A stretch of 62,833 bases of DNA, filler included, from Octopus bimaculoides (GCF_001194135.2; 5 parts of 5 records of this genome joined end to end with filler, not necessarily neighbours in it), one strand, 5' to 3'. Positions 1 to 62,833 are shown, counted from the whole stretch's first letter. Made by a program: numbers and translations. Notes: generated by a model from the letters alone, not told the origin.

Positions 1-189
1 TGGAATAATAAACCATTGAGACAGTCCTCTGCAAAGCATGATTGTGATTCCAGTGTAAATAAACCTTCGATTACAACAAAATTTAGGGACAAGTTTGAGC
101 CATCTGACGTCTTCAAGGAGTACTTCACTAAAAATATTACGAGTCGTATTTGTAGAGAAATCGTTAAATATGTCGCACAAAAGTGAAAC

Positions 190-1423
190 TTGCAGTTTAC
201 TTCGTTTGTTGAGGATCTTTACAAGTATTTTGGAATTCTTCTATTGTTGGGCTACGATAAACTACTCCGCAGAAGAATGTACTGGGAGACTAGATCCGAT
301 TCAAACAACCATTTAGTTAGTCATGCAATGTCTAGAAATACGTTTGAGAAAATACATCAATATCTGCATTTCAACAACAGTAAATTCGACACTTGTGATG
401 AAGTCTATAAGTCTAGGCCTCTTTTAGATCACCTAAATGATAAATTTTGTCAATTTGTAGAACCAATTGTTAAGCATTTCTCTCTTGAAGAAGCAATGGA
501 GCCTTATTATGGGCATCATGGCATGAAACGGTTTATAAGAGGCAAAGCCATACGCTATGGTTTCAGGCTTTGGTGCCTTGCAAGACCAGATGTATTCTTA
601 GTGAAATTCTATCCTTACACAGGTTCAGGAGACAAAATTGCCGGTAAAACACTTGATTCCTCAATTATATTTAAAATTTGTACCAATAGGATTATGCATT
701 CATATAGACAAATATTTCACTTCTCTACCTTCGAACAATGGTCTCTTTTGCGTTGGGACTATTCGAAACGATAGAACAGAAAAGGCACCGCTACAGAATA
801 TAAGCAAAGCTGCGCGTGGCACTTGCTGTGCAGTTGAGGATAAGGAGAATGGAATTACTCTGCTAAGATGGCATGATAATGACCAAGTAAATCTTGTAAC
901 CAATTTGAAAGACGAGAAGATTTTTGATGCTGGCAGCTGCGAACGATGGAAAAAAATATGAGAGAAATAGAGTACCTGTACCTCGACCAAATATTGTGAA
1001 GCTATATAACAAACAAATGGGAGGTGTCGATCTATTTGACAAATTGAGAGTTCATTATCGAATTAGAATACGATCAAGAAAATGGTATAGGCCGCCCTTG
1101 TTTAGATTTTGCCCCAATGGAAGCATTGCAAATTTAGGGATTCTTTTCCGTTGCATTAAGAGGAATATTTCTCTACTGGAATTTACAAGGCAAAATAGTA
1201 ACTGCATTGCTTGCTGCACCAGATTTAGAAAATAAAAGAGCGGTACGTCCTAAAACAAAGAAGCAAGTTCCGCAAGTGGTACGATTCGATAACAGACACC
1301 ATCTTGTCAGCAAAACTGAAACTCAAGGGTGATGTGCAGCTTGTGGAAAATGCACCAAATTTGTTTGCGTCAAATGCAATGTCGGCCTACATCCTGATAC
1401 ATGCTTTCTTCATTTTCATCAAT
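190..1423 (+). mobile_element. Decayed piggyBac-family (PGBD-like) transposase, frameshifted
   Basis: ORFs 190-774, 638-961 and 924-1235 give DDE_Tnp_1_7-type motifs (MSRNTFEKIHQYLHF, FSLEEAMEPYYGHH, KAIRYGFRLWCL, DKYFTS, YNKQMGGVDLFD). About 1283-1423 reads RFDNRHHLV...CAACGKCTKFVCVKCNVGLHPDTCFLHFH, the Cys-rich C-terminal domain, with an internal stop. Confidence 0.92.
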
Positions 1424-1589
1424 AAATGGTACTCCTCTTAGAAATATTAAATTTACTTGTCATTAGAATTATATATATATATGTACATATACATGCCACC
1501 TCTGACCCATACCCACTCACATGATTTTCTCCCACCCTCAACCCACAGTTCAACAATCTACAACTTTTATCATCCGGCATCTCTCTCTT

Positions 1590-1633
<44 letters not shown>

Positions 1634-1774
1634 CCCCTCTCTCTATCTCTCTGTCTTTCTCACAGTGTTCCTTTTCTTTTCTCTCGCTTTGAGTCAAATC
1701 TCCGCTTCTGTGCTTCTAACTCCTACACCCCCGGGGCTACGAAACGTCAACATTCCTCTTAAGAGACTGACGAA

Positions 1775-2052
1775 ACATCATCATCATTGTCATCATCGTC
1801 ATGGTCATCATCATCACCCTCCTCCTCATCGTTATCACGGTTGTCATCGTCATCATTATCCTCCTCATCATCATCATCATCATCATCATCATCTTCGTCA
1901 TCGTCGTCGTCGTCGTCATCGTCATCAACAGCTACAACAATCACAACAAGGATACCGAGAAGCAGACAACAAGAGACCAACAACTCACCTATGAAAACAA
2001 TGTAAACAACAAAGAACAACAAAGAACAACAAAGAACAACAACAACAACAGC

Positions 2053-2089
<37 letters not shown>

Positions 2090-2290
2090 GCAACTACAAA
2101 ATAAAACGACGGTAATAACCGCGCAGTGACGGTAGCGATAACATGAAGAACAGCAACAAGAAATAAATAACTGAAATGATTGCAAAACTTCGCAAACGAC
2201 AGCGAATGCACGAATAGCAATAACAACATCAAACAGTGACAAAGACGACAACAATAAGAAGAAGAACAAGAACAACAACGACGGCGATTG

Positions 2291-2334
<44 letters not shown>
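1775..2334. repeat. Compound trinucleotide microsatellite (CAT/CGT, CAA, CTA)
   Basis: Directly visible; explains the poly-H/S/D/N ORFs. Confidence 0.95.
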
Positions 2335-2453
2335 NNNNNNNNNNCAACAAGGATACCGAGAAGCAGACAACAAGAGACCAACAACTCACCTATGAAAACA
2401 ATGTAAACAACAAAGAACAACAAAGAACAACAAAGAACAACAACAACAACAGC

Positions 2454-2490
<37 letters not shown>

Positions 2491-3422
2491 GCAACTACAA
2501 AATAAAACGACGGTAATAACCGCGCAGTGACGGTAGCGATAACATGAAGAACAGCAACAAGAAATAAATANNNNNNNNNNNNNNNNNNNNNNNNNNNNNN
2601 NNNNNNNNNNNNNNNNNNNNNNNNNNNNNNNNNNNNNNNNNNNNNNNNNNNNNNNNNNNNNNNNNNNNNNNNNNNNNNNNNNNNNNNNNNNNNNNNNNNN
2701 NNNNNNNNNNNNNNNNNNNNNNNNNNNNNNNNNNNNNNNNNNNNNNNNNNNNNNNNNNNNNNNNNNNNNNNNNNNNNNNNNNNNNNNNNNNNNNNNNNNN
2801 NNNNNNNNNNNNNNNNNNNNNNNNNNNNNNNNNNNNNNNNNNNNNNNNNNNNNNNNNNNNNNNNNNNNNNNNNNNNNNNNNNNNNNNNNNNNNNNNNNNN
2901 NNNNNNNNNNNNNNNNNNNNNNNNNNNNNNNNNNNNNNNNNNNNNNNNNNNNNNNNNNNNNNNNNNNNNNNNNNNNNNNNNNNNNNNNNNNNNNNNNNNN
3001 NNNNNNNNNNNNNNNNNNNNNNNNNNNNNNNNNNNNNNNNNNNNNNNNNNNNNNNNNNNNNNNNNNNNNNNNNNNNNNNNNNNNNNNNNNNNNNNNNNNN
3101 NNNNNNNNNNNNNNNNNNNNNNNNNNNNNNNNNNNNNNNNNNNNNNNNNNNNNNNNNNNNNNNNNNNNNNNNNNNNNNNNNNNNNNNNNNNNNNNNNNNN
3201 NNNNNNNNNNNNNNNNNNNNNNNNNNNNNNNNNNNNNNNNNNNNNNNNNNNNNNNNNNNNNNNNNNNNNNNNNNNNNNNNNNNNNNNNNNNNNNNNNNNN
3301 NNNNNNNNNNNNNNNNNNNNNNNNNNNNNNNNNNNNNNNNNNNNNNNNNNNNNNNNNNNNNNNNNNNNNNNNNNNNNNNNNNNNNNNNNNATATATATAT
3401 ATATATACACACACACACATAC

Positions 3423-3565
3423 GTCTTTTTCTCTCTTTTCTTTTTACTTGTTTCAGTGATTAGACTGTGACCATGCTGGGGCACTGCTTTCAAGATATTT
3501 TAGTCGAACGAATTGATCCCAGTACTTGTTTATTCTTTAAAGCCTGGTACTTATTAATATCGGCG
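3423..3565 (-). mobile_element. 3' half of composite SINE-like repeat (type A tail)
   Basis: Reverse complement of the tail seen at 8680-8800, 23756-23850 and 40700-40800 (gtcctggggtcgatt..cgactaaa..ggtgctccagcatggccgcagtc..gactgaaacaagtaaaag). Confidence 0.8.
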
Positions 3566-3574
3566 TTATTGGTC

Positions 3575-3695
3575 GTGGTGGCCATGGTGGCTGTAATGGT
3601 GGGAAAATAGTAGTGGTAGTTACGGTGGTAGTAATAGCAGTGGTTGCGTTGGTGTTGCTATTCGTAGCAACTACTACTACAACAACAACAACAAT

Positions 3696-3746
<51 letters not shown>

Positions 3747-3841
3747 CACTACAACAACAACTACAACAAAAACTACTACTACTATTACTACTATTGCTGC
3801 TGCTACTACTACTACTACTACTATTACTACTATTGCTGCTG

Positions 3842-3896
<55 letters not shown>

Positions 3897-4920
3897 AAGT
3901 AATAGTAGTAGTAATGAAGATAATAATCCGGTACCGTTAGTGGTTATGGTGGTGGTAGAGGTGACCGTATTGGTTGTAGTAATGATGTTATTGTGTTTAT
4001 AATGAAAGGATGATGATGGGGGTGGTGGTGGCCGTGGTGGTGGTGGTGATGGTGATGGGTCGTGGCGGTGGTGGTGATGGTGACTGTGATGGTTGTGGTG
4101 ATGGTGATGATGATGGTGGAAGGTGATGGTGATAATGGTGGTGATGATGGTGATGATGATAGTCGTGGTGGTGATAGTGGAGGTGATGGTGGTGGTGGTG
4201 GTGATGGTGGTGATGATGGTGATGATGATAGTCGTGGTGGTGGTGATAGTAGAGGTGATGGTGGTGGTGGTGGTGGTGATGGTGGTGATGATGATAGTCG
4301 TGGTGGTGGTGGTGGTGGTNNNNNNNNNNNNNNNNNNNNNNNNNNNNNNNNNNNNNNNNNNNNNNNNNNNNNNNNNNNNNNNNNNNNNNNNNNNNNNNNN
4401 NNNNNNNNNNNNNNNNNNNNNNNNNNNNNNNNNNNNNNNNNNNNNNNNNNNNNNNNNNNNNNNNNNNNNNNNNNNNNNNNNNNNNNNNNNNNNNNNNNNN
4501 NNNNNNNNNNNNNNNNNNNNNNNNNNNNNNNNNNNNNNNNNNNNNNNNNNNNNNNNNNNNNNNNNNNNNNNNNNNNNNNNNNNNNNNNNNNNNNNNNNNN
4601 NNNNNNNNNNNNNNNNNNNNNNGGAGATGGTGGTGGCGGCGGCGGTGGCGGTGGTGATAGTGGTGATGATGATTGTGGTGGTGGTGCCAGTTGTGGTGGC
4701 GGCGGTGATGATATTAGTGCTTGAGATGGTGATGGTTATGATGGTGATGGTTGTGGTGGTGATGGTGATGACAGTTGTGGTGGCCGTGATAATAGTAGGG
4801 CTTGTGATTGTTGTAGTGGTGGTGATAGTTGTGGTGGCTGTGAAGGTGGTAGTGGTGGTGGTAGTAGTGGTGGTGATGGTTGCAGTGGTGGTGATGATGG
4901 TGAGGTGATGGTGGCAGCTT
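3575..4920. repeat. Low-complexity (CTA)n / (GGT,GAT)n tract with assembly gap
   Basis: Directly visible. Confidence 0.95.
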
Positions 4921-5412
4921 GATTATGTAGAAACGGAAAGAAAATTGCATGTAACAATAGGAACAAGTATTACAATACTCAGAGTTGTATGAAACAACAC
5001 GGTTCCGGTCCCACCACGACCCAGCGCCTGATTCCCTCCCCCTACAAGCGTGAAGGTGATGGGGGTGGTGATGATCGTGGTGGTGGTGGTTGCGGGTGGA
5101 CATTAATGGTGGGCATGGCTGGATGGGTGAAAGGTGGGTGTTTGTAAATAAACGATTGAATAGGTGATTGCATGAAACAAGAGGAAATGAAGAAATTAGG
5201 GAATGCGGTGAGAGGATCGGGTGGGGGCGGTTGCAGGCGGGAAGAATATCTGATATTATTGAAAGGTTGGTTGGGTGTGTGGGTGGAGGGTAAGGTATGG
5301 AGGGGAGATGGTGGTTGTGGTTGTGGGGAGGTGTTAGTTTGTTGGATTTGGGGAGCTGAATATAATAAAAATAGATTGGTAAATATGTATAAAGAGATAT
5401 AGTAATTATTTG

Positions 5413-5488
<76 letters not shown>

Positions 5489-5598
5489 GTGAAAATTTAC
5501 AAAAAAAATAGAAAACAAAAAAAGAAAAACAAAAGACGAAGACGGGTGTGTAAACAACAAACAGATGTATTAGTTTAACGCTCGGGAAGTGAGAAAGT

Positions 5599-5634
5599 CT
5601 TTTACGTTTCGAGACTACGCTCTTCGACAGAAAG
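5599..5634 (-). ncRNA. Candidate minimal type-I hammerhead motif, A6U variant (family H1)
   Basis: Minus strand CTTT-CTGTCGA-A-GAG(cgtagt)CTC-GAAA-CGT-A-AAAG: stem I CTTT/AAAG, stem II GAG/CTC, palindromic stem III ACGT, GUA site. Core position 6 is U instead of A. Confidence 0.45.
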
Positions 5635-5645
5635 GAACATAGAAA

Positions 5646-5723
<78 letters not shown>

Positions 5724-5810
5724 CCTTCTTACCTACCTGTGTGTGTGTCTCTCTGTCTGTTGGTGTGTCTCTGTCTAGTTTCTAATAATATTCAATTATA
5801 AACTTTACTT

Positions 5811-5968
5811 TCTGAGTTCAAATTCTGCCGAGGTCGATTTTTGCCATTCATCCTTCCGGAGGGGTCGATAAAATAAGTACCAGTTGAGAACTGAGGTCGA
5901 TGTAATCGACACTTACCCCCCACCCACCCTCGAAATTGCTGGCCTTGTGTCAAAACTTAAGACCAATA
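5811..5968 (+). mobile_element. tRNA-derived SINE (type B), 5'-truncated
   Basis: B-box-like gagttcaaattc followed by the body (gtcgataaaataagtaccagttgag..gtcgatgtaatcgac..aaattgctggccttgtg) shared with 7003-7190, 9922-10140 and 56059-56270. Confidence 0.8.
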
Positions 5969-6339
5969 TTTCGTTATAAAAATATAACAGGATTGTTTAA
6001 ACATCGAATGGCTATGAGGGTCCACTCTTGCAAAATTGGAATCAGAGCGGTCCCTAGTAAAACCACAGCGTTAGGTGCCACATCATATTATATAAAGCCA
6101 TACTGCACTACACAATACTCTACATCAAACAGCGACACCATGGCATACCACACTGCTCCGTACCAATATAGGACCGAACGCCATGTTGCTAGAACACACC
6201 CACCCAGTATATTAGCGCCACCACTCTGGACCTCCTCTTTGCTTTAAAAATTCTCATTAGATTTTATTAGATTTGTCACCAGCAATTTTGTCGATTCAAC
6301 CAATCAGATACACGTTTCCACTGTGACTATCACTGCTAC

Positions 6340-6350
6340 TTATACACCAC

Positions 6351-6397
<47 letters not shown>

Positions 6398-6960
6398 CCA
6401 GCAGCCGCTCCCCCTCCCCCCGCATCATCACCACCGTCAACATCACCGCCACGACCACCATCAACAGCAGCAGCAACATAAGTAGCAGCAGCAGCTGTAG
6501 CAAGTTCCATCACCACCGCAACCACCAGCACCACCATTACCAGCATCACCGCTACCATCCCAACCAGCATCACCAGAAGCAGCAGCAACAGCAACAACGA
6601 TATGACATTATCGTCACCACATCATCATCACTATCTCCACATCCACCTCCACCAACACCACCACTAACATGCACCCCCATTACTTCCACTACCACCGCAG
6701 TTACCACCAGCAACCCCACCAGCACCAGAAACACAATCAAAACTACCCACCACCTTACAAGACCTGCTACTACCTCCACAAGCACTACAACCTCGACCGT
6801 CACAAAACAGCCACCACCACCACCACCACCACCACCACCACTGACAACACCATCAACAACAACACTGTTACCACAACCTTCACCACTACGACCATTAGAA
6901 GCACACCCGCACCGCTGTGTAGTGGCAGTTGCGGTGGTGACTATGATGATGAAGGTGATA
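6340..6960. repeat. (CAT)/(CAC)/(CAG) low-complexity tract
   Basis: Directly visible. Confidence 0.9.
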
Positions 6961-7002
6961 AATAGGATGACGAGGATGAAGATAATCCTTTCTACTGGAG
7001 GC

Positions 7003-7190
7003 ACAAGGCCTCAGATTTGGTGGGGAGGGGACTAGACAATTACATCGACCCCAGTGTGTAACTGGTACTTAATTTATCGACCCTCGAAAGGATGAAAGGC
7101 AAAGTTGACCTCGGCGGAATTCGAACTCGGAACGCAGCGACGGGCGAGAAAATACCGATAAGCGTGCTACCGACTCTGCCAGGTCGCCGC
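7003..7190 (-). mobile_element. tRNA-derived SINE (type B), near full length
   Basis: Minus strand ggcggcgacctggcagagtcggtagcacg (A box) ... gagttcgaattcc (B box), then the type B body. Confidence 0.85.
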
Positions 7191-7320
7191 CATGATGGAG
7201 AAGATAATGATGACAATGACGACGATGACGGAGGTGTTGATGACGACGACGACGACGACGACGACGACAATGATGATGGCGATGATGATGATGATGATGA
7301 GCAGGATGTTGATGACACGA

Positions 7321-7359
<39 letters not shown>

Positions 7360-8221
7360 TGACGATGATGATGATGAAAAGGAAAAGAAGACATAGTGAT
7401 GGCGGTGACAATGATGATAATGAAGTTGGGGGATACGCTTATATTAGTAGGAGATTGATTCGTTGCTGTAATAATGACGAGAGAGAGAGAGAGAGGGAGA
7501 GACTAGTGAGGCAGAGATATGTGCGTATGTCACGTGCCGTGACGTCACATAGCCGTGTCCCTTACGCCCTGCCCAAATATAAAGGGAGTTATTTTATTAA
7601 TAAAGCCACATAGCAAATATTTGCTGATATGAGCGAGTAAACAGTAATATCTTTATATGGTGGGACCTAGGGATGGGTAGGGGAGAGGAAGGGTAAGCAC
7701 TGTAGTAGTAGTAGCAGTGGTGGTGGTGGTAGCGGCAGTGGTGGCGGCAGTGGTTGCGGCGCAGTACAGTGTAATGGTCGACCATGGCGGATGATAATGA
7801 TGTGCGCATGAGTATGTGTGCGCGTGTGTGTGTGTGCGTGTGTACGTGCGCTTGCACTTGAGTTTATGTGATCTGTGTTGTTCTTGTTTAGGCCCCGCCA
7901 CCACCATCCGAAGGCCAGCCCTGATCGAATAAACCTATAGCGAAAAGCGTTCCAACCGTGTCCAACGCGTCGTTTTTCAAGCTGCTTTATCCAATATAGC
8001 CTTCCATTTCTAAAGAAAGTGTGTTATTTCAGGAAAATTTAGCTGCTTCGCTTGTTTAGCATTTTCAGCAACCCAGTAGAGGTTGCCTCCTTAACAAAGT
8101 TGTGTGAGGGTGGTTTGATCAGGGGTGGTGGTAATAGTATGTTTATCGTATCGAGTGTGGTGGGGGGAATGTTGTATTGTGATGTAGTATAGTTAAATAT
8201 ATATATATATATTTATATATA

Positions 8222-8450
8222 TAGGGCTGGCCAAAAGTCACCCGACAGTAAATCAAAAATTCCATAAATACTTAATATTCAATTTTATTCATTCCAATTA
8301 TAAATCATTAATAATTTTGAATCATTAATAATTGAATGATCTAAGTTAAAGTCACCGTTTTTTCTCCAACATTTGTCTATTTATTAGCGAAGTTTCATAT
8401 AAAATAATTTTTTGTTTTAATCTTGGAATTAAATTGGATTTTGATTTACT
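8222..8450. mobile_element. Tc1/mariner-like MITE remnant
   Basis: Left end agggctggccaaaagtcacccgacagtaaatcaaaa after a TA run; its inner 13 bp (cagtaaatcaaaa) is inverted at about 8438-8450 (ttttgatttactg), where the sequence switches to a SINE. Confidence 0.5.
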
Positions 8451-8800
8451 GTGTGGTAAAAAGTTTGCTTCCGAATCACACGGTTTCCGGTTCAGTTCCG
8501 CTACGTGGCACCTTGGGCAACTGTTTTCTACTATAGCCGACCAAATCCTTGTGAGTGGATTTGGTAGACGGAAATTGAAAGAAGCTCATACGTGTGTGTT
8601 TGTCTTTGTGTCCACCACTGCTTAACAAATGGTGTTGGTGCGTTAAGTCCTCGTAACCTAGCGGTTCAGCATGAGAGGCCGATAAAATAAGTACTAGGCC
8701 TAAATAAAAATAAGTCCTGGGGTCGATTCATTCGACTAAAAGTTCTTCAAGGCGGTGCCCAAGCATGGCAGTAGTCTAACGACTGAAAGAAATAAAAGAG
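8449..8800 (+). mobile_element. Composite tRNA-derived SINE (type D head + TG tract + type A tail)
   Basis: gtgtggtaa..ggttcagttcc (A/B-box-like), CORE-like gtggcaccttgggcaa, short TG run, then the type A tail. Same architecture on the minus strand at 45665-46030. Confidence 0.8.
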
Positions 8801-8974
8801 GTACATATAGACATACAGATATATAGATACGCACACAGATGTATACATACACACACAGATGTATACATATACACACAGATGTATATATACGCACACAGAT
8901 ATATACGTACGTATTGGTTATCTGACGTATTTAGACTAATGCAAGTGGAATATGTTATACATTGAGTACTAGTA

Positions 8975-9394
8975 CTACGATAGACTGGTGACGAAGAATT
9001 TTGTTGTGATGGTCACGGTATAGTAATGACCGTGATCCTTCTGTGCCTCCAATATTGTAGTACAAGCCGAGGAATATTTGCGTGACGCACCAATTCCAAC
9101 TGTTTTCTCGCTTTCAGTCTTAAAGACTAAGCAGACGTTTCCATAGGTGGAAGCAACAGCCCTCGTCATTCCACATATCAATAAAAATTTCTTTCTCCTA
9201 GCAACTGCTTCCATCTTTGAAAAAGAAAATAGCTAAAAATAAAAATAAAATCTCACAAAATCAGAGAGTTAGGTTACTCTCCTCTTTGCCTGTTTTACCT
9301 CGATAAACGTATTTGGCAAAGAAGTACTGTCATTTGTAACATATCTCTCCCACGATCCTTTCTTTTCCGGAAGCAGGCTTATATCGACCTCCAT
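8975..9394 (-). CDS. Possible two-exon coding stretch (9394-9299 + 9214-8975), unknown product
   Basis: aaaATGG start, 32 open codons (MEVDISLLPEKKGSWERYVTNDSTSLPNTFIE), GAG|GTAAAA donor at 9298, 84-nt intron ending ttttctttttcaaag, phase-0 join to ORF 9214-8975. No recognisable homology. Confidence 0.25.
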
Positions 9395-9921
9395 TTTCTA
9401 ATTAGCTATGCTAGCAAAACTGCTGCTTTTGCTTTCACTACTAACTTTATTAGATATATTGTTATTCTTACATTTGTTAAGGTGTAAATATTTGTTATAT
9501 CCGCTTATTCAATTTTATTCGTTTAAGTTTTGAGTGTGTGTCTTTTTAAAACTAGTCTTTTATTTTATTTTCGTTTCATTAAAAGCGCGATTTGTGCTCC
9601 CCAATTGATACTAGAACTTTTTTCTTCCTAGAATACAATACGAGATTATTAGAAAAAAAAAAACATCATCATCATCAAAACAAAAACAAAAACAAAGATA
9701 ATTTAAATGTCTAAATGACAGATCTTTTCTCTACTTCAGACGATCAAACATTCCGGGTTCCTTTGTTCATAAAAAACAACAAACAAAAACAAAACAAAAC
9801 AAAACAAAATTTTAAAAATACCAAAAAACACTTGGCAATATCCAACTTCTAGAGGAGTACTAATAGTAGACGTAGTAGTAGCAGTAGTAGTAATACTAGT
9901 AGCAGAAATATCAATAATAAT

Positions 9922-10140
9922 AATGGTTTCAAATTTGACACAAGGCCAGCAATTTCAGAGTGGATGGGAGGGTAATTCAATTACCCGATCCCACTGTTTC
10001 ACTGGTACTTAATTTATCAACACTGAAAAGATGAAAAGTAAAGTCGACCCCGGCAGAATTTGAACTCAGAACGTAAATTGCCGGAAGAAATGTCGCTAAG
10101 CATTACGTCCAGTGTGCTATCGATTCTGCTAGCTTGGCGT
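9922..10140 (-). mobile_element. tRNA-derived SINE (type B)
   Basis: Reverse complement matches the type B head and body. Confidence 0.8.
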
Positions 10141-10164
10141 CTACCATAATAGACGTACAATTCT

Positions 10165-10355
10165 TTCTAAATTTGACACAAAGCAAATAATTCTCTGAAG
10201 GATTAGGGGTTAGTAAGATATATATTAGCCCTAGCACTTAATTAGTACATTATGTTATCGACCCCGAAACGATTGAAAGGCAAAGTTGATCTCGGTGGGA
10301 TTTGAAGCCAGAACAAATGCACCAGCGAATTTTGTTCGACGCTCCAACGATTCTG
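10165..10355 (-). mobile_element. Degenerate type B SINE, in tandem with the previous copy
   Basis: gaaaggcaaagttgatctcggtgggatttgaa and ttgacacaaagc match type B. Confidence 0.65.
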
Positions 10356-10624
10356 CCAGTAATAATGCAACAACTAAGATTTACAGAAAATAAAATATAA
10401 ACATGAACAATAAACTTCAATATCGCAACAAACGCGGCAAATATACAAAGAAGTAAAAGATGTACAACAACAACAACAACAACAACAGTATGCAGCAGCA
10501 GCAGCAGCAGCAGCAGCAATAGAATTAACAGCCACAAAGAAAATAAAGCTAAACTGCTGAGCTGTGCAAAGCATGCTGGGACTTCAAGATTGTGTCTCAT
10601 TAAGCGTGTGCTAAGATTTACAAG

Positions 10625-10782
10625 GAATATTTGCGAATATATATATGTATATATATATATATACACTTTATATGTATTATTTAATGTGTGTATATGTATG
10701 CATATATATATGTATATATATAAATATGTGTGTGCAGATTATCTGTCTCTATACATACATGCATATATGTATGTATATACAT

Positions 10783-10845
<63 letters not shown>

Positions 10846-10932
10846 CACACACACATATATGTATATATATATGCGTGTATGTAAATATATATATATGTAA
10901 ATGTATATATATTTGCATGTGTGTATATATGA

Positions 10933-10963
<31 letters not shown>

Positions 10964-11146
10964 CACACACATGTATATATATATAATATATAATATATAA
11001 ACATGTTTTATGTATTTTGTTTTTGTTAATGGATGGACAGGAAATTGTGTGTAATTTTATTTGAGGACTTTTGACGTTTATCAACAATTTTTTTATCATC
11101 TTTTATCTTCCTACATTGACTACCTTCGTGCTATCCATTCTTTCAC

Positions 11147-11203
<57 letters not shown>

Positions 11204-11540
11204 NNNNNNNNNNATATATATATATATATATACATACCCCCACACATATATATACATACATACATATATGCATATATGCATGATTACACATATATGTATA
11301 TGTATGTATATATACATACATATATACATATATATTTATGCATACACAAAATGCAAACATATGCATACTTATAATACATAGATATATGTATATATGTATT
11401 TATGTACATATGTATGTATGTATGCATGTATCTATCTATATAAAAGGACGTATATATCTATATCCATATATATATATATATATATATATATATGGATATA
11501 CATGCGCATGCGCATGTCTGTGTGCGTATGTATTCATATG
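10625..11540. repeat. (TA)n/(TG)n/(ATCT)n microsatellite field
   Basis: Directly visible; source of the YI-repeat ORFs. Confidence 0.95.
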
Positions 11541-12144
11541 AATCTTCTATCTTCTAGTTGCTGCTATATCTTCTCTCCGTTTTCTGTATCTCTTTCTGTC
11601 TATCAAACAATCTTCCTCTCTTAACCTCCTTATCTCTCTCTCTTTTTCTTCCCCCCCCGCCTGTGTCTCCTTACTCATCTCCATGATACACTTGCTCCTC
11701 TCAAAGTAAGCACCAACCCAAGTGTTCCCTACACCGACCAGCCACAGCATAAAATCAATTACACGACACAACTGCGATCAGATTTATCAACGAGCCAAGA
11801 ATATTTAGACGTAAACCAGGCGTGAAGACGGCTTTTTAGTCAACAATTTGCCCAGACGTTCCGTTCTTCGCCTTCCCACAATTCTCTCTCGGAAGCCATC
11901 TTAGTTATACATCTGAGAAGTGTGGCGGATGTATACCGCTGGAAAAAAAAAAGGAAATACATACAGTGTGTATACGATGTAGATAGTGTATACATGTGGG
12001 CTTCTGTGCAGTTGTATCTACGTCTCTGTACAGAGGCGTTCATATGCACACTTTATCTTGCTCTATCAATATTTCGTTATATATGTGTACAAACACTCAT
12101 ACTATCCCTCCCACCCTCTCTCTCTCGCACACACATGTTTTTAC

Positions 12145-12207
<63 letters not shown>

Positions 12208-13042
12208 NNNNNNNNNNNNNNNNNNNNNNNNNNNNNNNNNNNNNNNNNNNNNNNNNNNNNNNNNNNNNNNNNNNNNNNNNNNNNNNNNNNNNNNNNNNNN
12301 NNNNNNNNNNNNNNNNNNNNNNNNNNNNNNNNNNNNNNNNNNNNNNNNNNNNNNNNNNNNNNNNNNNNNNNNNNNNNNNNNNNNNNNNNNNNNNNNNNNN
12401 NNNNNNNNNNNNNNNNNNNNNNNNNNNNNNNNNNNNNNNNNNNNNNNNNNNNNNNNNNNNNNNNNNNNNNNNNNNNNNNNNNNNNNNNNNNNNNNNNNNN
12501 NNNNNNNNNNNNNNNNNNNNNNNNNNNNNNNNNNNNNNNNNNNNNNNNNNNNNNNNNNNNNNNNNNNNNNNNNNNNNNNNNNNNNNNNNNNNNNNNNNNN
12601 NNNNNNNNNNNNNNNNNNNNNNNNNNNNNNNNNNNNNNNNNNNNNNNNNNNNNNNNNNNNNNNNNNNNNNNNNNNNNNNNNNNNNNNNNNNNNNNNNNNN
12701 NNNNNNTCTTATATATATTTATATATATATGTATGTATATGCATGTGTGCGTGACAATGCTTGTATAAATATATAGACAGATACATACATATATGCATAC
12801 ATACATATACATATATGTTAATTCTATCTAAGTGGTTTGTTAGTTTTCTTAGTTTATAGACATACATACACACGCACGCGCGCGCGCACGCGCGTACACA
12901 CATGCAGACATACACACACACACATGTACATATGGAGTAACTTTACATTCAAGAGTGGACCGTACAATTTCCTGTAAGTTAGCCCGACTCATGGTCTCAG
13001 CAGATAAAATGGTTGCTACTCTAACTCACGTTGGATCTGCTA

Positions 13043-13168
13043 CTCTAACTCACGGGGCTCGCACACGGGGTGGAGACCTCCGGTGTTCTCGGTCCCCGTA
13101 GCATATCCCTGCTCACCGCTATCGGGGTGGAGATGGCTATTCGTAAGTGCTAGGCCCGTGAGTTAGAG
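13043..13168. repeat. GC-rich 126-bp element bounded by 22-bp inverted repeats
   Basis: ctctaactcacggggctcgcac (13043-13064) vs reverse complement of 13147-13168 (ctctaactcacgggcctagcac): 20/22 match. Confidence 0.75.
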
Positions 13169-13699
13169 CGGCTGTTCCCGCGCCTCTCTCTCTCTCTCTC
13201 GCCATACTCCGGAGATATGTATTTCTGGGAAACTGCATAGTTCGCCTTCCCATAAAGAGGATACAGTCTGAATAATCTAAAATAAAAAGAAAAAAAAAGA
13301 AATCATTGACCTAAATTGCAACTCAAAATGCAACAGCTAATGTTATACCAATTTACTGTTTTTTTACAATTATTGATTCTACACAATTGCAAAGAAGCTT
13401 GAACGATCGTTGATGGTCGTCGTATTAAATTTGTTTTAATGTTTCACATACATACGTACATTCATAAATTCATACATATTTACACATACACACGCACGCA
13501 CGCTCGCACACGCACACGTGCGCGCACGCACGCACACATAATCGGAATGTTTTGGATATTTCTCACTGAGGAGACGAAATTAATTCGAAACTGTCTGGTG
13601 ATCCATCAACATTCTGAATAAAGCCGTATGTTCGTTCATTAGTACATAAATTTCTTGAAGTCGATCTATGCAACATTTTGATCACATATGCAAAGAGCC

Positions 13700-13870
13700 G
13701 GCAGAAATGCAGGCAAGCTTTTGGTCCGACCTGCTTACCGTTCTGCCCGTTCCATTGATATCCTCCGTTAGGATAACTTTATCATGCTTGGGTATTTCTA
13801 TAAGTGCTTCGTTTAATGTCTCATAGAAGCGGTCTTTGTCTTGAATATTGGACGGCAGAGTTTGTAAATA
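13700..13870 (-). mobile_element. RTE-clade LINE AP-endonuclease fragment
   Basis: QDKDRFYETLNEALIEIPKHDKVILTEDIN matches the KDxFYExL..IPKHDxxILxGDFN motif of RTE endonucleases. Confidence 0.8.
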
Positions 13871-14310
13871 TTCACTCAATCATGTGACATTAGCAACTCA
13901 TTAATGTTTACGTAAAAACTCTCTACAAACTATCAGGATTGTCGAAATCAACGGAGATCCCAGATCGTATACGCCACCGCTATCCACAGAATTATTATGA
14001 AAATTAACAGAAAACTTTAACAAACAAAAACTAAAAGAGAAAACTAAATCAGAGAGAAGATTTTAAATAGTAGCATTAGAATAGACAACTTGTTGTTGTT
14101 GTGATTGTTTGGCTGTATGGAAGTCAATCCTGTCGTGACCATCCTATAATTTTTTTCAGGCAAGATCTACCTCATTCTATATTATAAAATGTGTTCTGTT
14201 TTTTGTTTTCTAAAGAAGTTAAGATTTGATACACATAAGATTTAGCTGTACTTTCTAGCTGATTGAGTGGCATACGTAGAGCCTGTTTCTGTGTCACTCA
14301 GTTTCTCTAG

Positions 14311-14384
14311 TGGCTTAATGAGAATGTGATCGTCTTAGTTGCTGTTAGCAACATAGATGAGCTACAGGAAACGGAAGTGTTATC
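14311..14384 (+). CDS. Possible isolated internal exon
   Basis: tttctctag acceptor, 74 nt open in frame (WLNENVIVLVAVSNIDELQETEVL), strong ATC|GTAAGT donor. No homology recognised. Confidence 0.25.
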
Positions 14385-14752
14385 GTAAGTTGCTTCATTT
14401 AGCTCAGTCTGATATTTCTAATCAACTGTGGTGGTGGTGATGATGATAGTGGTGGTGGTGGTTGTGGTGGTGGTGATGGTGATGATGATGGTGGTGCTGG
14501 TGGTGGTGGTAGTTATGGTGATGGCGGTGATGGTGGTAATGATTTTAATGCAAGAATTAGTGGTGATGAAGGTGCTGGAGGAGCTGGTGATGGAGTTGGT
14601 GATAGCGGTGGATGTGGTAGTGGAAGTGGTGGTGGCCATGATGGTGGCAATGGTGGTGGTGGCGCAGGTTGTTGTTGGTGTTAATATGATGGTGGTCGTG
14701 GTGGTGTTGGTGGTGTGGGTGTTGGTGATATTTATGGTGTCGGTGTTGGTGG

Positions 14753-14852
14753 NNNNNNNNNNNNNNNNNNNNNNNNNNNNNNNNNNNNNNNNNNNNTTAA
14801 TTAATTAANNNNNNNNNNNNNNNNNNNNNNNNNNNNNNNNNNNNNNNNNNNN
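14753..14852. other. Artificial scaffold-join spacer N44-TTAATTAATTAA-N44
   Basis: Exactly 100 nt; the 12-mer gives TAA stops in all six frames; identical to three other spacers. Confidence 0.95.
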
Positions 14853-15499
14853 ATATATATATATATATATATATAGGAAGATCTTGTATATGAAGAAACG
14901 CTAGTGCAATTAAACAAACAGCAAATGGCACCTTGTGTAACTTCTGCGTCATTTATATTGTTTCAACTTTCAGGATAATGTTTCCCTCTAGCCGGTCTCT
15001 TAAACTGTATGACGAGTCATGGGTAACACCTTACCTCCTTAAGCTAATTAAAAGGGGATATAAAAGGAATATGATATTTTCCATTCCATGAGACAATGAT
15101 ACATCTACAGGGATAATATTGACAACACAATGAATACTAATTATGACAACGTTAATATGATTTGAAATAATGCCATAATTTTTATAATAGTAATCACATA
15201 TCACTGTTATTATTTTGTGTAGGTGAATAATTGACCCCCAGAAACATCGGTGTTATATTCATAAACAAAGCATATTCAGTGGCCTTCTGAATAGAACGGC
15301 TGATCAACTTGAAGGAAGTTCTAACTAGGCCCCAGGTGCAATGTCAAGCTCTGATCCAGCATCAATTTTATGGTTAGTGGAGCTCTTTCACTCAACGGTG
15401 ACCCTTGGCCATTCGATATGACTCTTTCGTTTGATATGGTGTTGGTATAACATCTTCCAGAGGAAACCCTGATTGAAAATAATATTAATAGTAAAGATA

Positions 15500-16095
15500 A
15501 GCGAAGAAAAAAGCAGAGGAACAAGAAAGAGAAGAGGAAAGTAAGGGGAGGGGAATGGAGAAGAAGAGGAGGAGAGGGAGACGAGGAGAGGAGGCTAAGG
15601 AGATGAATAGGAGAGGAGGAGAGCAAGAGGGTAAGGAGATGAATAGGAGAGGAGGAGTACAAGAGGCGGAGGAGTAAAAGAGGCGGAGGGGAACAAGAGT
15701 CAGAGCAGAGGAGGAAGGGAGGGTAGGACGATATGCAGCAAGAAGGAGAGAAGCGTGAGGAGGGGGACAAGGGAAAGAGTCAGAGGAGGTGGGGAGAATG
15801 GAAAGAGTCAGAGGAGGAGGGGAGAAGGGAAAAAGTCATAGGAGGAGGGGGAGAAGAGAAAGAGTCAGAGGAGGAGAGGGAAAAGGGAATGAGTCAGAGG
15901 AGAAGGCGAGAAGGGGGACGTGAAGAAGAAGATAGCTGGGAAAGTTGTGGAGGAGGAGGAGTTAGATGGGAAAACGAGGTGGGTAAAGAGAGGGAGTAGG
16001 AGGTGGGAAGGAGAAAGAGGAGGAAGAGGAGGAGAGGAGGAAGAGGAGGAAGTGGAGGAAGAGGGGGAAGGGGAGGAGAGGAGGAGGAGGATTCA
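15500..16095. repeat. GA-rich polypurine tract
   Basis: Directly visible, with recurring gagtcagaggag units. Confidence 0.9.
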
Positions 16096-16764
16096 AAGTT
16101 AAAGAGAATGAAGAGTAACAATAGAATTGTATATAATAGTTGACAATAGGCAGACCGGAAGGAGGTATCATGAAAAATTTCTGTTATTTATAATTACTTG
16201 AAGCTCGATAAATGTAAATTAAGAATTAAAAATGAAGTAAAATGCTTGAGAAATCTTGTAAAAGAAGCTGGTTCAGAATTTTTCAGCTCTGTTCTATTGT
16301 GAAGTAGCAGTAAGTTTTTGTTTGACGTTATTATTGCGTTAGAAATGGTTCCTGTTAATGTTGTCACTTTGTTTCTATTGTCTCGTCGGAATACAAAATA
16401 CAAAAAACTTATTTATTGATATGAAGTGTGCCTTCACTCAAACGTTTCAATAAGCAATCATATAAAATTTCATATTGAGCTAATAATTATTACACCAATA
16501 TCTAAATGAAAAAAAACATACGCATTGTGTTTTATAAAGTTTTATTTGGGAAATAACGGTCGAAGTTTAAAAAGAAATTTTTATATGCTTGCACTATTTG
16601 TAGAGGTGAAATATTTGAACATTGCTCCCATTATCGTGCAAACATTGAAGTGATACATGATATATGTATAATCTGTAACGCTGTCCCTGTTTTTGGTAAT
16701 AGACAAAATGGAAGAATTCACAAATATAATCATAATACTTTTTACCTGCGCTTACATAGCTATT

Positions 16765-17148
16765 AGTGGAGGCGCAATGGCCCAGTGGTTAGGGCAGCGG
16801 ACTCGCGGTCATAGGATTGCGGTGTCGATTCCCTGACTGGGCGTTATGAGTGCTTATTGAGCGAAAACGCCTAAAAGCTCCACAAGGCTCTTGCCGGGAA
16901 TGATGGCGAACGTTGCTGTACTCTTTCACCACAACTTTCTCTCACTCTTTCTTCCTGTTTCTGTTGTGCCTGTAATTCAAAGTGTCAGCCTTGTCACACT
17001 GTGTCACGCTGAATATCCTCGAGAACAACGTTAAGGGTACACGTGTCTGTGGAGTGCTCAGCCTCTTGCACGTTAATTTCAGGAGGAGGTTGTTCCGTTG
17101 ATCGGATCAACTGGAACCCTCGATGTCGTAAGCGACGGAGTGCCAACA
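16765..17148 (+). mobile_element. Full-length tRNA-derived SINE with 11-bp TSD
   Basis: A box tggcccagtgg, B-box-like gtgtcgattccc, (caa) tail; identical flanks acatagctatt at 16754-16764 and 17149-17159. Confidence 0.92.
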
Positions 17149-19128
17149 ACATAGCTATTGCGTAGTAAACATCTTCGAGTAGTTAATAAACTTGAGATAA
17201 GCACATCGTTTCCCTGTAACCTATGGTGGCGTTGTTGTTTCAGGTGGCTAAATTGTTTAAAGAGAGGAGGAGAATCTATTATGTTCGAAGAATAATACAG
17301 AGAGAGATGTATTACGCGAAAATTAGGAGATACATTGCGGAACTGTTATTTTAACGAATTATATCTGTTTATTACCCGAAAAGACATGCTTGCACCGTCG
17401 GATGTTCCTGAATATGTTGTTACGTAGTCCACCCGTGAGGGGATCGATGCTAGATGCTTCTAAACAATTGTCGTGAGTAATAAAAATTCTCGTATGTTCC
17501 ATATTCCGTCTTGATATATTATCTATATATAGAGATAGATATAATTTGCCTCTGGCTTAAACAGTTTAGGGATAACGGAACCCCTTTAGTGGTGAGCTAT
17601 GCTATTAATATTCTGATAGCGTAATAGTATTCTAGAACTATGTAGATTTCGACAGATAAGGGCTTAGGAGAGAATAATTATTAAATAAAGTGCCCTGTAT
17701 CAACGTATTAAAAGTGAAACAACATATCCAGTTTTATTTATGTTTCAAGGACACACACACACATAGTAAAAGTGGACCAAAGAAGATTGTTTTCATAATG
17801 GAGCCGAACACCTTTCTCCATGTGATCGGCTTGAAAAATTATGAAGATACTTCGATATTTCCCACTCTTCGTTACATGAAACCAATGGTAGCCTTAATTC
17901 AAGAAATAAAGAAATTATATATATATATATNNNNNNNNNNNNNNNNNNNNNNNNNNNNNNNNNNNNNNNNNNNNNNNNNNNNNNNNNNNNNNNNNNNNNN
18001 NNNNNNNNNNNNNNNNNNNNNNNNNNNTATATATATACCATTACGCGTTTAGTCAAACAGATAGGTGTACGTAAACATGGAAATTTAGGGCATTCCAGAG
18101 GATGTTTTTATGTCCTCACATGAACGTAGACGACATAAGGAAAATTGTGCTACTGGATAGTAGTCCATGTTAGCTTTAATCGCGCCTTGATTTAACATTC
18201 CCTCTCATATACGCCGCAGATAATGTTGAAATAATAAAACATTCTGTTCCATTTACAATTTTGAAAACAAATGATTGTTTTCAGCTTAAGTTATTGGCAA
18301 TGTAATTTTCGTAATCAAATAGGTAATGAATCAAAGACAGGCGATTGTTCATTCATTGTATCTACTAGTTGAACATATGTAGCCGTATTAGAAATGTCTA
18401 TGCTACATACTTGAAAATGATATAATTAAAGCTGAAATGGGAACGCTAGTCAGTCGTAAGTTTTAGTTAATAGTCAATTTTTCCACATTTATTGTTGTAA
18501 TATCTTACTGATGCTTACACAAAATGCTGAAAATATCACAAAGGACTGACGTTGTGAATCACATTTCCAAGTTATATGAAGTGACACAACCACCTTACAA
18601 ATTGCTTCACTCAATCAGCTTACTGAGGATTTCTTACTTAATGCGCTTATCACAAAGATAATAAGCGAATCTAAAAAATAAACAGAAAGCATCGTTCCAC
18701 GATGGTATTTTTCAGCAATGGAAATCACGTAAGTCGTTTTCAATGTTCATATCTTTGCCTTAGGAATTGTTAACTGCTTATAAATTTATTTTTCTATTTT
18801 GAGGTTGCTTGTTGAAGGATTATTTTAACTGTAAAGATTACGATGTGAAAACCGTAATGACAGAATAGATTGTGGAAGTGTTTCTGGCAAGAATAGAAGG
18901 TTTGAATTCATATCATCTGAATTATGCTGAATAACAAATGTCACATTTTCGCCATATCGAAATCTGATACATTTTACTCATGTGATCTTTATAACATGCA
19001 AGACTATTAAACAATTAATGTATCAGCAAGTAACTCTGTATCATAAACTCTGACGCACCGTTAACCCATTTATAGAAGTTATATCAATTAATCGATTAAC
19101 TCAGTATCTAAATTTCATATACATTATA

Positions 19129-20761
19129 CATTATCGCCCATAATATACGTGTCAATAAGAACAAGTGTATTGAAATATTTATTATATAAGATTAACAAAA
19201 CATTGAGACTATATATTTGACACATATTTAGTCATAACTAACCTCTATCTTTCGTTAATATTTCTTAAGTTATGAGGAAATAAACACATAATCTTCCAAA
19301 CTGCAACGACGAAAATTTAAGGTTCACTTAGAAAAAAAAAGGGAAAATGGAACAAGAGCAAAAAGAAACCCTTACTATTAATATTTTATGAACATCCCTT
19401 TACTATCAATGGTCTCCTGACATTTATTACCACTGAACTGAAATAACTTCTTGTAAAATGATGGAGTAATATTGTTCCATTCGATTTTTAAATAATTCTC
19501 AGTGTTCTTCTCGGTTCTTTTGGTTTTCTCCTTCGTGTCCCATCTCCAATAATATTCCAAACGTTTTCTATAGAGTTGAGATCGGGACTCTGAAATGGCC
19601 AGTCCATGAGATCGATCCCTTCATCACTGAAAAAATGTTTGACTCTCTTCGCAATGTGAAAGGAAGCATTGTCCTGCACGAAGATAGGAGGTTGAACTGA
19701 CGAGGATCGGAGATGTGGAAGGGCATGCTGTCTAAGAATACGCTTGTAGATTTCAGCATTGACAGTTTATTGTAGGCAAATAAGTGGACCCGGACCAGCA
19801 GCAGAGATCACTCACCATACCCTTAGTATTAAAAGTACATTGCCTCCTCCACATTTCCGTATCTTCTTCACACATGCACGAGATAACCGTTCGCTACTTC
19901 TTCGTCGGACGTACATCCCGCCGTCGGAAACAATTACATCAAGCTTTGATTCTTCGATAAAATGGAGCCGCGACCACTGTTCTTCTGCCTAAACGACATG
20001 TTCGTGAGAGAAACGAAAACGGACTCTTTGGTTCTTCTTGGAGATCAGAGGTTTCTTTGCCGGTTCACGAGCAAGCAAACCATACACTTGTAACCTCCGA
20101 GAAACTGTTTTGCGCGATATGTTGACATCAGAGGTGGAGTTAGACTCGTGGGATGTCTCAGCAGCACTCTTAAACCTATCCTTCAGTGACATTCTAATCA
20201 TAAAACAATCCTGTCTTGGTGAAGTTTTACGAGGTCTACGAGTTTTGGGTTTAGCATCTGTCGATCCTGATGACTTAAAACTAGCTACAATTCGTTGCAC
20301 AGCGCTTCTCGACCTTCCTACAGTAGTTGCTATCACAGACGTTGACATACCCTCTCGGTGAATGCACACAATACAGAGTTTTCATCACAGGACAGCGATC
20401 GTCTCTCACAAGCCGCCAAGTAAAGAGTTGAATTTTCCAATAATGTAAGATCATAAGAAGGAACTGTTACCCCATTAGGAGTCTTCTAAACAACAAATAT
20501 CTTGGATAGTAGTTCATTTTTTCTAAGTGACCCTTTACTTTTGGCCGTTGCAATTTGGAACATTGTTTATTTCCTCATAACTTACCAAATATTAATTCGA
20601 TATACTTGAAATTTTCATGAAAAATATATTTTAAATATATCTATGTAGATATATCTATTTAGACATATGTTGAATATATTGTCTCAAGGTGTTGTCAATC
20701 TTCTATAATACCTATTTCAATAAACTTGTTCTTACTGACAGTTATATTATGACTGCTACTG
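19129..20761 (-). mobile_element. Full-length decayed Tc1-family (DD34E) transposon, 1633 bp, long TIRs, TA TSD
   Basis: HTH part (GRSRSAVQRIV..RRPRKTSPRQD..SRKTVSRRL) at 20369-19989; catalytic QDNASFH..WPFQSPDLNSIENVW at 19679-19488. 19129-19336 is an inverted match to about 20517-20761. TA at 19127-19128 and 20762-20763. Confidence 0.93.
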
Positions 20762-23755
20762 TACATTAGCGGATCGGAAAGCTCTTCTTATGTGAATATG
20801 TTTCTACTGTTAATTCATTGTTTAACTCTTGCTTAGCATATCGAAATTACCGTTGATAATATTTATGCCCTGGCCATTTGTCTGAGAAAAGCATTCAAGC
20901 ATTCGTTTCAAATTTCTATTTAGGTAGAACTTACCATCTTACAAACGAAAATTTAACCAGACTGTTATTAACTATAAGGTCTACTATGGTTCGCCGTTCT
21001 TTTCAACGGGAATCGTACATATGTTACACAATATACGAATAATTATGGCTTCTTTTATAAGATTATTTCTTTAAATAATTTAGCAATTATGGTGTATTCA
21101 ATTAAATATTTGTTTCTCTTTAATATGTAGGTTAAGGAACGCATGGATGTGATGAACGCTAATTTCCATTCTTTAGCGTGGAAATGTCATTCTCGAAACT
21201 GCTAATAAAGTTGGGGCATGAGGATAAAGTTTTCATGCATGAATATATATCTATAATACATATTTATGATTACAGAATTTTTCTTCAAGCTAACCTCTCA
21301 ATTTCCACTATTTCATGTGATTTTGTGTGGGTGATATATAAACTCAGTCTAAACTAAAAGTAGATAAAATGTTTCTTGATACATTGCAGACAAGTATAAG
21401 ATCATCAGTTACTAGTATCCTTCGATCGTCGCAATATTTTACATACATTTTGCATTCTGTTTCTTAATACTTTCTGCAGATATTGTAAATATTTTGTGTT
21501 AGACTGGGTTTTATCATTTATGGACAATTCTAAGTGATATGATTATTTGAACAGAGAACGAAGTATATTCCTGAAGCAATGCAGCCTTATATCATCCACC
21601 CTACATCTAGGGGTTTCTATCATATTCACATATTACATAATGGTGCATTGTTTTAAAAAAATATTATATAACCATAAATCTGATTTGAATTATCCAAGGC
21701 ACGTTTTCCCAAATCTCATAACTTTCCGAAATAGCAGTGAAGCTGCCACGTTACATTTTCTTGTTCTATAATATGTGTATCATATTATATAATTTACCCT
21801 AACAATATAGAAAATTTGGGATGGTAATACGTTAAGTTATTTTCGCTATTGGGAACCTTTCGTAATGTTTTCCTGAAACTAAACCACAGAATCACGTACT
21901 GCGGCAAGTATGCCACAGTTGTCGTGTAGCAATATCATATCATAGATTTCTGTTGATCCTTTTATTCAATGATCATCTTCATGATAGTCCATTTATATAT
22001 GAAACAAGTAACTCTTATTACACACAATTATTATAAATACACCATACATAGACATAATTGCTTTAATGAAGCAATCCAAGAAGCAGAGATATTAAAGATT
22101 TCGGTGGGAGAGTTTTAAGATGACAATTAGTCGGACATATTGCCATGTTTAATGAGCGTTTTTTTTTTTCGAAACTTTTAAGATTATGTAAAACATTATG
22201 TAAAGTAGTAATTTAGCCTTTCATTTACAATGAGTTGCAAACATGAGAGAAAACAGTCCACTAAATACTAGGGAGGGATTAGTATTCATGAGTTTCACAG
22301 TCACTGGTGCGTTTTGAACAGTGTACTATTTCAAGTGAAAATTTCGTCATCAACAATGCATAAGGCATGGCGGATATTTTCATTACATGGATATTATAAG
22401 ATGGACATTCATTATATGTGTATCTATAATGCAATTACCATAGCAATATTTCATGTTATACGCGTACGACTAACTGCTTGTGGAAAATTTTCAAATAACC
22501 TATATTATAACCCAAAAATATCAACAGCTAAAGCATGCGATAGTTAACAAGTAATGATTATTGTATAGTTTCTATGCGGGTTCCGTTCTCTACCCAAAGG
22601 ATTCATGAAATTTCGACGTACTTTATGAGTTTTGTGCGGTTCACGTTTGTATAATTTACTGAATATGATTTACATAGTTCCGAAAATCTTATATCATTAT
22701 ATCTGATTACACATGCAAAATCTTGAAACGTAGGCAAACCAAGCAATTGAATAAGAATGAATATAACCTGCATTTCAGTTATTTAGACATTAGTCATCAA
22801 AATATATAAATCTCAGTAACGCACACGTTATTTGGTAGGATTCATTACCATTATTGGTCGAAGCACACCAATATACAGAAAATGCAGAAATGCGTGATGA
22901 GAGGAAATGCTAATTGATATAGCTAGGAATTCATTACAGAACATATTACCTTGAGACTGAGGAATAAAACATATAGAAAATGTTTTTGATAACAAGTCAT
23001 GTCTATTAGAAGTTTTACGTGTGGTTCACTGTGTACATCCGACAAGAAAACTGATTGGTTTAGACAATGCAATACAAAACCAGAAAAGTAATTCAGTGTC
23101 AAATTACAACTTTGAAGGCTGACATGTACAGAGAGCTGCATATTTACATGATGGAATAAATAATTTCTTGGTGATCCACATATCATTATCAACGCAAAAT
23201 TTCATGACATGTTTAATAGCTCCAAGGAACTGCTATTTCCTCAAAGTGTTTTTGCAACACATCACAGCAATCGTGTAAGGATATCATTAATTAGTCAAGT
23301 GGTTCATAGATGCATATATATATATGTGTGTGTGTTTTCGTGTTTCTGGATGCGTGGGTGTATCTATATAAGCACACATACAAATGTTGTATCTAAACTT
23401 ATGTATTTACATTTATACACTTACAGACACGCACACCCACACTCACACACACATACACACACACATATATATATATGATTCAGTTATAGTATTCTTAATG
23501 ATCAAGGTATTTTAATATTCACGACACCAGGAAAGGGTGGAGTTTAGCAGATACGTATGTGTACCACACACATATTTTTCCATATATGCATAGACATAGA
23601 CACATGAGATTCACGATCAAATGTCAGTTTTAGAGTCGGTATGAGGAAGATTCAGCACAGCTGTTTGAAACGCATTTTATTGATGAATAGTTCGATTACA
23701 AAGAATGCATGAAGAAAAAAGTTTCAATCAGCTGATCAAAACCTAATTAGGAGAA

Positions 23756-23850
23756 TGGATTCCAAAGAATAAGTCCCGGGGTCGATCTTCTCGACTAAAG
23801 TCGGTGCTCCAGCATGGCCGCAGTCAAATGACTGAAACAAGTAAAACAGT
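23756..23850 (+). mobile_element. SINE type A tail
   Basis: aagaataagtcccggggtcgatcttctcgactaaagtcggtgctccagcatggccgcagtcaaatgactgaaacaagtaaaa. Confidence 0.85.
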
Positions 23851-24926
23851 AATATATGTATATACATATATATCTCTGCAGAAAATAATTTCTGCATCGA
23901 ATTTACAGACTTTGAGAACGTGATTATGGTTAATTAAAATAATAGGGTAAAAAAATTTGATATTAATTAATATCAATTTAATTTATANNNNNNNNNNNNN
24001 NNNNNNNNNNNNNNNNNNNNNNNNNNNNNNNNNNNNNNNNNNNNNNNNNNNNNNNNNNNNNNNNNNNNNNNNNNNNNNNNNNNNNNNNNNNNNNNNNNNN
24101 NNNNNNNNNNNNNNNNNNNNNNNNNNNNNNNNNNNNNNNNNNNNNNNNNNNNNNNNNNNNNNNNNNNNNNNNNNNNNNNNNNNNNNNNNNNNNNNNNNNN
24201 NNNNNNNNNNNNNNNNNNNNNNNNNNNNNNNNNNNNNNNNNNNNNNNNNNNNNNNNNNNNNNNNNNNNNNNNNNNNNNNNNNNNNNNNNNNNNNNNNNNN
24301 NNNNNNNNNNNNNNNNNNNNNNNNNNNNNNNNNNNNNNNNNNNNNNNNNNNNNNNNNNNNNNNNNNNNNNNNNNNNNNNNNNNNNNNNNNNNNNNNNNNN
24401 NNNNNNNNNNNNNNNNNNNNNNNNNNNNNNNNNNNNNNNNNNNNNNNNNNNNNNNNNNNNNNNNNNNNNNNNNNNNNNNNNNNNNNNNNNNNNNNNNNNN
24501 NNNNNNNNNNNNNNNNNNNNNNNNNNNNNNNNNNNNNNNNNNNNNNNNNNNNNNNNNNNNNNNNNNNNNNNNNNNNNNNNNNNNNNNNNNNNNNNNNNNN
24601 NNNNNNNNNNNNNNNNNNNNNNNNNNNNNNNNNNNNNNNNNNNNNNNNNNNNNNNNNNNNNNNNNNNNNNNNNNNNNNNNNNNNNNNNNNNNNNNNNNNN
24701 NNNNNNNNNNNNNNNNNNNNNNNNNNNNNNNNNNNNNNNNNNNNNNNNNNNNNNNNNNNNNNNNNNNNNNNNNNNNNNNNNNNNNNNNNNNNNNNNNNNN
24801 NNNNNNNNNNNNNNNNNNNNNNNNNNNNNNNNNNNNNNNNNNNNNNNNNNNNNNNNNNNNNNNNNNNNNNNNNNNNNNNNNNNNNNNNNNNNNNNNNNNT
24901 ATATATATATATATATATATACAGAG

Positions 24927-24994
<68 letters not shown>

Positions 24995-25214
24995 CTTACT
25001 TGGAACAGGATGCGTGGTGTTCGGTCATATAATAATATAATAATATATAAATATGTGCATATATACATACATATATGTAAATACCTACATACATATGTAT
25101 ATATAATGCATATATGAGTACAGGACATCAAAAAAACATAGACACAATGAGAAAGGAAAACATAAGGCAAAATCATAAAAAAAACGAACTCTTTTTCCAA
25201 CAACCAAAAATATG

Positions 25215-25709
25215 CAGTTGTCCCGTTTCATCTACTCCGCGTTTCGAAGGTAAGGACAATACGTGACTCCGTTAAAACAGTCCTTCCCGCAAAGCAAATT
25301 AAATTAAATTTAGTATTTTTTGCGGAGGGCAGAAGTGATAACAAAAACAGGACAGTGAGAACAAGACAGTAAAAATAAACGGTGGGAGCTGTTACGCCAA
25401 GACGATGTGAAGATCATGAACGCTAGAAGAACGAGCTTTGAGAAGACAAAGGTAAAAGCCCGTTTGTCTTTAGAAAAGAAGTGGAAGAAAGAAAGATAAA
25501 TGGCATTTCGTCACGTGTCAGCAAAGAGAGAGTCATGGAGGGTGTGTGATAGGGAGAGAGGAAACGGTGAAGGGGAGAGGAAATGAAAAGGGAATACGAC
25601 AGAAAAACAGAAAGGAAGAAGGACAAGAGAGGGAAATAAATAAACAGAGAAGGGGTAGAATAGTGTTCTTACCATCGAAACACGGAGGAGATGAAACAGG
25701 GGACAACTG
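25215..25709. mobile_element. 495-bp non-autonomous TIR element (MITE), about 45-bp TIRs
   Basis: cagttgtcccgtttcatctactccgcgtttcgaaggtaaggac vs gttcttaccatcgaaacacggaggagatgaaacaggggacaactg; ATG on both flanks. Confidence 0.75.
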
Positions 25710-25925
25710 ATGAATGGAATGTTCTTCATGTTGCATGTCTCGTTTCTCTGTTTTCTTTTTTCGATGTTCGCATAAAGTTGGTTTTCTGTGCTTTTGTTTT
25801 GCTCTCGTTTTTCCTTGTGCCTACGCTTTTTTTTATGTCCTGTACCCATATATGCATGTATATATACATATATATGTAGCTATGTGTATATATGTATACA
25901 TATATGCATATATTTATATATTATT

Positions 25926-26025
25926 NNNNNNNNNNNNNNNNNNNNNNNNNNNNNNNNNNNNNNNNNNNNTTAATTAATTAANNNNNNNNNNNNNNNNNNN
26001 NNNNNNNNNNNNNNNNNNNNNNNNN
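25926..26025. other. Artificial scaffold-join spacer
   Basis: N44-TTAATTAATTAA-N44. Confidence 0.95.
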
Positions 26026-26244
26026 AACTGTATGTTGGCTGCTCAAGAGTGGGCAGCAAAAAAACCTATTTGTATATGCACCACAAGGGAAAACAAGGAA
26101 CATTGTTTACAACGAGGTGTTATAATCACAACAGCAAGAAAGTATGTACATGATCACCTTCTTTTACGAAACTTCATTGACTTTCATATATTTATATTGA
26201 TATACATATATATACGTGTGTTTGGGTGCGTGTGTGTATATACA

Positions 26245-26335
26245 TCTCTATATATAAAGATGATGCGTAGTCTAGACGGCGTTTTTAGATTTCATTATTC
26301 TCTTTAACCCAGGCAACGCCGGGTATTTCTGCTAG
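26245..26335 (+). mobile_element. 91-bp non-autonomous Helitron
   Basis: A|TCTCTATATATAAA 5' end, subterminal hairpin cccaggcaacgccggg, 3' CTAG|T; inserted in an AT dinucleotide with no TSD. Confidence 0.75.
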
Positions 26336-26419
26336 TATATATATATTTATACATATGCATAGTATATATATCATGTATATTATATACATATATATATTAT
26401 ATGTATATTATATATATAT

Positions 26420-27419
26420 ATATTTGTTTTGCAAGATTCTTGATGTGAAATCGTGTGTTGAAACAGATATTGTTGTATTTGGGGGATGGTCATGTTGCCA
26501 GTTTAGCCAATAAAAACACACGCACTATATATTTAGTGTTAATTTGCTTCAGCTTTATTTTACATTAATTGTATTTCGCCCAGAGTTCTTTCATCACACT
26601 TCTGTGACCTCATTAGTGGTCCTTTGCTTTCTTCTTTCTTATTTGTGTGTCCCTCCTTACTAACGATCAGTCATTTTGTATTTTGTATTCCTATTGTATG
26701 TATCTATATTTGCGCATGCATATGCCTCTATGTGTGTCTATGTTTGTCTATGTTTAGTAAGTGCATGTGTGTGTATGGGGAGTGCCTGTATTATCTGTAT
26801 CCCCTGTTTATACATGTTTGTTTAATTTGTTTTATTTATTTGTTCATGTGTTTATACCTACTTTTTTTTGTATTTAATTTAATTTTGTTAACGTATGTAG
26901 TTATTTAATTCCATTTGTTTATCTTTTTATTTATTTATTTATTTATTTATGTGTTTCAGCCAAGTGGCTGCGGTCATGCTGGTGCACCACCGTAATTTTC
27001 ACGTTCCTCGCATGGCTCTTCTCCCCCACCTGACATGGTCCAATCAAGAGTTTTGATGGCACATCTGGTGTATAAGAGAATTTGACATAGCTGCCCTAAT
27101 CTGTGTATTATATTATATTTTGTTCATATTGTTATCAGTTTATGGGAATTTTATTGTCATATGTTGTGGTTTGTTGGGTGTGTGTGCTAGTGTTCCATTC
27201 CTATTTAGGTTTGGTTTATCTTCTATTATGTGTGTAGCTTCTGTAATTTGTCTAAGCGCTGCGTCTGTTCTATGTGTGGACAAGATTTTAATTTCTATGT
27301 TGTTGAGTGAGCCTTCGTGTTCCTGCTCAGCGTTTTGGTACAGAACTGATGAGCTCTTCTCTCCCTTAAGTTCCCTCCAATTTTCATTTACCCGTTCTCC
27401 TATGCTCTGTGCTGTTTCC
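26420..27419 (-). mobile_element. Penelope-like element 3' part: GIY-YIG C-terminus plus downstream pLTR-like region
   Basis: Minus strand 27418-27200 translates ETAQSIGERVNENWRELKGEKSSSVLYQNAEQEHEGSLNNIEIKILSTHRTDAALRQITEATHIIEDKPNLNR (GET..ER..H..IL..R.I.EA..I..P.LN pattern). A hammerhead-like motif lies downstream. Confidence 0.8.
26580..26619 (-). ncRNA. Degenerate type-I hammerhead motif (family H2)
   Basis: CCA-CTAATGA-G-GTCACA(gaag)TGTGAT-GAAA-GAAC-TC-TGG; full topology present, but G5 is mutated to A. Confidence 0.55.
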
Positions 27420-27859
27420 NNNNNNNNNNTTATGTAGTGTCATCACTACATGAATAAATGAAGTTTGTACGAAACGTACGTACTGCTATAACCTATTGAA
27501 GTTTTGTTGCTTTTCTTCAAATTTTATTCACCAAATTTCTTGATTTTGTTTTTGGTTTTTACCCTACCAAATTCTGGTGCCTCAAATATTTTAAGTACCA
27601 CATTTAATCTTTTGATTAAATCTATATTATTATATACTGTGTATACATATTTCTATATATAATGTGTATATATATATAATGTATATATATATATATATAA
27701 TATGTGTATCTATATATATAAAGTGTACATATCTATATTTATATCTATATATATATAATGTGTATACATATGAATATATAATGTGTATACATATACATAT
27801 ATATATTTAATGCGTATATATATATATATATGTAATGTGTGCATATAATGCATGCATAT

Positions 27860-28550
27860 GTGGTCGGATTGAGCTGAAAATTTGCACACCTATATTCAAA
27901 GTGCTGGGAATTTTGCATGGCAACTTTAAGTTTGCTCAATTGAAAGGTGTGGCCTCTAGGGCAAAATGCCTCATCTTTTAAAATGTGGCCTGTGTAGACC
28001 CAAATGAAATTGAGTTATGATATTGAAACAAGTAAAACAATAAAAGAAGTATGCCATTTTAATCCCGACCAAGGCCGGTTATCTCTGTAAGTCTGCCATA
28101 TATTTGTGAAAAGGGTGGACGTTGTCATACAAGCAGTTGTGCAGGTAAAAGTATTAGTAAATGTGGTCGGATTGAGCTGAAAATTTGCATACGTATGTTA
28201 AAAGTGCTGGTGAGTTTGCTCATTTTAAAGGCATGACCTCTAGGCCAAAATTCCTCATCTTTTAAAATATGGTCTGCTTAGACCCGAATGAAATCAGGTT
28301 ATGACACCGAAACAAGTAAAATGATAAACTATTTTAATCCTGAGCAAGCTCGGGTTTCTCTGCTAGTCTATTCCGTATTTGTGAAAAGGGCAGACGTTGT
28401 CTCACGTCCAGTTGTGCAGACAAAAGTGTTAGTAAACGTGGTCGGATTGAGCTGAAAATTTGCTGGCGAGTATGCATGGCAAATTTCAGTTTGCTTCATT
28501 GAAACATTTGGCTACTAGGGCAAAATTCATTGCCTTTAAACGGACTTTGA
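27860..28550 (+). mobile_element. Head-to-tail tandem array of a 275-303 bp Helitron-like unit
   Basis: gtggtcggattgagctgaaaatttgc recurs at 27860, 28163 and 28438; hairpin + CTAG-type ends join directly to TCT at 28091/28092 and 28366/28367. Confidence 0.75.
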
Positions 28551-29239
28551 CAAATGTTTGTCGTTTCTCTCTTTCGGCAATCACCCTTTCTCCCTCAATC
28601 TCTCTCTTTCCTCCTTTCTCTCCACTTTTTCTCCTTAATGACGTTTGACAGATTTCTTTCCTTCTTTTTCTTTGCCGACTCTCTGTCATTCTTTCTCCCA
28701 CCATTTCTTTCTCTCTCTCTGTATGTCTGTATCTATAGGGAGAAAATGTTGACAGATGCTAGTGTGTTTAATGGAGAGAAATAAAATAGTAAACTAGAAA
28801 AGCACTTGGAGTGTGCAGACCTCCACCGAGCAACTCATTTCCACCCATATACACAGTTACTGATAATTGCCCAATTTCCCACAGCAACACCGGCAAAAAC
28901 ATAACCCCCTTGGCAGGGTTAAAAAAAAATAACACAGCCATATGATTTTTTAAAAAAAACCTTTAAAAACAGGAATCATCTGAAGCAGTTATAATACATC
29001 AATGACAACAGCAAGCTAGTTTCACCATATGATTAAAAAGAATCAACAATTACCTAAAACTTGAGTGATACACAATGCGAGTAAAATTACTAATAGAGAA
29101 ATGAAAATAGACTTTGAAAACAGCAACGCCACCATAGGTTACGTTGAAATGATGAACGTGTTTTTAAGGGAGATAATCAAAGAACGTAACATTGTAATAC
29201 TTCATGTAAAGTAAATATAACAAATGAAAAATTCTTCAA

Positions 29240-29420
29240 GAATCCATAAAAATTTCCTGATCACTACCAAAATTCCATCATCTGTGCCTTGTGTCATAAC
29301 CAACGTTTCCTGCAAGTTTCATCAAATACCGTTCACAACTTTTTGAGTTATTTTGTACACAGGCAGACAAACCAACGCCAATGAAAACATAACCCCATTC
29401 CTTGGCAGAGATAATAATTA
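29240..29420 (+). mobile_element. Helentron/HINE-like non-autonomous end (second copy at about 28870-28925)
   Basis: aaaacataacccc..cttggcag(a/g)g terminal motif occurs twice; preceded by aagtttcatcaaataccgttcacaactttttgagttattttg. Confidence 0.5.
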
Positions 29421-29604
29421 TATTGTGTCAAATATGNNNNNNNNNNNNNNNNNNNNNNNNNNNNNNNNNNNNNNNNNNNNNNNNNNNNNNNNNNNNNNNN
29501 NNNNNNNNNNNNNNNNNNNNNNNNNNNNNNNNNNNNNNNNNNNNNNNNNNNNNNNNNNNNNNNNNNNNNNNNNNNNNNNNNNNNNNNNNNNNNNNNNNNN
29601 NNNC

Positions 29605-29880
29605 TGCTAAGTTACGGGGATGTAAACACACCACCATTGGTTGTCAAGCGATGTTGGGGGGACAATTACAGACACACAAACATATACACACACAAACATC
29701 TACACACACATACATACATATATATATACATATATATGACTGGCTTCCTTTAGTGTCCGTCTACAAGGCTTTGGTTGACCAAAAGCTATAGTAGAAGACA
29801 CTTGCCCAAGGTGCCACATAGTGGGAATGAACCCGGAACCATGTGGTTGGTAAGCTAGCTACTTACCACACAGCCACTCT
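29605..29880 (-). mobile_element. Composite SINE (type D head)
   Basis: gaagacacttgcccaaggtgccac..gaacccggaaccatgtggttggtaagc..accacacagcc on the plus strand. Confidence 0.8.
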
Positions 29881-29889
29881 TGCACCTAT

Positions 29890-30440
29890 AATAGCTCTGT
29901 CAACAACATTGTTCCATTACCTTGGGTCGAGAGGGGATTTTGCACCATCCACAGATCTGGTCAGTGGCCCTCAGTGTCCTCTAGAAACCTGCAGTTGTTT
30001 TCCACATCATGTGATGCTATATCCCCTACTATTTCGTCAAAGGCATCAAGTAATATGTCTGTAAATCCCTGTCCATTTGCAGGATCTTTAAGCTTCCAAA
30101 CCCTTGTCTTCCACGCTGGTCGTCTTCTGGGCATCCATTTAGCCCTGATCCTGAAGTTGCTAACTACTAGTCTATGTTGTGGGGTACATTCTTCGCCTAG
30201 GAAGATTTTGGCATTTATAAGCAGCCATCTTTCCCTTTTTCTGGCGAGGAGGTAGTCAATTTGGCTAGTGTGTCTGCCAGAACGGTAGGTGACTAGGTGA
30301 CTGGCATGTTTCCTGAAGTTAGTAAGATCATTTGCATCACAGAACTCTAGTAGCCAGGTTCCCTCCTCATTGCAGGAACCAAAACCATAGCCTCCATGAA
30401 CGCTATGGAAGCCCCCTGCATGTTGTCCAACATTTTTGCA
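29890..30440 (-). mobile_element. RTE-clade LINE endonuclease fragment
   Basis: Minus strand: VHGGYGFGSCNEEGTWLLEFCDAN..HLVTYRSGRHTSQIDYLL..GEECTPQHRLVV. Confidence 0.85.
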
Positions 30441-30519
30441 GATAATGAATTTTTATTAAATGTTATATTTTCATTTTCTTACTTTCTCTTATGTTTGCGT
30501 GTCTTTCTGTCTGTATTTG

Positions 30520-30695
30520 TTCACCACCACTACTATACAACTGGTGTTGGTGTGTTTATATCAAGAGAGACCAATAGAAAAGGTACTAGACTTAAAAAAT
30601 AAGTCCTGGGGTTGATTTGTTTGACTAAAACCCTTTAAGCTGTTGCCCCAGTGTAGCCAGAGTCAAATGATTGAAAGAAGTAAACAATAAAAGAT
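30520..30695 (+). mobile_element. SINE type A tail
   Basis: ggtactagacttaaaaaataagtcctggggttgatttgtttgactaaa..gtcaaatgattgaaagaagtaaa. Confidence 0.75.
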
Positions 30696-31551
30696 ATATA
30701 TATCTTCAAGATGGCAACTTGCTGATAACATGTACATTCGCTTCATCCTGGAAAACTTCAAGAAAATTGTCAATATTTTGTAGTAACCAATTTTGATTCT
30801 TTCCTGAGGATGTACTACACACTACAAAATTTAAAACACTGCATAGATAGAATTTTCATTGGAAAATTTCAAAATTATGAAGTTTGTGTTGTTTACATAA
30901 AAACTCTTGTATTACCACATGTGGTCAAAATCTCTGTTAGTTATCAAAACAAAACTTGAAGTTCCCTACATACACAGTTAAAAAAATTTTTTAATTCAAT
31001 TCTCTTGGAGAATAAGTCAAGGAAAAACATATACATGCAGTTTTTGATTTTTTGGTCATCGCAATTTGTTGAAAGCCAGAAATTTTGAGGTAAGATCATT
31101 TTTTGTTTACATGTAGCAAATTTCTGTATAACAGTAAATATAACCAACTTTTCCACATGTGGTGTTATTTTCTTTATTTATAAACAGAAAGGTGTCTGAT
31201 TTATATATCTGTAGATCTCCAGGAAAGCAGTAATTAAGTACTTAATTAATTAACTGCATGCATCTTCCACAATTGTGGGACATATGCCATATTTTCCTAT
31301 TATACGTAAAGCTCCTATCTTTTGTATATCTATCTACCTACCCTGTGTGCCTGTCTGGTTCTATTTGTATTTGTATACATATGTAATGTGTGTGAACATA
31401 GATACATGTAAGTATGTGTACACATATAAATAAATATACACATAACTTTATATCTTCACTATAATTATCTCTGTATGCATATTATCTGTATGTTAGAATA
31501 ATCTCTGTATGCTTATTATCTCTGTACATGTGTAAATATAAATATTTATAT

Positions 31552-31870
31552 ATCTGTAAAAATATGTGACACTTATTTGGTAGCCATGATAAAACTCTGA
31601 GTTTCAGATGCCGGGGTGGGAACCCACACCAACATCTCTTCAGTTATCCAGCCATTGAAAAGTCCTGTGAAAAATGACCATTAAACAAAGGGAAATTACT
31701 GTGTGGTTGACCGTTATTAAGACAAAAGAGCTATAGACCCCTAAGTAAGGAGAGGGGGTAAAGGTAAGGGATTAAAAAAGCCTATAGTGTTCGCGTAAGC
31801 GCACCAATCCATATATTCACCTATATGTATATACTAAACCACCCTCGCTTGAAACACACATGCTCATTTG
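31552..31870 (-). mobile_element. Non-coding repeat family C (pLTR/retrozyme-like), copy 1
   Basis: atctgtaaaaatatgtgac..aaatgaccattaaacaaagggaaattactgtgtggttgacc.. shared with 44981, 48298 and (inverted) 49991. Confidence 0.8.
31588..31648 (-). ncRNA. Type-I hammerhead motif with intact core (family H3)
   Basis: GATAA-CTGAAGA-GATG..GTGGGttCCCAC..CATC-T-GAAA-CTCaGAG-TT-TTATC: 5-bp stem I, canonical CUGANGA and GAAA, stem III ACTC/GAGT, GUU site; one extra nt before GAAA. Confidence 0.75.
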
Positions 31871-31939
31871 CTTTCCTCTACACACCAATGTACAGATCAC
31901 ACATATAGTCACACAGCATGGAGAAGGAAGTGAATAGTA

Positions 31940-34280
31940 CAGCAAAGATGTCAAGAAATTGGAATGCTTCAGAAATAAATCTATTTCTCAGAGTTTGGAT
32001 GGTAGCCAAGAACAATTTTCCCAACAATGTTGCAGCTCTAAAAAGCACAGAATTCAACAGGTCTGTGGCGCAAATAGAGTGAATTTATTGACTCCTACTC
32101 ACTCATCAAAGTGAATTCATTGACTCCTACTCACTCTTCAGACCACATCTACAGAAGCTGGATACCTTAAAAATTTTTAAAGTAGTGAATCCTCAGGTAA
32201 GATACCTGATACAGTGAATCCTCAGGTAAGATACCTGATACAGTGAATCCTCAGGTAAGATACCTGATACAGAGTTCCAACACTGAACCCTTGAGTAGAC
32301 AACCCAGTAAGGAAGGCACTAAAAAGCCCACCATGAATGAAGGTATCTTTGTTCATGAAGATAGAGGAATTGGAAAAAAAAATACAAAAACCTCCAAGAA
32401 AAACACCCCCAACACCACCTTCCAAAACAATGGGAAAGTTAAAGCAACTGTGGAGCCTGTTGAAAGAGAAGCCAGTATCAAAATAGTATCAAGAAAAGAA
32501 ACAAAAGGAAGAGAAATAGAAGCAAGATATTACATAAAGCATGTACCATTTGTAAATTCTGTGTTAAAGGTATCTGCTGGAATGGTGAGATGGAGATGAA
32601 CTGCTGCTTTGCGCATCAGGCAGTATAGAACACATGGCAAAACACACCTCCAACAAGATAGGACAAGACCATGCCCAGAGGAACTCTTACCACACTACAG
32701 GTCTGCAACAAAGACCAAAAAACTGTATGCAGATGCAATGCAAGCTGCAACTATCAAGCAATAACATTTTTTAGTTGTGGTACAAAAAAGATGGTGCAAC
32801 AGCTGGCACAGTTGCAAACACAACTAAGCCACACACCCCCACATACAAGACCATCACAAGTTACAGACCCAGGATGGCCACCATTACCACACAACTGGCA
32901 GTTACACCAGTTCTTTTAATAAATATTAGAAGCCTCCTACAAGCAACAGCAATCAAAAAATTACATACTTGAGGGATGTGTGCAATCAAGCGATATACAT
33001 TGCACTTACAGAGACACATATCTCTACAGATATAAATGACACAGAGATACACATACCAATGTACGCTGTGCTCCATGCAGATCGAGGGGGAAGAAATCAC
33101 AGAGGAGTTGCATTGTACATCTGTGAAGATGTTGACACACTCAGATTTGGTTTGTGACACACTCGTAGTACATTTAATGCTGCTTGATGTGGTAATATGC
33201 ACACTGTATCACCCACCTGATACCTCAAATCATGATGATAAATTTGATAAAAGAAGTAGGAGAGTGGCTGCATGACTTTAAGGACAGAAGTCAAGTAGTT
33301 TGCAGCTATTAGTGCTCTCTTTCTGGGGAGACATCAATCCACAGCAGATTTTTTTAGGGAACTGTACTGGGACTACTACTATTTGTGGTGGCTCTCTCAC
33401 TCATGCCCTCAGTCATACAGTCAGCCACTCTCAAGGACCCTGATGACACAATAAAACTGCAAAATGACCTGCATGCAATGTACAAATGGCTGATGAAAAT
33501 AGCATGCAGTTCAATGCTGATAAGTTTCAAGTATTCTGCTATTGGCCCACAAACAGACCACAGTCGGAATACATAGGAGTAGGGGGCAGTGCAATCCCAG
33601 AGTTAGAATCAGTGCATGTCCTGGGAATCCACATGAGTAGTGATGCAACATTTCATGTGCATATTGCCAAGATGGCAACACTGTACAGGCAAGTAGCTGG
33701 ATGGATCCTTAGATCATTCAGAACCCAAAATAAGGATACCTTGCTACTCCTATGGAGGACATTTGTCTTCAGTTTTCTGGATTACTGCTCCCAATTGTAG
33801 TTGTCACAGAGCATCAAATTGGTGGCAGAACTTGAGGCAATCCAGCACCACTATACAAAGAAGATTGACTCAGTGAAGCAGATGAGTTATTGAGAGAGGC
33901 TACCAGAACTGAAGCTCTACTCCTTGGAGAGAAAGTATGAAAGGTATGCAGTGATATACATATGAAAGATCCTGGAAGGTCTAGCTCTCAACTTTGAAAT
34001 TAGAAGCTATACCAACCACCAAACTGGACAGCACTGCATGTTACCAAAGATACTGTCTTCATCTCAAATAAGGTCCAAGTATTGCAACAGCTTGGATTTC
34101 AGGGGACCACAACTGTTTAACATCCTGCCAAGGAACCTAAGACATATGCAAGGTAATGTGGAAACATTCAAAAAGCACCTGGGTAAATTTCTATCTGAAA
34201 TCCCAAATGAGCCCACATCACAGCAGGAGGCACAAAGAAGAGCAGTTTCATCCAACTCACTTCTTCACCAAAAATAGTAC
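31940..34280 (+). mobile_element. Decayed CR1-clade LINE (ORF1 remnant, endonuclease, RT C-terminus; large internal deletion near 33300-33400)
   Basis: NIRSLL; IALTETH..IHIPMYAVLHADRGGRNHRGVALY; LQNDLHAMYKWADENSMQFNADKFQV; LGIHMSSDATFHVHI; LDYCSQL; RGPQLFNILP..FKKHLGKFLSEIPNEP. Confidence 0.9.
32184..32270. repeat. Perfect 3 x 29-bp tandem repeat
   Basis: agtgaatcctcaggtaagatacctgatac x3; an imperfect 2 x 32-bp repeat lies at 32078-32141. Confidence 0.97.
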
Positions 34281-34489
34281 CAAAAGGAAACCCCAAAACA
34301 GCTGAAACCAGTAAAAGAATAAGAATATATATATATATATATANNNNNNNNNNNNNNNNNNNNNNNNNNNNNNNNNNNNNNNNNNNNNNNNNNNNNNNNN
34401 NNNNNNNNNNNNNNNNNNNNNNNNNNNNNNNNNNNNNNNNNNNNNNNNCCTACATGTAAATGCTGAACAATCATAATGAGTACTTAACA

Positions 34490-35465
34490 CCACATTGGTG
34501 GATAAAATGGTTATTAAGGCTACCATTTGTTTCATGTCAAGCTAAAAGATCTTAATATCTTAACAATTTTTCAAGCTGATCACACGGAGGAATGGTGTTG
34601 TCTCATCTCCATTTTGGATGAAAAGACAAAACGCCTTGTGAAATGTCTCGGGAGTTCACAAAAAGTCTCATAAAAAAAGAATAAATCAAGGGGCACTACT
34701 CTTGGATGACACTTTTTGAACAATTATCTCCTTTGGGTTTGACTTTTGGGGAAAAAAAAACTGTGTTAGATGGTAGATTTGTTTGCATTATATTGTATTA
34801 TATTCTGGATATATGTGATGTTTTCTGTGTTTGTATGCTGAGGGAGTTCATGTTTCTTCTCTGCGTGGAATTTGCATATATTCAATGTTCATGTTCAGGG
34901 AAAGAAACTATCCTGGTGGGATTGTCAGTGCACGTAGGGGTTCCTCTTTGGAGTTTTGGAGTGTGGAATATTGCTTGTGTATGATAATACTCAACCACAA
35001 TAAAATTCAAGGAAAAGTACAAACAACACCTAGCATCATTCAGGGACAAAAATAAAAGACATGCGACATCCCTATCCAATATGATATGGATATTGAAAGA
35101 AGGAGTAAACAACCCCCACATAACATGGAGCATTATTCCTAAAGCCAGAAAATATAGAGGACAGGGTACCAAATGTGAGCTCTGTATCACTGAAAAGCTA
35201 AATACCAGACAGTCAAAAGATAACATTTTAATTACTTGGGATGAAACCGCTCCCTGTATACACAAGCAATATTTCACACTGCAACACTTCAAAGAGGAAC
35301 CACTACTTGTACTCCCAACCCCACTGAGATAGTTTCTTTCCCTGAATGTGAACATTGAATATATATAATACACAGTTGCCACACATAGAAGAAGCATGCC
35401 GCCCCGCCCCATGAACTTCCTCAACATACGAACACACAAATACAAACATCACATATACCCAGAAT
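34490..35465. mobile_element. Penelope-like element 3' ends in inverted arrangement
   Basis: 35081-35332 (+): IWILKEG..ITWSIIPKARKY..KCELCITEKL..CIHKQYFTL, a PLE GIY-YIG C-terminus. About 34800-34982 is an inverted copy of about 35262-35465; 34490-34982 is collinear with 36475-36975. Confidence 0.8.
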
Positions 35466-36170
35466 TGCATTTAATCTATCATCATTCATTCATGTTATAC
35501 TTACTTCACCTACCAGAAGTGAGTGGTATACAAACATTGTTAATACAAATAAATAAATAAAAATAGTTAATTCGTTAATTCATTATAAACAGCAAATAAT
35601 AGTAAATTGATTAATTAACAGGTACTGTACAATCACATTTTGGTGCAAAGTACAAGCTACAGCATTTGTTTTTATTGCGCATGGAAGTGAATGATAGCCA
35701 GGGTAATTATTTGAGAAGCAGTGCAAACGCCAGGGTGTTATATATATATATATATATNNNNNNNNNNNNNNNNNNNNNNNNNNNNNNNNNNNNNNNNNNN
35801 NNNNNNNNNNNNNNNNNNNNNNNNNNNNNNNNNNNNNNNNNNNNNNNNNNNNNNNNNNNNNNNNNNNNNNNNNNNNNNNNNNNNNNNNNNNNNNNNNNNN
35901 NNNNNNNNNNNNNNNNNNNNNNNNNNNNNNNNNNNNNNNNNNNNNNNNNNNNNNNNNNNNNNNNNNNNNNNNNNNNNNNNNNNNNNNNNNNNNNNNNNNN
36001 NNNNNNNNNNNNNNNNNNNNNNNNNNNNNNNNNNNNNNNNNNNNNNNNNNNNNNNNNNNNNNNNNNNNNNNNNNNNNNNNNNNNNNNNNNNNNNNNNNNN
36101 NNNNNNNNNNNNNNNNNNNNNNNNNNNNNNNNNNNNNNNNNNNNNNNNNNNNNNNNNNNNNNNNGTTAAT

Positions 36171-36223
36171 CATAGACGCGTTTCTGGCTTAGAAGAGAAA
36201 AACTCTTCATTTCCTTCGGTATG
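36171..36223 (-). ncRNA. Degenerate type-I hammerhead motif (family H4)
   Basis: CATA-CCGAAGG-aaatGAAGAG(ttttt)CTCTTCtaagcc-A-GAAAC-GCGTC-TATG: stem I CATA/TATG, palindromic ACGCGT stem III, GUC site; core has U4C and A9G. Partial second copy cataccgaagggcttgg on the plus strand near 36312. Confidence 0.55.
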
Positions 36224-36474
36224 TGGTGAAGCAACTGTTGCTGATCCCTTAATTATGTTTATAAATGTATAAGAACTTTTAAATAAGTTCTTCACCGATA
36301 ATGGTGTTTACATACCGAAGGGCTTGGTAAAAATTATTAATTATTAATTTATTAATAAATTGATAATCCTTTACCCTTTTAATTGTATATATATATATAT
36401 ATATATAAAGGCGGTTGACTGAAACAATAAAAGAATGTACACGTAAATGTCAAACAATGACAATGAGAGCTCAA

Positions 36475-37210
36475 CACTGCATTGGTGGATATAATTTCTT
36501 TATTTGTGAATTAAGGCTACCATTGGTGTCATGTTAAGAAAAGTAGGAAAATATCCTAGCATCTCAACAATTTTTGAAGTCGATTACGTAGAGAAAGGTG
36601 TTTACCTTTGTTTTGGAAAACACAGCCTCATTTAATTCACAGTAATTCTTGTGAATTCTCATGAATAAAACAATGAATCAAATGACGTTACTCTTGGGTA
36701 GCATCTTTTGAATGTTTGTCTTCCTTGGATTTGTCTTTTGGACAAACTGTTGTGTGGTCAATTTGTTTGCATTTTTTTATTTTTGTTCTGGGTGTGATGT
36801 TCTTATGCTTGTTTGCTAAGTTAGTTCATTATCGAGGCATATTTCTTCTGTGTGTGGAGTTTGTGTACTATGTGTGCCAGATTTCACATTCAGAAAAGGG
36901 GCTATCCTGGTGGAACTACTGTCACAGATGGTGGTTCTTCTTTGAAGTATTTGAGTGTAAAATATTGCTTGTGCATGCTGAGAGAGAAGGTTTCATCCCT
37001 AATATTTAGGATGTTATCTGTTGATTGTGTAATACTTAGATTTTCAGTAATACAGAGTTCAGATTTGGCACCCCATCCTCTGTATTTTTTTGGCTTTAGC
37101 AATAATTTTCCATTCTATGTGGGGGTTGCTTACTCTACCTTCTTTCAATGTCCATATCATATTTGACAGGGATGTTGCATGGTTTTTATCTTTGTTTCTG
37201 AATGATGCCA
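36475..37210 (-). mobile_element. Penelope-like element 3' part (same family as 34490-35465)
   Basis: ORF 37102-36902 (PKKYRGWGAKSELCITENL..MHKQYFTLKYFKEEP) is paralogous to 35081-35332. Confidence 0.8.
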
Positions 37211-37214
37211 GATG

Positions 37215-38526
37215 TTGTGTATCAATGGTTTTTAGTTAAATTTGGAGTGTTGAATCTAAATCTGGCATCAGATTTTGTCTACCACATCAGATTTTTGAGA
37301 TATAAAACCTTTTAGTTTTGCTAGAAAGAGCTATTTAATGCTCATAAAGGAAGAATTAAACATACATAGATGCAATTTTTAATCGATGATATGTCTGTTT
37401 TTGTTAATCTAATAACTCAAAACAGAAATCTCTGGGTGTAAATGCATATTAGCATGTAAGAATTAAGCTTGGTGATAACAAAATATGAATACAAAATCTC
37501 TATTCATTGTGGTCATTCATTCTGATCATCTTATTACTACAAGAACTTCCTCTTTTTTGATGATCTCTTGTGCACAGCTTCTGGAATATCTCATCAAACT
37601 CCAGCAATAATCTGCCATCATGTTTGAGTACCATTGTCCTTGGTAGCATTCTTCCATTACTTTTACATCTTGATGAAAGCATTCACCTTGTTCTTTGCTA
37701 ACATCACTCATGTTTTCTGCAAACTCACCCAAGTGACTGTGAAAGTGGTGCAATTTAATGCTCATTCTACACCCAAGTGCTTGCAAACTCAAGAGCAGTT
37801 CCTCCATGATCTGTTGATAGTTGTCAGCTCTCCTATTTACAAGGAAATCAGTACAACATCAGAGAAGGCATTCCAAAGTCTAGCCTCAGCTGCATTCATT
37901 GTTGTAACAAAATGTGGATCCCTGAGGAGTATTCTTATTTGAGGTCTATCAAATATTCCTGCCATCTTCTCATTACTGAGATTTGGAAAGGGTGTACATA
38001 TATGAAGCAGTCTCCACTGTGATCAAGAGCTTTAATGAACTGCTTCATCACACCAAGTTTCAACACAGGTTCTGTTCTGGTCTCCAAATGCTACTTTAAA
38101 CTAAGCATGATACACTTTCTTGACAAAGTTATTAATGTTTCCCCTTTGAGCCTGTAGAGTGAAGTTTCCACAGGTGTAACAGAAGATATCAGGGTCATTA
38201 CAGCACATCCTTCTTTTTGATGTTGTATCCATAACTATATCACAGTGGTCTGCCTCACACCTGAAAAGAAGAGAAAGGGTTTCAAAGCAGAATATAGCTT
38301 GAACATATTCAAAATTAGCATGACAATGCAGTGAAAATTCTTGCAAATACTGGTGTAAAGTTACCTTTTGGTATGCTCCAGGTAAATAAAGGTATGCACT
38401 GATGGCACAAAAATGTGATGTGAGAAAGCAAGTCTGAGGTTTGTTTTGGAATCAGCAACCAAAAATTAGTCTAAAGCAGCTCTAAGATTTTATGCCAGAA
38501 AATAAGTTTTATTTTGATGACCAGTG
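37215..38526 (-). mobile_element. Internally deleted Chapaev3-like (CMC) DNA transposon
   Basis: N-terminal CCNDPDIFCYTCG and C-terminal MSIKLHHFHSHLGEFAENMSDVSKEQGECFHQDVKVMEECYQGQW..MMADYCWSL; minus-strand terminus CACTGGTCATCAAAA at 38526. Superfamily assignment is from recall. Confidence 0.7.
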
Positions 38527-38579
38527 TAATATATTTATATATATATATAGGCTATATTAAATCTCTGAGCAAGATGTAA

Positions 38580-40637
38580 ACAGTAGCAATATGGAATTGT
38601 AAGATGTAATTGCCAACTAAGTGTAGCACCACTTGATCAATTACTAAAATAAAAATGCCAAATGGGTTTGGACAGAGAAATGCCAGAAAGCATTTAATGA
38701 GTTAAAAGATGTGCTAACTTCAGACTTGTATCCTCGACCCAAAGTTAGAGATGGTACTAGCTACAGATGCTAGCAAGTATGGGATAGGAGCCATGCTCCT
38801 ACACAAGGATAATGATGGCAGCAGAAAGGCCATAGCTCCCACATCAAGGACATTATTGCCGATGGAAAAGAGGCATAGGCTATTATATTTGGCTTGAAAA
38901 AGTTCCACAGGTTCATTCATGGCGGACATTTTTGGTTGCAAACCATAGACTTCTAATAACAATATACAGGTTCAAGAAAGGAATCCTGACACATACGGCA
39001 AACACACTGCAGCTGTAGGGTACCATCCTATTAAACTACAACTATAGAATGGAATATCTGCTTTCAAAAAAGTTGGGGCATGCTGGTGGTCTGTCTAGGT
39101 TAATTCTGAGAAATAACAAACCACTGGAGGACACCATTATAGCAGCGCTAAGAGCAGAAACAAAAGAAGTGCACTGCTTACACAGTCACTTGGGTGAGTT
39201 TGCAGAAAATGTAAGTGATGTGGAACATCATGCGTGTACTACCAGTAACTCTGGAAGAAATAAAAAGAAATGTAAGAAATGACAAATTTATTAATGAGAC
39301 AAAAAGAAAACTGTGGTCAACAAAAGGAAATAAATAAAGGTCTGATGCAAAGAATCACCAAGATGTGAGTGTGTACTCTATATGTGATGGTGTACTAATG
39401 TATACTCAGAGGATGGTTATACCACAAACATTACAGAAGAGAATGCTAAAAGAGTTTGAGCTTCGTGTGGGACACCTAGGCATTTCTAGAATGAAAGTGC
39501 TGATACAAAGTTTCATATACTGGCTAAGCATGGACAAGGAAGTTGAAAACCTGGTAAAAGGCTGCAGAGGATGTGCACTGGCAGCAAAACTACCTATTAC
39601 AAAATGTGAACCGTGGCCAGAAGTGAAAATATTATGGTCCTGATTACATATCGATTTTCAATATTGATTTGGGTAACTACCCAAAATAGCCTAAGGTCAT
39701 GAGGTGAAAATGACCAACCTCATATATGTTAATAAACTTCTTACACGAGCTGTTCACAAGATTTGGTGTACCTGATATAATTGTCTCTGATAACAGAATA
39801 CCGTTTGTATCATGTGAGTTTAAAAGATTCTGCGAGATGTTTATGTTAGAACATAAAACTATAGCCCCGTATCACCCTAGATTGAATGGAAGGGCTGAAC
39901 GGTTCATGAATACTTTTAAGAGAGCATTAAAGAAAGCTAATAAGGAAGCTCACAGATGAGGTTGTGATCCAAAAATTCTTAAAGGTATACTGTGTAACTC
40001 TAAACCCAAATGCACCAGCAGAATTAACGTTTGCTAGAAAGGTGAAGTCAGTATTTGATAAACTGTTACCAGTGAAGAAAAAATACATGCTAGCAAGCAA
40101 TACTGGGAAGAAGGACAAAATGTAACATACATAGGGAGAATGATGTATGGTGTAAGAAGCAGAAATGGAATGGAAAGGAGACATAGAAATCAGCTTAAGG
40201 AAAGAGTCATAGAAAAAGAACCAATAAGAGTAGAAATACTGATGGATGGCTATATGACACTTTTCAGGTGCAAGAAGTCGAAACCATGTGTTTAAGGAAG
40301 AAGAAAAACACTGAATTCCTAAAATTAGACCCTAAGAAGAAAAGATGTTGACTATATAAAAAAAAAAAAAGGAGGAGGTGGAAGTGAATAAAAGAAATTG
40401 ATTGTTAAATAAAATATTTAAAAGGGGAGATGTTGTATAGTAAAACTGTATACCCCTCCCAGTAAAAAGTGATCGGAGTCAGCCATTATAAGTAGACCAG
40501 TAGCCGGTCATCAAGAGAGGGTTGAGAGTCAACAGTTCTAGTCAGTGTCTTGTGGAGTTAGTGTATTAGTATTCTGGTATAAAGAGCTACAATGATATCC
40601 AACGACTAATAACTATTGTAGCTACTAGCATAAAACA
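38580..40637 (+). mobile_element. Decayed Gypsy (K02A2.6-like) pol 3' half + PPT + 3' LTR
   Basis: W.WTEKCQKAFNELKDVLT..LATDASKYGIGA (RT-RNaseH); GHLGISRMK..YWLSMDKEVENLVKGCRGC (integrase zinc finger); FGVPDIIVSDN..APYHPRLNGRAERF. PPT aaaggggaga at 40421-40430; LTR TGTT(40431)..AACA (about 40637). Confidence 0.92.
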
Positions 40638-40644
40638 TCACTTG

Positions 40645-40800
40645 ACAGCCGATGCTGGTGTGTTTGTGTCCCCGTAACTTAGCAGTTCAATGAAATAGGT
40701 GCTAGGCTTACAAAGAATAAATCCTGGGGTCGATTTGCTCGACTAAAGGTGGTGCTCCAGCATGGCCGCAGTCAAATGACTGAAACAAGTAAAAGAGTAA
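40645..40800 (+). mobile_element. SINE type A tail
   Basis: ttgacagccgatgctggtgtgtttgtgtccccgtaacttagc..ggggtcgatttgctcgactaaaggtggtgctccagcatggcc. Confidence 0.85.
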
Positions 40801-40804
40801 GCCT

Positions 40805-41100
40805 TCACAAGTCCTCTGTGATTAAAGCCCATGTTTCACTGCCATGTAGCATAGCTGTTCATACGCAGGCATCATACATCTAAGGATGAGGCCCTTAATT
40901 ACTAACAAAAGTAGAAGCTCTATGAGCTTCAACCAGCCCATCCTTATTCTAGTCACTACACTTTCAGCAGTTCCTCTTCCACTGCTAATTTGGTCACCTA
41001 GGTAACAGAAGTTATCTGCTACTTCCAATGATCCCACCAAGCATAGTTTGTACATTTTTAATGTCTGTACAATTTTAACACTTACAATACCAGAACATTT
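40805..41100 (-). mobile_element. RTE-clade RT C-terminal fragment
   Basis: SLEVADNFCYLGDQISSG..ESVVTRIRMGW, plus MLHGSETWAL in a shifted frame. Confidence 0.85.
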
Positions 41101-41519
41101 GCCATTCACAGAGATTATTTTCTCTGTTAACCTTCCTGTGATACTGCTTCACTTCTTATGTGTTCAAGCTGATGCTGAGTACAGCATACGGAATTTCTAC
41201 CAGCAGCTTTCTTATGTTTAAAGTTTGGAAGTATGGAAGTTGTAAAGATAATTTATAGATATTATTGTGTCACTGGGAAAAGAAAGCTAAAACAACAAAG
41301 TGTGGAAGTGAGTGAGAGTTACAAACACTGAATGCAGGTAAATTTACTCTATGAAATGTAAACAAATATGTGTGCACAAACACACATGCATACACTCACA
41401 CATGCATACACATATGTATATGTATGCACACGCATAGCTGTATATAAATATATATGCATGTGTATGAGTGTACATACACACACACATATATATGTTAAAT
41501 AAAATGAGACATCTTTAAT

Positions 41520-42360
41520 ACATCTACCTTAAAGCTATCCTACTACTCTCTGCCCAAATTTGAGTCTATCATAACAGCATCTAATAGACAAAAACTTTCT
41601 CTCTATTATCAAAACTTACACCGTAACAACTCTGAATACACAAGTGCCCAACATATACATAGCTCCAATATCAAACCCCATACTTTAGACCACAACAAAA
41701 ACCCAACCAATCCCACTAACACTAACCAGAATACTACTACCCCAACTTCCACCGCTATTACAGATACGATAAATAACAACAATGATAGAAATAATAATAA
41801 TGTTAATAACATAGACCAATCTACCCCCATCTCTAACCTCTCCTTAGACAGTATTACCTCCTCCATTCCTGAGAATAATCCGCACAATGCACTACCATGT
41901 AACTGCCGCCCTGGGACCATCTGCCCTCTACAAACCCATTGCAGAAGGTCTAATGTAATTTATGAATGCACCATCCTCAACATGTTACACAATTCTACAA
42001 CCATATATATAGGGTCAACTAGAAATTTTAAACAGTGATATGCTGCACACTTCAATTCTTTTAGATATGAGAAACACAGTAAATCCACAACTCTTGCCAG
42101 TCTCATACATCATCTCAAAAATAGAAATATGTCATACACCTTGTCATGGTCCATAATAAATTCAGGGTTTCCATACCAGGGTCAACGCTAAAAGGGGCAT
42201 TCCACATATTAAAACACAACTCTTCAATGCTACTAATTAAATATAATGAGGCCCTAGGTACATGCGACCACTGGTTTTTTCATACCTTCAAATTTTACCA
42301 CAAATCTAAATGCAACCTAAATCACCACACAGTATATATCCCGAACACCCCTTAGGTAGT
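41520..42360 (+). mobile_element. Penelope-like element GIY-YIG endonuclease region
   Basis: CNCRPGTICPLQTHCRRSNVIYECTI..IYIGSTRNF..STTLASLIHHLK pattern at about 41895-42120. Confidence 0.8.
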
Positions 42361-42476
42361 CTCCAGCAACCCTATTTGACTTTCCATTGTCTCTGTTTTT
42401 AATTTTTTAACTCTCCAATCTTATTTTTGAATTGTTTAATAATACATATATGGACGTGTATGCATGAATGTGTGTG

Positions 42477-42515
<39 letters not shown>

Positions 42516-42688
42516 GTGTGTGTATGCATATGTATGTGTGTACACGTGTATGTGTGTACACATGTATGTGTGTAAGCATATATTTATGGGTGTGTGTATC
42601 TGTGCATATTTATATATATGCGTATGGGTTTAAGTACATAAGTATGTGTGTGCACGCATGCATATACCAATATACACTTCTTTCTCTC

Positions 42689-43301
42689 GGATCTATTTCA
42701 AAACGGAGGCACCAGTTTTCATTTATGTTTTATGTAGTGTTTTTGGTACCGAAAGACTTTCAAACTTCGTATACTTATCTATTTTGTGTTATAGAACAGA
42801 AAAAAATGTTTGTATTCGAATTTATTTCATGTAAAAAATTGTCTTATTTCGATAATTTCTACTAATCACTGACGTCTATTCAGCTGAAAACAGTTAGCGC
42901 TGTAACGGTGTATATCGTATTAATCCCCTAACCCTAACCCTAACTCTAGAATCCGAACTCTAAAATTGTTACACACATAGATACGCACAGCGTAATTTAT
43001 TATATAAACAATATATGCGTATAAATTACGATTAAACCGGATGAAATATGTCACAGGGAATAACATTTTTATGACCGCCCAGCAGTAACTCTATTGAGCT
43101 GAATAGACGTCAGTGATTGGTTGAAATTACAGAAATACGACAACTTTAACATGGAATAACTTGCGGTGTACGTTTTTTTGTTAAGAAGACTAAGAGTAAA
43201 AGATGTTTTATATGACACATTCTACCAGTGTCCCAAGTTTCAAAGTGTTTTGTTAGTGTTTCGTTAAGAAAATACTGGTGCCCCCGTTTTGAAATAGATC
43301 C
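42689..43301. mobile_element. 613-bp non-autonomous TIR element with nested inverted repeats and (CCCTAA) core
   Basis: Outer TIR ggatctatttcaaaacgg(a/g)ggcaccagt at both ends; inner IR aatcactgacgtctattcagct / agctgaatagacgtcagtgatt; tctctc on both flanks. Confidence 0.85.
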
Positions 43302-43904
43302 TCTCTCTCTGATTCCAAAGCCCTCACTATCCCATTAGCCAGTACAATAAACACCTCTGTCTATTTTTATAAACTTGACCATTATCAATAATATTAATAC
43401 GCAAATTTGCTTTTTGTACATACCTGACACGTGTGTCATGCTTAAGAGAAAGAAATTGTTGAAAGAAATTTTGTTGCTTAAATAAAAATTTTTAAGTAGA
43501 TCTCTTGTAATTTCTGGAAGAGATTTGTGACCACCACCATGTGTTGTATTACTACTTCTCAACACCCATGCCTACTGGGCCACCAAAGCAGCAACGATCT
43601 TAATGAGAAAATTAAGATACTTAAATCTGGGGGATGTGTCGAGCAAGGGAGAGAGAAAGAGAGAGAGTGAGAGGCTGATAGATATTTGAATTCCTTTCTA
43701 TGATTGAACTGAAATTGACCCCTGGCTATTAAAGGTCCAATCACTCACACACACATTTATTTTAGGTCTTCTATCCATTTGAATTCAGCCATACACCTGA
43801 TAACATGTCTTATGTTCTGAAATTAAAATTTTGAATTTGTTTTAATTATAAAATTACACCTCAGCTAAAAAACATCTTTTGGCTTTTGAATATAACCTTT
43901 TCTT

Positions 43905-44395
43905 TCATTTTCTATATTTTTTAAGTTACAATTTCACTGTTTTGATCATGATTTTCCCAGTTTCTTTTGTCTTGTATCAAGTAATGGATGAAAGCAATTA
44001 AATTCATAGAGCTGAACAAAATCCAAAGTATTGATTCTATTTTTTCCCTACTAACAAGAGCATAGTATGAGAGAGATGGCTATTATTTCTAGCAAATTGA
44101 ACAACCACACAGAGTTGGTCAGTTGGTTCATTTGTTGACGGGTATAAGTAAACAAAAACTAATAGACACACATATACACATATATATATATGAATGTATG
44201 TGTGTGTGTGATAATAAGTGTCGCGTGGTGGAAATAAACGCAGCTTTCTCTTTCTGTATTTTTTGTTAAGTTAGAATTTCTCTGTTTTGGTCAGGATTTT
44301 TCCAGTTTCTTTTTTCTTGTATCAAGCAATTGATGAAGGCATAGATGAATTCATAGAGCCGAACAAAATTAAAAATATTAATTCTATTATTTCCC
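43905..44395 (+). repeat. Two diverged direct copies of a unit of about 145 bp (43905-44048, 44250-44395)
   Basis: ttaagtta.aatttc.ctgtttt..ccagtttctttt..cttgtatcaag..aattcatagagc.gaacaaaat shared. Confidence 0.75.
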
Positions 44396-44980
44396 TTTAT
44401 TTTTTACTTTCCTACAATTAATTACTGTATCCTATATACTGTGTCCTTGCATAATAGGTGAGTATTTCAGAAATATTTTCACCTTCTAAACAAAAACTGT
44501 CTAATACATTCATATATGTTTTTCAATTGAAACACTCTGAATCATTTTGGAGATTTATTGTTTTAATAACAAGTTTTAAAATATGGATAATCGCATGAGA
44601 GACGCAGCACGAGAGTGTCAGCGTAGAAGGAGAGAATGTTCGTGCAAGGAACACCAGGAATAAATAAGGAATCAAAATAGCATAAGGATGAGACAGAGAA
44701 GAAATGAAATAAGCCAAGAGCACAGGGAGCGTATCCTACAGCATACGAGGGAAAGAAATTAGCAAAGGATAGAACAAATGAGCCAGGACCAAAGAGAAGT
44801 GAATTTTCAAAATAAGAGAGATAGAGAGCAACAGGATCAAGAACGCATGAGTCAAGATCAAAGGCAGCTGAACTTAGAAAATACGAGAAACAGAGCTGGA
44901 TCTCTCTTGGCATACCAGCAAACCACAAAATCGCACCAGCCAGCATCACCACCTCCTCCAAGCCCATCATATATATATAT

Positions 44981-45420
44981 ATCTGTAATATAATATGTGA
45001 CAATTATTCAGTCACCATAATAAAACTTCGAGTTTCGGATGTCAGGGCGGAAATCTGCTCCGGCATCTCGTCAGTTATCAAGGCAATCAAAAAAATGCTA
45101 TGAAAATGACCGTTAAACAAAGGGAAATTACTATGTAATTGACCATTATTAAGACAAAAGAGCTATTCAAATGACCATTAAATAAGGGGGAAAAATCGAA
45201 GGGGAGAAAGTAAAAAAGTAAAAATGCTCATAGAAATCGCGTATGCACGCATGTACATACATACACATGTGCGCATGCACACCCACATACATGTGCCTAT
45301 ATGCATATGCTCACTCGCACTCACAAGAAACACATACATGCACACCCACATATACGCCTATATATGCACATATATATGCAACCATACATGTACACATACA
45401 CGTATCTGCACACACACACA
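44981..45420 (-). mobile_element. Family C copy 2
   Basis: Collinear with 31552-31870 and 48298 onward. Confidence 0.8.
45019..45079 (-). ncRNA. Type-I hammerhead motif (family H3)
   Basis: GATAA-CTGACGA-GATG..CATC-C-GAAA-CTCgAAG-TT-TTATT; core intact, N7=C, one stem III mismatch. Confidence 0.7.
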
Positions 45421-45664
45421 TGCACATGTCCATATGTGCACAATTATATTCAAATATACGTTTAAAATATACACATGCTATATATGCGTATATAGACGTG
45501 TATATGAACATTTTTGCATGCATAGATTTTATACATGTTCCAGACTCCTTATGAATCATTTTACATCCACTGTATCATCCCCCTTATTCGAACTTCACAA
45601 GTGCATTTATGGACTTATACTTTTTATATATTCATATTTATAAATTTTTATATGTGTATGTTTG

Positions 45665-46030
45665 TTTCAGACATTTGACTGCAGTCATGCTGGAGCACCG
45701 CCTTTAGTTGAGCAAATTGACCCCAGGACTTATTCTTTGTAAGCCTAGTACTTATTCTATCAGGTTCGCTTTGCCGAACCGCTAATTAAGGAGATGTAAA
45801 GACCCCAGCATCAGTGGTCAAGTAACATTGAGGGGACTAACACAGACACACAAACATATACATATATATATATATATATGATGGACTTCTTTCAGTTTCC
45901 ATCTACCAAATCCACTCACAAGGCTTTGGTCAGCCTGAAACTATAATAGAAGACACTTGCCCAAGGTGCCATGCAGTGGGACTGAACCTGGAGCCATGTG
46001 GTTGGTAAGCAAACTACTTACCACACAGCC
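45665..46030 (-). mobile_element. Full composite SINE (type D head + type A tail)
   Basis: Reverse complement of the 8449-8800 architecture. Confidence 0.85.
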
Positions 46031-46197
46031 ATCCCTGCACCTATCCACACAGCCACTCCTGTGCCTATATGTATATATATATACACACATATGTATGTAT
46101 ATATTTATATGTGTGTGTGTGTGTTTGTGCCTGTGTTTGTTCCCCCACCGCCATTGCTTGACAACCGATGTTGGTGTGTTTGCATCCCTGTAACTTA

Positions 46198-47330
46198 GCT
46201 TTTACAGGGATGCAATGGCAGGCTGTGCAAAGGACAAGTCGCCAGACTTGGATGGTCTGCCTTATGAGCTCTATTGTCATATGCCAGACTTGTTTGGAGG
46301 TATCTTGGCAGCAGTCTACTGCAACTAGCAGCAAAATGGGAGTATCCCCAGTTTTGTGAGCCAAGAAGCAGTGGCACTGCTAAAGAAAGATCCAAACAAG
46401 GGGAACATCATAGATAACTTCAGGCCCATCGCTCTGCTCAATGCAGATTTGAAGATTTTGACCAAGGTGCTAGAGAAACTGGTTGACAAGGCGCAGGCAT
46501 GCACTGTGCCGGGCAGCAGTATCCATGACAACCTCCATTTGATGTGCTACATCATAGACAGGGTAGTTAAGGAACTTGGCATGGGTGGGGTGCTGATAAA
46601 TTTGGATCTATCAAAAGCTTTCGATAGGGTTGACCATCGTAACTTGGAGGCTGTCCTTAGAGCAGCTGGTTTCAGTCCCGTCTTCTGTGGTTGGATCACT
46701 GCCTTATATAGCAGCATCCGCTCAGTAGTTCGCATAAATGGTCATCCAACCAAACCATTTAACATCACGTGTTTAGTCCATCAAGGATGCTCCCTCTCGT
46801 TACATCTGTACATATTGACTCTAGAGCCACTACTGCAGGAGCTGGCGATGCTGAAGGGCATCTCGCGAGAACTGGGATGCAGGAGGAGTGTGTCTGCATA
46901 TATGGACGACATCACTATCATAGTGTTGAGCTACAAGCATATCAACCTGGTCAGCGAGACACTAAAAGAATACAAAGCGGTAACGGGAGTGAAAATTAAC
47001 TCGGAAATGTCAGTGGGCTTGTGGCTTGGTACCTGGAGAAACAAGCCCATACCATCCAACAGCGTCTCCATTTTGGGACACTGGACCGATGGACCGGTTA
47101 AATTGCTCAGAGTCTGATTCAAACCAGACCTCCAAATGGAAAAGAACTGGGACGAGATAACAAGTAAGGTGGCCACTCTCACCCAGCATTGGGCTGAGAG
47201 GAAGCTATCCCTAAAAGGTTGGGTGGGGGTGGCGAACACGTATATTGCATCCATCATCTATTTCACCTGACCGTCGTGCCTTGTCCCAACCCTACCATCA
47301 CCAAACTGGAACGCATACCCTTTTACTTTT
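46198..47330 (+). mobile_element. Tx1/L1-clade LINE reverse transcriptase fragment
   Basis: LLKKDPNK..NFRPIALLNADLKILTKVL; LDLSKAFDRVDH; HQGCSLS..LYILTLEPLL; SAYMDDITI; KINSEMSVGLWLG; RKLSLKG. Confidence 0.92.
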
Positions 47331-47451
47331 TGTTGTTAGGCAATCCATTTGCTATCATGACCCACAGATCTTTACCCTTTGAACGGCACATCGAGAAATT
47401 AATTTTTTGTAACTAAACACTTTCAAACTTATATACACATTATATATACAC

Positions 47452-47488
<37 letters not shown>

Positions 47489-48297
47489 NNNNNNNNNNNN
47501 NNNNNNNNNNNNNNNNNNNNNNNNNNNNNNNNNNNNNNNNNNNNNNNNNNNNNNNNNNNNNNNNNNNNNNNNNNNNNNNNNNNNNNNNNNNNNNNNNNNN
47601 NNNNNNNNNNNNNNNNNNNNNNNNNNNNNNNNNNNNNNNNNNNNNNNNNNNNNNNNNNNNNNNNNNNNNNNNNNNNNNNNNNNNNNNNNNNNNNNNNNNN
47701 NNNNNNNNNNNNNNNNNNNNNNNNNNNNNNNNNNNNNNNNNNNNNNNNNNNNNNNNNNNNNNNNNNNNNNNNNNNNNNNNNNNNNNNNNNNNNNNNNNNN
47801 NNNNNNNNNNNNNNNNNNNNNNNNNNNNNNNNNNNNNNNNNNNNNNNNNNNNNNNNNNNNNNNNNNNNNNNNNNNNNNNNNNNNNNNNNNNNNNNNNNNN
47901 NNNNNNNNNNNNNNNNNNNNNNNNNNNNNNNNNNNNNNNNNNNNNNNNNNNNNNNNNNNNNNNNNNNNNNNNNNNNNNNNNNNNNNNNNNNNNNNNNNNN
48001 NNNNNNNNNNNNNNNNNNNNNNNNNNNNNNNNNNNNNNNNNNNNNNNNNNNNNNNNNNNNNNNNNNNNNNNNNNNNNNNNNNNNNNNNNNNNNNNNNNNN
48101 NNNNNNNNNNNNNNNNNNNNNNNNNNNNNNNNNNNNNNNNNNNNNNNNNNNNNNNNNNNNNNNNNNNNNNNNNNNNNNNNNNNNNNNNNNNNNNNNNNNN
48201 NATACATACATTATATATATATATAATGTATATATATTGATAGAAAAGACAACAAAAGAAAGAAAGAGACCTCGATATTATGTAAGTAGAGGAATTT

Positions 48298-49991
48298 ATC
48301 TGTAAAAATATGTGACAATTATTCAGTAGCCATGTTAAAACTCCGAGTTTTGGATGCCGGGGCAGAAACCCACGCCACCATCTCTTCAGTTATCTGGTCA
48401 ATGAAAATTCATATGAAAATGACCGTTAAACAAAGGGAAATTATTGTGTGGTTGACCATTATTAAGACAAAAGAGCTATTAGAATGACCGCTATGTGAAG
48501 GAAGGGAGTAAAGGTAAGGGAGTAAAAAAGTCCATAGTATTCGCCTAAGCGCACCAATCCATACATACACATGCGCACCCGCACACCCACGTACATGTGC
48601 CTATATGTATATACTCATCCACCCTCACTTGAAACACATACTCACCCACGCATTCGCCAAAAATATTTATATATATATATACCCGCATACACGCCCACAA
48701 TATGCTCGCACCCATACACACATCAATATACGCACATACCCAAGAAAAAACAGGGCTTAAGGCAAAATACAAATGTGGAAAAATGTGTGAAAAAAGCTAT
48801 AAGGCCAAAAGGCGTCTATATGCGCATATTCTTGCATGCACACACATACATCTATATACGCGCACACACTCACATAGACATCCACAAGCATGCACAAAAG
48901 GTTCCATGTACATGTCTATAGACACACAGGAAAAAAGCAGGGTGGAAAGGAGAATACAGAAAAAATATGTGTGAAAAATATACAAAACATTATCTCTATA
49001 AGTATCTAAAAAAAAAATATATATATATAAGAAATCTAAGTAAAAAGTATAGAGAGATAAAAAGCTTGTACATAGACACAATATAGAAATCAAGTCCTAT
49101 CAGTGATCTCAGGGGGACCAAAAACGTAGCAGATATTTAGCCACATGTGAACATGATCCAAAGATCCGGAACTGAACATGATCCGAAGATCAAGAACTGA
49201 ACTTTTCGGATCATGTCCACATGTGGCTAAATGTCTGTTACGTTTTTGGTCCCCCCCGAGATTACTGATAGGACTTGCTTTCTATATTGTGTCTATGTAC
49301 AAGCTTTTTATCTCTCTACTTAGATTTCTTATATATTTTTTATATATATTTTTACATATTTATAGAAATATTGTATTTATAGGTTTATTGCTCATATATT
49401 TCTTATACATATTTTTTTCTGTATTCTACCTTCTACCCTGCTTTTTTCCCTTGTGTCTATAGACGTGTACATGGAACCTTTTGTGCGTGCTTGTGGATGT
49501 GTGCGGGTACGCGCATATATAGATGTATGTGCATGCATGCGAGAATATGCACATATAGACGCATTTTGCCCTTATAGCTTTTCCACACTTTTTTACAATT
49601 TTTTCTGTATTTTGCCTTTAGCCCTGTTTTTTTCTTGGGTAAGTGCATATATTGACATGTGTATGAACCTTTTTGCGCACGTGTATGGGTGCGAGCGTGT
49701 GTGTGTGTGTATGTGGGTATATATATATTTTTTTTTTTTGGCGAATGTGTGGGTGAGCATGTACGTGGGTGTGCGGGCGCGCATGTGTATGTATTGATTG
49801 GTGCGCTTAGGCGAATACTATGGACTTTTTTACTCCATTACCTTTATTCCCTCCCCTCACTTAGCGGTGTCTTAATAACGGTCAACCACACAGTAATTTC
49901 CCTTTGTTTAACGGTCATTTTCATAGCAATTTTCAATGGCCAGATAGGTGAAGAGATGGCTACCGAATAATTGTCACATATTTTTACAGAT
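48298..49991. repeat. 1.7-kb imperfect palindrome of two family C elements (arms 48298-49159 and 49208-49991)
   Basis: Arms align end to end (e.g. aagtcctatcagtgatctcagggggaccaaaaacgtagcagatatttagccacatgtg vs its reverse complement at 49220-49277); the centre has a 2 x 25-bp tandem. Confidence 0.92.
48334..48394 (-). ncRNA. Inactivated hammerhead motif (family H3, G12A)
   Basis: GATAA-CTGAAGA-GATG..CATC-C-AAAA-CTCgGAG-TT-TTAAC. Confidence 0.6.
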
Positions 49992-49994
49992 ATA

Positions 49995-50036
<42 letters not shown>

Positions 50037-50039
50037 TTT

Positions 50040-50245
50040 TATTCTTTTACTTGTTTCAATCATTTGACTGCAGCCATGCAGGAGCACCACCTTTAGTCAA
50101 ATAAATCGACCCCAGGACTTATTCTTTGTAAGCCTAGTACTTATTCTATTGATCTTGTTTTGTAGAACTGCTAAGTGATGGGGATGTAAACACGCCAACA
50201 TCAGTTGTCAAGTGATGGTGGGGGGACAAGCACAGACACAAACAA
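50040..50245 (-). mobile_element. SINE type A tail
   Basis: ttacttgtttcaatcatttgactgcagccatgcaggagcaccacctttagtc..gaccccaggacttattctttgtaagcctagtac. Confidence 0.85.
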
Positions 50246-50255
50246 CAGACACATG

Positions 50256-50667
50256 TGTAGTGGTGCGTGTGGACGCCATTGGCTGCCATCTTGGGAAGTG
50301 CCATTGCACATGTGCAAGGGACTTGCCGTCAGCGGAAGTACCCAGGCATGCATGCGCAATGCAACAGGTGGAGAGAGAGCAATAGCGTTCGATCTCTTCT
50401 CTATCTAGCAGCGGTGGTGACAACATGTATCTCCCAGTGCTCTCTCAGCTCGATACCGACATGTGGTCGAAGCTTCCTTGGTATTCTAGCGGCATGCCTG
50501 TTCACCCAGGAACGAAATGGCTCTACACCAACCTAGAATAAATTATTGATCTGTTGTTACCGTTATCCCTCGTGTTGTTGTATTTCTGGATTTAATGATT
50601 AATATAAGAACTGGGGAGAGATGGCCGAGCCATCATATCTCATCCAATTCTTATAACTGGTGACCCC
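50256..50667 (+). mobile_element. LTR (about 50256-50657) followed by tRNA-Trp-type primer-binding site, cut by scaffold end
   Basis: Starts TGTAGTGG, contains AATAAA near 50537, ends ttataac immediately before TGGTGACCCC (50658-50667), the complement of the tRNA-Trp 3' end used by many Gypsy elements. Confidence 0.7.
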
Positions 50668-50767
50668 NNNNNNNNNNNNNNNNNNNNNNNNNNNNNNNNN
50701 NNNNNNNNNNNTTAATTAATTAANNNNNNNNNNNNNNNNNNNNNNNNNNNNNNNNNNNNNNNNNNNN
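50668..50767. other. Artificial scaffold-join spacer
   Basis: N44-TTAATTAATTAA-N44. Confidence 0.95.
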
Positions 50768-50825
<58 letters not shown>

Positions 50826-50978
50826 ATATATATACAGCTGGTATATATAACAGCTGGGATTTACCCTATCTCCACAATATATCTATATACCCACACACAT
50901 GCTATACATGAGGTGTATAAAAGCATATTTGCGTGTATATACATCTATGTGCGTGTGAATGCTTAGGTTAGCGGTTGT

Positions 50979-51021
<43 letters not shown>

Positions 51022-52143
51022 AGACAGATAGGTATATAATTACATAAGAACGAGCAGTTATAGCACAAGGAAGACAGACTGTTAAAGGAAGGGTGTCGAT
51101 TTTTCATTCAATTTTAATTATTTGTTGTATATAAGAAAATCTTCGGAGAAGAACAAGAGATAAAAAGAATATAAAATGTTCTAATAATGTACAACAAATA
51201 AATGTGCATATGAAAAACAGTGCATTTAATATATGACTATGTATACATAAGTGTATATGAACACAGTCTATATATGTTTTATATATATATATATATATAT
51301 ACATACACAAAAGAAATTTCGCAAATATGTGTGTATACACATGTACAATAAAGGCACGTATGCGTATGTGTGATAGAGAGATAAACAGAAAGACAAAGGA
51401 GGAATGAGAGAGAGAGATAGAAATAGTAAAACGTGTGTTTGTAAAGCAACAGTTTGCGAGTGTATAATAAGAAAAAAACATTCCGCGCATAAGTATGTAT
51501 ATTTTAAGCGACAAAGGATTGTGCATATATATTTATATATAGATCTGTATATAACATCTTCAACAAAGACTGACAATAAGGGAAATAGAGACTTCTTGAG
51601 TAACTAGAAGAAAGTAGCAAAATAACTATGTATGTATGTATATATACACATGCATGTATAAATCAGTGTTATTGTACTGACTTGTTTGTTTGTGTGTGTG
51701 TGTAAAATACGGTCTTTTTTGTTACAAATGTTTATGTGAAAGATGTATAAAAGAAAATAGCAGTAAGTATATATATATTATATTATATGCACATGAAATT
51801 CGTTGTGTAGGTAAATGAGTGTAAATAAAATCATAGCAGTCTTATATTGCGTGTCTGTATAGCGGTTTGTGTACAGTAGCGACCGTGTATGTATGAATAT
51901 GTATGTATGTATAGTAGTGTACGTATGGTAGTGTAAATATATATATATATATATATATATATAATAGTGTCTCTGTGTAGTAAATGTATATGTAGTGAGC
52001 GGTTTGTGTATAGCAACGTTCATGTATATAGCGGTTTGCGTAGAGTAGCGTGTATAATTAGTTGTGTATGTATGTGTAGAGGTTTGTGTATATAGTGGAG
52101 TGTAAAATCTATGCATATAGGTACATACACACTAATATGCATG

Positions 52144-52183
<40 letters not shown>

Positions 52184-52449
52184 GAGCGGTCTATGTAGAG
52201 CAGTGTGTATGTATATATCTATAAAAATGCATGCAGAAATATATATATATATATATATATACAGTAGTGCGTGTGTATATATATATATATAATGTTGTGT
52301 GTGTGTAGTGCGTGTTTAAATCTATGGAGCTATGGTTACATTTCTGTAGTTTGGTGGACGACTGGCAGCTACTTACCTAACGCTGTGTTTACTCCGTCCT
52401 TGTCAAGACGAGACTGGGCTGTTGTAGTGTGGTGGAATGAAGTTGGGGG

Positions 52450-55107
52450 GGGGGCGTAGCGGTGATAGTAATAGTGTCTTACTGTTGACTATGGTGGTAG
52501 TGGTGGTGGTGGTACGTGTGTGACTGACAACTGGTGGTGGTGCTGATGGTGGTTTTATGATGGCGGTGCTGGTGGTGGTATCTTACTGTTGACGGTGGTG
52601 GTGGTAGCTGTAGTGGCGGCGGCGGCGTTAGTTGGTGGAGGTGGTAATGTCGTGATAGCGGTGATGGTGATGATGTCTTATTATAGATGATGGTGGTGGT
52701 GATGGTTGTGATGCGGTTGTTGTTGTTGTTGATGATGGTGATGGCGTCTCAATGTTGACGATGGCGATGGTAGTGGTAGAGATGGTGGTGGTAATGTGAT
52801 GTTCTGTTGATGGTGGCGGTGGTGGGTATGTACACTAAGGAAGATGGTGGTGGAATTGTAGTGATGATGGTGACGGTGGTGATACTGCCTTAGCATTGAC
52901 TGTAGTGATGGTGGTGACGGTGGCGGCGATGTTGTGACTGATGAGTGTATCGAATAGCAGCGGTGGTGGCGCTGTTGGGTTGCGCGCTGTTACTGAAGAT
53001 TGCGGCGGTGGTAGTAATCATGGCAGTGGTATATGTGTACGATACTGACGACGACAATGGTGGTGGTGGTGGTGGTGGTGCTGTAGAGGTGTTGATGGTA
53101 GCGGCGGGGTTACTGATGACTCTTATGGCATAACAATGTTGGTGGCGGTGATGCTGTATGTGCAATAATGAAGATCGTGATGGTGGTGGCGGAGGTTGTG
53201 ATGGTGGCAGTGTTACGACTGTATCCAGTCTGTGTGTGTGTGTGTGTGTGTCTGTGTGTGTGCGTATGTGTTGATGGGATGCAGTGGTGGTGGTGGTGTG
53301 AGTGTGTAGATGTGTGTGTGTGTGTGTGANNNNNNNNNNNNNNNNNNNNNNNNNNNNNNNNNNNNNNNNNNNNNNNNNNNNNNNNNNNNNNNNNNNNNNN
53401 NNNNNNNNNNNNNNNNNNNNNNNNNNNNNNNNNNNNNNNNNNNNNNNNNNNNNNNNNNNNNNNNNNNNNNNNNNNNNNNNNNNNNNNNNNNNNNNNNNNN
53501 NNNNNNNNNNNNNNNNNNNNNNNNNNNNNNNNNNNNNNNNNNNNNNNNNNNNNNNNNNNNNNNNNNGTGTAGATATGTGTGCGTGTGTGTGTGTCACAAC
53601 TGTGGAGATGGTAGTGGTGGTGGTACTGACGACTGTAAGAAGTGGTGACGCTGTTTGCAGTATATGTGTGTGTGTGTGTGCGTGCGTGTGTGTGTGTGTG
53701 CGTGCGTGCGTGCGTGTGTGTCTGTGAGTTTGTACATGTGTATGGCTTAGTGACTGTGTGTGTATATGTGTGTTTCAGTTTGTATGTATATGCTGTTCCT
53801 GTGTCTCTGTGTGTGAGTGTGAGTTTGTATGTTTGTGTGTCACAGTGTTTGTGTGTCACAGTGTCTGTGTTTGTGTGTATATGTGAGCGTGTGTGTGTAT
53901 GTGTGTGTGTGTATATGTGTGTGCATGAGGGTGTATGATAAGGTGGCACGGTGGGGGTGTATATGCGTGTTTACCGCTGTCTGTGGTGGTGGCGGTCGTG
54001 GTGTGCCTGCGTGTTACTGTCATCTGTGTTTAGTGATGGTTATGGCGTCGTCGTATCATGTGGTATACTGCTGGTAGAGAGATGGTGGCGAAGACGGCTG
54101 TGTGTAACTGACAGCTATGTTGTAGTGATGATGATGGTGGTGGTGGTCGCGACGGTAGCGGTTGTGTGTCGTGTGGTGTAGTGGTGGAGGCGGTGTGTTA
54201 CTGACAACTATGTAGTGGTGGTGGTGGTGGTGGTGGTGGTAGCGGTGGCTTTGGTAGTGATGGTGGTGATGGTAGTGTTGTGGTAGTGGTAGTGGTGGTG
54301 GCGGTGGTGTTGGTTGCGGTAGTGGTTGTGGCGGTATGTTACTGTTGACTGCGTATGATGGTGGAAAGCGGCGGTAGTAGCGGTGTTGGTAACNNNNNNN
54401 NNNGTAGTGTTGTGGTAGTGGTAGTGGTGGTGGCGGTGGTGTTGGTTGCGGTAGTGGTTGTGGCGGTATGTTACTGTTGACTGCGTATGATGGTGGAAAG
54501 CGGCGGTAGTAGCGGTGTTGGTAACAACGGCGGTGGTTGTGGTGGTGGCGGTGATGTGTTACTATTATCTGTATGTAGTAGTAGTGGTGGTAATGTTAGT
54601 AATACAGATGGTGGTGGCGGCTGTGTCACACTTGACGTGTGATGTGGTGGGATGTAGTTACAGATGTTGTTACTGTCCACTGAGCGTAGTGATGGCGGTG
54701 GTGGTGCGTATGTGTTACTATGGAGTGTGTATGGTGGAAAAGTATGTGTGTGTGTGTGTGTTTGTGCGGTTCCTGGTGTGTGTTCGTTACTATGCTATGT
54801 GTGTGTGTGTGTGCTTCCTGGGCTGCATGCTGTGTGTGTGCGTGTATGTGTGGTTCCTGGTGTGTGTTTGTTACTGTGCTGTGCTGTGTGTGTGTATGTA
54901 TCTCAGCGTACTTTTGTGACTCGACGTGTGACGTATTCTCTAAATGTGTGTTTACAGTAGTGCGTTTGTCTATGTGTGTTTACTGGAATAATAATATGTG
55001 TGTGTGTGTTTGTGTTGTGGTGTAATATGCTGCGCATGCCGTTGTTGTGTGTGCGTGTATGGTTACTGATGTGTATATGCGTTATTGTGCTGCGTGTGTG
55101 TGTGTGC

Positions 55108-55141
<34 letters not shown>

Positions 55142-55500
55142 GTGGAGTAGTTTGTGCGGTAATGTAGTGTCTGCTTTGTGTGTATTACTATGGTGTATGT
55201 GTGTGTCTGTCTGTCTGTGTATGTGCGTGAGAAAGTTTGTGCTGTGTGAGTGTATATGTGCGTGAAAAGGTGTGCTGTTGTATGTATGTGAGAAGGTGTG
55301 GTAATGTATTACGTGTGTGTACGTGAGATGATATGGTGCTGCGTGCATCTGTGAGTGTGTGTGAGTGTGTTAGTGTGAAATGTATTGTTTATGTGACAGT
55401 AAGATGTTACATATTGTGTTATGTGGTAAGATGTGTTACAGCATGTGTTTTACTATAGTTGTATTCTTGTGCGTGTGACATTGTCACGTTACAGTGTACC
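52450..55500. repeat. GT-rich low-complexity field ((GGT)n, (GT)n)
   Basis: Directly visible. Confidence 0.9.
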
Positions 55501-55589
55501 ATGTGGTGTGGGGTGGTGGAGTATGACTTCTTATGTGGTGTGACGCGTAGTTTAGGGGAATGTATGTGCCATAGTGCTATAGACTGACG

Positions 55590-55918
55590 TGTGAAGGCGC
55601 CTGGCTTAGTGGTTCGGGTATTCGGTTCACGATCCTCAGGGTCGTGAGTTCGATTGCTGGCGGCGCGTTGTGTCTTTGACCAAGACACTCTATTTCACGT
55701 TACTCCAGTTCACTCTGCTCACAAAAATCTGTAGTAGCTGTATTTCAAAGGGACCAGCCTTGTCACATTCTGTGTCACTCTAAATCTATTTGAGAGCTAA
55801 GTTAAGAGTACACGTATCTGTGGAGTGCTCGGTCACCTGAAAGTTAATTTCACGAGCAAGTTGTTCCGATGGTCGGAACGGCTGTAACCCTCCTCGTCGT
55901 AACCGACGGATCGCCACT
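55590..55918 (+). mobile_element. tRNA-derived CORE-like SINE
   Basis: tggcttagtgg (A box), gagttcgatt (B box), gcgttgtgtctttgaccaagacac (CORE-like); 3' half shared with 16765-17148. Confidence 0.85.
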
Positions 55919-56058
55919 AGAGGGTGAAGTGTAGTGTGGTGGATGAAGTGTCGTGTTTTGTGGATATTTAGTTTTATAGTATTTTGTGTGGGTGTACAGT
56001 ACTACGCATGTGTGTGTTTGACAGCTTATATAGGAATATACGATAAGGCTAAGAGCTG

Positions 56059-56270
56059 GCGGAATCGTTACTACGCCGAGCAGAAAGTTTAGCGGTATTT
56101 CGTCCGTCTTCACGTTCTGAGTTCAAATTCCACCGAGATCGACATTTCCTTTTTTATCCTTTCGAAGTTGATAAAATAAGTACCAGTTGAGCACTGGAGG
56201 TCGATGTAATCGACTTAACCCCGCCCCAAAATTGCTGGCCTTGTGCCAAAATTTAAAGCCTATTTATTCT
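56059..56270 (+). mobile_element. tRNA-derived SINE (type B), full length
   Basis: gctggcggaatcgtta..gagttcaaattcc..gataaaataagtaccagttgagcactgg..gctggccttgtgccaaaattt. Confidence 0.88.
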
Positions 56271-57764
56271 TTTATACGCTTCAGCCCTAAGGCTGCGACA
56301 ATGTTAGAGTACCGCCAGTGAAAATTAACACATTCCCAAGCCACAAATATATTAGATTTCACAGTGGAGTGACACATACAAACACTGTTGTAACATTGTG
56401 CAGTGTTGTATGTGTGTGAATGAGTTTATGTGTGTATGACTGCTGCTGTGTGAGCATATGTAATTTGTTACTGAGGTGTGTGTGTATCACAGCAGAATGG
56501 CATACAAACAGTTGTTGCGTTGTGCCGTATTGTGTGTTTGTTTGTCTGTTACTGAAATGTGTGTGACTGCTGGCGTGATGCGCAATGTATGTGTGTGTGT
56601 TTGTGTCTGTATGTGCATGTGTGTACGTACGTATCTCTTACTGAGATTTGTGTGACTGCTGTTATGATATGCTGTGTGTGTGTGTGTACGTGTGTCTGTA
56701 TGACAACGTGTATAAGTCATTGTAGAGTGACATATGGCTTATGCAGCTGTGACATGTGTGATATGTTGTGTTTCTGTGTTTGTCTCTTACTTATGATGTG
56801 ATGCATGTGTGTGCGTATGTGNNNNNNNNNNNNNNNNNNNNNNNNNNNNNNNNNNNNNNNNNNNNNNNNNNNNNNNNNNNNNNNNNNNNNNNNNNNNNNN
56901 NNNNNNNNNNNNNNNNNNNNNNNNNNNNNNNNNNNNNNNNNNNNNNNNNNNNNNNNNNNNNNNNNNNNNNNNNNNNNNNNNNNNNNNNNNNNNNNNNNNN
57001 NNNNNNNNNNNNNNNNNNNNNNNNNNNNNNNNNNNNNNNNNNNNNNNNNNNNNNNNNNNNNNNNNNNNNNNNNNNNNNNNNNNNNNNNNNNNNNNNNNNN
57101 NNNNNNNNNNNNNNNNNNNNNNNNNNNNNNNNNNNNNNNNNNNNNNNNNNNNNNNNNNNNNNNNNNNNNNNNNNNNNNNNNNNNNNNNNNNNNNNNNNNN
57201 NNNNNNNNNNNNNNNNNNNNNNNNNNNNNNNNNNNNNNNNNNNNNNNNNNNNNNNNNNNNNNNNNNNNNNNNNNNNNNNNNNNNNNNNNNNNNNNNNNNN
57301 NNNNNNNNNNNNNNNNNNNNNNNNNNNNNNNNNNNNNNNNNNNNNNNNNNNNNNNNNNNNNNNNNNNNNNNNNNNNNNNNNNNNNNNNNNNNNNNNNNNN
57401 NNNNNNNNNNNNNNNNNNNNNNNNNNNNNNNNNNNNNNNNNNNNNNNNNNNNNNNNNNNNNNNNNNNNNNNNNNNNNNNNNNNNNNNNNNNNNNNNNNNN
57501 NNNNNNNNNNNNNNNNNNNNNNNNNNNNNNNNNNNNNNNNNNNNNNNNNNNNNNNNNNNNNNNNNNNNNNNNNNNNNNNNNNNNNNNNNNNNNNNNNNNN
57601 NNNNNNNNNNNNNNNNNNNNNNNNNNNNNNNNNNNNNNNNNNNNNNNNNNNNNNNNNNNNNNNNNNNNNNNNNNNNNNNNNNNNNNNNNNNNNNNNNNNN
57701 NNNNNNNNNNNNNNNNNNNNNNNNNNNNNNNNNNNNNNNNNNNNNNNNATATATATATATATAT

Positions 57765-57975
57765 ATAACGGAGTCTAGACAGCTTTCTTCAAAGAATACC
57801 AGACAAGCCATCCATACCTGGATACAACTCACTCAATAAGAACTCACTACTTGAATGGACCACAGACAAAACTTGACTGTAAAAAGGTTTTAGATAATCC
57901 TATCAGGTGGTGCTATTAAGTTAGACATGGCCTGGACCAATCTTTGGTCGAAACATATCTAAGTTTTATCTAAGT
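57765..57975 (+). mobile_element. CR1-clade LINE 3' end
   Basis: SLDSFLQRIPDKPSIPGYNSLNKNSLLEW, comparable to the CR1 terminus at about 34180-34275; short tandem tail tctaagttttatctaagttt. Confidence 0.75.
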
Positions 57976-58011
57976 TTATATATATGTATATATTTATATA
58001 TATATATGTTG

Positions 58012-58331
58012 TTTTCAGAATGAGATAAAAAAAAATAAGGCTGTGAAGATTTTAGAACATTTATAAATAGAAGGTCTTACAGCTGTTTCCAGGATATTTA
58101 TTATATCCCTTCGTCGGTGACGGTGTGAGATAATGGTTAAGCAATAGTTAGTTTAGATAAGATACGAAATAGAGAGTGAAGTGAAAATAGATGTGAGATA
58201 TGCATAACCATCTTCTCACACCGTCTCCGATGAAGGGATATAATAAATATCCTGAAAACAGCTGTGACACCTTCTATTTATAAATGTTTTAAAATCTTCA
58301 CAGCCTTGATTTTTTTATCTCATTCTGAAAA
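58012..58331. repeat. Inverted repeat (arms 58012-58139 and 58205-58331), each arm carrying a hammerhead-like motif (family H5)
   Basis: Arms are near reverse complements. Motif: GTC(T/A)-CCGAYGA-AG-GGATAT(aataa)ATATCC-T-(G/-)GAAA(A/-)CAGCTGT(A/G)-A(G/C)AC at 58074-58121 (-) and 58223-58270 (+). Confidence 0.88.
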
Positions 58332-58462
58332 AAAATTTTTTATACACACACACGCTGATATATGACTTACGTTGGACTCCTTATCCGCATAATCACCCAA
58401 CCTGGAGCTTAACTATGGCCTATCCATAGCACTTACTCAGCATATACATATATATATATATA

Positions 58463-58562
58463 NNNNNNNNNNNNNNNNNNNNNNNNNNNNNNNNNNNNNN
58501 NNNNNNTTAATTAATTAANNNNNNNNNNNNNNNNNNNNNNNNNNNNNNNNNNNNNNNNNNNN
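58463..58562. other. Artificial scaffold-join spacer
   Basis: N44-TTAATTAATTAA-N44. Confidence 0.95.
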
Positions 58563-60159
58563 ATATATATATTAGTTTATGTGTATATTAACATTATCTC
58601 AGTTTTAAAAAAAATTGACAATGTAAATATTTTAATAATTTCCATAGGTAGCAAAACTTACACAAAAAACAGGATATCACACCAGTTATATAGGTAGAGA
58701 TATCAAGTTAAAGTTATGCATTTTGAGTATTTATAAATAATAACAATAAATGGAGCAAAACGCACACAAACAAAAGCTGCCCTAATTCCTACATATGTCT
58801 CAAAACATATGTGTATCCACTCCAAAGAAGCAAGAGATGCTGGAACTCCACATATATTCATCGGCAGGGAACCAACATATAGTAGCAATACAAATGTGAA
58901 TTGATGAGGTAACTTACGAGTTATAATATTACATGGCCAAGTAAGTGACCGTCAGAAGCAAGAACGCTTGCTTACATTGAGCCACAAAGAGAGGGGGCTG
59001 TAAATGCTATACGAAAGGTTTAAATTAAATGACCAAAATGGGGGGAGGAGAGCAAAGCAGATCACAGCAAAGTAAGCTAAAATCGTAAGCTAAATGCTAA
59101 TTCAAAAGTGGAGGAAGGGAGAGAATCAAGAGAGTTCATCAAACATAAAAAAAGATTTTCATTAAGGAAAAAAACCAACAACATACTAACATAAAACGAA
59201 GAAAGTAAATATGAAAAAAAATAAAGCATCGTAACCTAGTAACATACTATATTACTACACGAATATTAACGCAAGTTAATGGTAAAACAAGGTACAGGAT
59301 ATTTAGTTGAGAAACAGCAATAATAATAATGTACACGCCCACAAGGAAAGGATCGGAAACATCCAGTTGAAGCCACCAATGGTACGAAAAAGAACCAGTG
59401 TGGCATCACTAGGAAGAATTTACTTAACTAATTATAGAAGGGGAAAATAAAGAACATGTGGTGATTGAAGCAGAAATAGATATTGTTTAAGATTATATTA
59501 AAGATATTAAGATTAATAACATACTGATTTGAAGCGAAGAATGCAAACATGATAAATGAAACATCATTACCCTCTAATACACCAATATTACACTGCGGTG
59601 TTATCTTCAAATTTTACTTTGGATTATTTCTGAAATGTATCTGACTGTGGTTATGCATGAATGTATGCGCATGTATAGTCTTGTATGTATATGAGTGTCT
59701 GCGTGATTGGCGGATACTGTGTGTGTATATATTTAAGAAAATTACTGTTGTTTAAATCATTGGATTTTGGCTTCTACTGGATATACAAATTTGTTGATCA
59801 TACTGGAGTAATGCTTTTGTACTCGTGTTTCCAGTGTCGTAAATGAAAACAAGAAATTCATATGTGAATGATGTAAAACAACTGTATTCAATGAATTGAT
59901 CGTTATGTATATTAAATATTTTAAGAATGATAATATGAATTAGTCGGAATGGAAATGGAGATTCCTATGTTAAGTACGTGTTAACATCCACGTTTAAAAC
60001 GGATATCGTCACTTACTTATATATTCTTTACCATATTTCTAATTTATACCCCTTGGCAATTCTCTGTTGTTAGCTGTCTGGCACCAGGCCAATTTCAAGC
60101 CGAAATGTATTCAATTTGGATTCCGAAATGTATTCTTCATTAAGAAGTAACTCTTCTCT

Positions 60160-60330
60160 AGTCGATTACATAGACCCCTTTGCTCAACCGGTGTTTATTT
60201 CATTAACTCCAAAATAATGAAAGGCAAAGTCTTCATCAATGACATTTGACATCAGATTGGAACTCCTGCAGAAAAGCCGCGGAGCATTTTGTCCTGTACG
60301 GTAACAACTCTGCCGATTCGGCGCCTTCAC
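60160..60330 (-). mobile_element. Old type B SINE
   Basis: gtcgattacatagacccc..atgaaaggcaaagtc..actctgccgattcggcgcc match type B in reverse. Confidence 0.6.
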
Positions 60331-62229
60331 TAAAGAGAAAATAATAAAGCTGAAATTTATCCAGCATTGTTATTATTTTTTGTTGTGTGAAATAATTAAA
60401 ATAATACGTGTAAACACGTATTATTGGTTTTTATAACTCATTTTATATTTTATCTAGCTCTATTTTTAATGTTCCTTATATACTGAACATGTTAGCAACA
60501 GACATTTGTATAGTCATTAATGACACGCTTTGAGATGAATATATTAATAGTCATGCGCGCGCATATAGACCTATGTATGTATGTATGTATGTATCTATCT
60601 ATCTATCTATCTATCTATTTATTTTCATTATAACAGCAGGACGTGATTTTCAGTCTTATGTCTCTTACAATTATTTGACAAATCAATAAATGTTAGGTCG
60701 CGTAGAGCTAAGGTGCTTTTATATATTAACATTAGCTGAAAGTCAGCATTCCTTTCGCTTATTCTTTCGGGTAAAACGTATCAAGAACTATGTTATCTAT
60801 TATGTCATTTCTTTTTCGAAGAAGCTAAATATAACACGTAATACTACTGCTATCTTTATCAACTAGGTTAGTTACCTAGAGACTTCCTTTATTTTTTTTT
60901 CTCTCCTATAGTCTTACAAAAAAACTCTACAAAACATCCAGTCAGCTGGACTATTGGTAAGATCAAGGTGACTCAATGTTACTAGAAATGATAATACTAT
61001 AAACACATCCGTCAGAATATGTTTGGAGCGGTTGATTGTCTTGAGTTAGAGTGATGTCTAAATATTTGCAGCAAAAGTACAAATTACATGCAAATTTGAG
61101 AAGGAACTATTTTATTGCTATTGGGATTAAATTTGAGGATACGCTAGTCTCAGTTTTCTTGGGAATGTATTTGTTTTTCTAAGCCAATGAATGTGATTAA
61201 CATGCGTAAATCATGTACTAACAATAGTATGTTGGCGTGAGAATTCTTGATGATTGCCTTCATGTCAGTTTATTAATGTTAGTAGCATCAGCCTGAAAAT
61301 GAATATGTTGTTTTTTTCTTTTCCATAGTTATTAATAGTAGCTTTCTTCTAAAGTTGTTTTTGTTATGTAGCCCCATATTAGTTCTGATCGAACAGCAAT
61401 AATTCATAATGTCTGCTATATTGTTGCCAGTACTGCTGTTGCTGCAGTTAATGTCCGTTTGAAATGTTCAATGAGACTGCTATCTTTTCGAGATTAACAG
61501 ACATTCGAATATATCCAGGTATTTACACATGACTGCTTAGAGCTACTGGTGTTTCTAAAATTTGGTTATCGAGCTGACTTCCTAACCTGTCAATAACAAA
61601 AAAAAACCCAAAAAACTAAAGAAAATATGTGAATTTACCAGTTATTTAGTTGTTGATGTCAATGTCTGTTTTGGCGCCATGCTGATAAGGATATTAATGC
61701 TAGCTTCAGCCCAATTAAGTATGGTATAAGATGGAAATGCGCAGCTAGCTATATTTCAGAGATAAAGATTGATCGTGTTGAAAATGTTAGTTAACTCTGT
61801 TTGCAGATATTTTATTTTCTGTGAGCGAAATATATTTTACTTCGAACCATATACATTATGAACACGGGCAGTCACCGATTTATTGCTAATGACACATTTG
61901 TGTATTTACTGATAGGTGCAAAACGAGTAATGACTTTATGTTTACAACAAATAGACTTGTGCTTTCAAAAGGAGCAAGTATCTCTGTCTATCTACTTATC
62001 TGTCTGTCTGCCAATAACGTCCATTTTTCTATCTATATATACGTCTATCTACCTCTGCGTGTGCGAAGGAGAATATACTTAACGTAACTTGCGTTTGAAT
62101 CACGAAACGTACAGCATTCGTAATCTAATCAGTACTTCATTAATTTTGATATAGGACGAAGTTTATACGATATATTCATTAATTAATTGTATTGATCGAT
62201 TATTTATTTCTTCATCTATTCTACACAAG

Positions 62230-62500
62230 CTTCGAAAATACAATCAAAACCTTGCTGAAGTATATTCTGTTCAAATCACAACCTCTAAGAATGCAAGCAT
62301 AGGCTCAACCCTGCCTGGCGTAGCTGCACTGACAAAAGTGCCACCGCCTACGAACAAAATAGGATTGCAGTCGTACAAAGAAGACGTGAGCTGTGCAAGT
62401 CAAGAGCCAAGTCATTGCCTTCATCCCCAGTAGTCCTATGGCAGCTCTCCTGCTCGCATTGGCTTGATAGCAAAGCCGGACGCAGATTTCTTTCCTACGA
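62230..62500 (+). mobile_element. RTE-clade LINE 3' coding end
   Basis: NTIKTLLK..; AWRSCTDKSATAYEQNRIAVVQRRRELCKSRA; ARIGLI in a shifted frame, typical of RTE C-termini. Confidence 0.75.
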
Positions 62501-62791
62501 GATTTCCGGATCCCAGTTATGAACTCATTTGCATACAGCCAATAAGAGCTCAATTATCCAACTAATTTATGAGCGCATAACAAGTGATGGGAAATAATAT
62601 GAGGTCACTTGGGTAAGGAATGGCTATGCCTCTTTTCACTTAAAATAATGGATTTTTTTCCCTTATGAGGTTTTTTTCACGCTAGCTACTTGATAAATTC
62701 TTGTAAAAGAGTTCATGATATTATTGAATTTAAGTATCTATATATCTATATATTCTTATATCTATACACACACACACACACACACGCACAC

Positions 62792-62833
<42 letters not shown>

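Follow-up and report, generated by a model that had tools for sequence, protein, structure and literature searches.

The window (the whole stretch of 62,833 nucleotides of Octopus bimaculoides DNA that was analysed) raises the question of what a set of small hammerhead-like motifs scattered along it represents, and whether the unusual letters in their cores belong to families of elements or to single copies. A sequence-only reading had placed eight such motifs in five groups, and all eight are present at the coordinates given, seven on the minus strand and one, H5b, on the plus strand. They are listed below with the relaxed descriptor or covariance-model result for each; the three covariance models were trained solely on outside sequences and their E-values are rough:

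5599..5634, minus strand: H1 motif; descriptor match, covariance model E 0.0018
26580..26619, minus strand: H2 motif; descriptor match, unmatched at E ≤ 10 in each of the three covariance models
31588..31648, minus strand: H3a motif; descriptor match, canonical core, covariance model E 0.26
36171..36223, minus strand: H4 motif; missed by the descriptor, covariance model E 2.3
45019..45079, minus strand: H3b motif; canonical core, covariance model E 0.0097
48334..48394, minus strand: H3c motif with G12A, left arm of a fold-back; covariance model E 1.2
58074..58121, minus strand: H5a motif; covariance model E 2.5
58223..58270, plus strand: H5b motif; covariance model E 1.4

The stems are unlike between families, as had been claimed, and when six motif regions were compared with the window by local BLAST, none matched the motif of another family. 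The description of the groups as repeat families holds for H1 and H3, but H2, H4 and H5 were each seen at one site only. Stem III is self-complementary in H1, H3, H4 and H5 and non-palindromic in H2. A short stem I and a stem II hairpin with no loop-loop tertiary signature are intact in H1, H2 and H3 and partly broken in H4, H5a and H5b. The full core (C3 U4 G5 A6 N7 G8 A9, G12 A13 A14, A15.1-U16.1 and H17) is found in H3a and H3b; one departure from the core of Penelope-like elements (PLEs) is found in each of H1, H2 and H3c, and two or more in H4, H5a and H5b.

The relaxed descriptor, which allows at most one core change and was composed after the motifs had been seen, gave five matches in the window, namely H1, H2 and H3a to H3c (three independent families), against 0.17 ± 0.41 matches, with a maximum of 2, in 60 block-wise dinucleotide shuffles. 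These five motifs are above chance expectation. H4 and H5 were missed even with two core changes allowed, at which point shuffles already yield 1.5 matches, and both are too degenerate to exceed chance. No hammerhead was found among the best 150 of 209 Rfam matches at E ≤ 10, the lowest of those 150 scoring 25 bits; these matches are microsatellite look-alikes far below the cut-offs. The lowest-energy fold is other than a hammerhead for H1, H3, H5a and one further new candidate. Two-strand folding predicted stem III to lie in the intermolecular helix for H3c, H4, H5a and H5b, and the predicted dimers of H1, H2 and H3a do not form via stem III.

Motifs and their surroundings

Further features bear on the setting of the motifs:

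5490..5645, minus strand: H1 host piece, a very high-copy family member of about 155 nt flanked by (TAGA)n on both sides
27140..27439, minus strand: C-terminal half of a GIY-YIG-like endonuclease frame (Atlas), interrupted by a 10-N gap
36836..37235, minus strand: broken Neptune-type endonuclease remnant, matched by 152 of 158 related proteins
49169..49240, plus strand: fold-back centre with a weak match to the C-terminus of Neptune-type endonuclease (tblastn E 0.008, 1 of 158 proteins)
49758..49992, plus strand: H3d, fourth H3 copy, inverted

H1 has a 4-bp stem I, a palindromic 4-nt stem III and A17, with U at position 6 (A6U) and an additional A after A9 in its core; its host piece starts just upstream of the motif. 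Stem II has 3 bp in the window copy; the letter that the family carries at 5614 (95-99.6% of aligned depth) restores a fourth pair, giving 4 bp. Contigs from three DNA runs and one run guessed to be RNA were aligned to the 155-nt stretch only, and numbered 9446, 13281, 9001 and 994 in the four runs; H1 words are present in runs from five organisms and one metagenome. Aligned depth is limited to about 5546-5639, with varied loose ends upstream, and the family majority in the read contigs retains the 3′ half of the H1 core. In the three DNA runs H1 differs from this majority at 1 of 36 testable positions, in a table that covers only 5579-5614, position 6 (5627) lying outside it. All four inner CpG sites have rows in the table and the two CpG sites beyond have none; because the outer sites lack rows, the table is taken as blind at position 6 and not as proof of A6U. 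The run word shares are uninformative on position 6, since each such word also spans the private letter at 5614. Metagenome and viral contigs gave no match to the H1 motif when two positions were left open, and no coding remnant or protein link was found beside H1 or H5 among window frames or by protein comparison.

H2 shows several changes together: it has a 3-bp stem I, G5A, an additional G after A9 and a 6-bp stem II, and is likely a decayed copy. It lies 524 nt downstream of the end of the GIY-YIG-like frame, on the same strand. The first Atlas matches of this frame, at 0.95-0.96, are to unnamed eukaryotic clusters, and the nearest named cluster is GIY-YIG (0.92, 15% of members). The frame had no Pfam match, no alignment to the Neptune set (probability 0.5%) and no relative among the outside loci fetched. 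A 275-nt tandem at 27913-28528 carries no hammerhead motif.

H4 is the weakest case of the motifs. Its core reads C3 C4 G5 A6 N7 G8 and then G, giving U4C without A9; the base of stem II is broken, with only 2 closing pairs, an extra A precedes GAAA, and stem III is a 6-nt palindrome. The motif lies 689 nt downstream of the Neptune-type remnant, in its sense strand. Between the two are 3′ UTR-like sequence and (TA)n at about 36387-36408, and given this intervening (TA)n, H4 may be an insertion separate from the endonuclease. A candidate partial inverted copy of H4 at about 36290-36329 was ambiguous (12-nt match only, E 0.47), and this stretch can also be scored as a degenerate motif in its own right (rough covariance model E 0.21). 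A 709-aa relative of the H4-side endonuclease, P0162, was read by eye as a reverse transcriptase (RT), zinc-finger linker and endonuclease, and had no Pfam match. Downstream of a further Neptune remnant at 41508-42343, no motif was detected with the descriptor or the three covariance models. Word-indexed protein searches with endonuclease fragments gave no match, and viral contigs held no confirmed relative of the Neptune endonuclease. A word-indexed search with a LINE RT returned 13 matches, of no use here.

H3a has a long stem II, a 9-nt near-palindromic stem III and U17, with one extra pyrimidine that adjoins G12 or, read otherwise, bulges out behind the first stem II pair; all three complete H3 copies share this pyrimidine and U17. 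The copies are mutually 80-85% alike, and 92% of cells in their stems are paired, compared with 33-55% in slid controls. Covariation among the three copies amounts to 1 pair changed on both sides, a count reached by 431 of 500 shuffles. H3c and H3d are the arms of a 1.7-kb fold-back (48297-49992), a head-to-head inverted pair in which H3d has lost 47 nt of the motif, most of it, at a 3-nt microhomology.

H5a and H5b are likewise inverted head to head, with arms 91% complementary over 116 nt and a 57-nt spacer. H5a carries a 7-bp stem II and an 8-nt palindromic stem III, with the first stem I pair mismatched, H5b carries G12A and G at position 17, and H5 has one extra base on each side of stem II. 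U4C is common to both arms, suggesting that it was likely already in the template. The H1, H2, H3 and H5 pieces have (TA)n or (TAGA)n at their 3′ ends. A further inverted pair, 25215-25261 / 25661-25709, contains a GAAA-CGCG-like stretch and was rejected as it has neither cleavage triplet nor 5′ core.

Penelope-like origin and its rivals

Judged from sequence, H1 to H5 are probably minimal type-I hammerheads from the tails (pseudo-LTRs) of PLEs, left in short, likely 5′-truncated and decaying insertions of several unrelated families. The sequence-only reading had pointed to PLEs, and its link is supported by the neighbouring GIY-YIG remnants, the inverted truncated pairs and the microsatellite flanks. 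H2 and H4 lie on the sense strand downstream of an endonuclease remnant, as PLE hammerheads would, H4 with (TA)n in between, and H3 has one weak match (E 0.008). Passages of PMC8557442 describe inverted 5′-truncated copies and microsatellite bias for PLEs, and opposite-strand hammerhead pairs 100-700 bp apart are described in PMC4209133; the window's inverted pairs match these patterns, which supports a PLE origin. From established PLE biology we infer that reverse transcription would start near the RNA 3′ end and often stop early, and that an early stop would insert only the tail, frequently accompanied by a second copy in inverted orientation. Within source elements, the palindromic stem III would let two motifs pair, and they would cut slowly after position 17, probably aided by the element's protein. 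Private changes at G5, A9, G12 or position 17 have probably inactivated most window copies.

The motifs share with the minimal PLE hammerheads of Cervera and de la Pena 2014 (PMC4209133) a type-I topology, a short stem I, the additional base after A9, the G10.1-C11.1 pair, a very small palindromic stem III and U or A17. As there, many unrelated families occur per genome, mostly as single copies or as opposite-strand copies derived from truncated elements. That a single invertebrate genome can hold many such families has already been described; the window motifs would add members to this known arrangement. The dimeric PLE variants of Lunse, Weinberg and Breaker 2017, as far as PMC6765202 relates them, also have a short palindromic stem III and cleave as dimers.

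Comparison was extended to 109 outside Neptune-like loci (L001-L109), among which there is redundancy. Of 84 descriptor matches there, 49 are in sense orientation and follow the endonuclease, and the H3 stem III is the commonest (21 of 80 matches from redundant loci); H3 also resembles these Neptune-clade hammerheads in having no extra base after A9. Palindromes similar to the H5 stem III recur among them, and so does the 1x1 mismatch that the two flanking bases of H5 form at the foot of stem II; such mismatches occur in 19 of 70 distinct outside stems, one being A.G. In contrast, the lone 3′-side stem II base of H3, readable as a bulge after the first pair, is rare there (2 of 70 stems, one a mis-parse and one doubtful). 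Neptune-clade PLEs, in the portions of PMC8557442 that treat them, share the zinc-finger-linked endonuclease remnants, (TA)n flanks and inverted truncated copies.

Two other origins were weighed. That H4 and H5, possibly also H2, resemble hammerheads by chance and were singled out by eye is improbable: two-change descriptors do give 1.5 matches per shuffle, and the covariance models returned rough E-values of 1.4-2.5 for H4 and H5 and no match for H2, but endonuclease remnants lie 524 and 689 nt upstream of H2 and H4, with both motifs on the sense strand. H5, for its part, combines a 7-bp stem II with an 8-nt palindrome that separates GAAA from the cleavage triplet, and it belongs to an inverted pair. 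A quite improbable alternative treats H1 and H5 as non-autonomous elements of a retrozyme-like or SINE-like kind that move without coding sequence via self-cleaved, possibly circular RNA. No coding remnant accompanies either motif, H1 copies are very numerous, their aligned depth stays within about 5546-5639 and their loose ends upstream vary, and retrozymes have been proposed to derive from PLE pLTRs (bioRxiv 10.64898/2026.07.22.740005). Retrozymes, however, consist of tandemly repeated units whose type-I motifs are canonical and make loop-loop contacts (PMC7229834), whereas no window motif lies within any array listed by Tandem Repeats Finder, and H5 is inverted, not tandem. The animal non-LTR retrozymes of these two reports share with the window a type-I hammerhead in non-coding repeated DNA and a proposed PLE origin, but form tandem units of 170-400 nt with canonical motifs and circular RNA, unlike the single or inverted copies with minimal motifs seen here. 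The retrozyme-like reading offered earlier is not supported, as the motifs are of the minimal and not the canonical type and none is inside a tandem unit of 200-400 nt. Nor is the suggested mobilisation without coding sequence, since 5′ truncation accounts for the missing ORF more simply, although H1 may yet be a non-autonomous family.

Core variants in the window and in other families

The core deviations reported earlier are present as listed, but that list omitted G5A in H2, G12A in H3c and H5b, and the absence of A9 in H4, as well as the short closing of stem II in H4, the stem I mismatch of H5a, G17 of H5b and the bases flanking stem II in H5. The earlier label of self-cleaving RNAs is not supported, and several copies have altered letters at catalytic positions. 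The suggestion of an under-described set was not borne out for three features: the palindromic stem III, U17 and the extra A after A9 all belong to the published consensus. The extra base before GAAA has published precedents, and an extra A occurs there in 1 of 56 rows of Fig. S3 in PMC4209133. Most odd core letters either have precedents or are likely single-copy damage. U4C and A6U are absent from those 56 rows, the descriptor used there having a fixed core with only U3-A8 added. No report of U4C in PLE hammerheads was found in the literature covered, which excludes Lunse 2017, and that paper may already list U4C or position-6 variants. Outside PLEs, U4C is natural in a viroid that keeps its infectivity, a phage naturally carries A6C, with low activity, and a U10.1-U11.1 mismatch occurs (Perreault et al. 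2011, PMC3088659); these are single viroid or phage motifs with tertiary contacts, unlike the window motifs, and A6U has 0 occurrences in the main text of that paper.

U4C can be family-fixed, as observed in another animal (G001), where one PLE family has C4 in 31 of 36 copies and U4 in 2. U4C there lies directly behind endonuclease frames that are 94-100% identical to one another, and one copy sits behind a frame that encodes RT and GIY-YIG without interruption over at least 667 aa. In a second family of the same animal, all 3 copies, at two sites, carry U4C. No A6-variant family was seen among five genomes examined; a G001 repeat resembling an A6C hammerhead was rejected, having neither stem I nor cleavage triplet.

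Such families give some weight to the possibility, which we hold at somewhat below even, that the core variants (A6U in H1, U4C in H4 and H5) are family-fixed, the fold being selected and fast cleavage not, so that the motif is mainly a structure recognised by the element's protein. This reading would add to the PLE-tail explanation, not replace it. In its favour, H1 is so close to its family majority that its position-6 letter is not very likely to be private to this copy, single CUGA-turn changes gave low activity in a mutational scan (PMC9901934), and anole PLE insertion in vitro did not need cleavage, according to passages of PMC11167929. However, position 6 of H1 is beyond the range of the difference table, H4 and H5 are each a single insertion site, outside Neptune cores are canonical in 96-98 of 98 matches per position (with a model trained on canonical cores), and the U4C that supports viroid infectivity need not mean lost function (PMC3088659). 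That all deviations are instead random decay in single old copies of canonical source motifs is rather unlikely. The low mutual identity of the H3 copies, the confinement of G12A to single copies of H3 and H5, the several changes of H2 and the sporadic U4C and A6G among canonical sister copies in outside loci all fit decay, but the extra pyrimidine and U17 shared by the complete H3 copies, the U4C in both H5 arms and its fixation in G001 do not. On balance U4C is probably, and A6U may be, a tolerated family-level variant.

More tentatively, and at less than even odds, very successful animal PLE families may have fixed CUGA-turn changes while keeping their stems (A6U in the huge H1 family; U4C in H5 and the young G001 family), the motif then acting either as a ribozyme whose core is relaxed and which the protein assists, or as a fold for RT recognition and not for cutting. 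The role of the PLE hammerhead is described as an open question in parts of PMC8557442 and PMC11167929, and families amplified with a weakened core would, if real, be natural experiments on it. Ribozyme censuses with a fixed core would then undercount, and canonical-core searches would have missed such families. Sister families with U4 or C4, or A6 or U6, would allow cleavage to be compared directly with and without the element's protein. The stem II of the G001 U4C family is that of the Acropora row of Cervera Fig. S3, where the core has the canonical U4.

Candidate hammerheads and their chance expectation

The eight hammerhead-like motifs that a sequence-only reading assigned to five families (H1 to H5) are present where it placed them, all on the minus strand except H5b, which is on the plus strand. 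The core deviations it listed are only part of those read here, numbered in the standard hammerhead scheme; others had been omitted. Of the eight, H3a and H3b match the standard core, and H1, H2 and H3c each carry a single change (U6, A5 and A12, respectively). H5a combines C4 with a stem I whose first pair is mismatched, H5b carries C4, A12 and G17, and H4 has C4, lacks A9 and forms a stem II closed by just two pairs ahead of an internal loop. The extra base near GAAA reported for H3 is indeed common to all three complete copies, but this pyrimidine can be read as a bulge beside the pairing of G10.1 with the last base, which would leave the core canonical.

A relaxed descriptor, drawn up with the motifs already in view, returned two, five and seven matches with no, at most one and at most two core changes, the corresponding figures from 60 dinucleotide shuffles done block by block being 0, 0.17 and 1.5. 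By these counts H1, H2 and H3 exceed chance, and H4 and H5 are not distinguished from it. Three covariance models, trained on outside sequences only and giving rough E-values, matched H1 (E 0.0018), H3b (E 0.0097), and the other H3 copies, H4 and the H5 copies (E 0.26 to 2.5); all three left H2 unmatched at E ≤ 10. The models agree with the descriptor on H1 and H3b. Of the checks put forward with the sequence-only reading, covariation among the three H3 copies did not rise above shuffles, and Rfam gave no hammerhead among the 150 matches listed of 209.

A fully canonical core with weak stems, missed by that reading and possibly due to chance, lies at 13563–13598 (+) just after a (CA)-rich run (E 0.075–0.49). 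Just before the H5 pair, 57921–57962 (+) holds a hairpin, GAAA and triplet with most of the 5′ core gone (E 0.19). An inverted pair of an unrelated repeat (25215–25261 and 25661–25709) has a hairpin with GAAA and then a CG-rich palindrome after it, and was rejected on finding neither cleavage triplet nor 5′ core.

Probable Penelope-like insertions around the motifs

The window is animal-type repetitive DNA, with 34% GC overall, 5579 N and abundant microsatellites. Among 22 frames scanned, Pfam gave four kinds of match: DDE transposase, Tc1-type transposase, integrase zinc domain and LINE reverse transcriptase remnants. They lie at:

187–1235, +, broken DDE_Tnp_1_7 transposase (Pfam)
19139–20751, Tc1-type transposon with terminal inverted repeats
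39338–39643, +, integrase zinc-domain fragment (Pfam)
46329–47117, +, LINE reverse transcriptase fragment (Pfam)

Also present are a non-coding element (42689–43301) that is bounded by terminal inverted repeats and contains a short run of CCCTAA, and about 2.2 tandem copies of a 275–303 nt unit without a hammerhead (27858–28528).

Upstream of H2, at a distance of 524 nt, is a frame resembling the second half of a GIY-YIG endonuclease; Pfam did not match this frame among the 22 scanned, and its nearest named Atlas cluster is GIY-YIG (0.92, with 15% of its members bearing the name). H4 has a broken endonuclease 689 nt upstream, beyond a (TA)n run, and 152 of 158 relatives match this endonuclease. 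These relatives were drawn from a search with the sister remnant at 34988–35329 (1665 matches at E ≤ 0.001, the best 150 listed) and have a cysteine-rich linker ahead of the endonuclease; one of them, 709 aa long, looks by eye like a whole reverse transcriptase (RT)-endonuclease protein. This layout fits the Neptune clade of Penelope-like elements (PLEs) as described in the available text of PMC8557442. The H3c and H3d copies form a 1.7-kb fold-back; a weak match to an endonuclease C-end (E 0.008, one of 158 proteins) sits at the centre of this fold-back, and H3d, the fourth copy, lacks 47 nt of motif. H5a and H5b are a head-to-head pair whose arms show 91% complementarity across 116 nt. Neither H1 nor H5 has a detected coding remnant next to it, and no motif lies in a tandem array. 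According to PMC8557442, PLEs leave 5′-truncated and inverted copies and prefer microsatellites, and we infer that the window motifs are tails of PLE insertions.

The H4-side endonuclease family has a second insertion at 34451–35465, an inverted pair (34451–34983, −; 35023–35400, +) whose 3′ end enters an N gap, and a third 3′ fragment at 17807–17915. A Neptune-type remnant at 41508–42343 (+), with cysteine-rich linker and endonuclease, is interrupted by stops; a hammerhead was not detected downstream of it.

In the portions consulted, minimal PLE hammerheads are described as weak cutters that need to be dimeric or multimeric (PMC4209133), an anole PLE hammerhead as cutting only with protein present, cutting being dispensable for insertion in vitro (PMC11167929), and single CUGA-turn changes as leaving activity low (PMC9901934). 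In the source elements, cutting would proceed through stem III dimers, and most window copies are probably inactive. Predicted folding lends mixed support, stem III forming an intermolecular helix in H3c, H4, H5a and H5b, partly in H3b, and not in H1, H2 or H3a.

Core conservation in outside relatives and in the H1 family

With an alignment of 26 of the related endonucleases, 29 loci were obtained from genomes and, from metagenomes, the best 80 of 498. Across these 109 loci, 49 of 84 descriptor matches scoring at least 6 are downstream of the endonuclease and on its sense strand. Of 98 model matches from 100 of these loci, 96–98 keep the canonical letter at each core position; U4C and A6G occur once each. 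The loci are redundant, and canonical cores served to train the model. The stem III of H3 is the commonest outside (21 of 80 matches). Stem II takes 70 distinct sequences there: 35 begin flush, 19 carry an additional base on either side, as H5 does, and nine carry one after A9; a lone 3′ extra base was assigned to two, wrongly in one case and doubtfully in the other. Most of the 19 open with a U·U mismatch replacing G10.1-C11.1, as in the Neptune-type loci L035, L050, L070 and L089, among others.

The H1 piece spans 155 nt and is flanked by (TAGA)n runs; part of this piece was found in 20 of 24 listed sequencing runs from five coded organisms and one metagenome, and 9446, 13281, 9001 and 994 contigs from four of the runs aligned on it. 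The family majority has GAAA, the stem III palindrome, U16.1 and A17, with minor variants of up to 7%, mostly at CpG, a dinucleotide prone to decay. Against this majority, the window copy departs at one of the 36 positions reported for the three DNA runs. At 5614 the family letter disagrees with the window in 95–99.6% of depth and gives stem II back its fourth pair; the read table ends at 5614, and position 6 lies outside its range.

U4C in a young family and prior descriptions

A pattern search of five genomes gave 40 U4C matches, 37 in one genome (G001), compared with eight for the reversed control. G001 is filed as a bacterial bin, yet holds many PLE loci and is rich in animal-type retroelements, and its sequence is likely host animal DNA. 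Its main family (36 copies) has C4 in 31, U4 in two and other letters in three, several copies being head-to-head like H5, and a second family has C4 in three of three; canonical motifs are common as well (56 matches), and no A6-variant family was found in G001. The U4C motif follows endonuclease frames 94–100% identical (seven best matches); one of these belongs to an unbroken frame, 667 aa or longer, whose RT and GIY-YIG matches fall slightly short of Pfam cut-offs. The main family stem II equals that of the Acropora row in Cervera Fig. S3, which has U4 where G001 has C4. From G001 it follows that a young PLE family can carry U4C as it spreads; fixation in the H4 or H5 families is not implied.

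The accessible text of Cervera and de la Peña (PMC4209133) reports that single genomes hold many unrelated families, that stem III is palindromic, that pairs occur on opposite strands and that an extra base follows A9; its Fig. S3 has U and A commonly at position 17 and an extra A before GAAA in one of 56 rows. Perreault 2011 (PMC3088659) gives U4C, A6C and a U10.1-U11.1 mismatch as natural, A6U being unmentioned in the part available. Retrozymes, in the sections available, comprise tandem units with canonical motifs (PMC7229834; bioRxiv 10.64898/2026.07.22.740005), whereas the window motifs are in no tandem array. Our literature search surfaced no account of PLE hammerheads with U4C or A6U, variants that Lunse 2017 may cover. 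That successful PLE families fixed a CUGA-turn change while keeping their stems is a tentative reading, somewhat doubtful on present evidence, and a family-fixed change of this kind is a lead to follow.

The G001 main family (for example L143–L169 and L212, contig C562, 3517–5645) carries CCAAT- and TATA-like words directly upstream of the motif.
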